Assembly: GCA_963783375.1 (NCBI GenBank)
Contig: CAWANH010000029.1
Span: forward strand, 128,001 to 192,000
Direction: 5' to 3'
DNA: 64,000 nt
Source of the DNA: Candidatus Eiseniibacteriota bacterium
GTDB lineage: Bacteria; Eisenbacteria; RBG-16-71-46; JABDJR01
Positions 1-64,000 of this stretch are shown piece by piece (position 1 is the stretch's first letter; the number at the start of each line of letters is the position of its first letter). The notes under the pieces were generated by a model. It ran no database searches and was not told the DNA's origin. It was given only the letters and a program-made list of their open reading frames with translations. The position numbers and the translations under genes were made by a program.

Positions 1-1029
1 CATTTCCGGGGCTCGGGGGGGAACTTCCATCTTGATGTGACGCTTGAAGCGTCGGCGATTACCGCGTTGTCCCTGGCCGGTTTCCATGACGCCGCCCGCA
101 TGGAGGCGGTCGCGGTGGACGCCGGCGGCGGGATCCACCTGGTCGGGGTCGACGGCGCGGTGCGCAGCGTTTCGGCGGGGGGGCCGGTGGCCGGCGAGGC
201 GCTCTGCGCGGACCTCGACGGGGACTGGGAGTCGGATCTCCTGGCCCTGCGCCGGGACGGGATGCTGGTGGCCTGGGACCGGAACCTCGTCCCGCTGCCG
301 GGTTTCCCCCGGCGTTTTCCCGACCGCGCCGCCGAGACCCCGCTGGTGACCGACGCCGGCGACCGCCGCTACGTGGTGGTGGCCGACACCGCCGGGGGAC
401 TCTGGTCGCTTCCCGTGGGGCCCTCGAACCGGCCCGCCCCCTGGCCCATGGCCCGGGGGAATCGCGGCCGGACCGGGTTCCTGGACCGGGAGGCCGCGGT
501 CCCGGTCGAGCCCGTCCTGGTCGGCCTTCACTGGAACGGGGCGGACGCCTCGGTCTGCTGGGAGGGGATCGGCCTCGAAGCCCTGGCCTCCCTCCGGGTG
601 ATCCGCGAGGACGGGGGGGCGACCCTCTGGAGCGGGGCCGCGGTCGATCGGGGGTGCGCGGGACTGGGGGATCGACCCCCGGGGGAGACCTTGGCGCTAC
701 AGGGCGCGGACCGAGGCCTCGGATGGCGGACCCTGGGGCGCGTGACCGTCGCCGGCCGGACGGGGATCCGCCTGGCCGCCGGATTCCCCAACCCCTTCAC
801 CGCCTCCACCCGGCTCACGTGGTCGGGGTCACGAGGAGCGGTGCGGATCGAGATCTTCGACGTGGCGGGGCGCCGGGCGGCATCGTTCCGGTTCCCGGCG
901 GAAGCCGGGGGCTTCACCTGGACCGGCGACGACGACACGGGCCGGCTGCTTCCTCCCGGACTCTACTTCGTGCGGGCGGCCGACCGTTCCGGGTACGCGG
1001 TGACCCGGGTGCTGAAGCTTCCCCGCTGA
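1..1029 (+). CDS. C-terminal part of a secreted FG-GAP-repeat protein with FlgD-Ig/T9SS-like C-terminal sorting domain (5' truncated)
   Basis: Frame open from base 1; ADLDGDWESDLL and LPGFP FG-GAP-type motifs; C-terminus FPNPF...IEIFDVAGR...WTGDDDTG..LPPGLYFVR typical of FlgD/T9SS CTD. Confidence 0.75.
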   Translation, partial: HFRGSGGNFHLDVTLEASAITALSLAGFHDAARMEAVAVDAGGGIHLVGVDGAVRSVSAGGPVAGEALCADLDGDWESDLLALRRDGMLVAWDRNLVPLPGFPRRFPDRAAETPLVTDAGDRRYVVVADTAGGLWSLPVGPSNRPAPWPMARGNRGRTGFLDREAAVPVEPVLVGLHWNGADASVCWEGIGLEALASLRVIREDGGATLWSGAAVDRGCAGLGDRPPGETLALQGADRGLGWRTLGRVTVAGRTGIRLAAGFPNPFTASTRLTWSGSRGAVRIEIFDVAGRRAASFRFPAEAGGFTWTGDDDTGRLLPPGLYFVRAADRSGYAVTRVLKLPR

Positions 1030-1066
1030 GGGCCGGTCTCCGGCCGGAGCAACCCCGGGGAACGCG

Positions 1067-1101
1067 CGAACGGGACGCGGCGATGAGCGGCGTCCCGTTC
1101 G
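1067..1101. terminator. Hairpin between convergent genes, possible bidirectional terminator
   Basis: 12-bp inverted repeat CGAACGGGACGC/GCGTCCCGTTCG; no strong U tract. Confidence 0.45.
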
Positions 1102-1120
1102 AACGATGCTCCCGGTGCGG

Positions 1121-1552
1121 CTAGCGCAGGGAGGACTTGTCGTCGACGCCCTCGATCGGGCTCCGGTTCGCGCCCCCCAGGGTGAGGGTCACGACCTTGG
1201 TCGCCGAGGGGCTGCTCTCGTTCCCCGAGACGTCCGAGGCGGTGATGTAGAGGGTCACCAGACCGCTGTTCCTGACGGGAACCGACATGGACGTGCCCTG
1301 GATCGGCCGGTCGTTGACCCGGTGGGTCACGCCGTCCATGGTGGCGTAGACCGTGTACCCGGCCAGGTCCGGCTCGATGTTCCCCTGCCACCAGATCTGC
1401 GCCACGTTCCCGGCGCCGTTCGCTCCCATGACCACCGGGGCCAGGGGAGGCGTGGTGTCGGGACGGGAGACCGACGTTGAGTCGCCGCATCCCATCAGGA
1501 CCATGCCGAGCATGAGGGTGACGGCGACCAGGGATGCGAAGCTCTGCTTCAT
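1121..1552 (-). CDS. Lipoprotein with fibronectin type III-like domain
   Basis: Lipobox LMG|C; DTTPPLAP, W..N.EPDLAGY.VY and TASD.SGNES FN3-type motifs; AAGGAG RBS. Confidence 0.75.
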   Translation of the reverse strand: MKQSFASLVAVTLMLGMVLMGCGDSTSVSRPDTTPPLAPVVMGANGAGNVAQIWWQGNIEPDLAGYTVYATMDGVTHRVNDRPIQGTSMSVPVRNSGLVTLYITASDVSGNESSPSATKVVTLTLGGANRSPIEGVDDKSSLR

Positions 1553-1708
1553 GTTCCAACTCCTTCTTGTCGAGCGCTCGGACCCGGCGATTCACCGGGC
1601 CCATTTCGTCTTCCGCGGGCGTTCCGTTTCCCCACCCCCCGGGTCCCTTCGCTGCGCGCCGGTGCGTTCGAGAAGCATCGAAGGGGAAACTCGTTCAGTG
1701 CCATTCCG

Positions 1709-1735
1709 TGATCGGAAGTTCCGCCGGGGGCTTGA
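1709..1735 (-). promoter_or_regulatory. sigma28-like promoter upstream of the FN3 lipoprotein gene
   Basis: Minus strand TCAAG-N14-TCCGATCA, oriented toward the gene starting at 1552. Confidence 0.5.
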
Positions 1736-1830
1736 GCGGGGAGATGGGGGTTCGGTGGGAAAGCGCCCGCGACGGACGGTCGTCTGCCCGTCGGGGGGCC
1801 GCGGCGTTGCGTTCTGCAAGGCGCGCCGGT

Positions 1831-1859
1831 TTGACCGTGCCGGAAACGCGTGCTAGTTT
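1831..1859 (+). promoter_or_regulatory. sigma70-type promoter for the M23 peptidase
   Basis: TTGACC-N17-TAGTTT with extended -10 TG. Confidence 0.55.
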
Positions 1860-1895
1860 CCGCCGCTTGTGTTCTTGCAAGAAAGGAATTGCCGG

Positions 1896-3908
1896 ATGCG
1901 ACGAATCTCGGCGTGGGGGGCGGTTCTGGGGGTTTTGACCCTCATCCCGGCCGCGGCGGGCATCGCGGCGGGAACCGGTCCCCGTCTCGCTCCGGAGAAG
2001 GACGAGGCTCCCGCGGGACCCCTCCTTCCCCCCATGAAACGACCCCTGGTCCTCACCTCCTCCTTCGGGGAGTACCGGTCCGGCCACTACCATGGCGGGC
2101 TCGATCTCTCCACCGGCGGGGCGGCGGGGGAGCCGGTGCTGGCCCCCGCTTCGGGCTGGGTGTGGCGGGTTCGGGTGAGCGGGGTGGGCTACGGGCGCGC
2201 GATCTACTTCCGCCTCGAAGACGGGCGCACCGCGGTCTTCGGTCACCTGAGCGCGTTCGCTCCCACGATCGAGGCCGCGGCGGAAGCGGAGCAGGACCGT
2301 CTCGGCCGCTACGAGGTGGACTTCCAGCCCCCGCCGGACTCCCTGCGGTTCGCGGCGGGCGAGGTTCTGGGCCGGTCGGGATCGAGCGGCGCCGGGCCGC
2401 CCCACCTCCACGCCGAGATCCGGCGCGGGGAGAGCGCCTCCATCGCGGTGAACCCGTTCACCCAGGGGTGGAGCGTTCCCGATACGGTGGCTCCCTCCGT
2501 CACCCGCCTGCGGGTGGAACCGGCCGAGGCCGGTGTGCGGGTGAACGGCGGTCTCGATCCGGTGATCGTGGATCTCGCCCGGCCGGCGTCTCCGGCGTTT
2601 CGTATCGACGGGCCGGTGCGGGTGTGGGTCGAGACCTCGGACCGGGGGGAAGCGGGGGAGTCGCGGGTCGCCCCCTACCAGGTGCTCTGGTCGGTGGACG
2701 AGCGGCCGGTGAGCGCGGTGCGGTTCGACCGCTTCGACTGGAACTGGCCGAGCGAGGTGGAGTGGACCTTCGACGAGGCCCTGGCCCGGAGCCGGAACGA
2801 GCGGTGGATCGCCCTCGATCCCCCTCCCCAGGCCCACCAGGACCTGACGCAGTGGCTGGCCCGGGACCGGCCCTTCGGGTCCGGGCTCGTCCCCGGCGTG
2901 CACCGTCTCCGTTTCGAGGCTCGCGACGCGGCCGGAAACGTGACCCGAAGGGACGTGGACGTCGAGCGGGTGGAGCCGCCGCCTCCCGGGACGCCGTTCG
3001 AAGGCCGGCGGGTGGAGCGAACCGGGCTCAGAAGCCGTGGCCCGTACCTGGTCTGGCGAGCGGCCGGGGAGGGGCTCAAGACCGTGGTCCTCGCCGGAAG
3101 CACCCCGGCCGGGGACACCCTCGGTGGTGGATGGAGCGGCGCCGCCGCGCCGGGGGGATGGGAAGAGGAACTGGAGCGCCCGGTCCCGCCCCGCCGCGGA
3201 ATGTGGAGCTTCACCCTCACCCTTCCCGGAGGGACGTCCGAAACCGCGCGGGCGGCGTGGGCGGGCCGCCTCTTTCCCGCCCTCCCCGCCGAGCCGGTTC
3301 TCGTCTCGGCCCCCGGGTTCCGCATGCAGGTTCCGCCGGACGCGGTGTACGGATCCCTTTGGATCACCGTGGACGAGGGTGACGCACCGGCGCGGACCTC
3401 GAAGACCCGACCCGAGCTGGAGCCGGCCTCCCCCGAAGTGCGCCTCGGGCCCGGGGCCTGGCCCCTTCGTGAGGAGGTGCGGGTCACCCTGACCCCGCGC
3501 CCCGATTCGTCCCGCCGGGGACTCGCGGTCTACCGGTGGGACGACGGATGGAGCTGGGTCGGCGCCGACACCAGCGACGACGGCGTTTCGGGAACGGTGG
3601 GAAACCTCGAGACCCTCGCCCTCCTCCGCGACGACACCCCGCCCGCGGTGACCCTGGAGACACCGGACGCCGGGTCCAAACCCTCTCTCGTCGCCCGGGT
3701 CGCCGACCGGGGCGCGGGGGTGACCTGGCGCGGGCTCACCATGACCCTGGACGGCGCACCGGTCATCGCCGAATGGAATCCCGAGGCGGCGAGTTTCACC
3801 GCCCACCTCCGCCGCGGTCTCGAACCGGGCCGGCACGTCTGGAAGGTGGTGGCGGCGGACCGGGTGGGGAACCGCGCCGAGCGCTCGCTCACCGTGACCG
3901 TCCAATGA
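1896..3908 (+). CDS. M23 family metallopeptidase with C-terminal Ig-like domains
   Basis: Signal peptide MRRISAW...; SSFGEYRSGHYHGGLD (HxxxD) and PHLHAE (HxH) motifs; GAAAGGA RBS before ATG 1896. Confidence 0.85.
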   Translation: MRRISAWGAVLGVLTLIPAAAGIAAGTGPRLAPEKDEAPAGPLLPPMKRPLVLTSSFGEYRSGHYHGGLDLSTGGAAGEPVLAPASGWVWRVRVSGVGYGRAIYFRLEDGRTAVFGHLSAFAPTIEAAAEAEQDRLGRYEVDFQPPPDSLRFAAGEVLGRSGSSGAGPPHLHAEIRRGESASIAVNPFTQGWSVPDTVAPSVTRLRVEPAEAGVRVNGGLDPVIVDLARPASPAFRIDGPVRVWVETSDRGEAGESRVAPYQVLWSVDERPVSAVRFDRFDWNWPSEVEWTFDEALARSRNERWIALDPPPQAHQDLTQWLARDRPFGSGLVPGVHRLRFEARDAAGNVTRRDVDVERVEPPPPGTPFEGRRVERTGLRSRGPYLVWRAAGEGLKTVVLAGSTPAGDTLGGGWSGAAAPGGWEEELERPVPPRRGMWSFTLTLPGGTSETARAAWAGRLFPALPAEPVLVSAPGFRMQVPPDAVYGSLWITVDEGDAPARTSKTRPELEPASPEVRLGPGAWPLREEVRVTLTPRPDSSRRGLAVYRWDDGWSWVGADTSDDGVSGTVGNLETLALLRDDTPPAVTLETPDAGSKPSLVARVADRGAGVTWRGLTMTLDGAPVIAEWNPEAASFTAHLRRGLEPGRHVWKVVAADRVGNRAERSLTVTVQ

Positions 3909-3932
3909 TCGGATCGTCGCCGCCCACCGCGC

Positions 3933-3962
3933 TTGCCCGGGGAACCGGCGCGGCGGTATAAC
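3933..3962 (+). promoter_or_regulatory. sigma70-type promoter for dnaE-accA
   Basis: TTGCCC-N18-TATAAC in the intergenic region. Confidence 0.5.
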
Positions 3963-4084
3963 CGGGGCATCGAACGCTCGCCGAATCGAGGCGGTCCGGT
4001 TAGACTTCGTCCCTCGCCCGCGGGCCGGGTCCGGCCGTTCAGCCCGTCCCTCACCCGGTCACCCTGACAACGGAACCCAGGATC

Positions 4085-7000
4085 TTGGCAGAGCCCTTCG
4101 TCCACCTTCACGTCCACTCCGACTACAGCCTCCTCGACGGGGCGGCCAAGGTGTCTCGTCTCGTCTCCCGGGCCGCCGAACTCGGGATGCCCGCCGTCGC
4201 GCTGACCGACAGCGGAAACCTCTTCGGGGCGGTGGAGTTCTACCTGGCCGCGCGGCGGGCGGGGGTGAAGCCGATCCTGGGCATGGAGATCTTTCTCACC
4301 CGGGGGAGCCGCCACGACAAGACCCCGCGGAACGCCCGCGGCCTGGACCACCTGGTACTCCTGGCCCGGGACCGGACCGGGTTCAGGAACCTGATGAAGA
4401 TCTCCACCGCGGGCTACCTGGAGGGCTTCTACTACCGGCCCCGGGTGGACTACGAGTTCCTGGAGGAGCACGCCGGGGGACTCATCGCCCTCTCTTCGGG
4501 AATGAGCGGCGCCCTGGCCCGGGAGCTCCTGGAAGGACGCCCCCGCCAGGCCCTTGATCTGGGCGGCCGTTATCGTGAGATCTTCGGGGACCGGTTCTAC
4601 GTGGAGATCCAGGATCACGGGATCGCCCACCAGCGTCCGCTCATTCCCCAGCTCAAGGACGTGGCCGGCAAGATCGGCGCCCCCCTGGTGGCCACCAACG
4701 ACGTCCACTACCTGAGCCCCCAGGACGCGGAGGCCCAGGAGATCCTCATCCTCATCCAGCAGCAGCGTACGGTGGCGGACCAGAATCGCTTCCGCGCCGG
4801 CACCGACCAGCGGTACCTGAAGAGCGCCGGGGAGATGGAGGCGTTGTTCGGGCGGATTCCCGGGAGCCTCACCGCCACCCGGGAGATCGCCGAATCGATC
4901 GAGCTGAAGCTGGACTTCGACAAGCTGCTACTCCCGGACTTTCCCCTCCCCGAAGGGTTCGTCTCCCCCGACGAGTACCTGGTGCACCTGGCCCGGGAGG
5001 GCATGGGGACCCGCTACCGCGAGATCACCCCCTCCCTCACCGAGCGCCTGGACTTCGAGCTCGGCATCATCCGGCGGATGGGCTATGCCGGGTACTTCCT
5101 CATCGTGCGCGATTTCATCCATCACGCCCGGGAAACCGGGATCGCGGTGGGACCGGGCCGGGGCTCGGCCGCGGGGAGCCTGGTGGCCTACTCCCTGGGG
5201 ATCACCGACATCGACCCCATCCGCTTCGGTCTCCTCTTCGAGCGGTTCCTGAACCCCGAGCGGGTGTCGATGCCGGACATCGACGTGGACTTCGACTACC
5301 GCCGGCGGGGTGAGGTCATCGAGTACGTCAAGGGCAAGTACGGCGAGGACTCGGTGACCCAGATCATCACCTTCGGCACCATGGCCGCCCGCGGGGTCAT
5401 CCGCGACGTGGGCCGGGCGTTGGGGATCGAGTTCGCCGACGTGGATCGGATCGCCAAGCTGGTTCCCTCCGAGCTGGGGATCACCCTGGACCGCGCCCTG
5501 GAGCAGGTCCCCGAACTCCGGGAGATGGCCTCCTCGGACGAGGCCCACGCCCGCCTCATCCGGGTGGCACGCACCCTGGAGGGCATGTCCCGCCACGCTT
5601 CCACCCACGCCGCCGGCGTTCTCATCGCCCCCGGACGGCTGGACGAGATGGTGCCGCTCTTCAAGAGCGGGAAGGGGGAAATCTCCACCCAGTGGGACAT
5701 GAAGTCGGTGGAGAAGGCGGGGCTCCTGAAGATGGATTTCCTGGGGCTCCGCACCCTCACCGTGATCGAGGACGCCCTGGATCTCATCACCGAGCGCACC
5801 GGCGCCCGCCCCGACCTCGCCGGGCTTGCGCTCGACGATGAGCCGGCCTTCGATCTCCTGAGGCGGGCCCAGACGGTGGCGGTGTTCCAGCTCGAATCCT
5901 CGGGCATGCGGGACCTGTTGCGCCGGTTGGCGCCGGAGACCTTCGAGGACATCGTGGCGGTCAACGCCCTCTACCGGCCCGGCCCCATGGGCTCGGGCAT
6001 GGTGCAGAACTTCATCGACCGCAAGCACGGGCGCGAGCGGATCGCCTACGAGCACGACATCCTGGAGCCCATCCTCAAGTCCACCTACGGCATGATGGTC
6101 TACCAGGAGCAGGTGATGCAGATCGCCAGCGCGATGGCCGGGTTCACCCTCGGCGAGGCGGACCTCCTCCGGCGGGCCATGGGGAAGAAGAAGAAGGAGG
6201 AGATGGACGCCCAGGAGAAGAAGTTCGTCTCCGGGGCGGTGGAGCGCGGGATCGCCGAGGCCGTCGCGCGAAAGGTCTTCGAGCTCATGGCCTTCTTCGC
6301 GGGCTACGGGTTCAACAAGAGTCACAGCGCGGCCTACGCCATGGTCTCCTACCAGACCGCGTACCTGAAGGCCCACTATCCCGCCGAGTTCATGGCCGCC
6401 ACCCTGACCAGCGAGATGGACTCCACCGACCGGGTGGTGGTGCTGGTGGAGGAGTGCCGGCGCCTCGGCATGGCGGTCCTTCCCCCCGACCTGAACTCCT
6501 CCCGCGCCCCGTTCCACGTGAGCCCGGAGGGAATCCGCTTCGGCCTGGGAGCGGTCAAGAACGTCGGCGTCCACACCATCGAGGAGATCGTGAAGGAGCG
6601 GGAGCGTCGCGGACCCTTCACCTCCATCTTCGATCTCGCGAGGAGGGTGGCCCACGAGGTCATGAACCGGCGCGTGCTGGAGAGCCTGGTGGCGGCGGGG
6701 GCCATGGACGGCCTCCAGGCCTCGCGGGCCTCGATGTTCCACGCCGTGCCCGCCGCGCTGGAGGCGGGGGCCCGCCACCAGCACGACGAGGCCATGGGCC
6801 AGACCTCGCTCTTCGGCGGGGGGGAAGGCGGGGGGGCGGCGTCGACCCTGGTCGAGGTCGAGGACTGGGACCGGAACACCCGCCTCCGCCGGGAGAAGGA
6901 GGTGCTGGGGTTCTACCTCTCCGAGCATCCCCTGGACGCCTACCGGGACGAGATCTCCGCGGTGGCCTCGGGGGACTCCGCGCGGATCAAGGAGATGGGA

Positions 7001-7534
7001 ACCGGGGTCGAAGTCGGGATTCTGGGGGTGGTGACCGCGGTGGTGCGGAAGCTCGACAAGAAGGGCCGCACCATGGGGTTCCTGGTGGTCGAGGACTACG
7101 CGGGGACCCTGGAGTGCGTGCTCTTCAACGAGGTGTTCGAGAAGGTGAAGGACTTCCTGGAGCCCGACCGGGTGGTGCTGGCGCGGGGGAGGCTGGACCG
7201 GCGGGATCCGGAGGGGGACCCCAAGATCGTGACCAACGAGGTGTACGATTTCGAGGCCAGCCGCGGGGACCTGGAGCACACCCTCTATCTTCGTGTTCCC
7301 CTGGACGGCCTGGACGAGAGCCGGCTGGCCGGTCTGGGGAGTATCCTGGAGCGGTACCCGGGCCGGGGGGAGGTCGTGCTGTTCATGGAGACGACCACCG
7401 GCCGCCGGGTCCGCATGAAACTGGGCCGCTTCCGGGTCGGGGTCGAACAGGACCTCCTCCTGGAGCTTCGCGGCATGTTGGGAGACGCCGCCGTCCGCCT
7501 GGGCGAGGCGGTGAGCGGGAGGAACGGCCGGTGA
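4085..7534 (+). CDS. dnaE: DNA polymerase III alpha subunit
   Basis: HLHVHSDYSLLDG PHP motif, GRGSAAGS, MPDIDVDF, FNKSHSAAY, OB fold; TTG start. Confidence 0.98.
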   Translation: MAEPFVHLHVHSDYSLLDGAAKVSRLVSRAAELGMPAVALTDSGNLFGAVEFYLAARRAGVKPILGMEIFLTRGSRHDKTPRNARGLDHLVLLARDRTGFRNLMKISTAGYLEGFYYRPRVDYEFLEEHAGGLIALSSGMSGALARELLEGRPRQALDLGGRYREIFGDRFYVEIQDHGIAHQRPLIPQLKDVAGKIGAPLVATNDVHYLSPQDAEAQEILILIQQQRTVADQNRFRAGTDQRYLKSAGEMEALFGRIPGSLTATREIAESIELKLDFDKLLLPDFPLPEGFVSPDEYLVHLAREGMGTRYREITPSLTERLDFELGIIRRMGYAGYFLIVRDFIHHARETGIAVGPGRGSAAGSLVAYSLGITDIDPIRFGLLFERFLNPERVSMPDIDVDFDYRRRGEVIEYVKGKYGEDSVTQIITFGTMAARGVIRDVGRALGIEFADVDRIAKLVPSELGITLDRALEQVPELREMASSDEAHARLIRVARTLEGMSRHASTHAAGVLIAPGRLDEMVPLFKSGKGEISTQWDMKSVEKAGLLKMDFLGLRTLTVIEDALDLITERTGARPDLAGLALDDEPAFDLLRRAQTVAVFQLESSGMRDLLRRLAPETFEDIVAVNALYRPGPMGSGMVQNFIDRKHGRERIAYEHDILEPILKSTYGMMVYQEQVMQIASAMAGFTLGEADLLRRAMGKKKKEEMDAQEKKFVSGAVERGIAEAVARKVFELMAFFAGYGFNKSHSAAYAMVSYQTAYLKAHYPAEFMAATLTSEMDSTDRVVVLVEECRRLGMAVLPPDLNSSRAPFHVSPEGIRFGLGAVKNVGVHTIEEIVKERERRGPFTSIFDLARRVAHEVMNRRVLESLVAAGAMDGLQASRASMFHAVPAALEAGARHQHDEAMGQTSLFGGGEGGGAASTLVEVEDWDRNTRLRREKEVLGFYLSEHPLDAYRDEISAVASGDSARIKEMGTGVEVGILGVVTAVVRKLDKKGRTMGFLVVEDYAGTLECVLFNEVFEKVKDFLEPDRVVLARGRLDRRDPEGDPKIVTNEVYDFEASRGDLEHTLYLRVPLDGLDESRLAGLGSILERYPGRGEVVLFMETTTGRRVRMKLGRFRVGVEQDLLLELRGMLGDAAVRLGEAVSGRNGR

Positions 7535-8511
7535 GCAGTTTCTGGCTCGATTTCGAGAAGCCGGTGGTGGAGCTGGAGAACAAGATCAAGGAGATCCGGG
7601 AGTTCGCCGTCACCTCCAACATCGAGGTGGGGGACGAGCTCGGCCGCCTGGAGAAGAAGGCGGACAAGCTCCGCCGGGAGATCTACTCCAACCTCTCCCG
7701 CTGGCAGCGCGTCCAGCTCGCCCGTCATCCCCGCCGGCCCTACACCCTCGACTACGTGGGGTTGCTGTGCGACGAGTTCACCGAGCTTCACGGGGATCGG
7801 GCCTACGGCGAGGACCCATCGATCGTGGGGGGGCTGGCCCGGCTGGAGGGACGTCCCCTGGTGGTGGTGGGACACCAGAAGGGGCGGAACACCAAGGAGA
7901 ACATCCACCGGAACTTCGGCATGCCCCATCCCGAGGGCTATCGGAAGGCCCTGCGACTGTTCCAGATGGCGAACCGGTTCCATCTGCCGGTGGTCACCTT
8001 CGTGGACACTCCGGGAGCCTATCCGGGGGTGGGGGCCGAGGAGCGCGGCCAGTCCGAGGCCATCGCCCGGAACCTGCGCGAGATGGCGCGGCTCGAGGTG
8101 CCGGTGGTCTGCCTGGTGATCGGCGAGGGGGGAAGCGGCGGGGCGCTGGCCCTGGCGGTGGCCGACCGGGTCTACATGCTGGAGAACGCGATCTACTCGG
8201 TGATCTCACCCGAGGGGTGCGCGGGGATCCTGTGGAAGGACAAGGCCAAGGCCCCCGAGGCGGCCGAGGTCCTGAAGCTCACCGCCCGGGACGTGCTGGC
8301 CTTGAACGTGATCGACGGTCTGGTCCCCGAGCCCCTGGGCGGGGCCCACCGGGATCCCCAGAAGACCGCGGAGGCCGTCCGGCAGACCGTGAAGACCGCC
8401 CTGGACGAGCTCTCCGGACTCTCCCCCGACGTCCTGATCGCGGATCGGATGGAGAAATTTCAGGCCATGGGGGTATTCCAGGATGCCGGGGCGAGCGCCC
8501 CGGACCGTTGA
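7531..8511 (+). CDS. accA: Acetyl-CoA carboxylase carboxyltransferase alpha subunit
   Basis: LDFEKP, RHPRRPYTLDY, GMPHPEGYRKA, GEGGSGGAL; GTG start overlaps the dnaE stop. Confidence 0.97.
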   Translation: MSSFWLDFEKPVVELENKIKEIREFAVTSNIEVGDELGRLEKKADKLRREIYSNLSRWQRVQLARHPRRPYTLDYVGLLCDEFTELHGDRAYGEDPSIVGGLARLEGRPLVVVGHQKGRNTKENIHRNFGMPHPEGYRKALRLFQMANRFHLPVVTFVDTPGAYPGVGAEERGQSEAIARNLREMARLEVPVVCLVIGEGGSGGALALAVADRVYMLENAIYSVISPEGCAGILWKDKAKAPEAAEVLKLTARDVLALNVIDGLVPEPLGGAHRDPQKTAEAVRQTVKTALDELSGLSPDVLIADRMEKFQAMGVFQDAGASAPDR

Positions 8512-8727
8512 CCTCCGGGTCATGCTCCTGCTAGCCTGTTGCCTTCGAACAGGTTATAAGACCAGCAGGGAAGGAGACATCCTCGATCCCAGGCTAGAGG
8601 TTCCATCGAGCTCGGACCGGCGCCGGCGCCCCGCGCCTCCGATCCGGTCCCGCCCCGCCGGTGCGCGAACCCCCGTCGCCGCCGGCATGAACCCAGGACG
8701 TTACTCCAACGACACGGACGGTCGAGG

Positions 8728-11700
8728 ATGTTGGCAAACTTCATGAACAGACGTCTTGCACGGGTTGCAGGGATCGCGGTCGCGACGCTCGCGCTGGCGG
8801 CTCTCACCCCCCTCCGCTCCCGGGCCGCGGTGACGGGGCCGGTGACCACCCTGGTCGAAGAGGCTCCCGGCGCGATTCGCTTCGAGGTGACCTTCGACCC
8901 TCCCCGGTGGGAAGAGACGACCCTGAACGGGGTCGACTATCGCTTCCCGAGCTGGCCGACCCTGCCCGGAACCGGCGATTCCGGAGATCCCGCTCTGCCG
9001 CTCACCGTGGTCCGGGTGGCCGTCCCCCCCGGCGCGGTCTCGGTGAGCGCCGCCACCCGGGAGCGGGGGCGGGCGATGGGGGTCCGGTTCCCTCCGGTGA
9101 CGAGCTACCAGCCGATCGATCCCCGGACGCGGCTTCGCGATCCCATGGTGTTGCACACCGAATCGGTGGAAGGGCCGCTCTTCACCGCCGACCGGGCTCT
9201 TCCCCCGGCCGAGATCCTCTCCGACGGGATCGAGCGCGGGGTTCGGATCCTGAACGTGGGCGTGCGGCCGGTGAGTTTCGACCCGGCCACCGGGTCCGCG
9301 GTGTGGGCGAGCGCGGTGACGGTGACCGTGAGCCTCCCTCCGGGCGCGGCGGCGCTGCCCGCGCGACCGGCGGTGGACCGGGTGGGGCAGGCGTCGTTCG
9401 AACGGGACCTGGTGAACCCCCGGGACGCTGCCCGCTGGTCGGGGGCGGCGGCCGACGAGGCGCCCGCGCTTCCCACCGCCACCGGCGTCCCTGCCACGTG
9501 GTTCGACGACGCCGACGGGTGGGCCAAGATCCGGATCGAATCCAACGGGGTTTACCGGTTGGATCGGAACGTGCTCGAGAACATGGGGGTGCCGGTCGGC
9601 ACCGTCGACCCGCGCACCTTCCGGCTCTTCGCCGGCCCCCTGGTGCCGCACCTGGCCTGGACCGATCTGGGTTGGGTCGGCAATCGCCCGGTCTGGCAGC
9701 ACGTCTACCAGCGCCCGGAGTTCGCCCAGGGATTCGACGGCGGGTTCGGTGAGATCCCCATGCTGGTTCGGGGGAACCTGGACGACGGCACGATGGACGC
9801 CTCCGACGCCCTCGTGTTCTACGCGCTCGGCCCGGACAATTACCGCGAGCGCTTCGGCCTCGCCCCCGACTCGACCGGCGAATACGTCATGAACCCCTAT
9901 ACCTCCCAGACCGTCTACTGGCTGGCCTGGGGAGGGGACTTCGCCGGTTCGCCCCGGCGCATGGCGGTCGAGGACGCGACCCCGGCCCCGGGGGCGCCGG
10001 TGGTGACCGACGGCCGGACGCGCATCCACTTCGAGAACATCAAGAACCGCGACAGCATCTACGACCCCTCGATGTACGACGGCGGCTATCCGTGGCCGCA
10101 GTGGTTCTGGGCCTCGATCTCCACCTCCAATCCCGCGGGCCAGGGATTCCTCCTGAACCTGCCCCAGGCCCTTTCCGGCTCCACCTTCGACGTCAGGATC
10201 CGCCTGTGGGGTTCGCAGGTTCCCCTCGCCGGGGGGGGCACCCTGGAAGAGGCGCGCCACCACGTCCACGTCAGGGTGAACAGCGTGGATCTGGGAACCC
10301 CGGCCTGGGGGGGCAGCTTCTTCACCTCGTTCACCCATCTTGACGTCACCGGCGAGGGCATCCCCACCGGCACTCCCGACACCCTCAAGCTGGTGGTGCC
10401 GCAGGTAGGGACCAACCCCGACCGCTACGATCAGGTCTACCTCACCTGGGTCGACGCAACCTATACGCGCCGGTTCGACGCCGGGGGGAACCCGGCGGAG
10501 TTCTCGGTCGGTGCCGGGGAATCGGGGCGGATGGTGCGGGTGTCCCGCCCGCCCTCCGGCGCCCCGCTGGTGCTCGACGTCACCGATCCGCGAAATCCGC
10601 GCCGGCTCACCGGGGTCCGGATCTCGGGATCGGGGACGGGAGCGATCGGGGAGTTCGCGGTCGGTTCGGACGCGGCCCGGACGGTGGCGGTGGCCTCGGA
10701 CGACGATCTCCTGACCCCCGCCGCCGGCTCCTATCGGGACGATCCGCCGGCGGGGGAGAACGGAAGCCCGACCTGGCTCCGGGACGCGACCTCCGCCGTG
10801 GACTACGTCCTGGTGGTGGGGGACGGATTCGAGGACGCGGCGGAGGTTCTCGCCCAGTGGAGGCGGAACAACCTTCTCGGCATCACCGAAAGCCGTCCCG
10901 CCAGGGTCCAGGTGGTCCGGGTGAGCGACATCATGGACGAGTTCACCTGGGGGATGTGGGACCCCATCGCCATCCGCTACTTCCTGGAGTACATGTACCG
11001 GTACTACGGACCCGGTGAGGACCGGCTCTCCTACTGCGTCTTCCTGGGGGACCACACCTACGATCCGCGGGACTTCCACCAGAACGGGATCCCCGACATC
11101 GTGCCTTCCTGGGAAGACAACCGGAGCGGCATCTCCGACATCCGGTACGGAAACATCCAGTACGCCACCGACGATCCCCTGGCCCGGTTCGACGGCTACG
11201 ACAGCGGACTCTACGACAACTACACCGATCTGATCCTGGGGCGGATCCCCGCCCGGACCGCGGCCGAGCTCCGGGGCGTCATCGAACAGAAGATCAAGCG
11301 GGCGGAGGAAGCCCCGTCCTACGGACCCTGGCGGACCAAGGCGATCCTGATCGCCGACGACAACTGCCAGGGACGCGACTCCGACTCGGCGGGGTCGACC
11401 CACATGCCGATCTCCGAGGAGGTGGACGCGGTCATCCCTTTCGTTTTCGATCGATCCAAGGTATACCTGTACGAATACGGGGAAACCTGCACCTATGACT
11501 CCAAGCCGGCGGCCAAGCGGGCGCTCCTGGACGCCTGGGACGACGGAGCCTGGCTGGTGAACTACGTCGGCCACGGCGGAAACGTGGTCATGGCCGATGA
11601 GCACGTGTTCGACGTAGCCGACGTGCCCGTTCTCACCAACGACGGGCGCCTTCCGGTGCTCGGGGCCTTCTCCTGCAGCGTGGGCAAGTTCAACAAAGCG

Positions 11701-12996
11701 ACGCAGGAAGGGATAGGCGAGGCGTTGGTTCTCCAGCCCCGGACCGGAACCATCGTCTCCGCCGCCGCCACCCACCTCACCAGCCCCGGGAACAACAAGC
11801 TCCTGAACAAGGATTTCATGCGCCGGCTCTTCCCCGGGGGGAACCCGGTGCCGCCGGTCCCCATCGGGGCCGCGCTCATGGAGGCCAAGCGCCTCCAGGC
11901 CAACGAGAACGACCGGTACATCTGTCTGGGGGATCCGGCCAGCCGGTTGAACGTGCCGGGGTCCGAGCTTGCGGTGACCGGCCCCGATACCCTGAAGGCC
12001 GGGGTCACCCCCGAGTTCTCGGTCCGCCGGGAAGACGGCGCGGGGACCGGCGGGACGCTGGACGTCCTGGCCCAGGGCCCGATGATCCTTCGCTCCAAGA
12101 ACTCCCAGGGGCAGCCGATCCCCGGCTTCGCCGCCGGATCCGGGTACCGGCTTCCCGGGGCGAGATTGTTCAGCGGGCGGTCGGCGATCGCCGGGGACAG
12201 CGCATCGGTGGCCTTCACCGTGCCGCGCTCGATCCGCGACGGCCAGGACGCGCGGGTGCGGATCTACGGTTCGGGAACCGGTTGGGACGGGGCGGGGATC
12301 GTCGGTCCGCTGCCCACCGATCCCCGCTCGACCGGGGCGGTGGACGACACCACCGGCCCGACCCTGAGCTTCAGCTCGCCCTCCACCGAGGTGTCGGCCG
12401 GCGACGAGATGGAGCTCCGGCTCGAGGACCCGTCGGGGATCAACCTCACCCGGGCGTTTCCGGTGTTCTCCATCCTGCTCAAGGTCTTCGATCCCGACGG
12501 GCGGGAACTCCTGCGTCTGGACCTGACCGACCGGTTCCAGTACGACGAGGGGAGCCACACCCGGGGCCGGGTGGTCTTCAACGTTCCCGATCTCGTCCCC
12601 GGGACCTACGACTTCGTGGTGACCGCGGCGGACAACAACGGGTTCACCTCCCGATTGACCGCCACCTTCCAGCTGGGCGCCGCCGCGCGGGGGGCGGCGT
12701 TCTCGGGCGTGCTGGCCTATCCGAACCCGTTCGACCCCGAGCGGGAATCCACCCGGGTCATGTTCACCCTGAACCGGGGGGCCAAGGTCACCGCGCGGGT
12801 CTACTCGGTGGCCGGGCGCCTGGTCTGGACGGACGAGAAGACGGTCTCCGCGGGGCCCAACGCCTTCCTGTGGAACGGGAGGGACCGGGGCGGGGACCGG
12901 GTGGCCAACGGGGTCTACCTGGTCCAGCTCGACGCCCGTCCGAGCGCGGGGGGAGGCCGCGCCAAGCATCTGGAGCGGGTCGTCGTCCTCCGGTGA
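8728..12996 (+). CDS. porU: PorU-like sortase, peptidase C25 (gingipain family), with C-terminal FlgD/CTD domain
   Basis: Signal peptide; KIRIESNGVYRL PorU-type motif; catalytic NYVGHG and FSCSVG; LGDPA; YPNPF...ANGVY CTD; adjacent to porV-like gene. Start may be 8743. Confidence 0.85.
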   Translation: MLANFMNRRLARVAGIAVATLALAALTPLRSRAAVTGPVTTLVEEAPGAIRFEVTFDPPRWEETTLNGVDYRFPSWPTLPGTGDSGDPALPLTVVRVAVPPGAVSVSAATRERGRAMGVRFPPVTSYQPIDPRTRLRDPMVLHTESVEGPLFTADRALPPAEILSDGIERGVRILNVGVRPVSFDPATGSAVWASAVTVTVSLPPGAAALPARPAVDRVGQASFERDLVNPRDAARWSGAAADEAPALPTATGVPATWFDDADGWAKIRIESNGVYRLDRNVLENMGVPVGTVDPRTFRLFAGPLVPHLAWTDLGWVGNRPVWQHVYQRPEFAQGFDGGFGEIPMLVRGNLDDGTMDASDALVFYALGPDNYRERFGLAPDSTGEYVMNPYTSQTVYWLAWGGDFAGSPRRMAVEDATPAPGAPVVTDGRTRIHFENIKNRDSIYDPSMYDGGYPWPQWFWASISTSNPAGQGFLLNLPQALSGSTFDVRIRLWGSQVPLAGGGTLEEARHHVHVRVNSVDLGTPAWGGSFFTSFTHLDVTGEGIPTGTPDTLKLVVPQVGTNPDRYDQVYLTWVDATYTRRFDAGGNPAEFSVGAGESGRMVRVSRPPSGAPLVLDVTDPRNPRRLTGVRISGSGTGAIGEFAVGSDAARTVAVASDDDLLTPAAGSYRDDPPAGENGSPTWLRDATSAVDYVLVVGDGFEDAAEVLAQWRRNNLLGITESRPARVQVVRVSDIMDEFTWGMWDPIAIRYFLEYMYRYYGPGEDRLSYCVFLGDHTYDPRDFHQNGIPDIVPSWEDNRSGISDIRYGNIQYATDDPLARFDGYDSGLYDNYTDLILGRIPARTAAELRGVIEQKIKRAEEAPSYGPWRTKAILIADDNCQGRDSDSAGSTHMPISEEVDAVIPFVFDRSKVYLYEYGETCTYDSKPAAKRALLDAWDDGAWLVNYVGHGGNVVMADEHVFDVADVPVLTNDGRLPVLGAFSCSVGKFNKATQEGIGEALVLQPRTGTIVSAAATHLTSPGNNKLLNKDFMRRLFPGGNPVPPVPIGAALMEAKRLQANENDRYICLGDPASRLNVPGSELAVTGPDTLKAGVTPEFSVRREDGAGTGGTLDVLAQGPMILRSKNSQGQPIPGFAAGSGYRLPGARLFSGRSAIAGDSASVAFTVPRSIRDGQDARVRIYGSGTGWDGAGIVGPLPTDPRSTGAVDDTTGPTLSFSSPSTEVSAGDEMELRLEDPSGINLTRAFPVFSILLKVFDPDGRELLRLDLTDRFQYDEGSHTRGRVVFNVPDLVPGTYDFVVTAADNNGFTSRLTATFQLGAAARGAAFSGVLAYPNPFDPERESTRVMFTLNRGAKVTARVYSVAGRLVWTDEKTVSAGPNAFLWNGRDRGGDRVANGVYLVQLDARPSAGGGRAKHLERVVVLR

Positions 12997-13175
12997 TGCC
13001 GACAAATGGTTGTCGGGCAAGGAAATGGCAGGTTCGCTCTGGACCCGGTCGGCGGACCTCTGGTAGGCTCTCCGGCCGCCGCCCTACGGCAACCTTTTGG
13101 GAACCCGGCGTCCCCGCCAGGGTTCAACCAGCCAGTCCGGGGCACCGTTGTGCCCCGCCCAGGAGGACCGCGCCC

Positions 13176-14237
13176 ATGAGACTCTGGTACCGTCTAGCCC
13201 GCCCCCTCGCCGTAGCCGTCGTGCTCGTCACCGCCCTGGCCCCGGCCACCGCCTTCGCCGGGAGCACCGCGGGAGCGGCCTCGCTCCAGATCCCCCCCGA
13301 CGCCCGCGCCGAGGGGATGGGTCGGTTCTTCAACGCCGTCGCCGACGACGCCTTCGCCCCCTGGTGGAACCCGGCCGGCCTCGCCTTCCTGAAGGGCTGG
13401 AACGCCGGCCTCATGCACGCCAAGCTCGTGCCCGGTCTGGCCGACGACGTCTACTACGAGTACCTCGGGGTCACCAACAGCGTCCAGGGATGGGGCGGGG
13501 TGGCCGGCACCTTCACCTACCTGAACTACGGGACCAGCCAGGCCACCAATCCCGGGTCCTCGGAAGCCATCGGCACCTTTTCCTCCTACGAGTTCTCCCC
13601 CTCGATCGCGCTCGGAACCACCATCCTTCCCAACGTCGGCGTGGGGGCGAATCTGAAGCTGATCCACGTGAGCCTCGCCCCCGAGCAGTACGCCGGCCAG
13701 GGCGCGGGCAGCGGAACCAGCTTCGCCGTGGACCTGGGCGGCCTGTACCGGATGCAGCACCAGTCCGACAACATCTTCGGGATGGGCGCGGGAACCATGA
13801 GCCTCGGCCTCGGGGCCACCGTGGCCAACCTCGGTCCCGACATCTCCCTCACCCAGGGAAAGAAGTCCGACCCCATGCCCCGGAATCTCAAGGTCGGCGT
13901 GGCCCTGGGCGCGAAGATCCCCGAGTCCTACTCCTTCCTGGCCGGGTTCTCGGTCGAGAAGAACCTGGTGTTCAGCGACATTCCGGACAGCATCCGCGCC
14001 AAGCTCAACTTCGCCGACAAGCACGACGTGATCATGAGCGGAGGGTTCGAAGTCGGTCTCATGGACCTGGTGTTCGGCCGCGTCGGCTACATCTACGACG
14101 ACCCGGGCGAGATCAAGAACTGGACCTTCGGGGCCGGTTTCCACCTGAAGGAGTTCGGGCTCGACTTCGCGTCGATCCCCCAGGCCAAGGACCTGGACCG
14201 GGTGAGCAAGATCTCGCTGGTCGCGGCGTTTGATTGA
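13176..14237 (+). CDS. porV: PorV/PorQ-family outer membrane beta-barrel
   Basis: AGGAGG RBS; signal peptide; SLQIPPDARAEGMG...DDAFA.WWNPAGLAF hatch motif of the PorV/FadL type. Confidence 0.85.
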   Translation: MRLWYRLARPLAVAVVLVTALAPATAFAGSTAGAASLQIPPDARAEGMGRFFNAVADDAFAPWWNPAGLAFLKGWNAGLMHAKLVPGLADDVYYEYLGVTNSVQGWGGVAGTFTYLNYGTSQATNPGSSEAIGTFSSYEFSPSIALGTTILPNVGVGANLKLIHVSLAPEQYAGQGAGSGTSFAVDLGGLYRMQHQSDNIFGMGAGTMSLGLGATVANLGPDISLTQGKKSDPMPRNLKVGVALGAKIPESYSFLAGFSVEKNLVFSDIPDSIRAKLNFADKHDVIMSGGFEVGLMDLVFGRVGYIYDDPGEIKNWTFGAGFHLKEFGLDFASIPQAKDLDRVSKISLVAAFD

Positions 14238-17200
14238 GAGGGTTCGCCCCGGGGCCCGGTTCGCGGTAATCGTCCTGGGGCTCCTCGTCCCGGTCCTGGC
14301 CGGGGCCGACACGCCGCGACACCTGGTGGTGGTGGGCCGGTCGCACGACGCTCACTCCCGGGCGGAGCGGCTGGTCACCCTCGAGGCCCCGGCAGGCCGC
14401 AAGCCGGCGCCGCGGGGATCCGGGACCGCCCTCGAACCGCGGGCTTTCCCCCACGACCTCTTCCAGCCCGGGGCCGCGCGCCCCTTCCTCCGGCCGGTTC
14501 GCGAGCTCCTGCGGGACGGCCTGGCCGCCGCCGCCGCCGATCCCGGCCCCGACACCGTCCGGGTGGCCCTCATGCGGGTGGACTTCCGGAAGGATTCCCG
14601 CGGGGCGACCACCACCACGACCGACGGGCGCTTCGATCTCCGGACCGGGACCGGCGCGCTGGTCGATCCTCCCCCCCACAACAAGGCCTACTTCGAAGCC
14701 CACGCCCGCGCCCTGGCCGCCTACTACCTGGCCCAGTCCTACGGGAGCATGGTGATCGAGATCACGGTGTTCCCGGCGGAGGAGGACAGCGCCTACCACC
14801 TTTCCGACACCGGGGACTACGGCCCGTGGGAGGTGGCCCAGAACGCCGAGGTGGTGGCCAACGCCAGCCGCCTGGTCATCGACGCGGTGACCGCCGCGGC
14901 GACGAGCGGCGACTTCCGGTTCGACGACTTCGACGCCTACGTGGTGGCCCACGCCGGGGCCGATTACCAGAGCGACGTGAACCGGGACACCCCCGACGAC
15001 ATTCCCACCTTCACCCTGAGTCTGGCCGATTCCATCACGACCGGGACCGGGAAGGTGGGGCGGGTGCTGGTGCTTCCCGAGACCTCGGTTCAGGATGACT
15101 ATCTCGGGGCGTTGAACGGGACCTTCGCCCATGAGTTCGGCCACGTGCTGGGGCTCCCGGATCTCTACAACATCTGCAACGGGCTCCCCCAGGTCGGGTG
15201 GTGGAGCCTCATGGACAGCGGGGAGAACATCCGCTCCATCATCGCCGACGTGGCCGACGGGGACACCCTGGAGTACGAGGCGGCCGGGGTCTTTCCCACC
15301 AGCTTCGACCCCTGGTGCAAGCTCCAGCTCTTCCCCAAGGCGGTGGCCCCCCTCATGATCGGGGAAACCTGGCAGCAGGCGATGGAGGCGGTGGAGCTGA
15401 ACCCCCACATTCCCTACGTCTCCCTCGATCCCACCGAGACCTTCCTGATCGAGAACCGGGCGCTGGACCTGGACGGGAACGGGTTCCCCTACGTGCGCGC
15501 GGACTCCACCACCGGGGTTTTCCTGGGCCCGGTGGACGATCCCGAAGGCTCGGATCCGGTCGGCCACCTGGAGTACGACGCGGTGCTCCCGGGCGAGGGC
15601 ATCCTCATCTGGCACGTGGACGACAAGATTTTGGGCCCGGCCCTGGCCGGCCAGGACCTGGGGGACGGCTGCCCGGGGGGCATCAACCTCTACACCGGCT
15701 TCCGGGGGCTCTCGGTGGTCGAGGCCGACGGGATCTCCGACCTGGGGCGTCCGGCGCTGCTTCGCTACCTGGGGAGTCCCGAGGATCCGTTCTTCCTGGA
15801 CAACAACCCGCTCTTCGCGCCCGGCACCGTGCCCGGGACCGCGGCCAACGACGGCGCCTGGACCGGGATCCGGGTGGAGATCACCTCCAACCCGGGCCGG
15901 GTGATGGGGATCAAGATCGAGCGCCCCCTGGCCCGGGACGGCTGGCCGCGGCTCCTGCCCTATGACGACGAGGTGAAGAGCAACGTGGGGAAGCTCGCGG
16001 TGCTCGACCTCGACTCCGCGACCGGCGGCTCGAGCCCCGAGGTTCTCTTCACCCTCGACCAGTCGCGCACCGGTCCTCCCCCCGCCACCTTCCGCGGCCT
16101 GGGAGCGGTCCGCGCCGACGCCACCCCCTACGTGGACACTCTCTTCGCCCGGGCCAACGCCCGCATCCTGGGGATGGCCGTCTCGTCGTCTTTCGTGTTC
16201 GGCGCGGGGCGGCCCGGGGAACGGGTGATCGCGCTGACCGTGAACGGCGGCGCGGTGGAGCTCTACCAGCCCGGCGGACGGCCGCTCATCCGGGTGGCGG
16301 GGCCGAACGTGACCCGGCCGGCCCAGACCCCGCCGGTGATCTTCCTTCGTGGGAGCGACTCCAGCCTGATCCTGTACGGCACGCAGGCCGGGCTGGTCGC
16401 CCTGCGTCCCCAGGACGGAACGGCGGCCTACGAGACCCAATCCTGGCCGGTCACCGGCACCGCGGGGGCGATTCCCGTGGGCGCGCCGGTCGTCACCCCC
16501 TACCGCACCTACTCACTTCCGCTGGGTCCGCCGGGGCCGTCGACTCCGCCTCCCCAGGTCGCCGCCCAGGCCTACGCCGGCGGCCGGGTCGAGTTCTTCG
16601 ATCTCAATCAACCCGGAACCACCCCCTCGTCCCACCGGTTCTCGACCGAGGTGGCCCACATCCTGGGCGCCAACTGGCCCTCCGTCGACTCCGGTCTTCT
16701 GGACCCGAACCTGTCCGGCTTCGGCGATGCCTTCGCGGTGTTCACCGCGGACACCGTGGCGGTGATGAACGGGAACATCGTCACCGCCTGGAAGCTCCCC
16801 GCGCCGGTCAGCGTCCCGCCGGTCCTGGGCGACCTGGACGGGGACGGCGAAGTCGAGATCGTGGCGGTGACCGACGCCGGCGATCTCCTGGCCTGGAACC
16901 CCGACGGAAGCCCGGCGGTCGGGTGGCCGCGCCCGGTCGAGGCCCCGGTGCGGGACCTGAAGCTCGCCGACCTCGACGGGGACGGCGACCTGGACGTGCT
17001 GGTGCTGGATCACCATGGACGCTTCGTGGGACTCGACGGCCGGGGGAAGCTCCTTCCGGACTACCCCCGCGCCTTCGGCACCTATCCCGTACGCTTCGCC
17101 TGGTTGGCCGCGCTCGATCCCGCCGATCCGACCCGGGGGCTGACCTGGGTGGCCACCCTGGACAACGGGGCGCTGGTGGCCCAGCGTTTCCCCGAAGCCC

Positions 17201-17586
17201 GGGTGCTCACCGGCGATTGGCGGATGCCCGGCGGCCGCCCCGAGGGGGGAAACGTGCAGGAGCATTCCGTGCGGAGCATGGACGCCGCGGCCCCGGACCT
17301 GGGCAAGGACCGGTTGCTGGTCTATCCCAATCCCGCCCGGGGGGACGGGGTGGAGATCCGTTTTCTCCTCGACCCGGGAGAGACCGCCGACCTCACGATT
17401 CTGGATCTCACCGGCCGCGAGCTGGACGGGCCGCGGCTGGACAATCGCGGCGGATTCCACCCCGGGGAGAACGCGGTGCGCTGGACCCTGAACGGGGTGG
17501 CGCCGGGGCTCTACCTCTGTCGCCTGGAGCGGGAGGGGACCGGGGGAAAGCACGTGGATCTGGCCAAGATCGTGGTCGTGCGTTGA
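14230..17586 (+). CDS. M6 (immune inhibitor A-like) metalloprotease with FG-GAP repeats and T9SS-like CTD
   Basis: HEFGHVLGLPDLY zinc motif, WSLMDSG Met-turn, GDLDGDG repeats, VYPNP...APGLY...KIVVVR CTD. Confidence 0.85.
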   Translation: MIERVRPGARFAVIVLGLLVPVLAGADTPRHLVVVGRSHDAHSRAERLVTLEAPAGRKPAPRGSGTALEPRAFPHDLFQPGAARPFLRPVRELLRDGLAAAAADPGPDTVRVALMRVDFRKDSRGATTTTTDGRFDLRTGTGALVDPPPHNKAYFEAHARALAAYYLAQSYGSMVIEITVFPAEEDSAYHLSDTGDYGPWEVAQNAEVVANASRLVIDAVTAAATSGDFRFDDFDAYVVAHAGADYQSDVNRDTPDDIPTFTLSLADSITTGTGKVGRVLVLPETSVQDDYLGALNGTFAHEFGHVLGLPDLYNICNGLPQVGWWSLMDSGENIRSIIADVADGDTLEYEAAGVFPTSFDPWCKLQLFPKAVAPLMIGETWQQAMEAVELNPHIPYVSLDPTETFLIENRALDLDGNGFPYVRADSTTGVFLGPVDDPEGSDPVGHLEYDAVLPGEGILIWHVDDKILGPALAGQDLGDGCPGGINLYTGFRGLSVVEADGISDLGRPALLRYLGSPEDPFFLDNNPLFAPGTVPGTAANDGAWTGIRVEITSNPGRVMGIKIERPLARDGWPRLLPYDDEVKSNVGKLAVLDLDSATGGSSPEVLFTLDQSRTGPPPATFRGLGAVRADATPYVDTLFARANARILGMAVSSSFVFGAGRPGERVIALTVNGGAVELYQPGGRPLIRVAGPNVTRPAQTPPVIFLRGSDSSLILYGTQAGLVALRPQDGTAAYETQSWPVTGTAGAIPVGAPVVTPYRTYSLPLGPPGPSTPPPQVAAQAYAGGRVEFFDLNQPGTTPSSHRFSTEVAHILGANWPSVDSGLLDPNLSGFGDAFAVFTADTVAVMNGNIVTAWKLPAPVSVPPVLGDLDGDGEVEIVAVTDAGDLLAWNPDGSPAVGWPRPVEAPVRDLKLADLDGDGDLDVLVLDHHGRFVGLDGRGKLLPDYPRAFGTYPVRFAWLAALDPADPTRGLTWVATLDNGALVAQRFPEARVLTGDWRMPGGRPEGGNVQEHSVRSMDAAAPDLGKDRLLVYPNPARGDGVEIRFLLDPGETADLTILDLTGRELDGPRLDNRGGFHPGENAVRWTLNGVAPGLYLCRLEREGTGGKHVDLAKIVVVR

Positions 17587-17678
17587 CCGGGATGGGCGAG
17601 GCGGTCCGGGGCCGCGAGCCGAATCCGCACTCCGGCCCGGTCGTGAAACCCCGGGCGATTCGAGGGGTATGGAACACC

Positions 17679-18506
17679 ATGAGACACTCCGGGATGAGAT
17701 CCTCGTGGATGGGGGCGGCGCTTCTGACCGGAGCGGCCCTGGTTCTCTCCGGGGCGCCCGCCGGGGCGGCGGACGACGGCGGCCGGCTCTATGCGGTCAT
17801 GGCCCGGGGGGACGCGCGGCCGGGGCTCGGGGCCGGGACGGCGCCGGAGCCCCGTTGGGGACCCTCGGAACTCGGCGGGGTGGGGGGCGCGCGGAGGGGC
17901 CGGTCGGTCTCCCCGGCGGTGGCCGGTTTCCTCTCCGCCCTGGTGCCGGGGGCGGGACAGCTCATCCAGGGCCAGTCCCGGGGGTGGGCCTACCTGGGGG
18001 TCGAGGGGGCGGCGTGGTTCTCGGTGCTCTCGCTTCACGACGCGGGGAATCAGGCGGAGACGGACTACCGGGCCTTCGCCGGGGACCCCAACGACACGCA
18101 CAGCCGGTGGGCCTTCCATCGCTACGAGACGGTGACCGACTGCGGGGAGGGGTTGGGCCCGGTGGACTTCGAGTCCGAGAGCGAGGCCATCCACCGGGTC
18201 TACGTGAACGCGCGGGACGACTACTTCGATGAGATCGGACGGCTCAACGTCTACGCCTGCGGATGGACCACCCAGGCCGACCGCGCGCGGTACCTGGGGA
18301 TGCGCTCCCACGCCGACGCGCTCTTCTCTTCCGCCCGATGGGTGGTGGGAGCGATGTTCCTGAACCACGTGGTGAGCGCGGTGGACGCGGCCAAGTCGGC
18401 TTCCAACCGGCGGAAGGCGGAGGCCGGGTTCTCCTGGGATTGGCGCGTGGCGCCCACCCCGCGCGGAGACCTGGCTTTCAACATGGAGCTCAGCCGCAGA
18501 TTCTGA
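17679..18506 (+). CDS. Exported/membrane hypothetical protein (DUF5683-like), paralog 1
   Basis: Signal peptide; SALVPGAGQLIQG motif; NHVVSAVDA; C-terminal beta strand ending in F. Confidence 0.65.
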   Translation: MRHSGMRSSWMGAALLTGAALVLSGAPAGAADDGGRLYAVMARGDARPGLGAGTAPEPRWGPSELGGVGGARRGRSVSPAVAGFLSALVPGAGQLIQGQSRGWAYLGVEGAAWFSVLSLHDAGNQAETDYRAFAGDPNDTHSRWAFHRYETVTDCGEGLGPVDFESESEAIHRVYVNARDDYFDEIGRLNVYACGWTTQADRARYLGMRSHADALFSSARWVVGAMFLNHVVSAVDAAKSASNRRKAEAGFSWDWRVAPTPRGDLAFNMELSRRF

Positions 18507-18603
18507 CCGGGATTCCCGAACTTTCCGGGCCTGTCGGACGCGCCGGGACTCATGGGCGTGCCGGCGCTTCCGGAATGACCTGCAACACGGAGAACAGATT
18601 GCC

Positions 18604-19413
18604 ATGCGCTGGATAGGTATCACCTTCGGCTCCGCGATCCTCGTCGCGCTCCTCGCCACCGCGGCCTCGGCGGGCGGGCGGGACCGGCCGGGACCGGCCC
18701 CGAACCTGTTCCCCGATCGCCTCTACGATTCGGGGCGCATCCTGGAGCAGGCCGCGGAGACGCCCGGGGTCTCGCTACCCAAGGCCTCGGGGAACAAGAA
18801 CGCCAAGCTGGCCATGCTCTACTCCCTGGTGCTCCCCGGCCTGGGGGAGCAGTATCTGGGGCATACCGCCCGGGCCAAGGGCTTCTTCGCGGCCGAGGGG
18901 GGGATCTGGACCGCGTTCGCGGTATTCCGGACCCAGGGTTCGCACCGGAAGGAGCTCTACCACGAGTACGCCGAGGTGAACGCGGGGGTGAAGCAACGGA
19001 GCGACGACGACTTCTACCGGATCGTGGGGAACTACGTGTCGTCCGACGGTCCCTACAGCGCCAACGAGTTCGTGAGACGCCAGGCCCGGGCCCTGTGGCC
19101 GGGGGTGGACGAGGCGAGCCGCCAGGCCCGGGAGCAATACCTCCAGGAAAACGGCTATTTCGGGAGCAATGCCTGGAACTGGCCGGACGTCCCCACCCTG
19201 ATCGCCTACCAGAAGATGCGCAAGTCCAGCCTGGACGCGTACCACCGGGCCGACCTGAGCGTGGGTCTCCTCCTGGCCAACCGGCTCCTGTCGGTGCTGG
19301 ACGTGGGACTTCTGGCCAAACGGAGCGGCGGTGATTATTCCGGCTTGTCCTGGGAAATCGACGCGGGACCCAAGGGCCCCGGGGCCCAGCTCACCCTCGC
19401 GCGCACCTTCTAG
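18604..19413 (+). CDS. Exported/membrane hypothetical protein (DUF5683-like), paralog 2
   Basis: Signal peptide; SLVLPGLGEQYLG motif; NRLLSVLD; ends LARTF. Confidence 0.7.
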   Translation: MRWIGITFGSAILVALLATAASAGGRDRPGPAPNLFPDRLYDSGRILEQAAETPGVSLPKASGNKNAKLAMLYSLVLPGLGEQYLGHTARAKGFFAAEGGIWTAFAVFRTQGSHRKELYHEYAEVNAGVKQRSDDDFYRIVGNYVSSDGPYSANEFVRRQARALWPGVDEASRQAREQYLQENGYFGSNAWNWPDVPTLIAYQKMRKSSLDAYHRADLSVGLLLANRLLSVLDVGLLAKRSGGDYSGLSWEIDAGPKGPGAQLTLARTF

Positions 19414-19423
19414 CCGCCGGCCC

Positions 19424-20359
19424 ATGAACCGGACGCGCGCGCAGCGGGGGATGGGCGCGCTTCTCCTTCTCACCGCGGTCGCGGCGGGCTGCGCCTCCCG
19501 GGCCGGAACGCCGCCCGCCTCCGGCCTCTCCGCCGGGACCGCGATCTGGTGGCCGGCCGGGCCCCCCGCGGATCGATGGTTTCCGGTGGCCGCGCTCTCC
19601 CTTCCCAACGGAAAGCTGGCGGTGGCAGAGACCAACCAGAACCGGATCTTCCTCCTGGACGACCCCGGCGCGGTTCCGTTCCGGCTCCCCGCTCCCGGTC
19701 GCTCCCCGCTGGAGTGGACCGCCCTCGCCCCGGCTCCCGGCCTCTCCTTCTACGCCCTGGACGGACCGGGGCGGTTGATCCAGCAGTACGACCTCCAGGG
19801 AAACTACCTGGGGCTGGCCCTCGACCTGAACACGGTGGCCCTGGACCACGATCTCGGAACGGTGGAGCCGGCGGGGCTGGCGGTGGACCGCACCGGCCAC
19901 GCGGTGGTGACCGATCGGGTCGGGGACCGGCTCCTGGTGTTCGGCCCGGGGTGGATCTTCCTGGGAGTGTGGGGGCAGAGCGGCTCCGAGGCCGGCTCGT
20001 GGCGCCGGCCGGGGCGGGTGGCGGTGGGAGACCGGCCGCCCTTCCTGGTGGCCGACGAGGGGAACCGGCGGGCGGTGCTTCTGGACGGTCTCGGGGAGGT
20101 GCTGGGCGTCTGGGAGAGCCCGGACGCGCCCCGGGGGGTGGCGGTGCTCGGCCCCGGCCTCTACGCGGTGAGCGAGGGGAGTCGCGTGCATCTCTTCGGT
20201 CGGGGCTTCATCCCGGATCGGACCCTGGAGCTTCCCGTCGCGGACGGTTGCGCGGGCCGGGGATACGCCACCACCGCCCTCACCGGCAACGACGAGAACC
20301 TGTTCCTGGGAGACGGCTGCTCGGGGCGCGTGGCGGAGCTCCGGCGACCCGGGAGTTGA
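19424..20359 (+). CDS. NHL-repeat beta-propeller lipoprotein
   Basis: Lipobox AAG|C; PAGLAVD...VVTD and P.RVAV...LVADEGNRR NHL motifs. Confidence 0.75.
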   Translation: MNRTRAQRGMGALLLLTAVAAGCASRAGTPPASGLSAGTAIWWPAGPPADRWFPVAALSLPNGKLAVAETNQNRIFLLDDPGAVPFRLPAPGRSPLEWTALAPAPGLSFYALDGPGRLIQQYDLQGNYLGLALDLNTVALDHDLGTVEPAGLAVDRTGHAVVTDRVGDRLLVFGPGWIFLGVWGQSGSEAGSWRRPGRVAVGDRPPFLVADEGNRRAVLLDGLGEVLGVWESPDAPRGVAVLGPGLYAVSEGSRVHLFGRGFIPDRTLELPVADGCAGRGYATTALTGNDENLFLGDGCSGRVAELRRPGS

Positions 20360-20361
20360 CG

Positions 20362-23300
20362 GTGTCGGCCCGCGCCTGGATGGGGGGGGCGATGATCGCG
20401 GCCGGCGTGCTCGGCGCGGGCGCGGCCCGGGCCCAGTCCGGCCTCCCTCCGCTGGTCACCGACACCCTCTTCGTGGATCCCGGGGAGCGGGTCGTCTGCC
20501 TGAACCGCCCGTTCATCCTGGCCTCGACCTTCTCGCTCCGAGACCGGGGGCGCACCCTGGACCCGGGCGCCGACTACCTCCTCGACGCCGATTCCGGCTG
20601 CTTCACCCTCATGGTCGCCGATACCCTGGTGGGCGCGCAGGTCCTGGTGGCCTCGTTCCGGGCGCTCCCCATGACCCTCCAGGGAATCTACCGGCTCCGC
20701 GAGGATCCCCATCTCCGCGAGACCGGGACCTCCGCCCCCACCGACACCCTCGCCCGCCCCCCGACCCCGTTCAATCCCGAAGAGGAGACCCGGGGTCTCG
20801 ACATCTCCGGGAGCAAGACCTTCGGCGTCACCATCGGGAACCGGCAGGATCTGAAGCTTCGCCAGAGCCTCGACCTTCGCCTCTCCGGACAGGTCACCCA
20901 CGACGTATCGCTGTTGGCCATCCTCTCCGACCAGGACCTGCCGTTCCAGCCCCAGGGGAACACCGCGGAGCTGAGTGAGCTGGACCGGGTGCTGGTGCAG
21001 ATCCGGTCTAACCGCGCCGCGGCCAGCCTGGGGGACGTGAGCCTGGGGGTCACCGGGTATTCGTTCCTGGAGCTGAGCCGGGAGCTGGAGGGCCTGACCG
21101 CGGAGGCGACCCTGGGAGAGACCCGGACCCGGGCCGCCGCCGCCTCGGCCAAGGGCGAGTTCACCAGCCGGCAGTTCTTCGGGGTGGACGGGAAGCAGGG
21201 GCCCTACCTGCTCACCGACCGGGCCGACTCCACCGACATCGTGGTGGTGGCGGGTTCGGAGAAGATCTGGCTGGACGGAACGCTCCTCTCCCGCGGGGAG
21301 GAGGCGGACTACGTCGTCGACTATTCGTTGGGAGAGATCTCCTTCACCAGCCGTCACGTCATCACCGCCAACTCCGAGATCACGGTGGACTACCAGGTGG
21401 CCAGCTCCCGCTACCGGCGCCGGGTGACCTTCGCCGAGACCCGGACGGCGATGGGGCGGGCGGGAACCCTTCGCGCGGCGTACTTCGGCGAGGGGGACGA
21501 CGCCAACAACCCGTTCGGGGGGGAGCTCACCGCCGGGGAGCGGGCGGAGCTGGCCGCCCTGGGCGACTCCGCCCGGATCTCGGGGGGTACGCGATACGTG
21601 GGCCCGGGGAACGGCGGTGACTACCAGCTGGTGGTGGACCCCGAGACCGGCCACGACATCTACGTCTACGTGGAGGGCGCGGGGGACTACCAGGTCACCT
21701 TCGTGGACGTGGGAGAGGGGAAGGGGGAGTACGAGGTGGATCCCGAATCCCCGACCGGGAAGACGGTGTACCGGTACGTGGGTCCCGGCCAGGGGAGGTT
21801 CGTCCCCCGGCGCGATCTGCCCCCCCCGGAGCGGAAACGGCTGACCGATCTCCGGTGGGAGCTCCGTGGGACCGGCGGCCTGGTCACCGTGGAGGGCGCG
21901 GTTTCCCGGGCCGACGCCAACACCCTGAGCCCCCTGGGGGACGGGAACAACCAGGGGGGCGCGCTGATCGCCGAAGGACGGCTCCGGTCGGTGGAGACGG
22001 GTGCGCTCTCCTTCTCCCCCGGCTTCAAGGTGCGCCGGGTGGGGGGGGACTTCCGAAGCCCCGGCCGCATCCACCCCGCGTTCTACAGCCGGGAGTGGAA
22101 CCTCACCGGCTCGGAGGAATTCCGGGACGAGTCGCTCCAGGAGGGATCGCTCACCACCCGATGGGGGGAGCGTCTGCGCTGGGAGGCGACCGCCGCCCGC
22201 CTGGCCGCCGCCGACACCTTCAGCGCGGTGCGACAGAGCCAGACCCTCACCTGGAGCGACGCGTGGGTGGCCGGGAACGCGGGGTGGCGGACCGCCGACA
22301 ACCGGGTGAACGGGACGTCGGGGAAGCTGGTGAACACCGGCGGGGAGATCCTGCTCCGGCGCTGGACCGTCCAGCCCCGGGTGAGCGGTCTGAACGAGAC
22401 CCGACGGCGCGCCCTCGGCGGGGGCGAGCGGCACCGCCAGTGGGACGCGGCGCTGCTCTTTCCCTCGGCGTTCTGGCCGGTGGACGCCGAGGTCGGCGCG
22501 GGACGGCGCCTCGACGATTCCCTCGCCGTGGTCGACGGTTCCTGGCGTTCCGCCCTGGACACCCGAAGCATCCACGGAAGCGTCACCGGCCGGACGGGGA
22601 GCGTCGGCTTCCTCCTTCGCTACGAGGCGCGCCGGGTGACCCGGGACGGGGTGGGAACCGAGCGCCGGGACCTCGGGCGGTTGGACCTCCGCCAGCAGGC
22701 GGTGGAAGGGGCGTGGTCCGCCGTTCTCACCGCGGACATCGGGACCGAGGGGGTGCGCCGCCGGACCAAGGAGATCGTGCCCGCGGCCTCGGACAGCGCC
22801 GGCTACTTCGACCGCTTCGGAAACTATGTGGGACCGGGGGGCGGCTACGACGTGGTCTACGGTCCGCGCGGGGACGAGGTCCTCTCCGGCACCGTGAACC
22901 TCACCTCGCGCTTCCGCTGGTCGCCGCCGGGAGGAAAGAGCCGCTTACCGGCCTGGCTCACCCGCCTGGCCTGGGAAGGCTACCTGAACCTCATCGAGTC
23001 CTCGACGTTGCCGCTCACCACCCCGCGGTATTTCCTGAACCCCGGGTCCTACCTCTCCAAGGCCACCACCCTGAACGGACGGCTGGCCGAACGGCAGACC
23101 CTGGACCTCTTTCCCCTCCATCGCGGCGCCGGGCTCCGCCTGGCCCAGGCGACCGACCGGACCCTCACCCAGAGTCCGGAGAGCACGAGCGGCGACACCC
23201 GCCTGGTCGAGACCTCGGTGGAGGACACCTACACCGCGACCCTGCGCCTGAACCCCGGTCCGGGCTGGGATACCGAGGCCGAAGCCTCCTACGGCGATCG

Positions 23301-23739
23301 CCGCGAAGGGGTGGACCTGGGAGTGGGGGGCTCTTTCGAGCAGGCGACCCGGCTTCGCACCGCCACCGCGCGCGGGGGGCGGAAGCTCGCGGTGGGCGGG
23401 GGGAACGGCCGCGCGTCGGGGGAGGTTTCCTACAGCGTGGAGAAGGGCTCCGGGCGGGAAGGGCGGGCCTGGGTCTGGCGCCCGAGGCTCCAGTGGTCGC
23501 TCCCCCGGGTGGGGCGCCTCGACGCCCGCTACACCCGAACCGACTTCACCCTCCGCGAGGGCTTCACCGGCTTCCGCGGTCCCGGCGCGCCCGCCCTCAC
23601 CGAGGGGTGGCGGCTGGACGTGATCGGCGAGGCCCGGGTGAAGGAAGGGGTCACCCTGACCCTGGCCGTGGCTCTCGATCATCCCACCGGGTTGAGCGAG
23701 GTGCGTGAGGGGCGGATGGAAGTGAGAGGATCCTTCTGA
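20362..23739 (+). CDS. Large conserved outer-membrane protein with SprA-like motifs
   Basis: GTG after GGGAG; signal peptide; SGSKTFG...QSLDLRLSG, GSEKIWLDG.LL.RGE..DYVVDYSLGEI.F; alternating beta strands; C-terminal F. Confidence 0.7.
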   Translation: MSARAWMGGAMIAAGVLGAGAARAQSGLPPLVTDTLFVDPGERVVCLNRPFILASTFSLRDRGRTLDPGADYLLDADSGCFTLMVADTLVGAQVLVASFRALPMTLQGIYRLREDPHLRETGTSAPTDTLARPPTPFNPEEETRGLDISGSKTFGVTIGNRQDLKLRQSLDLRLSGQVTHDVSLLAILSDQDLPFQPQGNTAELSELDRVLVQIRSNRAAASLGDVSLGVTGYSFLELSRELEGLTAEATLGETRTRAAAASAKGEFTSRQFFGVDGKQGPYLLTDRADSTDIVVVAGSEKIWLDGTLLSRGEEADYVVDYSLGEISFTSRHVITANSEITVDYQVASSRYRRRVTFAETRTAMGRAGTLRAAYFGEGDDANNPFGGELTAGERAELAALGDSARISGGTRYVGPGNGGDYQLVVDPETGHDIYVYVEGAGDYQVTFVDVGEGKGEYEVDPESPTGKTVYRYVGPGQGRFVPRRDLPPPERKRLTDLRWELRGTGGLVTVEGAVSRADANTLSPLGDGNNQGGALIAEGRLRSVETGALSFSPGFKVRRVGGDFRSPGRIHPAFYSREWNLTGSEEFRDESLQEGSLTTRWGERLRWEATAARLAAADTFSAVRQSQTLTWSDAWVAGNAGWRTADNRVNGTSGKLVNTGGEILLRRWTVQPRVSGLNETRRRALGGGERHRQWDAALLFPSAFWPVDAEVGAGRRLDDSLAVVDGSWRSALDTRSIHGSVTGRTGSVGFLLRYEARRVTRDGVGTERRDLGRLDLRQQAVEGAWSAVLTADIGTEGVRRRTKEIVPAASDSAGYFDRFGNYVGPGGGYDVVYGPRGDEVLSGTVNLTSRFRWSPPGGKSRLPAWLTRLAWEGYLNLIESSTLPLTTPRYFLNPGSYLSKATTLNGRLAERQTLDLFPLHRGAGLRLAQATDRTLTQSPESTSGDTRLVETSVEDTYTATLRLNPGPGWDTEAEASYGDRREGVDLGVGGSFEQATRLRTATARGGRKLAVGGGNGRASGEVSYSVEKGSGREGRAWVWRPRLQWSLPRVGRLDARYTRTDFTLREGFTGFRGPGAPALTEGWRLDVIGEARVKEGVTLTLAVALDHPTGLSEVREGRMEVRGSF

Positions 23740-25237
23740 TGCGGGGGGCGCGCCGCGCGGCCACGGCGCTCTTCCCGGTCGCCGCCGTGGTGGGGGCGCT
23801 CCTCCTCGCCGTCCCCGCCCGGGCCGACGAAGTCCTGCGCTGGGGTGGGGTCGAGGTGCGCTGCTCCTCCCCCGCGGACTCGATCGCGTTTCTGGAGGCC
23901 CTGGATCTCGAGGGCCGGCCGGTGGCCGGGGCGTCCCTGGACGCCGCGATCCGCCGGGGGCTCGACGCCCTGGCCGAACGGGGGCATCCCTTCGCCGAGG
24001 CGCGGCCCGGAGGTTTCGCGCTCGAAGATGGCCGCCTCACCGGGCGTATCCGGCTCGATGCGGGCGTTGCCGCCCGGCTCGACGGCCTGGTGCTTCCCGG
24101 GGCCGAGGTCACCTCGGTCTCCACCGCCCTCCGCCTGGCCGGAATCACCCGCGGCGAGCTCTATACCGGAGACGCCGATCGGCGGGTGCGCGACCGCCTG
24201 GCCCGGTCCGGCCTCTTCACCTCGGTGGGGGAGCCGGTGCTCGAGCCCGGCCTCGCCCCCGACGCGGTGCTTCTGAAGCTCCCGGTGACCGAGCCCCCCT
24301 ACACCCGGTTCTCGGGGATCCTGGGGGTGAGCGGGCGGAACTCGAAGCTCACCGGGCTGGTGGATCTCGATCTGGCCAACCTCGGCGGGACCGCCCGCCA
24401 CGCCGCGGGCCGGTGGGAGAGCCGCGGAAACGGGCTCACCCGCTACAACCTCTCCTACCGCGAGCCCTGGCTCCCCCTCATCCCGGTGGGGGTGGAGGGA
24501 GCCCTCGCTCATGACGTGAATGAAGGCGTGTATTCGCATACCACATGGGAGGTTAGTGGTGTCGTACAATGGGCGGGAATCTGGACCTTCCGCCTGGGGC
24601 GGGGGGAAGCCGGGCGGTGGACGCCGGCACCGCCGCCGGCGACGTTTCCGAGGGATTCACCCTGGCCGGAATCGAGCTCGACCGGCGGAACTCGGTCCTC
24701 GTCCCTACCGCGGGCTACCGGCTGGGGCTCACCAGCCGCCGGGGGATCAAACGCTACACCCCCGCCGGCGACTCGCTCCGGGTGCGGATCGACCGGACCC
24801 GTTGGGACGTCGAAGGGGACGGGTACCGGCGGGTCGGCCGTCGCTGGCTGGCCGCGGTCACCGCGAACTTCCGGTACCTGGAGACCCCCGAGGACTCCCT
24901 TCCCCGCTACGACCTGTTCGCGGTGGGGGGGGCGGCTTCCCTTCGGGGCTACCGCGAGGAGCAGTTTCTCACCCCGGGAGCCTTCGTCCTCCAGGTGGAG
25001 TGGCGGTGGCTTCAGGATGACCGGGGCTCCGCCCTGTACCTCTTCGACGACCTCGGTTTCATCTCGCCGCGGGAGGGCCGGAGCCTCCGCGACACCTTCC
25101 ACACCTTCCTCATGGGGACCGGGGTGGGGGTCCGTCAGGCCTCGAAGCTCGGCGTTCTCGGGGTGGAGTACGGGGTGGCCAAGGGGGAGAATCCCCTCGA
25201 CGGCCGCATTCACCTCCGGGTGGACGCGGTGTTCTGA
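23739..25237 (+). CDS. Omp85 (BamA/TamA-family) protein, POTRA plus barrel; frameshift near 24600
   Basis: N half: GHPFA, LARSGLF, NLGGTAR, YREPW. C half in another frame: GGAASLRGYREEQF, ends DAVF. The join needs one extra G in the G-run at 24596-24606. Confidence 0.8.
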
Positions 25238-25255
25238 TCGCGGGCGGAGCGGCGG

Positions 25256-26302
25256 CTACTTGGGCGAAGCGCCGGCGCCGGGAAGCTCCTTCAGCGCCTG
25301 CTCGGCCACGTTTCGCACCTGGGGCTCGGAATCGTGGACCGCCCGCTCGAGGGCCGCGCGGACCGCGGGATCCTCGGGGGCGATCTGGGGGAGCACGCGC
25401 ACCACCGACGTCCGGACCGCGGCGTCCTTCCCCGTATCCGCCAGCCTGATCAGCGCGGGGATGGCGCTTTCGGCCCCGGGGCCGATCCGCCCCAGGCACA
25501 CCGCGGTCATCATCACCAGGCTCGGATCGGGATCGTCCAGGACGTCGATCAGGGTGGGGACCGAGGGCGCCGCTCCCGGCCCCATCCGGGCCAGCTCCTG
25601 GGCCGCGCGCATGCGGTCCATCTTCGCACCGCTCTTCATGATCTCGGCCAGAGCGGGGCCGGTCCGCCCGTACCCCTCGCCCAGGGTCGCGGCCACGTCC
25701 ATGGCCCGGTACCGGGTTCCCCAGTCCGGGTTCTTGAAGTCCGCGATCAGCGAGTCCAGGGTGATGTAGGGCACCGCGTCGGAGCCGCTCGTCCACTTCG
25801 GCTTCCCGAGCCGGTAGAGGTCCGCGGTCGACGAGAGCGCCCGGTTGGTCCGGGTGCAGTCGTCGGTCCAGAGCACCCCGTCCCGGTCGTAGGCGAACAC
25901 CAGGTAGACCTCACCACCGATGAATTCGGAGCCGCAACCCTCGACGTCCCGGTAGCTCCGGACCCGGAGCGTATCTGCCGCCCGGCCCTTCCACACCCGC
26001 TCGGTCCTGAAGACGTAGTCGAAGACGAGGCCGGTGGGGGGGACGGGGGCGGAGAGCGGGATGGGATCCTTGGAACGGAGGAAGGTCCCGGCGAAGATCG
26101 CGGCCGCCTTGTCGAGGCAGTCCTTCACCGGTGGGCGGGGTTCGCCGCCGATGCCGTAGGACACCGACATCGGGATCGCTCCGATGCGATGGGACGCCTG
26201 GGTGGAGTCGGTCGGGGTTCTCGCCGCGCAGTTGCACTGGGCGGCGGCGCGGCCCGGCCCGAGAACGGCCAGGAAGGCGACGACGAGGGCGAACGCTTTC
26301 AT
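25256..26302 (-). CDS. Secreted protein with TIMP/NTR-like N-terminal domain and HEAT repeats
   Basis: Signal peptide then QCNC; AIFAGT, VERVWKG-like motif, CG..F..GEVYLVFA, DDCTRT; AVPTLIDVL.D.D and AIPALIRL HEAT repeats. Confidence 0.7.
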   Translation of the reverse strand: MKAFALVVAFLAVLGPGRAAAQCNCAARTPTDSTQASHRIGAIPMSVSYGIGGEPRPPVKDCLDKAAAIFAGTFLRSKDPIPLSAPVPPTGLVFDYVFRTERVWKGRAADTLRVRSYRDVEGCGSEFIGGEVYLVFAYDRDGVLWTDDCTRTNRALSSTADLYRLGKPKWTSGSDAVPYITLDSLIADFKNPDWGTRYRAMDVAATLGEGYGRTGPALAEIMKSGAKMDRMRAAQELARMGPGAAPSVPTLIDVLDDPDPSLVMMTAVCLGRIGPGAESAIPALIRLADTGKDAAVRTSVVRVLPQIAPEDPAVRAALERAVHDSEPQVRNVAEQALKELPGAGASPK

Positions 26303-26304
26303 GA

Positions 26305-28398
<2,094 letters not shown>

Positions 28399-28450
28399 CC
28401 GGCCGCCCGCCCGTCGATGCCCACGCTCCCGTCCGGAAAGCGAGCCGATC

Positions 28451-30645
28451 GTGACCTACAACGCCGAGCTCATCCCCGATCTCCTGGGGCCGGAAGGGCC
28501 TCTGGCCGCCGGGCTCACGCCCTACGAGGACCGCCCCTACCAGCGGGAGCTGGCCCTGGAGGTGGCGCGGCTCCTGGAGGACGGCGGGTATCTCGCCGCC
28601 GAGGCCCCCACCGGGATCGGGAAGTCCCTGGGCTACGGCCTCCCCGCCGCCGCCTGGGCCGCCGCGGGTCACGGGCCGGTGGTGATCTCCACCCAGACCA
28701 AGGCGCTCCAGACCCAGCTCCTGGAACTGGAAGCCCCCCGGCTGGCCCTGGCGGTGGGGGGGACCCTGGCGGTGGAGGCGCTGAAGGGGCGCGCCAACTA
28801 TCTCTGTCGCCGCCGCTACGAGGCGGCCTCCGCCGAGGCCTCGGGGGAGGCGACGCAGGCGCTCCTCAACCGGCTACGCCGGTGGGTGGAGACCACCCGA
28901 ACCGGCGACCTGGCCGAGGCGGGGGAGCGGAACCCGCGCGACCTCCAGTTCCTCCACTCGCGGGTGGCCGGGGATCCGCGCTTCTGCGCCGGGCCGTCCT
29001 GCACTCCCCAGTCCGGCTGCTTCTTCAAGGCGGCGCGGGCGCGGGCGGCCAAGGCGGACCTGTTGGTGGTGAACCACGCGCTCTTGGCCATCCATCTCTT
29101 CGGCGGGGGGAACTCCTCCCCACCCATCGGGCGCTCATCGTGGATGAGGCCCACGCCTTCGTGCGGGTGGCCCTGGACCACCTCGGGGTGGGGGTGGGGC
29201 CGGCGCGGGTGGCGGCGCTGGTGGAGAGCGCCCCGGGCTCCGACGGCATCCTCCCCGAGGCGGCGCGGGATGGGGTGGGGCAGTCGCGCCTCACCGCGCT
29301 CCGCCGTTCCCTCGCCGCCATGGAGCGCGCGTCGCGCGAGTACTTCGGAAAGCAGAACGGCGGCCGGGGAGCCGGGGACGACCGCCGCCGCTACCGGTCG
29401 CCGGAGGATCTGGTCCGGCTCTGTCCGCTCACCCCGGAGCCGCTGGTGGACGCCCTGGGGACCCTTCACGCCGACGCCCGATCGCTCCAGGGTTTCGCGG
29501 ACGGCGAGGGCGCGGGCGGCGATCCCGAGGGCGCGTTCCTGGTCGAGGTCCAGCGGTTCGTCGAGGAGACCGCGGCCTTCCGGAAGGATCTCGACGATCT
29601 TCTCCATCCCGATTCCTCCGACCGCGAGCGGGTGACCTGGAAGGAATGGGGCGCCGACGACGCCTTCTCTCTCAACGCGTCGCCCCTGGAGATCGGCGGC
29701 CCCCTGGCCGCGGCCCTGGAGGAGGGCCCCGACCGGGTGGTCTTCACCTCGGCCACCCTGGCCGCGGGGAAGGACTTCTCCTACTTCGCCCGGGAGGTGG
29801 GGCTCTTCGACCGTCTCCACGCGGTGGCCTACCCCTCCCCGTTCCGGTTCGAGGAGCAGGCGCTGGCGGTGGCGGTTCGCCGCGGTCCCGATCCGCGGGA
29901 GCGGGGATGGGCCGAGGCCACCGCTGCGACCCTGGACGCCCTGCTCCGGGATCCGGCCCGGAAGACCATGGCGCTCTTCACCTCCTATCGCGACCTCGAT
30001 CAGGTGCACGCCGCCCTCACCGGGCGCTCCGGAGGGAAGCGCGCGAGCTACGAGGATCCCTTCGCGGGGTCGGGGGCCCAGATGACCCTGGACGAGGCCG
30101 GCAAGCCGGCGCCGCCGGAGCGCGCCCCGAACCGGAAGGGCCGCGAACCGGACTACCTGGTGCTGGCCCAGGGCTCGGGGGGAACCGCCGCCGATCTCCT
30201 CACCGCCTTCCGGCGGGCGGAGCGGGCGCTCCTCCTGGGGACCGCGAGTTTCTGGGAGGGGGTGGATCTCCCCGGCGACGACCTGGAGGTGCTGGTGCTG
30301 ACCCGGCTCCCCTTCGGCGTTCCCACCGATCCCCGCTACCAGGCCCGGGCCGAGCGGCTGGAGGCGGAGGGGGGGAAGCCCTTCATGGATCTCTACCTCC
30401 CCGAGGCGGTGCTACGTTTCAAGCAGGGCTTCGGGCGCCTGATCCGCCGTCGCTCCGACCGCGGCATCGTGGCCGTGCTCGACCCGCGGTTTCTGGGCAA
30501 GGGGTACGGCCGCCGCTTCGCCGACGCACTGCCGCTTCCGGTCACCGCGGTACCCGACGGGACCGCCCTGGCCCGCGCCGCGGCCGCGTGGTGGGCGCGC
30601 GGAGGGGAGGCGGGCCGCCTTGGAGGGACGGAGCCGCTTCGGTAG
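28451..30645 (+). CDS. DinG/YoaA-family ATP-dependent helicase; frameshift near 29105-29110
   Basis: [24 protein letters not shown] in one frame; [23 protein letters not shown] in the other; shift falls in a G6 run. Confidence 0.88.
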
Positions 30646-30697
30646 ACTGGAACCCCACCGGTCTCCGGCCGGAGGCCACGAGAAAGGACAGCTTCCC

Positions 30698-32365
30698 ATG
30701 AGCGACGCGACCACCGCGCGCATCGTGCGCGCTCCCCGCGGCACCGCGATCTCCTGCAAGGGCTGGGCCCAGGAGGCGGCGCTCCGGATGATCATGAACA
30801 ACCTCGACCCCGAGGTGGCCGAGCGCCCCGAGGACCTCGTGGTCTACGGCGGCACCGGCCGCGCCGCCCGGAGCTGGGAGGCCTTCGACGCCATCCTCCG
30901 CACCCTCAAGAGCCTCGGGTCCGACGAGACCCTGCTCGTCCAGAGCGGGAAACCGGTGGCGGTGTTCCGCACCCATCCCGACGCCCCCCGGGTCCTGATC
31001 GCCAACTCCAACCTGGTGGGCAAGTGGGCGACCTGGGAGCACTTCCGTGAGCTGGAGCGGAAGGGTCTCATGATGTACGGCCAGATGACCGCGGGGTCCT
31101 GGATCTACATCGGGACCCAGGGGATCGTCCAGGGCACCTTCGAGACCTTCGCCGAGGCCTCGAGGCAGCGATGCGGGGGCGACATGAGCGGGCAGATCCT
31201 GTTGACCGCCGGCCTCGGCGGGATGGGCGGCGCCCAGCCCCTGGCCGTGACCATGAACGGGGGGGTGTGCCTGGCGGTGGAGGTGGACGCCGAGCGCATG
31301 CGCCGCCGGATCGACACCGGCTACCTGATGGAATCCACCGAGTCCATCGACGACGCGGTGAAGCGGGTGGAAGCGGCGCGGGAGGAGAAGCGAGCGGTTT
31401 CGGTGGGCCTGCTCGGGAACGCGGCCGAGGTCCTCCCCGAGCTTCTCCGGCGGGGGTTCCGGCCGGAGTACGTGACCGACCAGACCTCGGCCCACGACGA
31501 GCTGAACGGCTACGTCCCCCACGGGATGCCCTACATGAACGCCCTGGCCCTCAGGGAATCCGATCCGCCCGCCTACGTGGAACGCTCGATGGCCTCGATG
31601 GCCGAGCACGTCCGGGCCATGCTGGACTTCCAGTCCGCGGGCGCGGTCGTCTTCGACTATGGAAACAATATTCGCGGCCAGGCCGAAAAAGCCGGGGTCG
31701 CGAACGCGTTCGATTTCCCCGGATTCGTCCCCGCCTTCATCCGCCCGCTCTTCTGCCGGGGGAAGGGGCCCTTTCGCTGGGTGGCCCTCTCCGGAGATCC
31801 CGAGGACATCCGCGCCACCGACGAGGCGCTCCTGGCCGCCTTTCCCGACGACGAGGTCCTCGCCCGCTGGCTCCCCCTGGCCGCCGAGCACGTGCGCTTC
31901 CAGGGGCTCCCCTCCCGGATCTGCTGGCTGGGGTACGGCGAGCGGGCCAAGGCCGGGCTCCTCTTCAACGACCTGGTGGCAAGCGGGCGGGTGAAGGCGC
32001 CGATCGTGATCGGGCGCGACCACCTCGACACCGGCTCGGTGGCCAGCCCCTACCGCGAGACCGAGGCCATGAAGGACGGCACCGACGCGGTGGCCGACTG
32101 GCCGATCCTGAACGCCCTCCTCAACACCGCTTCCGGAGCGACCTGGGTGTCGTTCCACCATGGCGGGGGGGTGGGGATGGGGCTCTCCCTTCACGCCGGA
32201 ATGGTGATCGTGGCCGACGGCACCCCCGAGGCGGCGGCGCGCCTCGAGCGGGTGCTCACCAACGACCCCGGGACCGGGGTGGTGCGCCACGCCGACGCCG
32301 GCTACGAGGAGGCGCGCGAAGTGGCCCGGGCCAAGGGCATCCGCATGCCGATGGCGGAGGGGTAG
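30698..32365 (+). CDS. hutU: Urocanate hydratase
   Basis: [42 protein letters not shown]. Confidence 0.98.
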
Positions 32366-32369
32366 GGCC

Positions 32370-33632
32370 TTGGCCGCCGACCTCCTCGTCACCGGCATCG
32401 GCGAGCTCTGCCGGATGGGTCCCGGTCCCGGCCCCCAGGCCGGCCCCGCCCAACGGGACGTGGGCGCGGTTTCCGACGCCGCGCTGGCCGTGGCCGGCGG
32501 GACGATCGTCGCCGCGGGGTCTCGGGACGACGTGCTTCGGGCCGCGGGAAGACCCGATCGCACCCTGGACGTCGGCGGGGCCGTGGTTCTCCCCGGCTGG
32601 GTGGACGCCCACACCCACCTGCTCTTCGCGGGCACGCGCGAGGACGAGTTCGCCATGCGGATCCAGGGCCGGACCTACCAGGAGATCGCCGCGGCGGGGG
32701 GGGGGATCCACGCCAGCGTCCGTCACTTCCGCGAAGCCACGGACGAGGCGATCCTCGACCGGGCCCGGAAGAACCTGGACCTGGCCCTGGCCCTCGGCAC
32801 CACCACCATGGAGGTGAAGAGCGGGTACGGCCTGGATGTCGAGCAGGAGCTCCGCGCCCTTCGCCTCATCCGCCGGCTGAAGGACGAGCACCCCGTGGAC
32901 GTCGTTTCCACCTTTCTCGGCGCTCACGAGATCCCCGCCGAGTGGAAACACGACCGGGCGGGGTACGTGAAGCTGGTGGCCGGGACCATGATCCCCCGGG
33001 TGGCCGGGGAGGGGCTGGCCGAGTTCTGCGACGTCTTCTGCGAGGAGGGGGTCTTCACCCCCGCGGAGAGCCGGGTGGTGCTCGAAGCGGCCCGGGCCCA
33101 CGGCATGAAGCTCAAGCTCCACGCCGATGAGTTCGGGGACACCGGCGGCTCCCGCCTGGCCGCGGAGCTCGGCGCGGTGAGCGCGGACCATCTCCACGGC
33201 ACGCCCCCCGAGGCGGCCCGGGCCCTGGCCGCGGCGGGGACGGTGGGGGTGCTCCTTCCCGGGACGTCCTTCTTCCTGAACCTGGCCGCGAAGGCTCCGG
33301 CCCGGCAAATGGTCGAGGGCGGGCTCCCCCTGGCGGTGGCCAGCGACTTCAACCCCGGGTCCTCCATGTCCCAGAGCATGCCGCTCATGGTCACCCTGGC
33401 CGCGGTGGCGCTCCGGCTCGACCCCGAGGAGGCGCTGGTGGCGGCCACGGTGAACGGCGCCGCCGCGCTGGCCCGGGGCGACCGCGTCGGCCGCCTCCGG
33501 CCCGGCTATCGGGCCGACTTCCAGGTGCTCGACGTCCCCTCCCACCGGATCCTTCCCTACCACTACGGGGTCTCCCACGTGCGCGCGGTCTTCCGGGAGG
33601 GGAGACAGGTGGCGGGGGTTCCCCTGGTCTGA
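32370..33632 (+). CDS. hutI: Imidazolonepropionase
   Basis: DAHTHL.FAG.R..EF, EVKSGYGL, DVFCE.G.F, SDFNPGSS. Confidence 0.96.
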   Translation: MAADLLVTGIGELCRMGPGPGPQAGPAQRDVGAVSDAALAVAGGTIVAAGSRDDVLRAAGRPDRTLDVGGAVVLPGWVDAHTHLLFAGTREDEFAMRIQGRTYQEIAAAGGGIHASVRHFREATDEAILDRARKNLDLALALGTTTMEVKSGYGLDVEQELRALRLIRRLKDEHPVDVVSTFLGAHEIPAEWKHDRAGYVKLVAGTMIPRVAGEGLAEFCDVFCEEGVFTPAESRVVLEAARAHGMKLKLHADEFGDTGGSRLAAELGAVSADHLHGTPPEAARALAAAGTVGVLLPGTSFFLNLAAKAPARQMVEGGLPLAVASDFNPGSSMSQSMPLMVTLAAVALRLDPEEALVAATVNGAAALARGDRVGRLRPGYRADFQVLDVPSHRILPYHYGVSHVRAVFREGRQVAGVPLV

Positions 33633-33738
33633 CCCCGGCCGGTCCGGTGGCTGACCCCAGCCGGCCGGCCTCCTCAGGTGCTCGCCAAATGCCCCCCCCG
33701 CACCGGATTCGGGCAGAAAAAAACTTGGTCCTCGGGGG

Positions 33739-33765
33739 TAACGTTCCGCCCCGGTCCGACGATAA
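33739..33765 (+). promoter_or_regulatory. sigma28-like promoter upstream of the SgmX-like TPR gene
   Basis: TAACG(TT)-N14-GACGATAA. Confidence 0.5.
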
Positions 33766-33874
33766 AGAATGAGGGCGAGCGCTCCTCCGCGAGGGTGGTG
33801 GTGTGCGCCCGCGAGCAGCGTCGATCTGTCCACCCGGCAATGGCCGCCGGAGATCGGGATAGGGGGCTTCCTCC

Positions 33875-35804
33875 TTGGATCAGAACGCCAGTATCAAGCG
33901 AAGGGTCCAGAGCCTGATCAAGAAGGGTTCCTACGCCGAGGCCGCCGCCACCTACGAACAGTTGGCGGAGGCCGGCGATATGGATCCCTACGATTATGTG
34001 GTTCTGGGGGATCTGCTTATCCGGACCGGGCGCCGGCGGGAAGCGGTGGGCCGGTACGTGGAGGCGCTCAACAGCTACGCCGAAGCCGGGTTGAATCGGA
34101 ACGCCATCGCCCTGGCCAAGAAGGTGCGGCGCCTGGCCGCGGACAAAACCGTGATCCAGCGGCGGCTCGGCGATCTGTACGCCGCCGAGAGCCTGGAGAG
34201 CGAAGCGGCCCTGCACTACCTGGAATTCCTGGAGAGAGTGGACATCGAGGCCGAAGATGCCCCCGAGGAAGTCGAGCACGTTTGCCACCGGCTCCTGGAC
34301 CTGGCCCTGCCCTCCTTCGACGTGGTGGAGCGGGTGGTGGAGGCGGGGAAGCGGGTGGACCGGGAATCCCGGCTCGCCGCGGGGGTTCTGGAACAGGCCC
34401 GGCGGGCCGCCGCCCTCGACGAACCCGAGGTGGAGAAGCGGCTCACGGCGCTGGCGCTCTCCCTGGACGCCGAGCTCGACACCACCGCTCCCCCGTCGCT
34501 TCCCGCGGCGCCCGGGCGGGAAGAGACCGAAGACGCCCCCGGACCGGAGTTCATGGACCCCGGTGCGGTCCATCTCACGCCTTCCTCCCCCGATCCGCAG
34601 CCGGAATCCCCGGCGGAGCCCGCGCAACCGGCCGGGCCGCCGGTGCTCTCCCTGGACGATTTCTCCTACGACGATCCTCATACCGTGCACCTCGAGGCCT
34701 CGCCCGGGTCGGGGAACGGCGCCGGGGCGGAGATCGAGGATTCCGAAGCCCCGTCGAACCTGGCTCCCGACCTGGAGCTGGAGTCCCCGCGGCAGGAGTA
34801 GCGAACCGATCACGGAACCCTCCCCTGGCGCTCCCGCCGCGATATCCCACGGCTTCGGCGGAGCCTCGGAGGACGAAGCGGAAGAGGAGGAGGATCCCGC
34901 CGCGCTGCGCGCACGCGCCCTGGAATTCCTGGAAAAGAACGACCCACTCCGGGCCCAGCGGGAGCTCATGCGGGCGGCCCGCGCCTACTTCCAGATCGGG
35001 CACAGCCACGACGCCGAGGAACTCTACCGGCGGGTGGTTCAGCTCGACCCCAACCATCTGGACGCCCTGCGCGGCCTGGTGGAGCTCGCCCACATCAACG
35101 GCGAGAGCGGGAAGATGGCCCACTGGGGATGCGAGCTCGGCGACGTGCTCCTGGCCCGCGAGATGTATCCCGAGGCCAAGTTCCAGTTCGAGCGGGTTCT
35201 CGCCTTCGACGCGGAGAACGTGAAGGCCCGATCCCGGGTGAACCGGCTGAACACCATCGCCGGGGTGGAGGGGTCGTCCTTCGGCGCCCTGGCCCCGGAC
35301 GCCAGCGAGGTGGCCGGCGCCCAGGTCACCGTCCGGAACGATCCCCAGAACGAGAGCCAGAGCGCCTTCGATCTGTCCCAGATCCTGGACGAGTTCCGCA
35401 GCAAGGTCGAGGAGCAGATCCCCCGGGACGACCATCAGGGCCACTACGACCTCGGCGTCTCCTACAAGGAGATGGGGCTTTTCGCCGAAGCGGCCCAGGC
35501 CTTCGAGACCGCGGCCGAGGGGGGAGACAACCCTTCCCGGTCGCTGGAGATGCTGGCGGAATGCTATCTTCTTCTGGATCGGCATTCCGAGGCGCGCGAA
35601 GTTCTCGAGCGCATTCTCCCCGAGGCCGAGGGCGAGACCGAAGCGCGCCACCGCCTCCAACTGGGCCGGGCTCTCGAAGGCATGGGTGAATGGGACAAGG
35701 CAGAAGACGCATACTTCCAGGCCCTCGAACTGAACGAGGACCTGGTGGAAGCCGTGGAGCTCCTGGAGAGCATGGAGCAGCGGCGTGAGCGGGGAGCCGC
35801 GTAG
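33875..35804 (+). CDS. TPR protein, SgmX/FimV-C-like architecture; apparent frameshift near 34785
   Basis: N-terminal TPRs (33875-34801), acidic Pro-rich linker, C-terminal TPRs with EF...VEEQI..DD..GHYDLGVSYKEMGL; the second frame has no start of its own. Confidence 0.7.
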
Positions 35805-36633
35805 CCCGGCTCCCGCCTCCTCCCGGGTCGATCTGCACTGCCACAGCTTCTACTCCGACGGTGAGCATGCCCCCGCCGACGTGGCGGCCATGGCCCGTCG
35901 GGCCGGCCTCTCCGCCCTCGCCCTCACCGATCACGACTGCCTGGAGGGCCTGGCCGAGTTCGTACGCGCCGCCGACGGATTCGAGCCCATCCCCGGGGTC
36001 GAGGTGAGCGCGCGGCGGAACCACACCGACGTCCACGTGGTGGGGCTCTTCGTCGATCCCGGGGACGAGCGGTTGCGCCGCCGCCTCCTGGATCTGGCCG
36101 AGACCCGGGCGGAGCGCACCCGGGCCATGGTGGCGCGGCTCCGGACCGCGGGCATCCGCATCTCCGAGGAGGAGGTCATGCGGTTCTCCACCCGCGGCAC
36201 CGTCGGCCGCCCGCACGTGGCCATGGCCCTGGTGGCTGTCCAGGCCGTGCAGTCGGTGGAGGACGCCTTCCGGAAGTACCTCCGGCCCGGCACCCCCGGA
36301 TACGTGCCCAAGCCGGGGCCGGCGCCCGAGGAGGCGGTGGCCTGGATCCACGAGGCGGGGGGCGTGGCGGTGCTGGCCCACCCCGGGCCCATGCACCACG
36401 ACGACTGGATCGCCCCCCTGGCCCGCGCCGGCCTCGACGGTCTCGAGGTCTGGCACCCCAAGCACAATTCCCGCCAGCAGGAGGTCTATCGGCGCCTGGC
36501 CGCCGATCTCGATCTGGTCCCCTCGGGAGGTTCCGATTATCATGGGGCGAGCGTGGGCGATGCCCTCATCGGTCAGGAACCGGTCCCCGCGGAGACGGTG
36601 GAGCGGTTGCGGCGGCGCCGCCGCCCCCGGTGA
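35785..36633 (+). CDS. PHP-domain metal-dependent phosphoesterase (TrpH/YciV family)
   Basis: DLHCHS..SDG, ALTDHD, GRPHVA, LAHP, GGSDYHG. Confidence 0.92.
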   Translation: MSGEPRSPAPASSRVDLHCHSFYSDGEHAPADVAAMARRAGLSALALTDHDCLEGLAEFVRAADGFEPIPGVEVSARRNHTDVHVVGLFVDPGDERLRRRLLDLAETRAERTRAMVARLRTAGIRISEEEVMRFSTRGTVGRPHVAMALVAVQAVQSVEDAFRKYLRPGTPGYVPKPGPAPEEAVAWIHEAGGVAVLAHPGPMHHDDWIAPLARAGLDGLEVWHPKHNSRQQEVYRRLAADLDLVPSGGSDYHGASVGDALIGQEPVPAETVERLRRRRRPR

Positions 36634-36705
36634 CCGGGTTGTCCCCCCGGCCCACGGCCCGATGGGTCGCGTTCCCGGAATGACGCCCGCAGTCGATTCA
36701 CCGCC

Positions 36706-39236
36706 ATGACCGAACTCGAACGGCTCACCCTGACGACCGCTTTTCTGGCCGCCGTGGTCGCGGCGGGGCTGGCCCTGTCCTGGGTCCCCCACGTGGAACT
36801 GGTCACCCTTACCGTGTTCGCCGCCGGCATCGCCCTGGGGAGCGCCCGCGGGGCGCTGGTGGGCGCGGTGGGGATGCCGCTGTACGTCTTCGCCCTGAGC
36901 GCGCTCCGGGGTTTCCCGCCCTCTCCGCTCCCCATCCTCGCCGTCCAGGCCGCCGCATTCGCCCTCCCCGGGGTGGCGGGCGGGGTGTGGCGCCGCGTCT
37001 GGCTCGTTCACCCCTCCCGGCGGCGCCTCGGCCACCTGCTGCTCCCCGCCCTGGGGTTTCTCCTGGCGCTCCTCACCCAGGCCGCCCTGAACGTGGCCTA
37101 CGCCTGGTTCCTGAGCCCGGGAGCCGCCTCACGCCTCGCGGTGTTCCTGTCCGGCATGGCCTTCGGGCTGGTGGACATGGCGGTGAACGCGGCGGTGTTC
37201 GCCGCGGCGGGGCCCCCCACCGCGGCCATCCTCCGGCGTACCGCGCGAAGCCGTGGGTGGTGGGGGAGGGCGACCGCCGCGGCCGCTCTGGCGGTTCTGG
37301 CCCTGGCCTGGGGCGCTCCGGTCCGCCTCGCCGAAGCCGCGCCGGCGGACTCCCGGGCCACTCCCGTCGATGCCTTCGCCGCCCCGGTCGACACCTCGAG
37401 CGCTCCCCTCGACACCCTGGCCGCCCCGGTCGATTCTCTCGGCGGCGTGAAAGGGGACGTGGCGCTCCCCGACACCCTGGGACTCCCCGGCCCCGAGGCG
37501 GTGGCCGAGAGCCTGGGCGTTTCCCGGACGGCGGGGGCGCCGCTCCGCCGCCTCCGCCTGCTTCCCGAGCCGGTGTGGCACGGCTTCTCCGCGCTCACCG
37601 TCTCGCCCTCCGGCGCGCCGACCCTCGAGGACGCCGACCTCTGGGACGGCGGGTCGCGGTCCTGGACCACTGCGCCCGCGGTTCCGCGGAGCCTGGACCG
37701 GTGGGGCCTGGGTTGGGGACGGGTGCGGTACAGCTACGACGGGCTTCCCCTGGCCGGACCGGTGCACGACGACGGCGAGCCGCCCGATCTGCCGTTGGCC
37801 TGGCGGGGGGCCTGGCGGGAGCGGTGGACGGCGGCGGGGACGGCGATCGATCTCTCGAGCCCCCGGCCGCTCGCCGTCGAGCCGGTGAGCCAGGTCTCCC
37901 TCACCTCGGGGAGCCTGGGGCGGCGGACCGCGGAGTTCGGGCTCTTTCGGAACCTGGGTCCGGTGAACTTCGGCGGCGATCTCCGGGACCGCCAGGAGCA
38001 GGGCTACACCCTTCTCACCCAGGGGGACCAGAGCCGGCTCTGGCTCCGGCTGGAGTCGGTCCCCGGCCGGCGACCGGACTGGACGCTGGACGTGGCCAGC
38101 GGGAAGGAGAAGGACCGGTACCTCTCCAGCGGAACCCTCATTCGCTCCTCGCGACGGATCCAGGGGAGTTTGAGCGGCCCCTTCGCGGGGGGGAGACCCG
38201 GCTCGCGCTCCAGCTCCGGCGCCGGGCCCTGGCCCTCTACTCGGGCCCCGGGGCCTTCGGCGAGGTCATATTCGACGGCTACACCTTCCAGGCGGACTGG
38301 GCGCCGCCGGGGATCGAGGGGCTCGACGCGCGACTTCGCTTCGACCGCGACCGGCGGCGAAACGTCCTGGCCGACGACCGCACCCTGGACGGGGGGAGCG
38401 CGGGGGTCTCCTGGGGGCGTGCCGGGACGCGCTGGAACCTGGGCGCCGAGGCCTCGGCCGGCGATCAGGAGCCCTACGGGTTCACCTGGAACGGGACCGC
38501 CGCCGCCGAACTCCACCACGAGAGCTGGGGGGGACGGGTCTCGGTGAGCCACGAGGAGGACTTGCCGCCCCTGGTGATCGGGGTGGACCGGCCGACCCCC
38601 GAGGCGGGGTTCGCGAGCTTCCTCGAACTGTACGAGAATGCCCCCGATCCGGAATCGCGGACCGCGATCCGGGTCGAGGGGGGGGTGAGGGGAGAGCGCG
38701 CCGGGGTGAAGCTCGGGGCGTGGGCGGGGCGGATCCGCCACTATCTCCTGGGCTCGAATCCGCTCTGGACCCCATTCACCGATTACACCCCGCTCGTCGT
38801 TCCTTCCACCTCCGCCGATGTCCTGGGGCTCTACGGCTCGGTGCGGCTGAGCGCGGGGCGGGGGATCTACGGCGAGGGCGCGGCGCGGGTGCAGAACCGG
38901 GAGGCGCGCGCGGTGCCCTACCTGCCGGCCTTCGACGCCGACGGGGCGATCCACTGGCGCCGCTACTGGTTCAAGCGCTCGCTCGACCTCGACGCCGCAG
39001 TGGGCGGCGTCCTGATCGGTCCGCGCACCAACCCCGAGGGAGAGCGCTATCCCACCACGGCCCTGGGCTACGCGAAGCTGGTGGGCCGGGTGGACAACGG
39101 GCTCCTCATCCTCATGTTCCAGAACCTGGGGGGCGCGTACATGGAGTCCGACTTCCGCTCCAGCGACACCGTGACCCCGCTTCCCATCGCCGGCCAGACC
39201 TTCGTGATCGGGCTCACCATGTTCCTGGCCCAGTAG
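36706..39236 (+). CDS. Apparent fusion of an ECF transporter S-component (CbrT-like) with an outer-membrane plug/beta-barrel protein; frameshift near 38190
   Basis: N-terminal multi-TM domain with VPHVELVTLTVF..G..LG...GALVG; internal signal-like segment; plug-like RVRYSYDGLPL; beta strands continue in the -1 frame after the G7 run at 38187-38193. Confidence 0.6.
37363..37446 (+). repeat. Four imperfect 21-bp (7-aa) repeats in a linker
   Basis: PVDAFAA PVDTSSA PLDTLAA PVDSLGG. Confidence 0.7.
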
Positions 39237-39265
39237 GGGATCGGGCCCCGGCAGTCTCGCTCGGG

Positions 39266-39274
39266 TGCTAGACT
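39266..39274 (+). promoter_or_regulatory. Extended -10 promoter for comEA
   Basis: TG-C-TAGACT about 50 bp upstream of the start. Confidence 0.4.
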
Positions 39275-39322
39275 GAACACCGCGGCCCGCCTCCCAGAGC
39301 CCCCGCCGGAAAGGGGGCTTCA

Positions 39323-39760
39323 TTGCGCCTCCTCGATCCCTTCACCCCCGCCGAGCGCCGCCTCGCGCTCCTCTGTTTCGTCCTGGCCGTGCTGGGATCC
39401 GTCGTTCACACCTCGCGCCGGCTCTCGCCGGAGGTGGAGGCATGGCTCGAGCGCGGGCCCGCGCCTCCGGGGGAGCCGCCCCCCCCGGCCGCGGCGGATT
39501 CCGTTCCGATCCCGCGGAAGTCCGTCCCGGCGCCCCCGCCGGCCGCGGCCGGCGCCGCCCCGGCCGGGAAGATCGACCCCAACACCGCCGGCCCGGAGCG
39601 CCTCACGGACCTCCCGGGAATCGGTCCCGCCCTCGCCGGGCGGATCGTGGTCGACCGGGAGCGACACGGCCCCTATCGCCGCGCCGAGGATCTCCTCCGG
39701 GTCCCCGGGATCGGTCCCGCCACCCTGCGGCGGATCCGCGCCGGGTTGAGCCTGCCATGA
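39323..39760 (+). CDS. comEA: ComEA-family HhH DNA-binding protein
   Basis: N-terminal TM; KIDPNTA...L..LPGIGP.LA.RIV..R..HGPY...EDLLRVPGIGP. Confidence 0.9.
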   Translation: MRLLDPFTPAERRLALLCFVLAVLGSVVHTSRRLSPEVEAWLERGPAPPGEPPPPAAADSVPIPRKSVPAPPPAAAGAAPAGKIDPNTAGPERLTDLPGIGPALAGRIVVDRERHGPYRRAEDLLRVPGIGPATLRRIRAGLSLP

Positions 39761-39853
39761 GGCAGTTGCCGCCGTGGACCGGAGCCCGGGACCTCCTGTG
39801 GGTCGGTAAACCCACCCCGGCCGGTTCCTGCAAGGCGGACGGTCTTTCTCCCT

Positions 39854-39879
39854 TCAAGTTCCGGCTTCTCCGCCGATAC
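39854..39879 (+). promoter_or_regulatory. sigma28-like promoter for pilB-pilT-pilC
   Basis: TCAAG-N13-GCCGATAC. Confidence 0.6.
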
Positions 39880-39990
39880 CTACCTTGCAAAAGGCACGAC
39901 CGGGGGGAGCAATCTGCGCAGACGCTTTCCCGACCGCACCCGGTCACTTCGGGGCAGACGGATTCTCATGTCCGTCTGCGGAGGCATCGC

Positions 39991-41674
<1,684 letters not shown>

Positions 41675-41682
<8 letters not shown>

Positions 41683-42907
41683 CCCCGGCTATCCGAACTC
41701 CGGAAACCGTCCCGGCGCCCAGCGCCCTGGCCCCCCCCCCTCGCCCGCGGGGGCGCCCGCCGGTCCCGGCGCCGTCCCCGGCGCTGGCCCGTCCGCTACC
41801 GGCGGTGGACCGTCCGCTCCCGGCAAGGGCGAGACCAACATGCACGACCTCCTGCGGGAGATGATCACGAGGAAGGCCTCGGACCTTCACCTGACCGCCG
41901 GGGTTACCCCCATGTTCCGGGTGGACGGCCAGCTCATGGGCAGCAGCTACAAGGTGCTGAAGCCGGAAGCGTGCGAGCGTCTGTCCTACTCGGTGCTGAC
42001 CGAGGAGCAGCGCAAGGGGTTCGAGATGAAGCGCGAGATGGACGTATCCTTCGGGATTCCCGGCCTCTCCCGCTTCCGCGCCAACCTCTTCCTCCAGCGC
42101 GGAGTGGTCAGCATGGCCATTCGCCAGATCCCTTACAACGTGCAGACGGTGGAGCAGCTCGGTCTCCAGAAGACCATCGTGGATTTCGCCCACAAACCCA
42201 AGGGCCTGGTCCTGGTCACCGGTCCCACCGGCAGCGGCAAGTCCACCACCCTGGCCGCCCTCATCAACCTGATCAACGAGGAGCGCCACGGCCATATCAT
42301 GACCATCGAGGACCCGATCGAGTTCGTGCACCAGCACAAGAGCTGCATCGTGAACCAGCGGGAAGTTCACGCCGACACCGACAGCTTCGCCAACGCGCTC
42401 AAGTACGTCCTCCGGCAGGATCCGGACGTCATCATGTTGGGAGAAATGCGGGACCTGGAGACCATCGCCGCCGCCCTCACCATCGCCGAGACCGGCCACC
42501 TGGTCTTCGCCACCCTCCATACCAACTCCACCTTCGAGGCGGTGAACCGCGTGGTGGACGTGTTCCCTCCCTCCCAGCAGAAGCAGGTGCTGTCCCAGCT
42601 CGCCTTCGTGCTGGAGGGGGTGGTGGCCCAGCAGCTCCTGCCCCGGGCCCGCGGGGCGGGGCGGGTGTTGATCCCGGAGATCCTGGTGTGCACCCCGGCG
42701 GTGAAAGCGGTGGTTCGCGAGGGGAAGACCCATCAGATCTACACCCTCATGCAGGCGGGGAGCAAGCACGGCATGCAGACCATGAATCAGGCCCTATTCT
42801 CGGCTTACGCCAACCGCCTCATCTCCTACGAGGAGGCGATCGGCCGTAGCTTCGATCCCCAGGAGTTCGCCCAGATGACCTCGAAGAGCGGGCTCAGAGC
42901 GGCCTAG
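41675..42907 (+). CDS. pilT: Type IV pilus retraction ATPase
   Basis: ASDLHL, GPTGSGKSTTLAA, TIEDPIEF, AETGHLVFATLHTN, GMQTM; Pro/Gly-rich N-terminal extension. Confidence 0.95.
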
Positions 42908-42930
42908 GCGGCCAAGGAGAGGAGTGAACC

Positions 42931-44154
42931 GTGCCCACCTACGTATGGAAAGGTAAGACGCTCTCGGGGGAGATCCAGAGCGGGGAGATGACCCTGGGGA
43001 ACCAGGAGGAAGTTCTCTCCCAGCTTCGCCGGAAGCGCATCATCGCCACCTTCGTTCGGGAGAAGCCCAAGCAGGTCTCCTTGAGCCTCCGGCTCAAGGG
43101 ATCGAGCGGGGTGAAGACCAAGGACCTGGCCATCTTCACCCGGCAGTTCGCGACCATGATCAACGCCGGGCTGCCCCTGGTGCAGTGCCTGGACATCCTC
43201 TCCCAGCAGGTGGACAACCCGGCCTTCAAGACCGTGATCGGGAGCGTGATGCACGACGTGGAGTCGGGATCCACCCTGGCCGAGGCCATGCGCCGGCACC
43301 CGAAGGTGTTCGACAAGCTGTTCACCAACATGGTGGAAGCCGGCGAGGCGGGCGGTGTCCTGGACGACATCCTTCTCCGTCTGGCCACCTACATCGAGAA
43401 GGCGGAAGCGCTCAAGCGGAAGATCAAGAGCGCCATGACCTACCCGATGGTGGTCCTGATCGTGGCCGTCGTGGCCACGTCGTTCATGCTGCTCTTCATC
43501 ATTCCCACCTTCGCCAAGATCTTCCTGGAGTTCGGGGGCGACCTGCCCCTGCCCACCAAGATCGTGCTCGGACTGTCGGGATTCCTCCGGGGCTACTGGT
43601 ACATCCTGGTCGGCGGGATCATCGGGGCGGTGGTGGCCTACCGGCGTTACGTGGCCACGGAGGGCGGACGAAGGACCGTGGATCGTCTGAAGCTCCGCCT
43701 GCCGATCCTGGGCGACGTGCTCCGCAAGGGCGCCATCGCCCGCTTCACCCGCACCCTCGGCACCCTGATCTCTTCGGGGGTGCCCATCCTCGACGGCCTG
43801 GAGATCACCGCCCAGACCTCGGGCAACAAGATCATCGAGGAGGCGATCATGTACACCCGGGGCTCCATCCGGGAAGGCGAGACCATCGCCGCGCCCCTGA
43901 AGGAGTCGAAGGTGTTCCCGCCCATGGTGGTGCAGATGATCGGGGTGGGCGAGGAAACCGGCGCCCTGGACGAGATGCTCAACAAGATCGCCACCTTCTA
44001 CGACGACGAGGTGAATACCGCGGTCGACACCCTGACCTCGGTCATCGAACCGGTCATGATCGTGGTCATGGGGCTCATCGTCGGCGGCATGGTCGTCGCC
44101 ATGTACCTGCCGATGTTCAAGCTCGTTTCGGTGGTGGCCGGTGGAGCGAACTAG
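42931..44154 (+). CDS. pilC: Type IV pilus platform protein (GspF family)
   Basis: FTRQFATMINAGLPL, GEAGG.LD, SAMTYP, GEETGALDEML, AMYLPMF. Confidence 0.96.
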   Translation: MPTYVWKGKTLSGEIQSGEMTLGNQEEVLSQLRRKRIIATFVREKPKQVSLSLRLKGSSGVKTKDLAIFTRQFATMINAGLPLVQCLDILSQQVDNPAFKTVIGSVMHDVESGSTLAEAMRRHPKVFDKLFTNMVEAGEAGGVLDDILLRLATYIEKAEALKRKIKSAMTYPMVVLIVAVVATSFMLLFIIPTFAKIFLEFGGDLPLPTKIVLGLSGFLRGYWYILVGGIIGAVVAYRRYVATEGGRRTVDRLKLRLPILGDVLRKGAIARFTRTLGTLISSGVPILDGLEITAQTSGNKIIEEAIMYTRGSIREGETIAAPLKESKVFPPMVVQMIGVGEETGALDEMLNKIATFYDDEVNTAVDTLTSVIEPVMIVVMGLIVGGMVVAMYLPMFKLVSVVAGGAN

Positions 44155-45748
44155 GTCCCGCGTTTCTCCCGGGTACGGTGTGCCGGGCCAGCGCTGGCTG
44201 GCCCCGGCGCGCCTGGCCGCCGCCATCCTGCTCCTGGGGCTGACCCTGTTCGCGGGGGATGGCTACCGGTGGCCGGGGTTGGTCTACCTGGCCGCGGGAA
44301 TAGCGGGAGCGACCGCGCTCCTGGGGGGGTGGGTCCGTGGCGGCAGGAACGTGATCAGCCTGCTGTTCCTGGCCGATCTGGGATGGATCGGCCTGGCGGT
44401 GGTGGCCAGCGGGAGTCCCGAGGTGGGGTTCACCCTCCTCTTTCCCCTGGTGGCGTTCGGGGCGGGTCTTACCGTGGGAGGGAAACGGGCGCTGGGCCTG
44501 AGCCTTCTCGCCGGGGCCGCCCTGGTGGTTTCGGTCACCCGGCTTTCCGTGCCCCCCGCCGACCCGGCGTGGCTGGCCGTGCAGGGGCTCCTGGTCCTGG
44601 TGCTGGGGGTGGTGAGCGACCGCACCCGGGCGCTGTTGCTCTCGAGGGAGCGGGCGCTGGTCCACGCCTCCCGGGCCCTGGAGCGGATGAGGCTGGACAC
44701 CGACACCATCGTCCAGAACCTGGGAAGCGGTCTTCTGAGCCTGGATCGCGTCGGCTGTGTGGGGCACCTCAATCGGGCGGCGGAGGAGACCCTGGCGATT
44801 TCCGCGGAGAAAGTGCGGGGGAAGCGCTGTGTCGAGGCGCTTCCCGACTACCTGGCTCCGCTCCGGGATCTGGTCCTTTCCAGCCTGGCCGAGGGACGGT
44901 CCGCCCTCCGGTGCGAGATGGATCTTCTGGTGGACGGCCGCCGGGTGCCGCTCGGGGTGAGCACCACCATCCTCTACGGCGCCGAGGGCGAGACGACCGG
45001 GGTGGTGGCGCTCTTCCAGGACCTGACCGAGGTGCGCCGCCAGGAGGCCCTGGACCGCCGCCGGGACCGTCTGGCCGCGGTGGGCGAGCTGGCCGCGGGA
45101 ATCGCCCACGAGATCCGGAACAGCGTCCTTCCCCTGGGAGGATCGGTGCAGATCCTGGCCCAGGAGCTGACCCTGGATGCCGAACAGAAGAAGCTTTTCG
45201 AGGTCATCAGCCGGGAAATGGAGAACGTGGAGCGATTCGTCGGCGCGCTCCTCTCCTACACCCGGACCCAGACCCTCCACGCGAACCGGGTGGATCTCCG
45301 CGCCCTGGCCCGGGAAGCCGCGGATGAAATCCGGCTTTCCCGCCCGGACCCACCGGTGGTGGAGACCCGCGAGGGCGAGGCCTGGGCCTGGGGCGACGCC
45401 GACCAGCTTCGCCAGGCGGTACGGAACCTGGCCCTGAACGCCGCCGACGCCGCCGGGGACGCGGGGAAGGTGTTTCTTTCCAGCGGGTCGGCCGCCGATG
45501 GCCGGCCCTGGATCGAGGTGGAGGACGACGGTCCCGGCGTTCCCGCCGCCGACCGGGACAGGGTGTTTCAGCCCTTCTTCACCACCAAGCCGGGGGGGAC
45601 GGGTCTGGGCTTGGCCATAGTCGCCCGGATCACCGAGGACCACGGCGGCCAGCTCCAGCTTCTCGATTCGGCGCTGGGCGGGGCCCGTTTTCGCATGGTG
45701 CTCTCGGAACCGGCCGAAGACCCGTCGCTCCTGACGACGGCGGCCTGA
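44141..45748 (+). CDS. pilS: Membrane sensor histidine kinase with PAS domain
   Basis: Multiple TMs, AHEIRN H-box, DDGPG, PFFTTK.GGTGLGL; located between pilC and pilR; start uncertain. Confidence 0.85.
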   Translation: MERTRSRVSPGYGVPGQRWLAPARLAAAILLLGLTLFAGDGYRWPGLVYLAAGIAGATALLGGWVRGGRNVISLLFLADLGWIGLAVVASGSPEVGFTLLFPLVAFGAGLTVGGKRALGLSLLAGAALVVSVTRLSVPPADPAWLAVQGLLVLVLGVVSDRTRALLLSRERALVHASRALERMRLDTDTIVQNLGSGLLSLDRVGCVGHLNRAAEETLAISAEKVRGKRCVEALPDYLAPLRDLVLSSLAEGRSALRCEMDLLVDGRRVPLGVSTTILYGAEGETTGVVALFQDLTEVRRQEALDRRRDRLAAVGELAAGIAHEIRNSVLPLGGSVQILAQELTLDAEQKKLFEVISREMENVERFVGALLSYTRTQTLHANRVDLRALAREAADEIRLSRPDPPVVETREGEAWAWGDADQLRQAVRNLALNAADAAGDAGKVFLSSGSAADGRPWIEVEDDGPGVPAADRDRVFQPFFTTKPGGTGLGLAIVARITEDHGGQLQLLDSALGGARFRMVLSEPAEDPSLLTTAA

Positions 45749-45781
45749 GTGTTGGCTTCGACGACGAAAGGACTCTAGGAG

Positions 45782-47191
45782 ATGGCGCAAGAAAAGATCC
45801 TGGTGGTGGACGACGAACAGAGCATGATCCAGTTCCTCTCCGCCCTGCTCCGGCGCGAGGGGTACGAGGTACTCGCCGCCCGCTCCGGAGCCGAGGCGCT
45901 GGACGTCGCCCGGGAGCACGCGCCCGATGTGGTCATCACCGACATCAAGATGCCCGGTATGGACGGGTTGGCGCTCCTGGAAAGCCTCAAGCAGCAGGAC
46001 GAGAGCCTTCCGGTGATCATCATGACCGCCTACGCGTCCCAGAAGTCGGCCATCGATGCCTTGAACCTGGGGGCGTTCCAGTACATGGAGAAGCACGCCA
46101 AGAACGACGAGATCAAGCTGGCGGTGCGAAACGCCCTGGAGATGCGGAAGGTCCGTTCGGAGAACTCGTACCTCAAGCGCCAGCTCAAGAAGAGCCACGC
46201 CACCAAGGAGATCATCGGGAAGTCGGACCAGATGATGCAGGTGTTCAAGATGGTGGACAAGGTGGCCGAGACCGACTCCACCATCCTCATCTCCGGCGAA
46301 TCCGGCACCGGGAAGGAGCTGATCGCCCGGGAAATCCACTACCGGAGCCGCCGCTCCGGCGGGTCCTTCGTCTCCATCAATTGCGGGGCCCTGCCCAAGG
46401 ATCTCCTGGAGTCCAATCTCTTCGGGCACGTCAAGGGGTCCTTCACCGGTGCGGTGCGCGACCAGTTGGGGCTCTTCCAGGTGGCGGAGGGAGGCACGTT
46501 CTTCCTGGACGAGGTGGGGGAGACGCAGCCGGCCACGCAGGTGAAGCTCCTGCGCGCGCTCCAGGAGCGGGAGATCATACCGGTGGGCGGAACCAAGCCG
46601 ATCAAGATCGACGTGCGCCTGGTGGCCGCGACCAATTCCGACCTGGAGCGGGACGTCCGCGAGGGCCGGTTCCGCACCGACCTCTACTACCGTTTGAACG
46701 TGATCCCGCTCCGCCTGCCGTCGCTCCGCCAGCGGCTGGACGACATCCCGATCCTGGCCGACCACTTTCTCCGGCGGTTCCCGGGCCCCAACGGCCTGAA
46801 GCGCCTCAGCAAGCAGTGCCTGGAGGTTCTGGGCCGGTACAACTGGCCCGGGAACGTCCGTGAGCTGGAGAACGTGATCGAGCGGGCGGTGATCCTCTCC
46901 GAGTCGGACGAGATCGACGTGGAGGACCTTCCGGAGAAGGTGGTGCGTGGGGACGCCACCCGGGGGAGCCTGGTGATCGACCAGCCCGACTTCACCCTCG
47001 AGGAACTGGAACGGGAGTACATCCTCAAGGTGCTGGAGCACACCGGCTGGCAGAAGAAGCGGGCCTCGGACATCCTGGGGATCAACGCCTCCACTCTCTA
47101 CCGGAAGCTCCAGGCCTACAAGGCCCAGGGCCTGATCGCGGAAGGGGCGGATCACGAGGGAGACGACGAGATCCTGGACGCGGCCGCCTAG
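45782..47191 (+). CDS. pilR: sigma54-dependent response regulator (NtrC family)
   Basis: Receiver domain, GESGTGKE, GSFTGA, WPGNVREL, Fis HTH; directly upstream of pilA. Confidence 0.92.
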   Translation: MAQEKILVVDDEQSMIQFLSALLRREGYEVLAARSGAEALDVAREHAPDVVITDIKMPGMDGLALLESLKQQDESLPVIIMTAYASQKSAIDALNLGAFQYMEKHAKNDEIKLAVRNALEMRKVRSENSYLKRQLKKSHATKEIIGKSDQMMQVFKMVDKVAETDSTILISGESGTGKELIAREIHYRSRRSGGSFVSINCGALPKDLLESNLFGHVKGSFTGAVRDQLGLFQVAEGGTFFLDEVGETQPATQVKLLRALQEREIIPVGGTKPIKIDVRLVAATNSDLERDVREGRFRTDLYYRLNVIPLRLPSLRQRLDDIPILADHFLRRFPGPNGLKRLSKQCLEVLGRYNWPGNVRELENVIERAVILSESDEIDVEDLPEKVVRGDATRGSLVIDQPDFTLEELEREYILKVLEHTGWQKKRASDILGINASTLYRKLQAYKAQGLIAEGADHEGDDEILDAAA

Positions 47192-47223
47192 CCGGGCCGA
47201 TCGCTCCATCGCTCCATCGATTC

Positions 47224-47256
47224 GGCGCCCCGGAAGACCCTTCCGGGGCGCCTTTG
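47224..47256 (+). terminator. Intrinsic terminator after pilR
   Basis: 13-bp stem GGCGCCCCGGAAG/CTTCCGGGGCGCC followed by TTTG. Confidence 0.7.
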
Positions 47257-47325
47257 CATGTGAGCCGGACGCTCGCATGCACCCTGCACGATCATGCAAC
47301 CGGCATGCGCGGGATGCACGACGCA
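47255..47325. promoter_or_regulatory. Putative PilR upstream activator sites
   Basis: Cluster of TGCA/TGCG at 47255, 47278, 47285, 47295, 47306 and 47315, about 120-180 bp upstream of the sigma54 promoter. Confidence 0.4.
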
Positions 47326-47434
47326 CGAAAAGACGGGCCCCCGGGGCGTCCGGCGGCGGACGAGCCCGGGTTTGAGGTTCCGCAACCGTCGACCGGACAA
47401 CGAATTGAAAAAAAGAAATTCGGACCGTGACGCT

Positions 47435-47450
47435 TGGCACAGCGAGTGCA
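47435..47450 (+). promoter_or_regulatory. sigma54 promoter of pilA
   Basis: TGGCAC-AGCGA-GTGCA with correct GG/GC spacing; A-tract immediately upstream. Confidence 0.8.
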
Positions 47451-47479
47451 ATTACCTGGTGCCGTCACTGGTTTCGAGC

Positions 47480-47506
47480 TCAAGTAGGTCGCTCGGAAGC
47501 CGAAAA
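47480..47506 (+). promoter_or_regulatory. sigma28-like promoter of pilA
   Basis: TCAAG-N14-GCCGAAAA. Confidence 0.6.
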
Positions 47507-47561
47507 ACCCAGACAGAGTCAACCACCCGGTTCACAAAGTCTGCTTCAGGAGGTCAAATCC

Positions 47562-47987
47562 ATGCTTCGGAATTCCAAGGGTTTCACCCTGATCGAGCTG
47601 ATGATCGTCGTGGTCATCATCGGGATCCTGGCGGCCATCGCCATCCCGAACTTCATCTCCATGCAGGACCGTGCCCGTGAGGGCAGCGTGAAGGCCAACA
47701 TGCACACCATCCAGCTCGCGACCGAGGACTTCGCGGTCCAGAGCAACGGCGTGTATCCGACCGCGGCCGCCGACGCCACCCCCAACGGCGACACCGTTGT
47801 GGATCTCTGCGCCAACGGCGTGTATCCGAACAACCCCTTCACCGGCGCCGCCACCGCGGTCAGCTGGGGTGCCGCCCCGGCGGCCCAGGGCGAGGTCGGG
47901 TTCAGCACCGCCACCACGACCCAGTACGTGATCCAGGGTTATGGGAAGAGCGCGCTTCTGAGCCTGCAGCTCACCAACGGTTCCTAG
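47562..47987 (+). CDS. pilA: Major type IVa pilin
   Basis: MLRNSKG|FTLIELMIVVVIIGILAAIAIPNF; AGGAGG RBS; own promoters and terminator. Confidence 0.93.
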   Translation: MLRNSKGFTLIELMIVVVIIGILAAIAIPNFISMQDRAREGSVKANMHTIQLATEDFAVQSNGVYPTAAADATPNGDTVVDLCANGVYPNNPFTGAATAVSWGAAPAAQGEVGFSTATTTQYVIQGYGKSALLSLQLTNGS

Positions 47988-48010
47988 TCCTGACCTGATC
48001 GTTCGAAGCG

Positions 48011-48045
48011 GCGGCGGGGCCCATCGGGTCCCGCCGCTTCTCTTT
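48011..48045 (+). terminator. Intrinsic terminator after pilA
   Basis: 12-bp stem GCGGCGGGGCCC/GGGTCCCGCCGC followed by TTCTCTTT. Confidence 0.75.
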
Positions 48046-48088
48046 GCCCGGCGGGCGGCGGGAACCGGCGGAGCGATCGGCGCCCGGG

Positions 48089-48116
48089 TCAAGTTCCGGC
48101 TGAGATCAGCCGATAA
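48089..48116 (+). promoter_or_regulatory. sigma28-like promoter for the ABC/TPR/pilD unit
   Basis: TCAAG-N15-GCCGATAA (consensus -10). Confidence 0.7.
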
Positions 48117-48153
48117 CCCATCCGGTGACGCTCGTCTCGAAGGGGGAGGATAC

Positions 48154-49158
48154 ATGCCCATGCCCGCGCTCTCCATACACACCGCGCCGGCCCGGGCCGC
48201 GGCGATCTCCGTGGCCCGGCTGGCCAAGACCTATCGCGATTCCTGGGGGCGGCGGATCGTTGCCCTCCGGGACGTGACCTTCTCGGTGGCCCCGGGGGAG
48301 ATCTTCGGTCTCCTCGGTCCCAACGGGGCGGGGAAGTCCACCACCCTCAAGATCATGCTCGGTCTCCTCCCGCCCACCTCCGGGCTGGGTACCCTGCTGG
48401 GCAAGAAGCTCGGGGACGTGGCCACGCGCCGGCGCCTCGGATTTCTGCCCGAAAACCCCTACTTCTACGACTACCTGACCGCCCGGGAATTCCTGGACAC
48501 CTGCGCCGAGCTCACCTCCATGCCCCGGGCCGGCCGGCGGGACCGGATCGAGGGGACCCTCGCCCGGGTGGGGCTCGACCCGGGCGAGAACCGCCGGCTC
48601 CGGAAGTTCTCCAAGGGGATGCTCCAGCGGGTGGGTCTGGCCCAGGCCATCCTTCATGATCCGGAGCTGGTGATCCTGGACGAGCCGATGTCCGGGCTCG
48701 ATCCGGTGGGCCGGCGCCAGGTGCACGATCTCATCCTGGAGCTCAAGGCGCGGGGAAAGACGGTGATCTTCTCCTCCCACGTGCTTCCCGACGTGGAGGC
48801 GGTCTGCGATCGGGTGGGGATCCTGGTGGAGGGCGTCCTCCGCCGGACCGGCTCGGTCCGGGACCTGGTGAGGAGCGACCAGGCCGATTTCGAGATCGAG
48901 GCGCGGGACCTTCCCGCCTCGCTCTGGCAGAGCTGGTCCGCGGAAGGGATCGCCCGGAAGACCGGCGACCGGACGGTGGTGACCGCCCCGGGCCGGGTGG
49001 AGATGGAGGAGCGGGTCCAGCAGGTGATCCGCTCGGGAGCGGCCCTCCTGGCCGTCCGGCCGATGCACGCCTCCCTGGAGGACGTGTTCCTGGCCGAGAT
49101 CCGGGAACCCGCTCCCCCCGCGGACCCGGGGCATCACGAGAGGAGGGGCGCGGCATGA
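48154..49158 (+). CDS. ABC transporter ATP-binding protein (Myxococcus PilH-like)
   Basis: GPNGAGKST, FSKGMLQR, LDEPMSGLDP; located after pilA. Confidence 0.9.
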   Translation: MPMPALSIHTAPARAAAISVARLAKTYRDSWGRRIVALRDVTFSVAPGEIFGLLGPNGAGKSTTLKIMLGLLPPTSGLGTLLGKKLGDVATRRRLGFLPENPYFYDYLTAREFLDTCAELTSMPRAGRRDRIEGTLARVGLDPGENRRLRKFSKGMLQRVGLAQAILHDPELVILDEPMSGLDPVGRRQVHDLILELKARGKTVIFSSHVLPDVEAVCDRVGILVEGVLRRTGSVRDLVRSDQADFEIEARDLPASLWQSWSAEGIARKTGDRTVVTAPGRVEMEERVQQVIRSGAALLAVRPMHASLEDVFLAEIREPAPPADPGHHERRGAA

Positions 49159-49919
49159 GGACCCTGGCCATCGCCCGGAACACCTTTCGAGAGGCCCTGC
49201 GGGACCGGGTCCACTGGATCCTCATTCTCTACGCGGTGGTGGTGGTGGGCGGCGCCTTCGTCCTGAGTCCGCTCTCCATGGGGGAGGGTGGCCGGGTCAC
49301 CCGCGACCTCGGTCTGGCCGCGATCTCGTTGGTGGGGGCGCTCCTCATCATCCTGGTGGGGGCGGGCCTGGTGCAGAAGGAGATCGAGCGCCGGACGGTC
49401 CTCACCGTCCTGGCCAAGCCGCTCCACCGCCCGGAATTCCTGGTGGGAAAATACCTCGGCATGCTGGGGATGGTGGTGGTGGTGTTCGTCCAGATGGTCG
49501 CGCTCCTGGTGGCGGTGATCTGGATCCGGGACCGGACGGTGACCCCGGCGGTCCTGGTCGCGGCCGGGTTCACCCTCGGGGAGCTCACGGTCATGACCGC
49601 GGTGGTGGTGGCGTTCTCGTCCTTCGTCTCGCCGGCGCTCTCCGGCGTCTTCACCCTGGCCGTGTTCGTGTTCGGGCATTTCGCGGGGGATCTTCTCCGG
49701 TTCGCCGACCGGGCCCCGTCCGTGATCCTGGCCGGGGCGGCCAAAGGGGTCTACTTCATCCTTCCCCATCTGAGCCTCTTCAATCTCCGGGCCGAGGCCG
49801 CCTACGGCATTCTCCCCGATCCGGGCCGGGTGGCGGCGGCGGCGATCTACGCGGTGCTCTACAGCGCCAGTCTCCTCGCCGTGGCCTCGGTGATCTTCTC
49901 CCGGAGGGAATTCCGATGA
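49155..49919 (+). CDS. ABC-2 permease (Myxococcus PilI-like)
   Basis: IARNTFREALRDR, KEIERRTV..VLAKP..R.EFLVGKY, ends FSRREF. Confidence 0.88.
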   Translation: MRTLAIARNTFREALRDRVHWILILYAVVVVGGAFVLSPLSMGEGGRVTRDLGLAAISLVGALLIILVGAGLVQKEIERRTVLTVLAKPLHRPEFLVGKYLGMLGMVVVVFVQMVALLVAVIWIRDRTVTPAVLVAAGFTLGELTVMTAVVVAFSSFVSPALSGVFTLAVFVFGHFAGDLLRFADRAPSVILAGAAKGVYFILPHLSLFNLRAEAAYGILPDPGRVAAAAIYAVLYSASLLAVASVIFSRREFR

Positions 49920-50656
49920 GGTTCCGGCCCGCCGCGGCGGGGCTCGCCCTGGCCGCCGTTCTCTGGGGCCTGGCGGTGACGGTGTCGCCCCGGGCCGAGG
50001 CCGACCGCGCGCACGGGCAGGAGCTCCTCTACTATCCCAACGGACAGTTCCTGAAGGAGGCCGCTCTCGGGTACGACCAGGCCGCCTCCACGATGGCCTG
50101 GCTGCGCACCGTCCAGTACTATGGCGAGCACAAGCGGGGGGACCAGGAGTTCGACTACATGTATCATCTCTGTGACGTGGTCACGGATCTGGATCCTCAC
50201 TTCGAGGAGCCCTACATCTTCGGGTCCTTCGTCCTCCACTCCGAGGGCGGACGCCCGGCGGAAGGGATGGATCTCCTGGCCAAGGCCCGGCGGGCGAACC
50301 CCGATTCCTGGCGGATCCTGTTCGAGACCGGATTCGAGAACTACATCTTCTGGAACCGCTACGCCGAGGCGACGCGCTACTTCCAGGCCGCCGCGGTCAA
50401 GCCCGGGGCCCCGGAGTACACGACCCGGTTCGCGGCCTACGTGGCGCAGAAGGCCGGAGAGCTCGAGACCTCGGCCCTGCTCTGGAAGGAAATGGCCCAG
50501 CGCACCGACAACCCCAAGCTCCGGGATCTGGCCCTCGAGCGGGCCGGGGAGATCGAGGCCAGGATCGCGGGGCGGGACGCCGGGACGGGCGCCGCGAACC
50601 CCGGCGCGAAGCCCGGCGCGAAGGAGAGCCCGGACACCTTGGGAACCGACCGGTGA
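49916..50656 (+). CDS. Pilus-associated TPR protein (PilG/XapA-like)
   Basis: N-terminal TM; WLRTVQYYG, VTDLDPHF..PY.FG; TPR-like helices. Confidence 0.7.
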   Translation: MRFRPAAAGLALAAVLWGLAVTVSPRAEADRAHGQELLYYPNGQFLKEAALGYDQAASTMAWLRTVQYYGEHKRGDQEFDYMYHLCDVVTDLDPHFEEPYIFGSFVLHSEGGRPAEGMDLLAKARRANPDSWRILFETGFENYIFWNRYAEATRYFQAAAVKPGAPEYTTRFAAYVAQKAGELETSALLWKEMAQRTDNPKLRDLALERAGEIEARIAGRDAGTGAANPGAKPGAKESPDTLGTDR

Positions 50657-51441
50657 CCCTCGCCATGTATCCGATCTGGTTCGTCCTGGCCGCCACCGGT
50701 CTCTTCGGTGCGGTCCTGGGTTCGTTCCTGAACGTCTGTGTCTACCGCATCCCGCGGGGGCTCTCGGTGGTTTCCCCCCCTTCCGCCTGCCCGAGCTGCG
50801 GGAAGAGGATCGCCCCCTACGACAACGTCCCCGTCCTGGCCTGGCTCTGGCTCGGGGGAAAGTGCCGGAGCTGCCGGAGCGCCATCTCTCCGCGCTACCC
50901 GGTGGTGGAGGCGCTCACCGCCGCGGTGTTCCTCGGCCTGGGCTGGCGCTACGGGCTCCGGTGGGAGCTTCTTCCCGCGCTCTACTTCGCCGCGGCCATG
51001 ATCGCGGTCACCCTGATCGACTTCGACGCCCGCATCATCCCCGACGCCATCACCCTTCCCGGTATCCCCCTGGGGATTCTGGCCGCCCTGGTGACCCCGG
51101 TCACCGTGCCGAGCGCGGTGATCGGCGCCGCCCTGGGCTTCGCGCTCCTCTGGGGGCTCGGCTGGGCCTACCGCCGCGCCACCGGGATCGACGGCATGGG
51201 TGGGGGCGACGTCAAGCTCGCGGCCATGCTGGGGGCGTTCCTGGGCTGGCCGGGACTCATCCTCACCGTGTTCGGGGCCTCGTTCCTGGGCACGGTCACC
51301 GGGGTGGCGATGATGGCCCGGGGGCGGGGGGGACGACGCACCGCGCTTCCCTTCGGCACCTTCCTGGCTCCGGTGGGCCTCCTGGTCTACGTCTGGGGCC
51401 CCCAGATCATCCACTGGTACCTCGCCTTCTCCCGGCGATAG
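50653..51441 (+). CDS. pilD: Prepilin peptidase
   Basis: GSFLNV..YRIP, CPSC/CRSC, GMGGGDVKL, LPFGTFL. Confidence 0.95.
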   Translation: MTLAMYPIWFVLAATGLFGAVLGSFLNVCVYRIPRGLSVVSPPSACPSCGKRIAPYDNVPVLAWLWLGGKCRSCRSAISPRYPVVEALTAAVFLGLGWRYGLRWELLPALYFAAAMIAVTLIDFDARIIPDAITLPGIPLGILAALVTPVTVPSAVIGAALGFALLWGLGWAYRRATGIDGMGGGDVKLAAMLGAFLGWPGLILTVFGASFLGTVTGVAMMARGRGGRRTALPFGTFLAPVGLLVYVWGPQIIHWYLAFSRR

Positions 51442-51566
51442 GGGAGAGGACGCCGAGGCCGCTCCGGGCCTTTCCGGCGCCGTTTCCGGGACCGCGGCGA
51501 CCGGCTGAGACGGGCCGCGGTTGCGCCAAATGACCTCGTCCCTCTCCCCACTCGTCCCGCCTTCCA

Positions 51567-51594
51567 TCAAGACCCTCCCCCCGGACGCCGAAGT
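51567..51594 (+). promoter_or_regulatory. sigma28-like promoter upstream of the minor pilin operon
   Basis: TCAAG-N15-GCCGAAGT. Confidence 0.5.
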
Positions 51595-51721
51595 CTGGGT
51601 TGCGGATTTCACGGTCGGACCGCGCAGACTGCGCTCCGGGTGACCTAACCCATTGATTCACCGTGGGTCTAACCCTCGCTCTTTGAGACGGTTGGTGGGT
51701 AGGTCGCTCGAACCCGATCGA

Positions 51722-51737
51722 TGGCACTGGTCTTGCC
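51722..51737 (+). promoter_or_regulatory. sigma54 promoter of the minor pilin operon
   Basis: TGGCAC-TGGTC-TTGC matches the consensus, about 55 bp upstream of fimT. Confidence 0.8.
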
Positions 51738-51790
51738 TGCTAAGGGGGCGGCAAACCCTGTGCGGAGATCCATGACTCCGGGAGGTCCCT

Positions 51791-52270
51791 ATGCGTACGC
51801 CGAGCCGGGAGGCCGGCTTCTCGATGGTCGAGATTCTGGTGGTGCTCCTGATTCTGGGCATCACCCTGGCCGCGAGCGTCCCCGCGTTCACCCGGTACCT
51901 GGCTTCCAGCACCCTGGACAACGCCGGCTCGGAGTTCGCGGGACGGCTCCGGTTGGCCCGTCAGACCGCGGTGGCCCAGGAAGTGCCCCAGATCGTGTCC
52001 TGGGACACCGTCGCCAAAACCTACACCATCGTCTCCGACACCAACGGCGACGGGATCGTCCAGGGGGGCGAACCGATTCTGGGTCCGTTCACCCTTCCCG
52101 ACGGCATCGACCTGGCCAACGACACCGGCGATCCGTTCGGCGGCACGACCCTGACCTTCAACGCCAACGGGAGCGCCTCCGAATCGGGATCGATGGTTCT
52201 CTCCAACGCCAAGAACGGATCGGTAACTCTTTCGGTCCTGTCGCCCACCGGGCAGGTCCGCCTGCATTGA
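51791..52270 (+). CDS. fimT: FimT/GspH-family minor pilin
   Basis: AG|FSMVEILVV; LRLARQTAV; LTFNANG; V.S.TGQVR. Confidence 0.85.
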   Translation: MRTPSREAGFSMVEILVVLLILGITLAASVPAFTRYLASSTLDNAGSEFAGRLRLARQTAVAQEVPQIVSWDTVAKTYTIVSDTNGDGIVQGGEPILGPFTLPDGIDLANDTGDPFGGTTLTFNANGSASESGSMVLSNAKNGSVTLSVLSPTGQVRLH

Positions 52271-52281
52271 GGGAGATCGTC

Positions 52282-52677
52282 ATGCGGAAATTTCGACGGC
52301 ATCGGCTCGGGTCGAACCGGGAAGGGTTCAGCCTGATCGAGGTGATGATCGCCCTGACCTTCCTGGGCATCGGCCTCCTGGCCATCGCCCAGCTCATCCC
52401 TCTGGGGATGGCGGGGATCAGCGAGGCCCGGGTGCGCACCATCGCCGTGCAATCCGCGCAGCAGCGCATGGACGAGCTCAAGGTGAGCTCGTTCTCCTCG
52501 CCCGCCCTCACCGCCGGCACCTACACCGAGACCGCCGGCCGGTACACCATGAATTGGACGGTCACCGACGACGATCCGGTGCCGGGCAGCAAGCGCATCG
52601 ACATGACCGCAACCTGGCCGCATTTGAGCGGCACCCGGTCGGCCCGGTTGACCACCTACGTGACCGCACGTCGTTAG
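52282..52677 (+). CDS. pilV: PilV-like minor pilin
   Basis: EG|FSLIEVMIAL..LGIGLLA; AQQRMDEL. Confidence 0.85.
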   Translation: MRKFRRHRLGSNREGFSLIEVMIALTFLGIGLLAIAQLIPLGMAGISEARVRTIAVQSAQQRMDELKVSSFSSPALTAGTYTETAGRYTMNWTVTDDDPVPGSKRIDMTATWPHLSGTRSARLTTYVTARR

Positions 52678-52693
52678 GGAAGGAGTCATCACC

Positions 52694-54835
52694 ATGGTCT
52701 CCAGGAAACGCTCCCGCGCCCGCCACCCCCGAGGCTTCACCCTGCTCGAGCTGATGGTGGCCCTGGTGGTGTTCGCCATCATCGGGGTGGCCATCTACCA
52801 GATCCTGGTTCACACCACCCACAGCGAATCGGTGGGCTCCAGTGTGGCCGAGGCACAGCAGAACGCCCGCGCCGCCCTGGACGTCATCCTCCGGGACCTC
52901 CGGCAGGCCGGCTACGGCATCTCCAGCGACGACAACCCGCCCATCGAGACGGCCAGCCAGTACCGGGTGACCTTCGTGGTGGACCAGAACGCCGACGGCG
53001 TGGTGGACCCCGGGGAACGGGTCACCTACTTCGTGGACGCCGACCAGAGCGACGCCATGGTCGCCGAGACCGTGAACCCCGACGACTTCGTCATCCGGCG
53101 GATCATCTCCAGCGTGAGCGACTCCCTGGCCAACCCCGGAGCGGGGAAGGGCGACGTGGTGGCCTACGGGGTGACCCAGCGCACCGCCAACCACTCGGGT
53201 TGGAACGTTCCCCTGTTCGACTTCTTCGCCGGCGACGGCACCTCGCTCGTGGGGAGCGGCGACGACCCCTCCGGCGCGACCTACGGAAAAACCGTGGCCG
53301 ACTCCGCCCTGGGGAAGCCCGCCGGATCGGGACTCGAACCCGAGGTCCGGTCGGTCCAGGTGCGGGTGGTGACCGAAACCTCGCAGCGTGACCCCGAGAC
53401 CCACCAGTTCCAGCAGGTCCGGGTCAGCGGCACCATCTTCCCCCGGAACCTGGGGCTCGGCTTCGGAGGCGCGATCGCCAGCGCCGGCACCGGGACGGGC
53501 ACCGGGACCGGCACCGGGACCGGCACCGGTACCGGCACCGGGACCGGCACCGGGACCGGCACCGGGACCGCGACCACCACCACCCTGCCTCCCCAGGAAC
53601 CGCCCATCCGCATTCCCACCGAGAAGGTGCTGAGCCTGGTGGTGGCCGACTTCCACGAGGCCGATTCCCAGGAAGGGTCCGCGGTGACCACCGACCACCA
53701 GCACGACTGGGACCTCGCGGTGGGAACCTCGACCGGCGGCACCAACAACCTTCCGGTGTGGTTCGAAGGATACCCAGACAAGTACTCCGGGGACCGGCTC
53801 TACAACTCGACGCCCAACTACTGGGGAAACAGCTCCCGCGACATCAACAGCCTGGTCGCCGGGAACATCGACGGAAGCGTGGCCAAGTACACCGACCTGG
53901 TGGCCGGGGTCTCGGTGAGCGACGTGTCCGGCGGGTTCGAAACCTGGCTGAACCAGGCGACCGTCCACGAGGGCTGGATCGGGGCCGGAAACCCCACCAC
54001 CTCGGCCAACGGCTTCTACTCCAACGGAAGCGGCAAGGGGAACGCGATCGCTCTCGCCGACCTGGACCTGGACGGCGACTACGACGTGATCCTGGGCACC
54101 CGGACCGGGGCCCAGGCCGGAAAGGTCGAGATCTGGCTCAACAACGGCGCCGGCGGGTTCACCCCGTCCACGGTTCTGAATGCCTCCGGCGAAGTGCTCA
54201 CCGTGGTGACCGGCGACTTCGACTCCGACGGCTGGGCGGACATCGCCGCGGGGACCGTCACCTCCAGCAACAACAAGAACGGTGACGTTCAGGTCTGGCT
54301 CAACAACCATGCCGGAGCCTTCAACCCCCGGGGTCCCTGGACCTCCCGGGGCCGGGTGAACTCCCTGGCGGTGGGGAACATGAACGCGGACTTCTACCCC
54401 GACCTGGTGAGCGGGACCCAGACCAACAACCACAAGGGAGAGGTCGAGCTCTGGCTCAACAACGGGAGCGGGGTCATGTCCCTCTCGGACTATGCCGCGG
54501 CCGACGACGCGGTGCTCTCGGTGGCGGTGGGCCAGCTCGACTTCGGGAACAGCTCACCGGACATCGCCGCCGGAACCGCGGCCCGCTCGGTGCAGGCCTG
54601 GTTCTGCGATCCCTCGGCGTCCCAGCCGAGCGGCATCATTCCATCCAACGAGTCCTGGGCCGACGCCAACACCGGCGGGGTGGTGAACGCGGTGGCCATC
54701 CAGAAGGTCGAGGCTTCGCGAAACGACCCCTACAACGATCCCCTGAACGACATCATCTGCGGGACCGCGGTGAACTCCACCAGCGGCGAGATCGTGATCT
54801 ATCTGAACCCTTACGTCTGGACCCTCACTCCCTAG
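52694..54835 (+). CDS. pilW: PilW-like minor pilin fused to an FG-GAP beta-propeller
   Basis: RG|FTLLELMVAL, AQQNARAALD.I.RDLRQAGY, FPRN end of the pilin domain; (GT)14 linker; seven FG-GAP-like repeats. Confidence 0.85.
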   Translation: MVSRKRSRARHPRGFTLLELMVALVVFAIIGVAIYQILVHTTHSESVGSSVAEAQQNARAALDVILRDLRQAGYGISSDDNPPIETASQYRVTFVVDQNADGVVDPGERVTYFVDADQSDAMVAETVNPDDFVIRRIISSVSDSLANPGAGKGDVVAYGVTQRTANHSGWNVPLFDFFAGDGTSLVGSGDDPSGATYGKTVADSALGKPAGSGLEPEVRSVQVRVVTETSQRDPETHQFQQVRVSGTIFPRNLGLGFGGAIASAGTGTGTGTGTGTGTGTGTGTGTGTGTGTATTTTLPPQEPPIRIPTEKVLSLVVADFHEADSQEGSAVTTDHQHDWDLAVGTSTGGTNNLPVWFEGYPDKYSGDRLYNSTPNYWGNSSRDINSLVAGNIDGSVAKYTDLVAGVSVSDVSGGFETWLNQATVHEGWIGAGNPTTSANGFYSNGSGKGNAIALADLDLDGDYDVILGTRTGAQAGKVEIWLNNGAGGFTPSTVLNASGEVLTVVTGDFDSDGWADIAAGTVTSSNNKNGDVQVWLNNHAGAFNPRGPWTSRGRVNSLAVGNMNADFYPDLVSGTQTNNHKGEVELWLNNGSGVMSLSDYAAADDAVLSVAVGQLDFGNSSPDIAAGTAARSVQAWFCDPSASQPSGIIPSNESWADANTGGVVNAVAIQKVEASRNDPYNDPLNDIICGTAVNSTSGEIVIYLNPYVWTLTP
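53486..53569 (+). repeat. Seven tandem 12-bp units GGCACCGGGACC encoding (Gly-Thr)14
   Basis: Counted directly; two units carry a single substitution. Confidence 0.95.
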
Positions 54836-54846
54836 GAGCGTGAAGC

Positions 54847-56124
54847 ATGCGAGGGATCGAACCGCGAAACGACCAACGTGGAAGCGCCATGGTGATCAGC
54901 CTGTTGGTGCTCCTGGTGCTCACCATGGTGGGCACCTTGTTCCTGGCTCAAACCAAGACCGAGACCCAGATCTCCGGCCATGACATGCGCTCCACCCAGG
55001 CCCTCTACAACGCCGAAGCGGGCTACGGAGAGGCCCTGGCGCGCATGAGCAACATGACCGATTCCACCAACTACATCGGCCAGGCCCAGGGCGCCTGGTC
55101 CACCGAGCCCGGCTGGGGGGCCTACGTGGTGGCGGCCAACGGTGACGCCGCCCTGGACCCCGACTACGCGGCCACCGGGACCGACGGCCTGGACAACGAC
55201 GGGGACGGCCAGGTCGACGAGGCCGGCGAACGCTACCCCGAGGTCGCGTCCAAGCAGGCCGGGAACGATGCCATCGACTACGACTGGATCAAGATCCGCT
55301 ACAAGCTCAACGCGACCAACCAGGTGGTCCTGTTCGGCGACCACGACAGCGACGTGACCACCCCGCCCCGGCTGAACCTCGTCCGGGGGGTTCCGGTCCT
55401 CGTCGTGACTTCCCACGGAGCCCAGGGGTCGGCCAACCGCACGGTCGAAGTCGATGCGGTGAAATACCCGATCGAGGCGGTCGACGCGGCCATCTACACC
55501 GAGGACGACAACTTCAAGTTCAACGGGGTGTCATTCCTGGTGAGCGGGGAGGACTGGGACCCGGACACCGACAGCCGGATCGCCGGCAATCCCGACGTGC
55601 CGGGGATCATGACCACCAAGGATCCCAACAACATCGCCGGCGCGCTCAAGGGAAACCAGCAGAACAACGTCGAAGGTTCGGGGGCCGAGCCCTCGGTGAC
55701 TGCGTCCAGCGTCGACCTCGATCTCCAGGCCATGGCCGACCAGTTCGGAGCCATGGCCGACATCACCATCGGGAGCGGCACCTACTCCAACGTGAGCTAC
55801 GGCGACTACAACGACTACCACGTCGTCCACTGCACCGGGGACATCCACGTCGCCGGCCAGATGGTGGGCGGCGGCATCCTGGTCATCGACGGCGACTTGA
55901 CCTGCACCGGGCAGATGACCTGGTACGGCATGGTGATCGTCCTCGGAGACATCACCTTCTCCGGCGGCGGCGCCGGGACCCACATCTACGGCTCGGTCCT
56001 GGTCCAGGGCGGAATCACCGACCAGACCGTGGGCGGGAACGCCGACATCAAGTACTCGAGCGCGGCCCTGGCCAAGCTGGCCATGCTCTCCCCCTACGTG
56101 GTGGCGAGCTGGCACGAGCTGTAG
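54847..56124 (+). CDS. pilX: PilX-like minor pilin
   Basis: RG|SAMVISLLVL (no Glu5), QALYNAEAG, C-terminal W.EL; internal DGLDNDGDGQVDE motif. Confidence 0.85.
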   Translation: MRGIEPRNDQRGSAMVISLLVLLVLTMVGTLFLAQTKTETQISGHDMRSTQALYNAEAGYGEALARMSNMTDSTNYIGQAQGAWSTEPGWGAYVVAANGDAALDPDYAATGTDGLDNDGDGQVDEAGERYPEVASKQAGNDAIDYDWIKIRYKLNATNQVVLFGDHDSDVTTPPRLNLVRGVPVLVVTSHGAQGSANRTVEVDAVKYPIEAVDAAIYTEDDNFKFNGVSFLVSGEDWDPDTDSRIAGNPDVPGIMTTKDPNNIAGALKGNQQNNVEGSGAEPSVTASSVDLDLQAMADQFGAMADITIGSGTYSNVSYGDYNDYHVVHCTGDIHVAGQMVGGGILVIDGDLTCTGQMTWYGMVIVLGDITFSGGGAGTHIYGSVLVQGGITDQTVGGNADIKYSSAALAKLAMLSPYVVASWHEL

Positions 56125-56201
56125 ACCGCGGCCGCAGGTACGCAGCCCGGTCCTCGGACGCGCGGCCGCTCTTCCCTCGAGGCGGTTCAACGAGACAGGA
56201 G

Positions 56202-56231
56202 GGCCCTCCCCCCGGGGAGGGCCTTTCCGTT
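56202..56231 (+). terminator. Intrinsic terminator after the minor pilin operon
   Basis: Stem GGCCCTCCC/GGGAGGGCC followed by TTTCCGTT. Confidence 0.65.
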
Positions 56232-56247
56232 CCCGGGGGGGCCCGGG

Positions 56248-56275
56248 TCAAGCCCGGCCGCGGGGCTGCCGACAC
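56248..56275 (+). promoter_or_regulatory. sigma28-like promoter for the DUF2723 gene
   Basis: TCAAG-N15-GCCGACAC. Confidence 0.55.
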
Positions 56276-56295
56276 CAGACCGGGAGGTTCATGAC

Positions 56296-57927
56296 GTGTC
56301 CCGGTCCGTGAAGCGCGCGCTCCAGGTGCTGGTTCCCGCCGCGTTCGCCCTGGCCCTCTATCTTCCCACCTGGTCCCCGGTCATCACCTGGGCCCACGCG
56401 GGGGAGGACGGCCCGGAGCTGGAGGCGGTCGGGAGAACCCTTGGCGTGGCCCATCCCTCCGGGTACCCCCTCCTGACCCTCCTGGTCCGGGCGGTCTCGA
56501 TCCTGGTCCCTCCTCCGGTCTCCGCCCTCAACGTGGTCACCCTGCTGGCGGCGATCGGGGCGGTGGTGGCGGTGGCCGCGGCGGGACGGGCCCTGGCCGC
56601 CCGGCTCCGGCCCGGGGACGGAACCCTGGCCGAGGCGACCGGTCTCCTCGGCGCCGCGCTCTTCGCGGTGTCCCTCACCTGGTGGCGGCAGTCGGTGATC
56701 GGCGAGGTCTACCCGCTCCACCTCGCCCTTGTCGCCTCGGCCCTGGCCCTGGTCTGGGCGGGGGGGACCCGCCGAAGCCTCCTCGCCGCCTGGATCCTGG
56801 GCCTGGGGCTGGCCCACCATCTCCAGACGATCCCGTTCCTGCTGGTGATCGCCGCCTACCTGGTCCTCACCCGGCGATTCAAGCCGAACCTCAGGGTGCT
56901 CGCGTGCCTGACTGCACCCTTGAGCCTCTACCTGGTGCCGTTGATTCGCGCCCGGAGCCGCCCCGCCATGGATTGGGGGGATCCGGCGACCCTTCGCAAC
57001 CTGTGGTGGTCGATTTCGGGGACCCCGTACCGCGGGAACCTCTTCGCCGAGGGCACGGGACCGGCCCTGGCCCGGTGGGCCGACGCCGCGATCAAGGGGC
57101 CGGTGGAGCAGCTGGGCTGGGGGGGCGTGGTCCTGGCTCTGGCCGGTCTGGCCGTCCTGGTTCGGAAGGCTCCGCGGGAGGCAGCGGCCCTGACGCTTCT
57201 CTACGTCGGCACCACCTTCACCGCCGCCGCCTACGCCATTCCCGATTCCGCCGCCTATCATCTGCCCGCCGTCCTCGCCCTGGCCCTGGCCGCGGGGGCG
57301 GGAGGGGGTTGGATGCTCGCCGCGGGCCTCGGCGCCGCCCGTCGCGGGGGAAGGCTGGCCCTGGTCCCGGCGGGGGCGACCCTGGGCGCCCTGGCGGCCA
57401 TCGTGGCCGCCCAGGGGGTCCGGACCGCGCCCCTGGCCGACGCCCGCGCCGACCGGTCGGGATACGAATACGCGAGGCAGTCCGCCGCGATCCTCCCTCC
57501 CGACGCCCTGGTGCTCTCCCACGGCGACGGCCGTACCTTCTCGCTCTGGTACGCGGTCACCGTGCTGGATCCCCGCCCCGATGTGGTGGTCCTCTACGAC
57601 AACCTTCTCGACTGGCCGTGGTACCGGAAGTCCCTCCGGGACCGCTACCCGGACCTCCCCCTGCCTCCGGTCGGGCTCTCCCGCCCGATTCTCCGCGGCG
57701 CGATCTTCGAGCGCTTCCTGGACGAGCGCCCGGTATTCACCACCGAGCTCGAGCCCGAGCTCCAGGATCTCTTCACGGCGGCGCCGGCGGGGCCCTTGTT
57801 CCGGGTCCGGCGGCTTTCCCGGGAGCGCGCCGGGCCGGCTATTGCAGGAGCCAGTAGTGGAACGAGGCGTAGGAGGATTCCGGGTCCCCCAGGGACCTCA
57901 TCTCGAACGAAGCCGAGTTCCCGGTGA
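56296..57927 (+). CDS. DUF2723 (TMEM260-like) GT-C membrane glycosyltransferase
   Basis: EDGPEL....TLGVAHPSGYPL, SLTWWRQSVIGEVY.L, DWGDP; many TMs. Confidence 0.82.
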   Translation: MSRSVKRALQVLVPAAFALALYLPTWSPVITWAHAGEDGPELEAVGRTLGVAHPSGYPLLTLLVRAVSILVPPPVSALNVVTLLAAIGAVVAVAAAGRALAARLRPGDGTLAEATGLLGAALFAVSLTWWRQSVIGEVYPLHLALVASALALVWAGGTRRSLLAAWILGLGLAHHLQTIPFLLVIAAYLVLTRRFKPNLRVLACLTAPLSLYLVPLIRARSRPAMDWGDPATLRNLWWSISGTPYRGNLFAEGTGPALARWADAAIKGPVEQLGWGGVVLALAGLAVLVRKAPREAAALTLLYVGTTFTAAAYAIPDSAAYHLPAVLALALAAGAGGGWMLAAGLGAARRGGRLALVPAGATLGALAAIVAAQGVRTAPLADARADRSGYEYARQSAAILPPDALVLSHGDGRTFSLWYAVTVLDPRPDVVVLYDNLLDWPWYRKSLRDRYPDLPLPPVGLSRPILRGAIFERFLDERPVFTTELEPELQDLFTAAPAGPLFRVRRLSRERAGPAIAGASSGTRRRRIPGPPGTSSRTKPSSR

Positions 57928-59917
57928 ACACCGAGTCGGGGAGCTGGAACATGGCCTCGGTCCACACCTGCGGGGCGCGGGGGATCGTCCAGACGCCCTG
58001 ATCCATCCCGTTCACCCGAACGCCGATCCGGAAGTCGCGGAAGGACTCCGTGCGCAGGATCAACACCCCCGGCCGGTGGGGAACCGCGCGCAGGATGAAC
58101 CGCTCCCCGCGCTCGGGTTGACGGCCGCCGTCGATCACCGTGACCCGCTCGTCGCCGGCGAGGGGAAACTCGCGCAGGGTGTCCCGCCAGGTGTCGAAGG
58201 CCCGGTAGTCGTGGGCCTCTTCGCTCTCCAGGTCCGCCGGATCGACGTCGTCGGATACCCGGAACCCCCACGTGCTCACCAGCTCGCTCTGCTCCAGGAG
58301 CTGGTCGCTCCGATCGGCGGCGCTCCACTCCGCCCGGTATAGCCCCATGGTCTCCGCCCCGCTGATGGTGTTGTTGAGGAGGGTGAAGTGCGTGAGGCGC
58401 GTTCCCAGGAGGCTGGTGTGGCGGATATAGGGGAACCAGGTGGGGAAGACCGCGAAGTAGTCGGGGCGCGCCGCTTCGGGGAGGTCGCTCAACCACTCGA
58501 AGAGCGAGGCCTGTCCGGCGCGGCCGGCCAGCGCCGAGCCGTTGGTGACCAGGCCCACCAGGTCCACCACCCGCCGCTTCCCGTAGTAGGCGATGGCCCC
58601 CGCGTCGTTGATCCCCACCACCGCGTCGGCGGGAAGGTTGGCGTCGATCCACCGTCCCATCGCCACCTGCTGATCGTGGATGTTCCCCGCGTTCAGGGCG
58701 GTGAGCTGGACGTAACGGTGGAGGCCGGGAAGGAGCAGGAGCGCGATCAGCGCCGGGGGAAGGATCCTGAGCCCGGTCGGGATCCGGCGGGGAACGAGGC
58801 GCCACCACCCCGCGGTCACCAGCAGGAGAAAGAGCGGCAGGTAGGGAATCTGGTAGCGGTGGTGATGGGAGTTGAAGCCGGCGGGGATGAGCCCGGCGAG
58901 GAGGCCGGCCATGAGCACCAGCACCAGGACCCGTCCGGCGAGGCCTCGGCGCCGGGCGAAGAGCCCGAAGATCACCCCGGCCGCGGCCCCCGCGATCAGG
59001 AGCCCCTTGAGCACCCAGGCCGTCCCGAATCGGAAGGCGCCGGAGCCGAAATCGGTGAAGAGCGGCATCACGATCTGCCCGAACACCCAGGGGAGGCGCC
59101 GGAAGATGGCGAGGCGCACGTCGGGCCGCTGCTCGCTCCACACCGCCTTCGCGGCCAGGGTATTGGAGCCCGCATGCCCGAGGGCGGCCAGGTCCACCCC
59201 GAAGGTGATGGCCGCGGCCAGGGTGGGGGCGAGGATCAGCGCCCACCGGGCGCGGGCGGAGTTCGGGGCGCTTCGGGCCAGGGCCACCGCCACCGCGATC
59301 ACCCCGGCGATGAGCATGCCCTCGGGGCGGGCGAGGCCGGTGAAGAGGAGCCAGGCGAAGAGCGCGGCCAGGCGGCGCCCACCGCTGCGGGGGTCCGGGG
59401 CGTCCTGGTACCAGGGAACCGCGGCCACCGCCCCGGCCAGGGCCAGGCCGTAGAGCGCGATGTCCATGCCGCTCACCGCACCCCACAGGACGTGGCCGGA
59501 AACGAGGGTCAGGAGTCCGGCGGCGAGGCCCGCGCCCCGTCCCAGCCGGAGGTCCGCCCAGCGGTCGACGGCGAGGGCGGTCAGGGCCCAGCAGAGGACC
59601 CCCAGGCCCCAGGCCGCCCAGACCAGGGCCTCCCGGTCCAGGATCCGGGCCCAGGGGGCCAGGAGGAAGGGATAGAGCAGGCTGGTGGCCCCCCGGGTGG
59701 GGGGGGCTCCCGGCTGGTACTCGAAGGGGTGCCCCGCCGCCGCCGCGCGGGCGTACTGGAGGTAGATGTAGGTGTCGTCCAGGGGGGGGACCAGCTCCCC
59801 GCCGCAGGCCCCACGGGTCTCCCGGACGGCCAGGAGCCCCAGAATCAGGGCCAGGGCGAGATAGCCCAGGGCATGCAGGGTGCAGGTCCGACGCGCGCTT
59901 TTTCCTAAAGCTTCCAT
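57839..59917 (-). CDS. GT-C type polytopic membrane glycosyltransferase
   Basis: PLDDTYIY.QYAR...G, GATSLLY, SGMD, LARPEG, DAGAIAYY..R.VVDLVGL motifs. Confidence 0.78.
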   Translation of the reverse strand: MEALGKSARRTCTLHALGYLALALILGLLAVRETRGACGGELVPPLDDTYIYLQYARAAAAGHPFEYQPGAPPTRGATSLLYPFLLAPWARILDREALVWAAWGLGVLCWALTALAVDRWADLRLGRGAGLAAGLLTLVSGHVLWGAVSGMDIALYGLALAGAVAAVPWYQDAPDPRSGGRRLAALFAWLLFTGLARPEGMLIAGVIAVAVALARSAPNSARARWALILAPTLAAAITFGVDLAALGHAGSNTLAAKAVWSEQRPDVRLAIFRRLPWVFGQIVMPLFTDFGSGAFRFGTAWVLKGLLIAGAAAGVIFGLFARRRGLAGRVLVLVLMAGLLAGLIPAGFNSHHHRYQIPYLPLFLLLVTAGWWRLVPRRIPTGLRILPPALIALLLLPGLHRYVQLTALNAGNIHDQQVAMGRWIDANLPADAVVGINDAGAIAYYGKRRVVDLVGLVTNGSALAGRAGQASLFEWLSDLPEAARPDYFAVFPTWFPYIRHTSLLGTRLTHFTLLNNTISGAETMGLYRAEWSAADRSDQLLEQSELVSTWGFRVSDDVDPADLESEEAHDYRAFDTWRDTLREFPLAGDERVTVIDGGRQPERGERFILRAVPHRPGVLILRTESFRDFRIGVRVNGMDQGVWTIPRAPQVWTEAMFQLPDSVFTGNSASFEMRSLGDPESSYASFHYWLLQ

Positions 59918-60093
59918 ACCTCAATCCGATTGTTCAGAGCAGAACCCTGGAGAGGGGACTCGGAACCGCGGGGCGTTCTTCCCGGCTGCCATGCAGGTTG
60001 CACGGGACGTCGGCGCCCGGCCCGATCCGATGAGATCACCACCGGCCGGCTCGTGGCCGGAGGCGGTAAGGATCAGGGGCCACGGGGAACCGG

Positions 60094-60121
60094 TCAAGGA
60101 TCCAGGCCGGATCGACGATAA
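60094..60121 (+). promoter_or_regulatory. sigma28-like promoter for pilMNOPQ
   Basis: TCAAG-N15-GACGATAA. Confidence 0.6.
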
Positions 60122-60234
60122 GACGACGGGTGACCGACCGCGGGCGGGACCTCCGACCAGGCGGCATCCGGGTGGGCCGGGGGCGCGACCGGCGCGCACG
60201 GCATCTCGGGACCACAAGAGGGCTGGTGACCAAC

Positions 60235-61282
60235 ATGCTTTTCAATCGGCAGAAACCCATGGTCGGTCTGGACATCGGATCCAGCTCGGTCAAGTTCGTC
60301 CAGGTGGAGCAAGTCGGGAGCGAGGTCCGGCTCAAGGACTTCGGCATCGCCGAACTCCTCCCTGAAGCCATCGTGGACGGCGAGATCATGGACCGTCAGC
60401 TGGTGGTCGAGACCATCCAGAACCTGTTCGAGTCCAAACGCATCAAGATTCGAAACGTGGCCTCCGCGGTATCGGGACGCGCGGTCATCGTGAAGAAGAT
60501 CCAGATGGACCGGATGACCCCCGAGGATGCCCGCGAAGCCATCAACTGGGAGGCGGAGCAGCACGTCCCCTACGACATCAACGAAGTGTGCCTGGACTTC
60601 CAGATCCTCGACGGGAGCTCGGACCCGAAGCACATGGAAGTGCTCCTGGTGGCGGCCAAGCGCGAGATGCTGGTCTCCTACGCCGACCTCGTCCGCGAGG
60701 CGGGGCTCTCGCCCCTGGTCCTGGACGTGGACGCGTTCGCGGTCCAGAACGTGTTGAGCCTGAACTACGACTTCGCTCCGGAGGAAGTCGTGGCCATGGT
60801 CGACATCGGTTCCGAGATCTCCAACATCAACATCGTGAAGAACGGAATTCCGCTCTACACCCAGGACCTGAGCGTCGGTGGCACCAACTTCGTGGACGCG
60901 GTCCAGAAGACCTTCAACCTCAGCCAGGCCGAAGCAGAGGCCGCGGTGCGAGGGCGAGGAGCAGGTCGAGTTCGACCTGGATCAGGCCGTTCGCGCCACC
61001 GCGGAGGAGCTGGCCATGGGGATCGAGCGGTCGATCCTCTACCTCCAGACCTCGGGTGAGACCGAGCCGCTGAGTCGGATTCTCATCACCGGCGGCGGGG
61101 TTCGGATCCCGGGGCTCCTGCAGTTCCTCTCCGAGCGTCATCAGGCCCCGGTGGAGATCGCCGATCCGCTTCGAAGAATCCAGTTCGACCCGTCCCTGTT
61201 CGGAGACAAGAGGCCCGAGGAAGTGGCCCCGAGCCTGTCGGTAGGCTTGGGACTCGCCCTGAGAAAGGTCGATGACCGATGA
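60235..61282 (+). CDS. pilM: Type IV pilus assembly protein PilM; frameshift near 60952
   Basis: VGLDIGSSSVK, LLVAAK, LDVDAFA, VDIG; C-terminal ILITGGG...GLGLALR in the +1 frame. Confidence 0.92.
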
Positions 61283-61893
61283 TCCGGATTAATCTGCTTC
61301 CCAAGGAAGAACGCGTCAGCACGCGCACGTTCGCCTTCCCCAAGGCGGCGTCCTTGGCTCCGCTGGCTGCGCTGGTGGCGGTGGCGGCCATCGTCGGGGT
61401 CACCGCGGCTCTGGAGCATGCCAAGGTCGCGGCACTCCGGAGCGACGTCGGCGATCTGCGCGAGGAAGTGCGTGCCATCCAGCCCCAGGTGGACCGAGTC
61501 AAGAAGCTCACCGCCCAGCGCGAGGAGCTGGAACGCCGGCTCGACGTCATTCGCCAGCTCGACGAGGGCAGGTTCCTCTCGGTACGGGTGATGGACGACA
61601 TGAGTCGCGAGGTCCCCAAGTACATGTGGTTGACCAACGTCAACCAGCAGGGAACGGGCCGGGTGACGGTGAACGGGATCACCTTCTCCAACCTGATCGT
61701 CGCCGACTACATGAAGCGCCTCGAGCGCTCATCCATGTTCACCGGGGTGGATCTGGCCACCGCCGAACGGGGCGAGATCGATGGACGGACGGTGGTGAAG
61801 TTCGCGGTCTCGGCGACTCTCACCCCTGACGAGCTCCCCGATGACTTCAGCGCGGAGGCGATCGCGCCGGTCGCCCGAGAGGAGGAGAACTAG
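61279..61893 (+). CDS. pilN: Type IV pilus assembly protein PilN
   Basis: MIRINLLP motif, TM, coiled coil, P..MWLT. Confidence 0.93.
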   Translation: MIRINLLPKEERVSTRTFAFPKAASLAPLAALVAVAAIVGVTAALEHAKVAALRSDVGDLREEVRAIQPQVDRVKKLTAQREELERRLDVIRQLDEGRFLSVRVMDDMSREVPKYMWLTNVNQQGTGRVTVNGITFSNLIVADYMKRLERSSMFTGVDLATAERGEIDGRTVVKFAVSATLTPDELPDDFSAEAIAPVAREEEN

Positions 61894-61896
61894 GCC

Positions 61897-62544
61897 ATGG
61901 ACTTCCGGGACAAGAAAACCCAGCGAATCCTCCTCTTCGGTATCGGAGCGGCGGCGATCCTGTACCTCTACTTCTTCAGCACGTTCCTCCCGTTCGGTCA
62001 CCGGGCGGTGGCGGCGGAGCGATCGGAGCTGGAAGCGGACTACCGCCAGCTCTCCTCCGACCTCAGCAAGGCCCGCCAGACCCTGAACAACCTGGCCGAG
62101 GTCGAGCGGCAGTACCAGATCCTGAACAAGCGGTGGGACGTGGCGTCCCAACTCCTCCCCGAGGACAAGGAAGTGGCCGAGCTCCTGCGCAAAGTCACCC
62201 TGGTCGGCCAGCAGGCGGGGGTCGAGTTCCTTCTCTTCAAGCCCAAGCCCCAGGTCTCCGGCGACATCTACAACGAGAACCCGGTGGACGTGAAGGTGGC
62301 GGGGGGCTACCACCAGGTCGGCGCGTTCCTGGCCGAGGTCGCCAACCTGGAGCGGATCGTGAACGTGTCCAATCTGTCCCTGGTCACCAACCCGGACGAC
62401 AAGGCGCCGAACGATCAGACGGTGGAGGCGCATTTCATGGCCACCGCCTACACCTTGAACCCCAACCCTCCCGCCCCGGCCTCCGAGGCTTCGGACAAGA
62501 GCGCGGAGACGGCGGGGAAAGGAGAGAAGAAGCATGTGGGCTAG
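61897..62544 (+). CDS. pilO: Type IV pilus assembly protein PilO
   Basis: LLPEDKEVAELL, GGYHQVGAFL.EVANL.RIVNV. Confidence 0.93.
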   Translation: MDFRDKKTQRILLFGIGAAAILYLYFFSTFLPFGHRAVAAERSELEADYRQLSSDLSKARQTLNNLAEVERQYQILNKRWDVASQLLPEDKEVAELLRKVTLVGQQAGVEFLLFKPKPQVSGDIYNENPVDVKVAGGYHQVGAFLAEVANLERIVNVSNLSLVTNPDDKAPNDQTVEAHFMATAYTLNPNPPAPASEASDKSAETAGKGEKKHVG

Positions 62545-63022
62545 GCAACTTCGAGGCGCTTTGACTGTGGTCGGGGTGTGTCTGGCCGCCGGCACCGTCT
62601 TTGCGGCGCCGCCGGCGTCGGACGCGGCCGGAACCGCCGGGAAACCGTCGGTGACCGCGCCCACGCCGCCCGGCGACGATCTCCTGATCAGCCGGGAGCA
62701 CTACTTCTACTCCAGCTTCGCCCGGCGCGACCCTTTCGCCTCCCTCCTGAAGGGGAAGTTCGCCAGCACCGGCGAGGGTGAACTCCTGGACGTGGGAGAG
62801 ATGACCCTGGTTGGGGTGGTCTGGGGTGAGAACGACAAGTTCGCGGTGGTGCAGGACAAGCGGAACAACGTCCATACCATGAGGGTGGGCGACCGGGTCG
62901 TGAACGGCAAGGTGATCGACATCACCCGGACCACTCTGACCGTCCAGCACTATTTCTTCGGAGAGACGGCCAACGTCACGATCCATATCAGCGAAGGAGA
63001 CGGTGACAATGAGACACGGTAA
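62534..63022 (+). CDS. pilP: PilP-like protein (no obvious lipobox)
   Basis: Y....RRDPF.SL, L.GVVW, A.VQD, MRVGD...NGKV..I; located between pilO and pilQ. Confidence 0.8.
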   Translation: MWARQLRGALTVVGVCLAAGTVFAAPPASDAAGTAGKPSVTAPTPPGDDLLISREHYFYSSFARRDPFASLLKGKFASTGEGELLDVGEMTLVGVVWGENDKFAVVQDKRNNVHTMRVGDRVVNGKVIDITRTTLTVQHYFFGETANVTIHISEGDGDNETR

Positions 63023-64000
63023 GTTGAGCGCTGCGGCACGCACCGCCGCCCTCTGTCTGTTCGGAGTGGCGATCTTCGCGGGATGGTCCGCCGCCGCGAC
63101 GTTGACGGGGATGTCGGTGTCCGCCGATGGCGAGGTGACACGGATCCACGTATCGCTCGATGAGCCCGTGGAATTCAGTCACTTCACCGTAAAGGACCCG
63201 GCCCGCCTCTACGTGGATTGCCGCGGGGTGGACCAGATCGGCATGGAAAGCCTGCCCCAGGGCGAAGGCCTGGCCGGCCCGATCGAGGCCAGCATCTGGA
63301 AGGGTGACACCGAGCACACCCTGACCCGGATCGCGATCGACCTCGAGAAGTCGGTGACGTCCGAGGTGCGGCAGGTGGACGACGGTCTCCTCATCACCCT
63401 CCGGCCCAAGTCGGGGGATGAGTGGACCCTGGGGGCGGTCCCCGAGGCCCAGCCGGAGGCGGCCGAGAAGAAAGCCGATCTGACCCCGGCCGAGGAGAAG
63501 TTCGAGTACGCGATGCCCACCCGGCCGGACTACGCGTCCGGCTACGTGCGCACCGAGCCCACGGTGACCAGCTTCGGCGAAGCCGAGACGAAGGGTCTCG
63601 CCGGCCGGGGCGGGGCGCGGGTGAGCCTGGACATCCAGGGCGCCGACATCTACACCGTGCTACGGAGCATTTCCGAGTACGCGGGCGTGAACATCGTCAT
63701 GGGCTACGACGTGAAGCAGAAGGTGAAGGAGCCCCTCTCCTTCCATCTGGAGAGCGTGCCCTGGGGCGAGGCCCTGGAGATGGTGCTCCGGAGCGCCCAC
63801 CTCTGGTACAGCGAGAACAACGGCATCATTCGGGTGGACACCGAAGAGAACCTCCGCAAGGAGGATCTCGACCGGGGAAGCGCCGCCCGTCAGATGGAGC
63901 AGGTGATGCCGCTCACCACCCGCATCGTCCAGGTGGTCTACGCCAACGCGGACGAGCTCAAGGGCGCGGTGGAGAAATCCCTCACCAAGCGGGGGATGAT
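63009..64000 (+). CDS. pilQ: Type IV pilus secretin (3' truncated)
   Basis: Read by hand from ATG 63009: signal peptide, AMIN domain (F.VKDPARLYVD), then VSLDIQGADI..VLR.I..YAGVNIV and VPW.EAL N0 domain. Confidence 0.9.
   Translation, partial: MRHGKLSAAARTAALCLFGVAIFAGWSAAATLTGMSVSADGEVTRIHVSLDEPVEFSHFTVKDPARLYVDCRGVDQIGMESLPQGEGLAGPIEASIWKGDTEHTLTRIAIDLEKSVTSEVRQVDDGLLITLRPKSGDEWTLGAVPEAQPEAAEKKADLTPAEEKFEYAMPTRPDYASGYVRTEPTVTSFGEAETKGLAGRGGARVSLDIQGADIYTVLRSISEYAGVNIVMGYDVKQKVKEPLSFHLESVPWGEALEMVLRSAHLWYSENNGIIRVDTEENLRKEDLDRGSAARQMEQVMPLTTRIVQVVYANADELKGAVEKSLTKRGM

Follow-up and report, generated by a model that had tools for sequence, protein, structure and literature searches.

Sigma-28-type promoters in a type IV pilus locus of a Candidatus Eiseniibacteriota genome: a probable middle tier of pilus control read by an ancestral FliA

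In a 64,000-nucleotide stretch of the genome of a Candidatus Eiseniibacteriota bacterium (contig CAWANH010000029.1, positions 128,001 to 192,000; hereafter, the window), a bipartite motif resembling the promoters of the flagellar sigma factor sigma-28 recurs ahead of type IV pilus genes. Such an arrangement raises the questions of whether these motifs are promoters, which sigma factor reads them and what rank that factor holds in pilus control. Motifs, enrichment, conservation, gene content and synteny were computed here, and from sequence we infer the pairing of polymerase with site, the extents of operons and the direction of regulation. The pilus locus appears to be under a real sigma-28 regulon, its sites likely being read by sigma-28. 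With a probability of roughly 0.6, the motifs found before most pilus operons are read by an ancestral FliA that forms a middle tier of control and is not a master switch.

Sigma-28-type sites of the pilus locus

The sites, their matrix scores and the genes of the pilB-pilR region are as follows.

33739..33765, + strand: sigma-28-type promoter (TAACG-N14-GACGATAA) of a TPR gene, 12.0 bits
39854..39879, + strand: sigma-28-type promoter of pilB, 24.0 bits
39886..39896, + strand: TGCA-N3-GGCA box at the predicted pilB start
39991..44154, + strand: pilB, pilT and pilC
44180..47191, + strand: PilS-like histidine kinase and PilR-like sigma-54-dependent response regulator
47480..47506, + strand: sigma-28-type promoter of pilA, 18.2 bits
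48089..48116, + strand: sigma-28-type promoter of the ABC transporter/pilD unit (48154-51441), 25.4 bits
51567..51594, + strand: originally predicted minor-pilin site, 15.1 bits
56248..56275, + strand: sigma-28-type promoter of a DUF2723/TMEM260-like O-mannosyltransferase gene (56296-57927), 13.1 bits
60094..60121, + strand: originally predicted pilM site, 14.2 bits

All seven motifs of the original prediction (7/7) were recovered with the positions and spacers claimed, all on the + strand and all intergenic. No intergenic + strand site of at least 8 bits occurs in positions 1-33000; therefore, the claim that the motif is absent before dnaE, porU, ligA and hutU is borne out, with none reaching that score. 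Most of the proposed gene names also stand, namely those of pilB, pilT, pilC (for these three, TIGR02538 and TIGR01420 above cut-off; PilC, 546 bits against NF052606, cut-off 700), pilA, pilD, the minor pilins, pilM/N/O/P and DUF2723 (PF11028), whereas the SgmX-like label of the TPR gene is weak (a 46-bit TPR match versus a cut-off of 1800). The genes at 44180..47191 have AtoS-like kinase and NtrC-family matches and are presumably PilS and PilR, judging from their position adjoining pilA.

Scores were obtained with a weight matrix built from 12 intergenic sites outside the window, a test that is only partly independent, since the training sites were chosen with a pattern derived from the original finding. 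In the whole genome, the strict pattern has 17 intergenic matches (16 of them directed toward a gene) versus 3 in coding DNA, the intergenic share of the genome being 14.6%; its spacer counts show maxima at 14 (9 matches) and 15 (12 matches), with 6 matches at spacer 18. At a score of at least 14 bits, sites are found in 42 of 2153 upstream regions (training sites included), versus 4.0 after dinucleotide shuffling and 4 with a wrong spacer, and the 1070 tandem intergenic regions hold 22 sense sites versus 1 antisense. The genome total comes to ∼40-50 sigma-28-type sites that are intergenic, sense oriented and have spacers of 14-15 nt. Their boxes face genes at a fixed spacing, with T(A/C)AA at -35 and a GCCGATAA-like -10; the published sigma-28 consensus -10, GCCGATAA, is identical to that of the sites here (PMC8325347; the consensus is also given in PMC12871210, both sources being available in part). 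Enrichment over shuffles, orientation bias and conservation in relatives lacking FlhA and flagellin together uphold the identification of the sites as sigma-28-type promoters.

Conservation in relatives holds for five of the seven sites (SgmX-like, pilB, pilA, ABC/pilD and DUF2723), which are kept in flagellum-less relatives, and fails for those at 51567 and 60094. At 33739, both boxes are kept around a diverged spacer in 3/3 aligned family members, all without FlhA. The pilB site scores at least 9 bits in 6/6 family members and in 8/26 other class members, versus 0.8 in shuffled sequence. The 48089 site is kept in 4/4 family members and in relative G008, whose sole sigma-28 gene lies in a flagellar operon, and the 56248 site is conserved in 2/2 congeners (24.8 and 18.7 bits). 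Outside the family, the pil sites are patchy (pilM 8/30, pilA 1/24, ABC 1/19 and DUF2723 0/7, besides the 8/26 of pilB). The 39854 promoter likely serves the entire pilB-pilT-pilC-pilS-pilR unit, and no terminator was called between pilB and pilR. The TGCA-N3-GGCA box at the predicted pilB start, aligned in 6/6 family members and without an Rfam match, is a putative regulator site resembling those upstream of pilA.

Two sigma-28 proteins and the reach of the regulon

The genome has 21 sigma-70-family matches, and the search for a cognate FliA/WhiG sigma factor among its proteins returned two copies above the TIGR02479 cut-off (189.6 bits).

C28:1756827: sigma-54 box upstream of the sigma-28 operon
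C28:1757976-1758749: flhG-linked sigma-28 (FliA), located after flhG, 255.7 bits
C28:1941359-1942231: flagellar-cluster sigma-28, 226.5 bits

The flhG-linked protein has the group-3 architecture (Pfam r2, r3 and r4 within 257 aa) with conserved regions 2.4 and 4.2, and its best PDB matches are WhiG 6pfv (E 5e-54) and FliA 6pmi. It is orthologous to the FliA encoded within the flagellar operon of flagellated relatives, where the gene follows flhB-flhA(-flhF)(-flhG) (G008, G015, G020 and G028); in this genome, only flhG adjoins the sigma-28 gene and the canonical flhA-flhF-flhG-fliA order is absent. In the tree, this copy groups with that of G008 (100/100), separately from 7 second copies, with long-branch warnings. 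A downstream GAF-GGDEF gene is common to 33/34 sigma-28 loci, and sigma-54 boxes lie upstream of flhG-linked-type sigma-28 genes at 25/34 loci (0 antisense), some of which may not be promoters because the search reached up to 3.4 kb. The flagellum of this genome is encoded elsewhere, in a cluster that carries a sigma-28 gene of its own and the one FlgM-like gene that the genome search returned; promoters of the same type precede the flgM-like gene (22.4 bits), flagellin (10.3 bits), a second flagellin-domain gene and motor genes. The RsiG model PF22802 gave 0 matches in this 97%-complete genome, the control genomes being unmatched as well. FlgM was not found in G001, G003, G004, G006 and G008 in a search that had no positive control; FlgM-like genes occur near the sigma-28 locus in other families.

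Loss of the flagellum has rarely entailed loss of the sigma factor. FlhA is lacking in 27 of 40 relatives, and sigma-28 is above cut-off in 27/27 of these. Among 125 genomes of the phylum, 121 have sigma-28 and 50 have a flagellin domain, so that sigma-28 is kept in 73 of the 75 flagellin-less ones. G001, G003, G004 and G006 have one sigma-28 each and neither FlhA nor flagellin and keep the pil sites; their genome-wide strict sites number 16, 14, 8 and 13, versus 1, 4, 4 and 6 with a wrong spacer. In relatives, a matrix site also precedes 13/14 ancestral-type flagellins (at least 7.8 bits; antisense maximum, 6.2). Intermediates include G008 and G028, with FliA in the flagellar operon together with pil sites, among them sites before ABC/pilD and the MglA-like gene; G016, with FliA beside fliN/fliO remnants; genomes with FliA and flhG only; and the present genome, with FliA plus a second flagellar system.

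In the proposed wiring, the PAS kinase and NtrC-family regulator adjoining flhG-fliA would, with sigma-54, transcribe flhG-fliA. FliA would then transcribe the TPR gene, pilB-pilT-pilC-pilS-pilR, ABC/pilD, the DUF2723 glycosyltransferase gene and pilMNOP(Q), along with ∼35-45 further units outside the pil set, while transcription of pilA and the minor pilins would fall to PilR with sigma-54. The order of the cascade would be sigma-54, sigma-28, pilBTC-pilSR and the sigma-54 pilin promoters, and in the own family a direct FliA promoter on pilA would close a feed-forward loop. In flagellated ancestors, FliA would have served both flagellin and pili, and after flagellar loss it was likely retained for non-flagellar targets. 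In a bolder form, tentative and rather doubtful as a whole, sigma-28 would throughout the phylum have controlled the flagellum together with type IVa pili and polarity from the outset, which would be why it outlived the flagellum repeatedly; the own family would show the sigma-54, sigma-28 and PilSR/sigma-54 feed-forward on pilA, and the FlgM of the second cluster could make pili await flagellar assembly.

The sigma-28 regulon is not pilus-specific. Its further targets include diguanylate cyclases, HD and HDOD proteins, MshEN/PilB/PilT paralogues, an MglA-like GTPase, bactofilin, sensor kinases, polysaccharide export, a GalE-like epimerase and trehalose genes. Two GGDEF genes with intact GG[D/E]EF and one HD_5 protein, plus MshEN proteins, connect it to c-di-GMP, and coverage of c-di-GMP enzymes together with pil genes is what a WhiG2-RsiG switch would have. 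Sigma-28 could act as a global switch between life stages, of the kind put forward for Bdellovibrio FliA, and have been kept for its c-di-GMP, kinase and envelope targets, with pili as one output: the pil locus holds only ∼7 of the 40-55 or so sites, GGDEF, HD, HDOD and kinase genes being targets elsewhere, and sigma-28 is near-universal while pil sites occur patchily beyond the family, so that pili by themselves may be insufficient to account for its retention across the phylum. Such a switch is nevertheless unlikely, as no other region approaches the pil locus in density of sites, the outlying targets include the pilus-related MshEN proteins, PilB/PilT paralogues and MglA-like GTPase, and pilB and pilM sites outside the family are ∼tenfold above shuffles.

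It is quite unlikely that the flagellar-cluster sigma-28 reads the pilus promoters as much as, or more than, the flhG-linked copy does, with the FlgM-like protein coupling pili to flagellar assembly. That sigma-28 could read the pil sites, given that it has recognition regions in common with the flhG-linked copy and that its own cluster has similar promoters. However, it is absent, as is FlhA, from G001, G003, G004, G006 and G007, which keep the same pil sites; therefore, it cannot be what maintains them.

Sigma-54 boxes at the pilin genes and the pilM region

The rank of FliA depends on what else lies before the pilin genes.

47278..47305, + strand: TGCA-N3-[TG]GCA repeats, which may act as enhancer of the sigma-54 promoter of pilA
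47435..47450, + strand: sigma-54 -24/-12 box of pilA
47562..47987, + strand: pilA, major pilin (N-methyl motif, PilA matches)
48010..48038, + strand: predicted terminator-like hairpin 3' of pilA
51722..51737, + strand: sigma-54 box of the minor-pilin operon (51791-56124)
59906..59932, + strand: sigma-28-type site (TAAAG-N14-TCCGATTG) ∼320 nt before pilM, 10.4 bits
60069..60097, - strand: sigma-70-like promoter (TTGACC-N17-GATCCT) facing the divergent gene 57839-59917
60226..63022, + strand: pilM, pilN, pilO and pilP, with pilM frameshifted near 60953

The sigma-54 box of pilA, overlooked originally, stands in tandem with the sigma-28-type promoter downstream of it; the gene for a sigma-54 activator is adjacent, rpoN is found in the genome, and repeats comparable to those at 47278..47305 occur in G001, G003 and G004. 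This box is present in 20/28 relatives (1 antisense) and the pilA sigma-28 site in 3/4 family members. Near-identical pilA contigs were found in metatranscriptome runs (assembled contigs, which cannot show transcription starts; 4 informative, 8 runs). Contigs begin at 47512 (1 run), the predicted sigma-28 start of pilA, and at 47477-47479 (3 runs), a weak hint that fits two pilA promoters; the latter ends, however, lie 16-18 nt beyond the predicted sigma-54 start (47461), and a fifth contig begins at 47527. At the minor-pilin operon, the sigma-54 box is present in 7/9 relatives (0 antisense); the 51567 site is not kept in G001, G003 and G004, reaches at least 9 bits in 0/9 relatives and is probably non-functional or strain-specific.

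Given the sigma-54 signatures at the pilin genes, the flagellar sigma factor probably holds an intermediate rank in the control of pili and not the top one. The original prediction, in which sigma-28 alone would be master switch of the genes for machine, pilin, minor pilins, glycosylation and polarity, drew on seven correctly oriented motifs ahead of nearly every unit, and sigma-28 would act on the sigma-54 pilin promoters indirectly should the pilB promoter drive pilSR as well. It is still very improbable in that form: at pilA and the minor pilins the sigma-54 boxes are the conserved, more widespread element, three RNA contigs reach upstream of the pilA sigma-28 start, a sigma-54 box precedes the sigma-28 operon itself, and the ∼40-50 sites are not confined to pili.

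Before pilM, the 59906 site is aligned in 8/8 order-level relatives and is better kept than that at 60094; it extends into the initial codons of the divergent gene, and its conservation may be due partly to coding constraint. In the 60094 site, TCAAG, the reverse complement of the -35 of the 60069..60097 promoter, is kept in 6/8 relatives and the sigma-28 -10 in 1/8, the perfect -10 being confined to this genome and its nearest relative; the site is possibly a recent second promoter. That the motif belongs to another sigma factor or regulator, or is a chance or strand artefact (TCAA read on the opposite strand gives TTGA, as in the housekeeping -35), would fit the 60094 site, some matches in coding DNA (e.g., the 3' end of pilB in relatives) and the 21 sigma-70-family matches, but is barely credible given two boxes kept around diverged 13-15 nt spacers, the 22 to 1 strand bias, a -10 that is the GCCGATAA consensus of the available part of PMC8325347 and the same matrix marking flagellin promoters. 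A sigma-54 box takes the place of the sigma-28 site at 11/36 pilM genes. In this assembly, pilM and two further genes of the window are frameshifted.

Comparison with known systems

In Pseudomonas, Myxococcus and Geobacter, pilA is controlled by PilS/PilR and sigma-54. The present locus shares with these systems a kinase and an NtrC-family regulator directly upstream of pilA and a -24/-12 box, and differs in having a sigma-28-type promoter between that box and pilA and in the apparent placement of pilSR behind a sigma-28 promoter. In Nostoc, a SigJ/SigC/SigF cascade reportedly governs hormogonia and pili, with a similar tiered split of pilus gene control among alternative sigma factors; the sigma subfamilies and the promoter sequence are said to be different, and that cascade has neither flagellar ancestry nor a sigma-54 tier.

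Non-flagellated Legionella keep FliA, FleN, FleS/FleR and FlgM (PMC5655016, available in part), so that there, too, FliA, an FlhG/FleN-like ATPase and an adjacent kinase/sigma-54 regulator pair outlast the structural genes. The available part of that paper names no pilus regulon for the retained FliA, whereas here the pil promoters can be identified and retention extends to 73/75 flagellin-less genomes of the phylum. According to the portions available of PMC3627812 and PMC5430801, Bdellovibrio bacteriovorus FliA (Bd3318) has an attack-phase regulon and a Tad/flp pilus promoter was FliA-responsive in an E. coli reporter. Bdellovibrio, likewise Gram-negative, thus has a FliA regulon far wider than the flagellar genes; its pilus target is, however, of the Tad type (type IVb), pilA is described there as not FliA-regulated, and the organism is flagellated with one FliA, whereas the target here is the type IVa machine and most relatives have no flagellum.

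In Rubrobacter radiotolerans, WhiG controls a type IV pilus and DGC/PDE genes (PMC8325347, which also mentions PilR of Myxococcus), and WhiG regulons have been predicted across Actinomycetota (PMC12871210); as far as the available parts of these sources go, common features are a sigma-28-family factor with TAAA/TCAA...GCCGATAA promoters in the pil cluster and before c-di-GMP enzymes and two sigma-28 clades, one tied to the flagellar cluster, with regulons indistinguishable by motif. Unlike those systems, the one described here comprises a Gram-negative type IVa machine with PilSR and PilMNOP, has no RsiG match to PF22802 (which missed the controls as well), has sigma-54 boxes both over the sigma-28 tier, at fliA, and parallel to it, at pilA and the minor pilins, and has as its pilus-linked copy the ancestral flagellar FliA that remains after flagellar loss.

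Control of pili by sigma-28 is thus already published for Rubrobacter, Actinoplanes and Bdellovibrio Tad; the new elements are the lineage concerned, how broadly the sigma factor is retained and the way it interlocks with sigma-54/PilSR. The locus offers a Gram-negative example of a flagellar regulatory tier shared with, and later left to, type IVa pili, with intermediates still visible. For a phylum without a cultured member in the papers found, it leads to the prediction that surface motility is controlled by c-di-GMP and an MglA-like protein, and the promoters are defined exactly enough for tests in E. coli.

Sigma-28-type motifs of the pilus cluster

The window encodes a type IVa pilus cluster that comprises pilB, pilT, pilC, the genes for a histidine kinase and a sigma-54-dependent regulator, pilA, an ABC pair, pilD, four pilin-like genes, a TMEM260-like (DUF2723) O-mannosyltransferase, and pilMNOP (genes were called with a dicodon model built for this analysis). 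All seven bipartite motifs of the original prediction were found in intergenic DNA at the positions listed here, and their conservation was assessed by retrieving the pil loci of related genomes and aligning the upstream regions ("family" is that of the source genome, G000).

33739, + strand: site before the TPR/SgmX-like gene; both boxes kept in 3 of 3 family members, spacer diverged
39854, + strand: site before pilB; both boxes kept in 6 of 6 family members, spacer diverged
47480, + strand: site before pilA; both boxes kept in 3 of 4 family members, spacer diverged
48089, + strand: site before ABC/pilD; both boxes kept in 4 of 4 family members, spacer diverged
51567, + strand: site before the minor pilins; missing in G001 and G003 (congeners) and in G004 (same family)
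56248, + strand: site before the DUF2723 gene; both boxes kept in 2 of 2 family members, spacer diverged
60094, + strand: site before pilM; of 8 relatives, 6 keep the TCAAG half and only 1 keeps the -10 box

The sole basis for the label "SgmX-like" is a weak TPR match. Genome-wide (4.73 Mb), the strict pattern has 17 intergenic matches, 16 of them facing a gene, versus 3 in coding sequence, and its spacer counts peak at 14-15. A sigma-28 weight matrix trained on 12 sites, all from outside the window, gives the seven window sites 12.0 to 25.4 bits and, at a threshold of at least 14 bits, matches 42 of 2,153 upstream regions (training sites included), versus 4.0 in shuffled sequence and 4 with wrong spacers. 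In tandem intergenic regions, there are 22 sense matches versus 1 antisense match; the antisense control was restricted to these regions because divergent promoters inflated the count over all upstream regions (34 matches of at least 12 bits). As originally claimed, the motif is absent before dnaE, porU, ligA, and hutU, with no intergenic matrix score there. Its -10 box equals the sigma-28 consensus GCCGATAA published in PMC8325347, and its -35 box fits the T(A/C)AA/CTCA of PMC12871210.

The upstream-region counts left out the small contigs C9, C13, C14, C16, and C27, which duplicate stretches of large ones and are probably strain haplotypes. Separated by 18 nt, the two boxes have 6 matches genome-wide, 4 of them intergenic. 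Frameshifts split pilM (near 60953), the TPR/SgmX-like gene (near 34720-34905), and the gene at 36706-39236 (near 38190); relatives are free of them, and they are either assembly indels or recent pseudogenes. Elsewhere in the window, the genes at 8728-23739, for a PorU-like sortase, an M6-like protease, and a SprA/Sov-like fragment, form a type IX secretion-like set, all matches being below cut-off. A second pilus/type II secretion-like cluster (L235; contig C28, 201061-212116) encodes PilB, PilC, a pilin, a PilM-like protein, a secretin, and a PilT-like protein; the ranked list of genome matches holds no high-scoring sigma-28 site there.

Sigma-54 boxes and other upstream elements

Several further elements of the pilus cluster bear on its control.

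47435: sigma-54 box upstream of the sigma-28 site of pilA, found in 20 of 28 relatives
51722: sigma-54 box before the minor pilins, conserved in 7 of 9 relatives
59906: TAAAG-N14-TCCGAT, aligned in 8 of 8 relatives, overlapping the beginning of the divergent gene's coding sequence
39886-39916 (pilB start site), 47278-47305 (5' of the pilA sigma-54 promoter), and 59992-60002 (5' of pilM): family-conserved TGCA-N3-[TG]GCA box

At the minor pilins, the box at 51722 is conserved instead of 51567, which is probably either non-functional or strain-specific. The region of 60094 carries, on the opposite strand, a TTGACC-N17-GATCCT promoter toward the divergent gene, and 59906 is the better candidate for the pilM promoter. 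A sigma-54 box precedes 11 of 36 pilM genes. Beyond the family, the sigma-28 sites remain enriched, yet patchy: they precede pilB in 8 of 26 cases (0.8 in shuffled sequence) and pilM in 8 of 30 (0.95), with 1 of 24 for pilA, 1 of 19 for ABC, and 0 of 7 for DUF2723. Upstream matches at pilT (8 of 25 relatives) were left uncounted because most of them seem to fall within coding sequence at the 3' end of pilB, those in G022, G028, and G039 alone looking intergenic. A sigma-70 scan of window positions 39000-58900 gave 0 sites.

A riboswitch in the conserved pilB leader was considered and rejected: Rfam has no match at 33000-62000, and the element has a variable middle without a common hairpin. The element is read as a DNA site. 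TGCA repeats lie upstream of the pilA sigma-54 box, and the TGCA-N3-[TG]GCA box may be bound by PilR, which would activate pilA and perhaps repress pilB.

A small fraction of the pilA region occurs in eleven metatranscriptome runs, and the contigs of 8 of them were compared. Near-identical RNA contigs cover pilA. One begins where sigma-28 transcription is predicted to start (47512); three begin upstream of this position, at 47477-47479, which is 16-18 nt downstream of the start predicted for sigma-54; and one begins at 47527. They give a weak hint that both pilA promoters are in use, weak because contigs cannot show starts and the comparison covered RNA runs only. No near-identical contigs cover the other promoters, and none the stretch 47124-47407; this absence was not counted as evidence.

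Two sigma-28 genes and flagellar ancestry

The postulated flagellar-class sigma factor is encoded in the genome, where two proteins score above the FliA/WhiG cut-off.

C28:1757976-1758749: copy A, after an flhG-like ATPase and a PAS kinase/NtrC-family pair; best matches among solved structures are WhiG and FliA
C28:1756827: sigma-54 box before copy A
C28:1941359-1942231: copy B, part of a compact flagellar cluster whose other genes include flhA, flagellin, and an FlgM-like gene

Among named relatives, those nearest to the sigma factor carry the label Candidatus Eisenbacteria, a phylum that we take to be near the FCB group. The genome encodes rpoN. Of 34 copy A loci searched over up to 3.4 kb upstream, 25 have a sense-oriented sigma-54 box and 0 an antisense one. 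The GAF-GGDEF gene downstream of copy A, which lacks the catalytic motif, is a neighbour common to 33 of 34 sigma-28 loci; within its 3' end (L001, C28:1760087) lies a sigma-28 site directed toward a hybrid receiver-kinase gene and conserved in every order-level relative examined.

Of 40 relatives, 27 lack FlhA, and every one of these retains a sigma-28. Across the phylum, 121 of 125 genomes have a sigma-28 and 50 of 125 a flagellin domain, and therefore 73 of 75 flagellin-less genomes keep the sigma factor, among genomes that are incomplete and kin that are not independent. The copy A orthologue follows flhB-flhA in G008, G015, G020, and G028; in G016, whose family has flagellin in 0 of 26 genomes, fliN-like and fliO-like remnants precede flhG-fliA (L080, 3537-4189). 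Of the 45 matches above cut-off in relatives, 40 entered a tree (all but G012, G027, G032, G040, and the second G005 copy), which joins copy A with G008 (100/100) and places the seven B copies in a separate clade (92/95); it carries long-branch warnings. Matrix sites precede 13 of 14 ancestral-type flagellins, and G008 and G028 have further ones before ABC/pilD and the MglA-like gene. Because of these flhB-flhA-linked orthologues, the GAF-GGDEF neighbour, the tree, and the flagellin and pil-type sites, copy A is, on comparative sequence evidence, the ancestral FliA, which likely served both flagellum and pili.

The second flagellar cluster (C28:1918155-1952728), patchy across the phylum, has its own sigma-28 clade, a short flagellin, whose adjoining genes are presumably flbT/flaF-like, and motor genes. 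It also holds the sole FlgM-like gene found in G000, which the Pfam FlgM model missed and a custom profile recovered. Searches without a positive control gave no RsiG match in G000 and no FlgM-like gene in five relatives (G001, G003, G004, G006, and G008). Flagellum-less genomes of other families carry divergent FlgM-like genes close to the sigma-28 locus, most of them undetected by Pfam (loci L198, L100, L106, L107, L082, L111, and L097); the gene after that of G022 is, by its motif, presumably PilZ-like.

A proposed cascade and its parallels

From the observed motifs, conservation, gene content, and synteny, we infer which promoters are used, how far operons extend, and in which direction regulation runs in a cascade to which we assign a probability of about 0.6. 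A kinase/NtrC-type regulator and sigma-54 would activate flhG-fliA; FliA would then drive genes for the pilus machine, processing, glycosylation, polarity, and c-di-GMP, and pilSR too, provided that pilB-pilR is one unit (no terminator was called; a 157-nt gap precedes pilT). PilR and sigma-54 would in turn activate pilA and the minor pilins, with an extra direct FliA promoter on pilA in the family of G000.

Annotation of 69 proteins from the top targets and their operons extends the putative regulon to two diguanylate cyclases with intact motifs, an HD_5 protein, HDOD proteins, a small-GTPase gene (weak Pfam matches; we take it to be MglA-like), a bactofilin, several kinases, an epimerase, and polysaccharide export genes, and several of these wider sites recur at relatives' orthologues (30 loci examined). 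Such breadth would suit a factor that switches life stages globally and controls pili among other things, a reading that we consider unlikely; the outlying targets also include pilus-related ones, such as a PilB/GspE paralogue that carries MshEN, a separate MshEN gene followed by a PilT paralogue, and an FHA-kinase-PilT-like unit. Copy B may cross-read the pil sites in G000, and it could even be their main reader there. The latter seems rather improbable: G001, G003, G004, and G006, which have copy A only and lack both FlhA and flagellin, retain the pil sites and the genome-wide motif excess, which points to copy A as the factor maintaining them. Sigma-28 as the single master switch, as originally proposed, accords with the seven correctly oriented motifs before nearly every unit and conflicts with the sigma-54 boxes of pilA and the minor pilins, which makes it very unlikely. 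That the motifs are not sigma-28 promoters at all has a very low probability.

The open-access literature yielded no paper on this sigma-28 regulon in Eisenbacteria; additional pil cases may be listed in the supplementary target tables of PMC12871210 and PMC3627812. WhiG drives pil and c-di-GMP genes from mapped starts in Rubrobacter (PMC8325347), and the same control is predicted in further actinobacterial families (PMC12871210). FliA of Bdellovibrio is a global attack-phase regulator that activates Tad/flp promoters (PMC3627812, PMC5430801), and non-flagellated Legionella retain FliA, FleN, and FleSR (PMC5655016).
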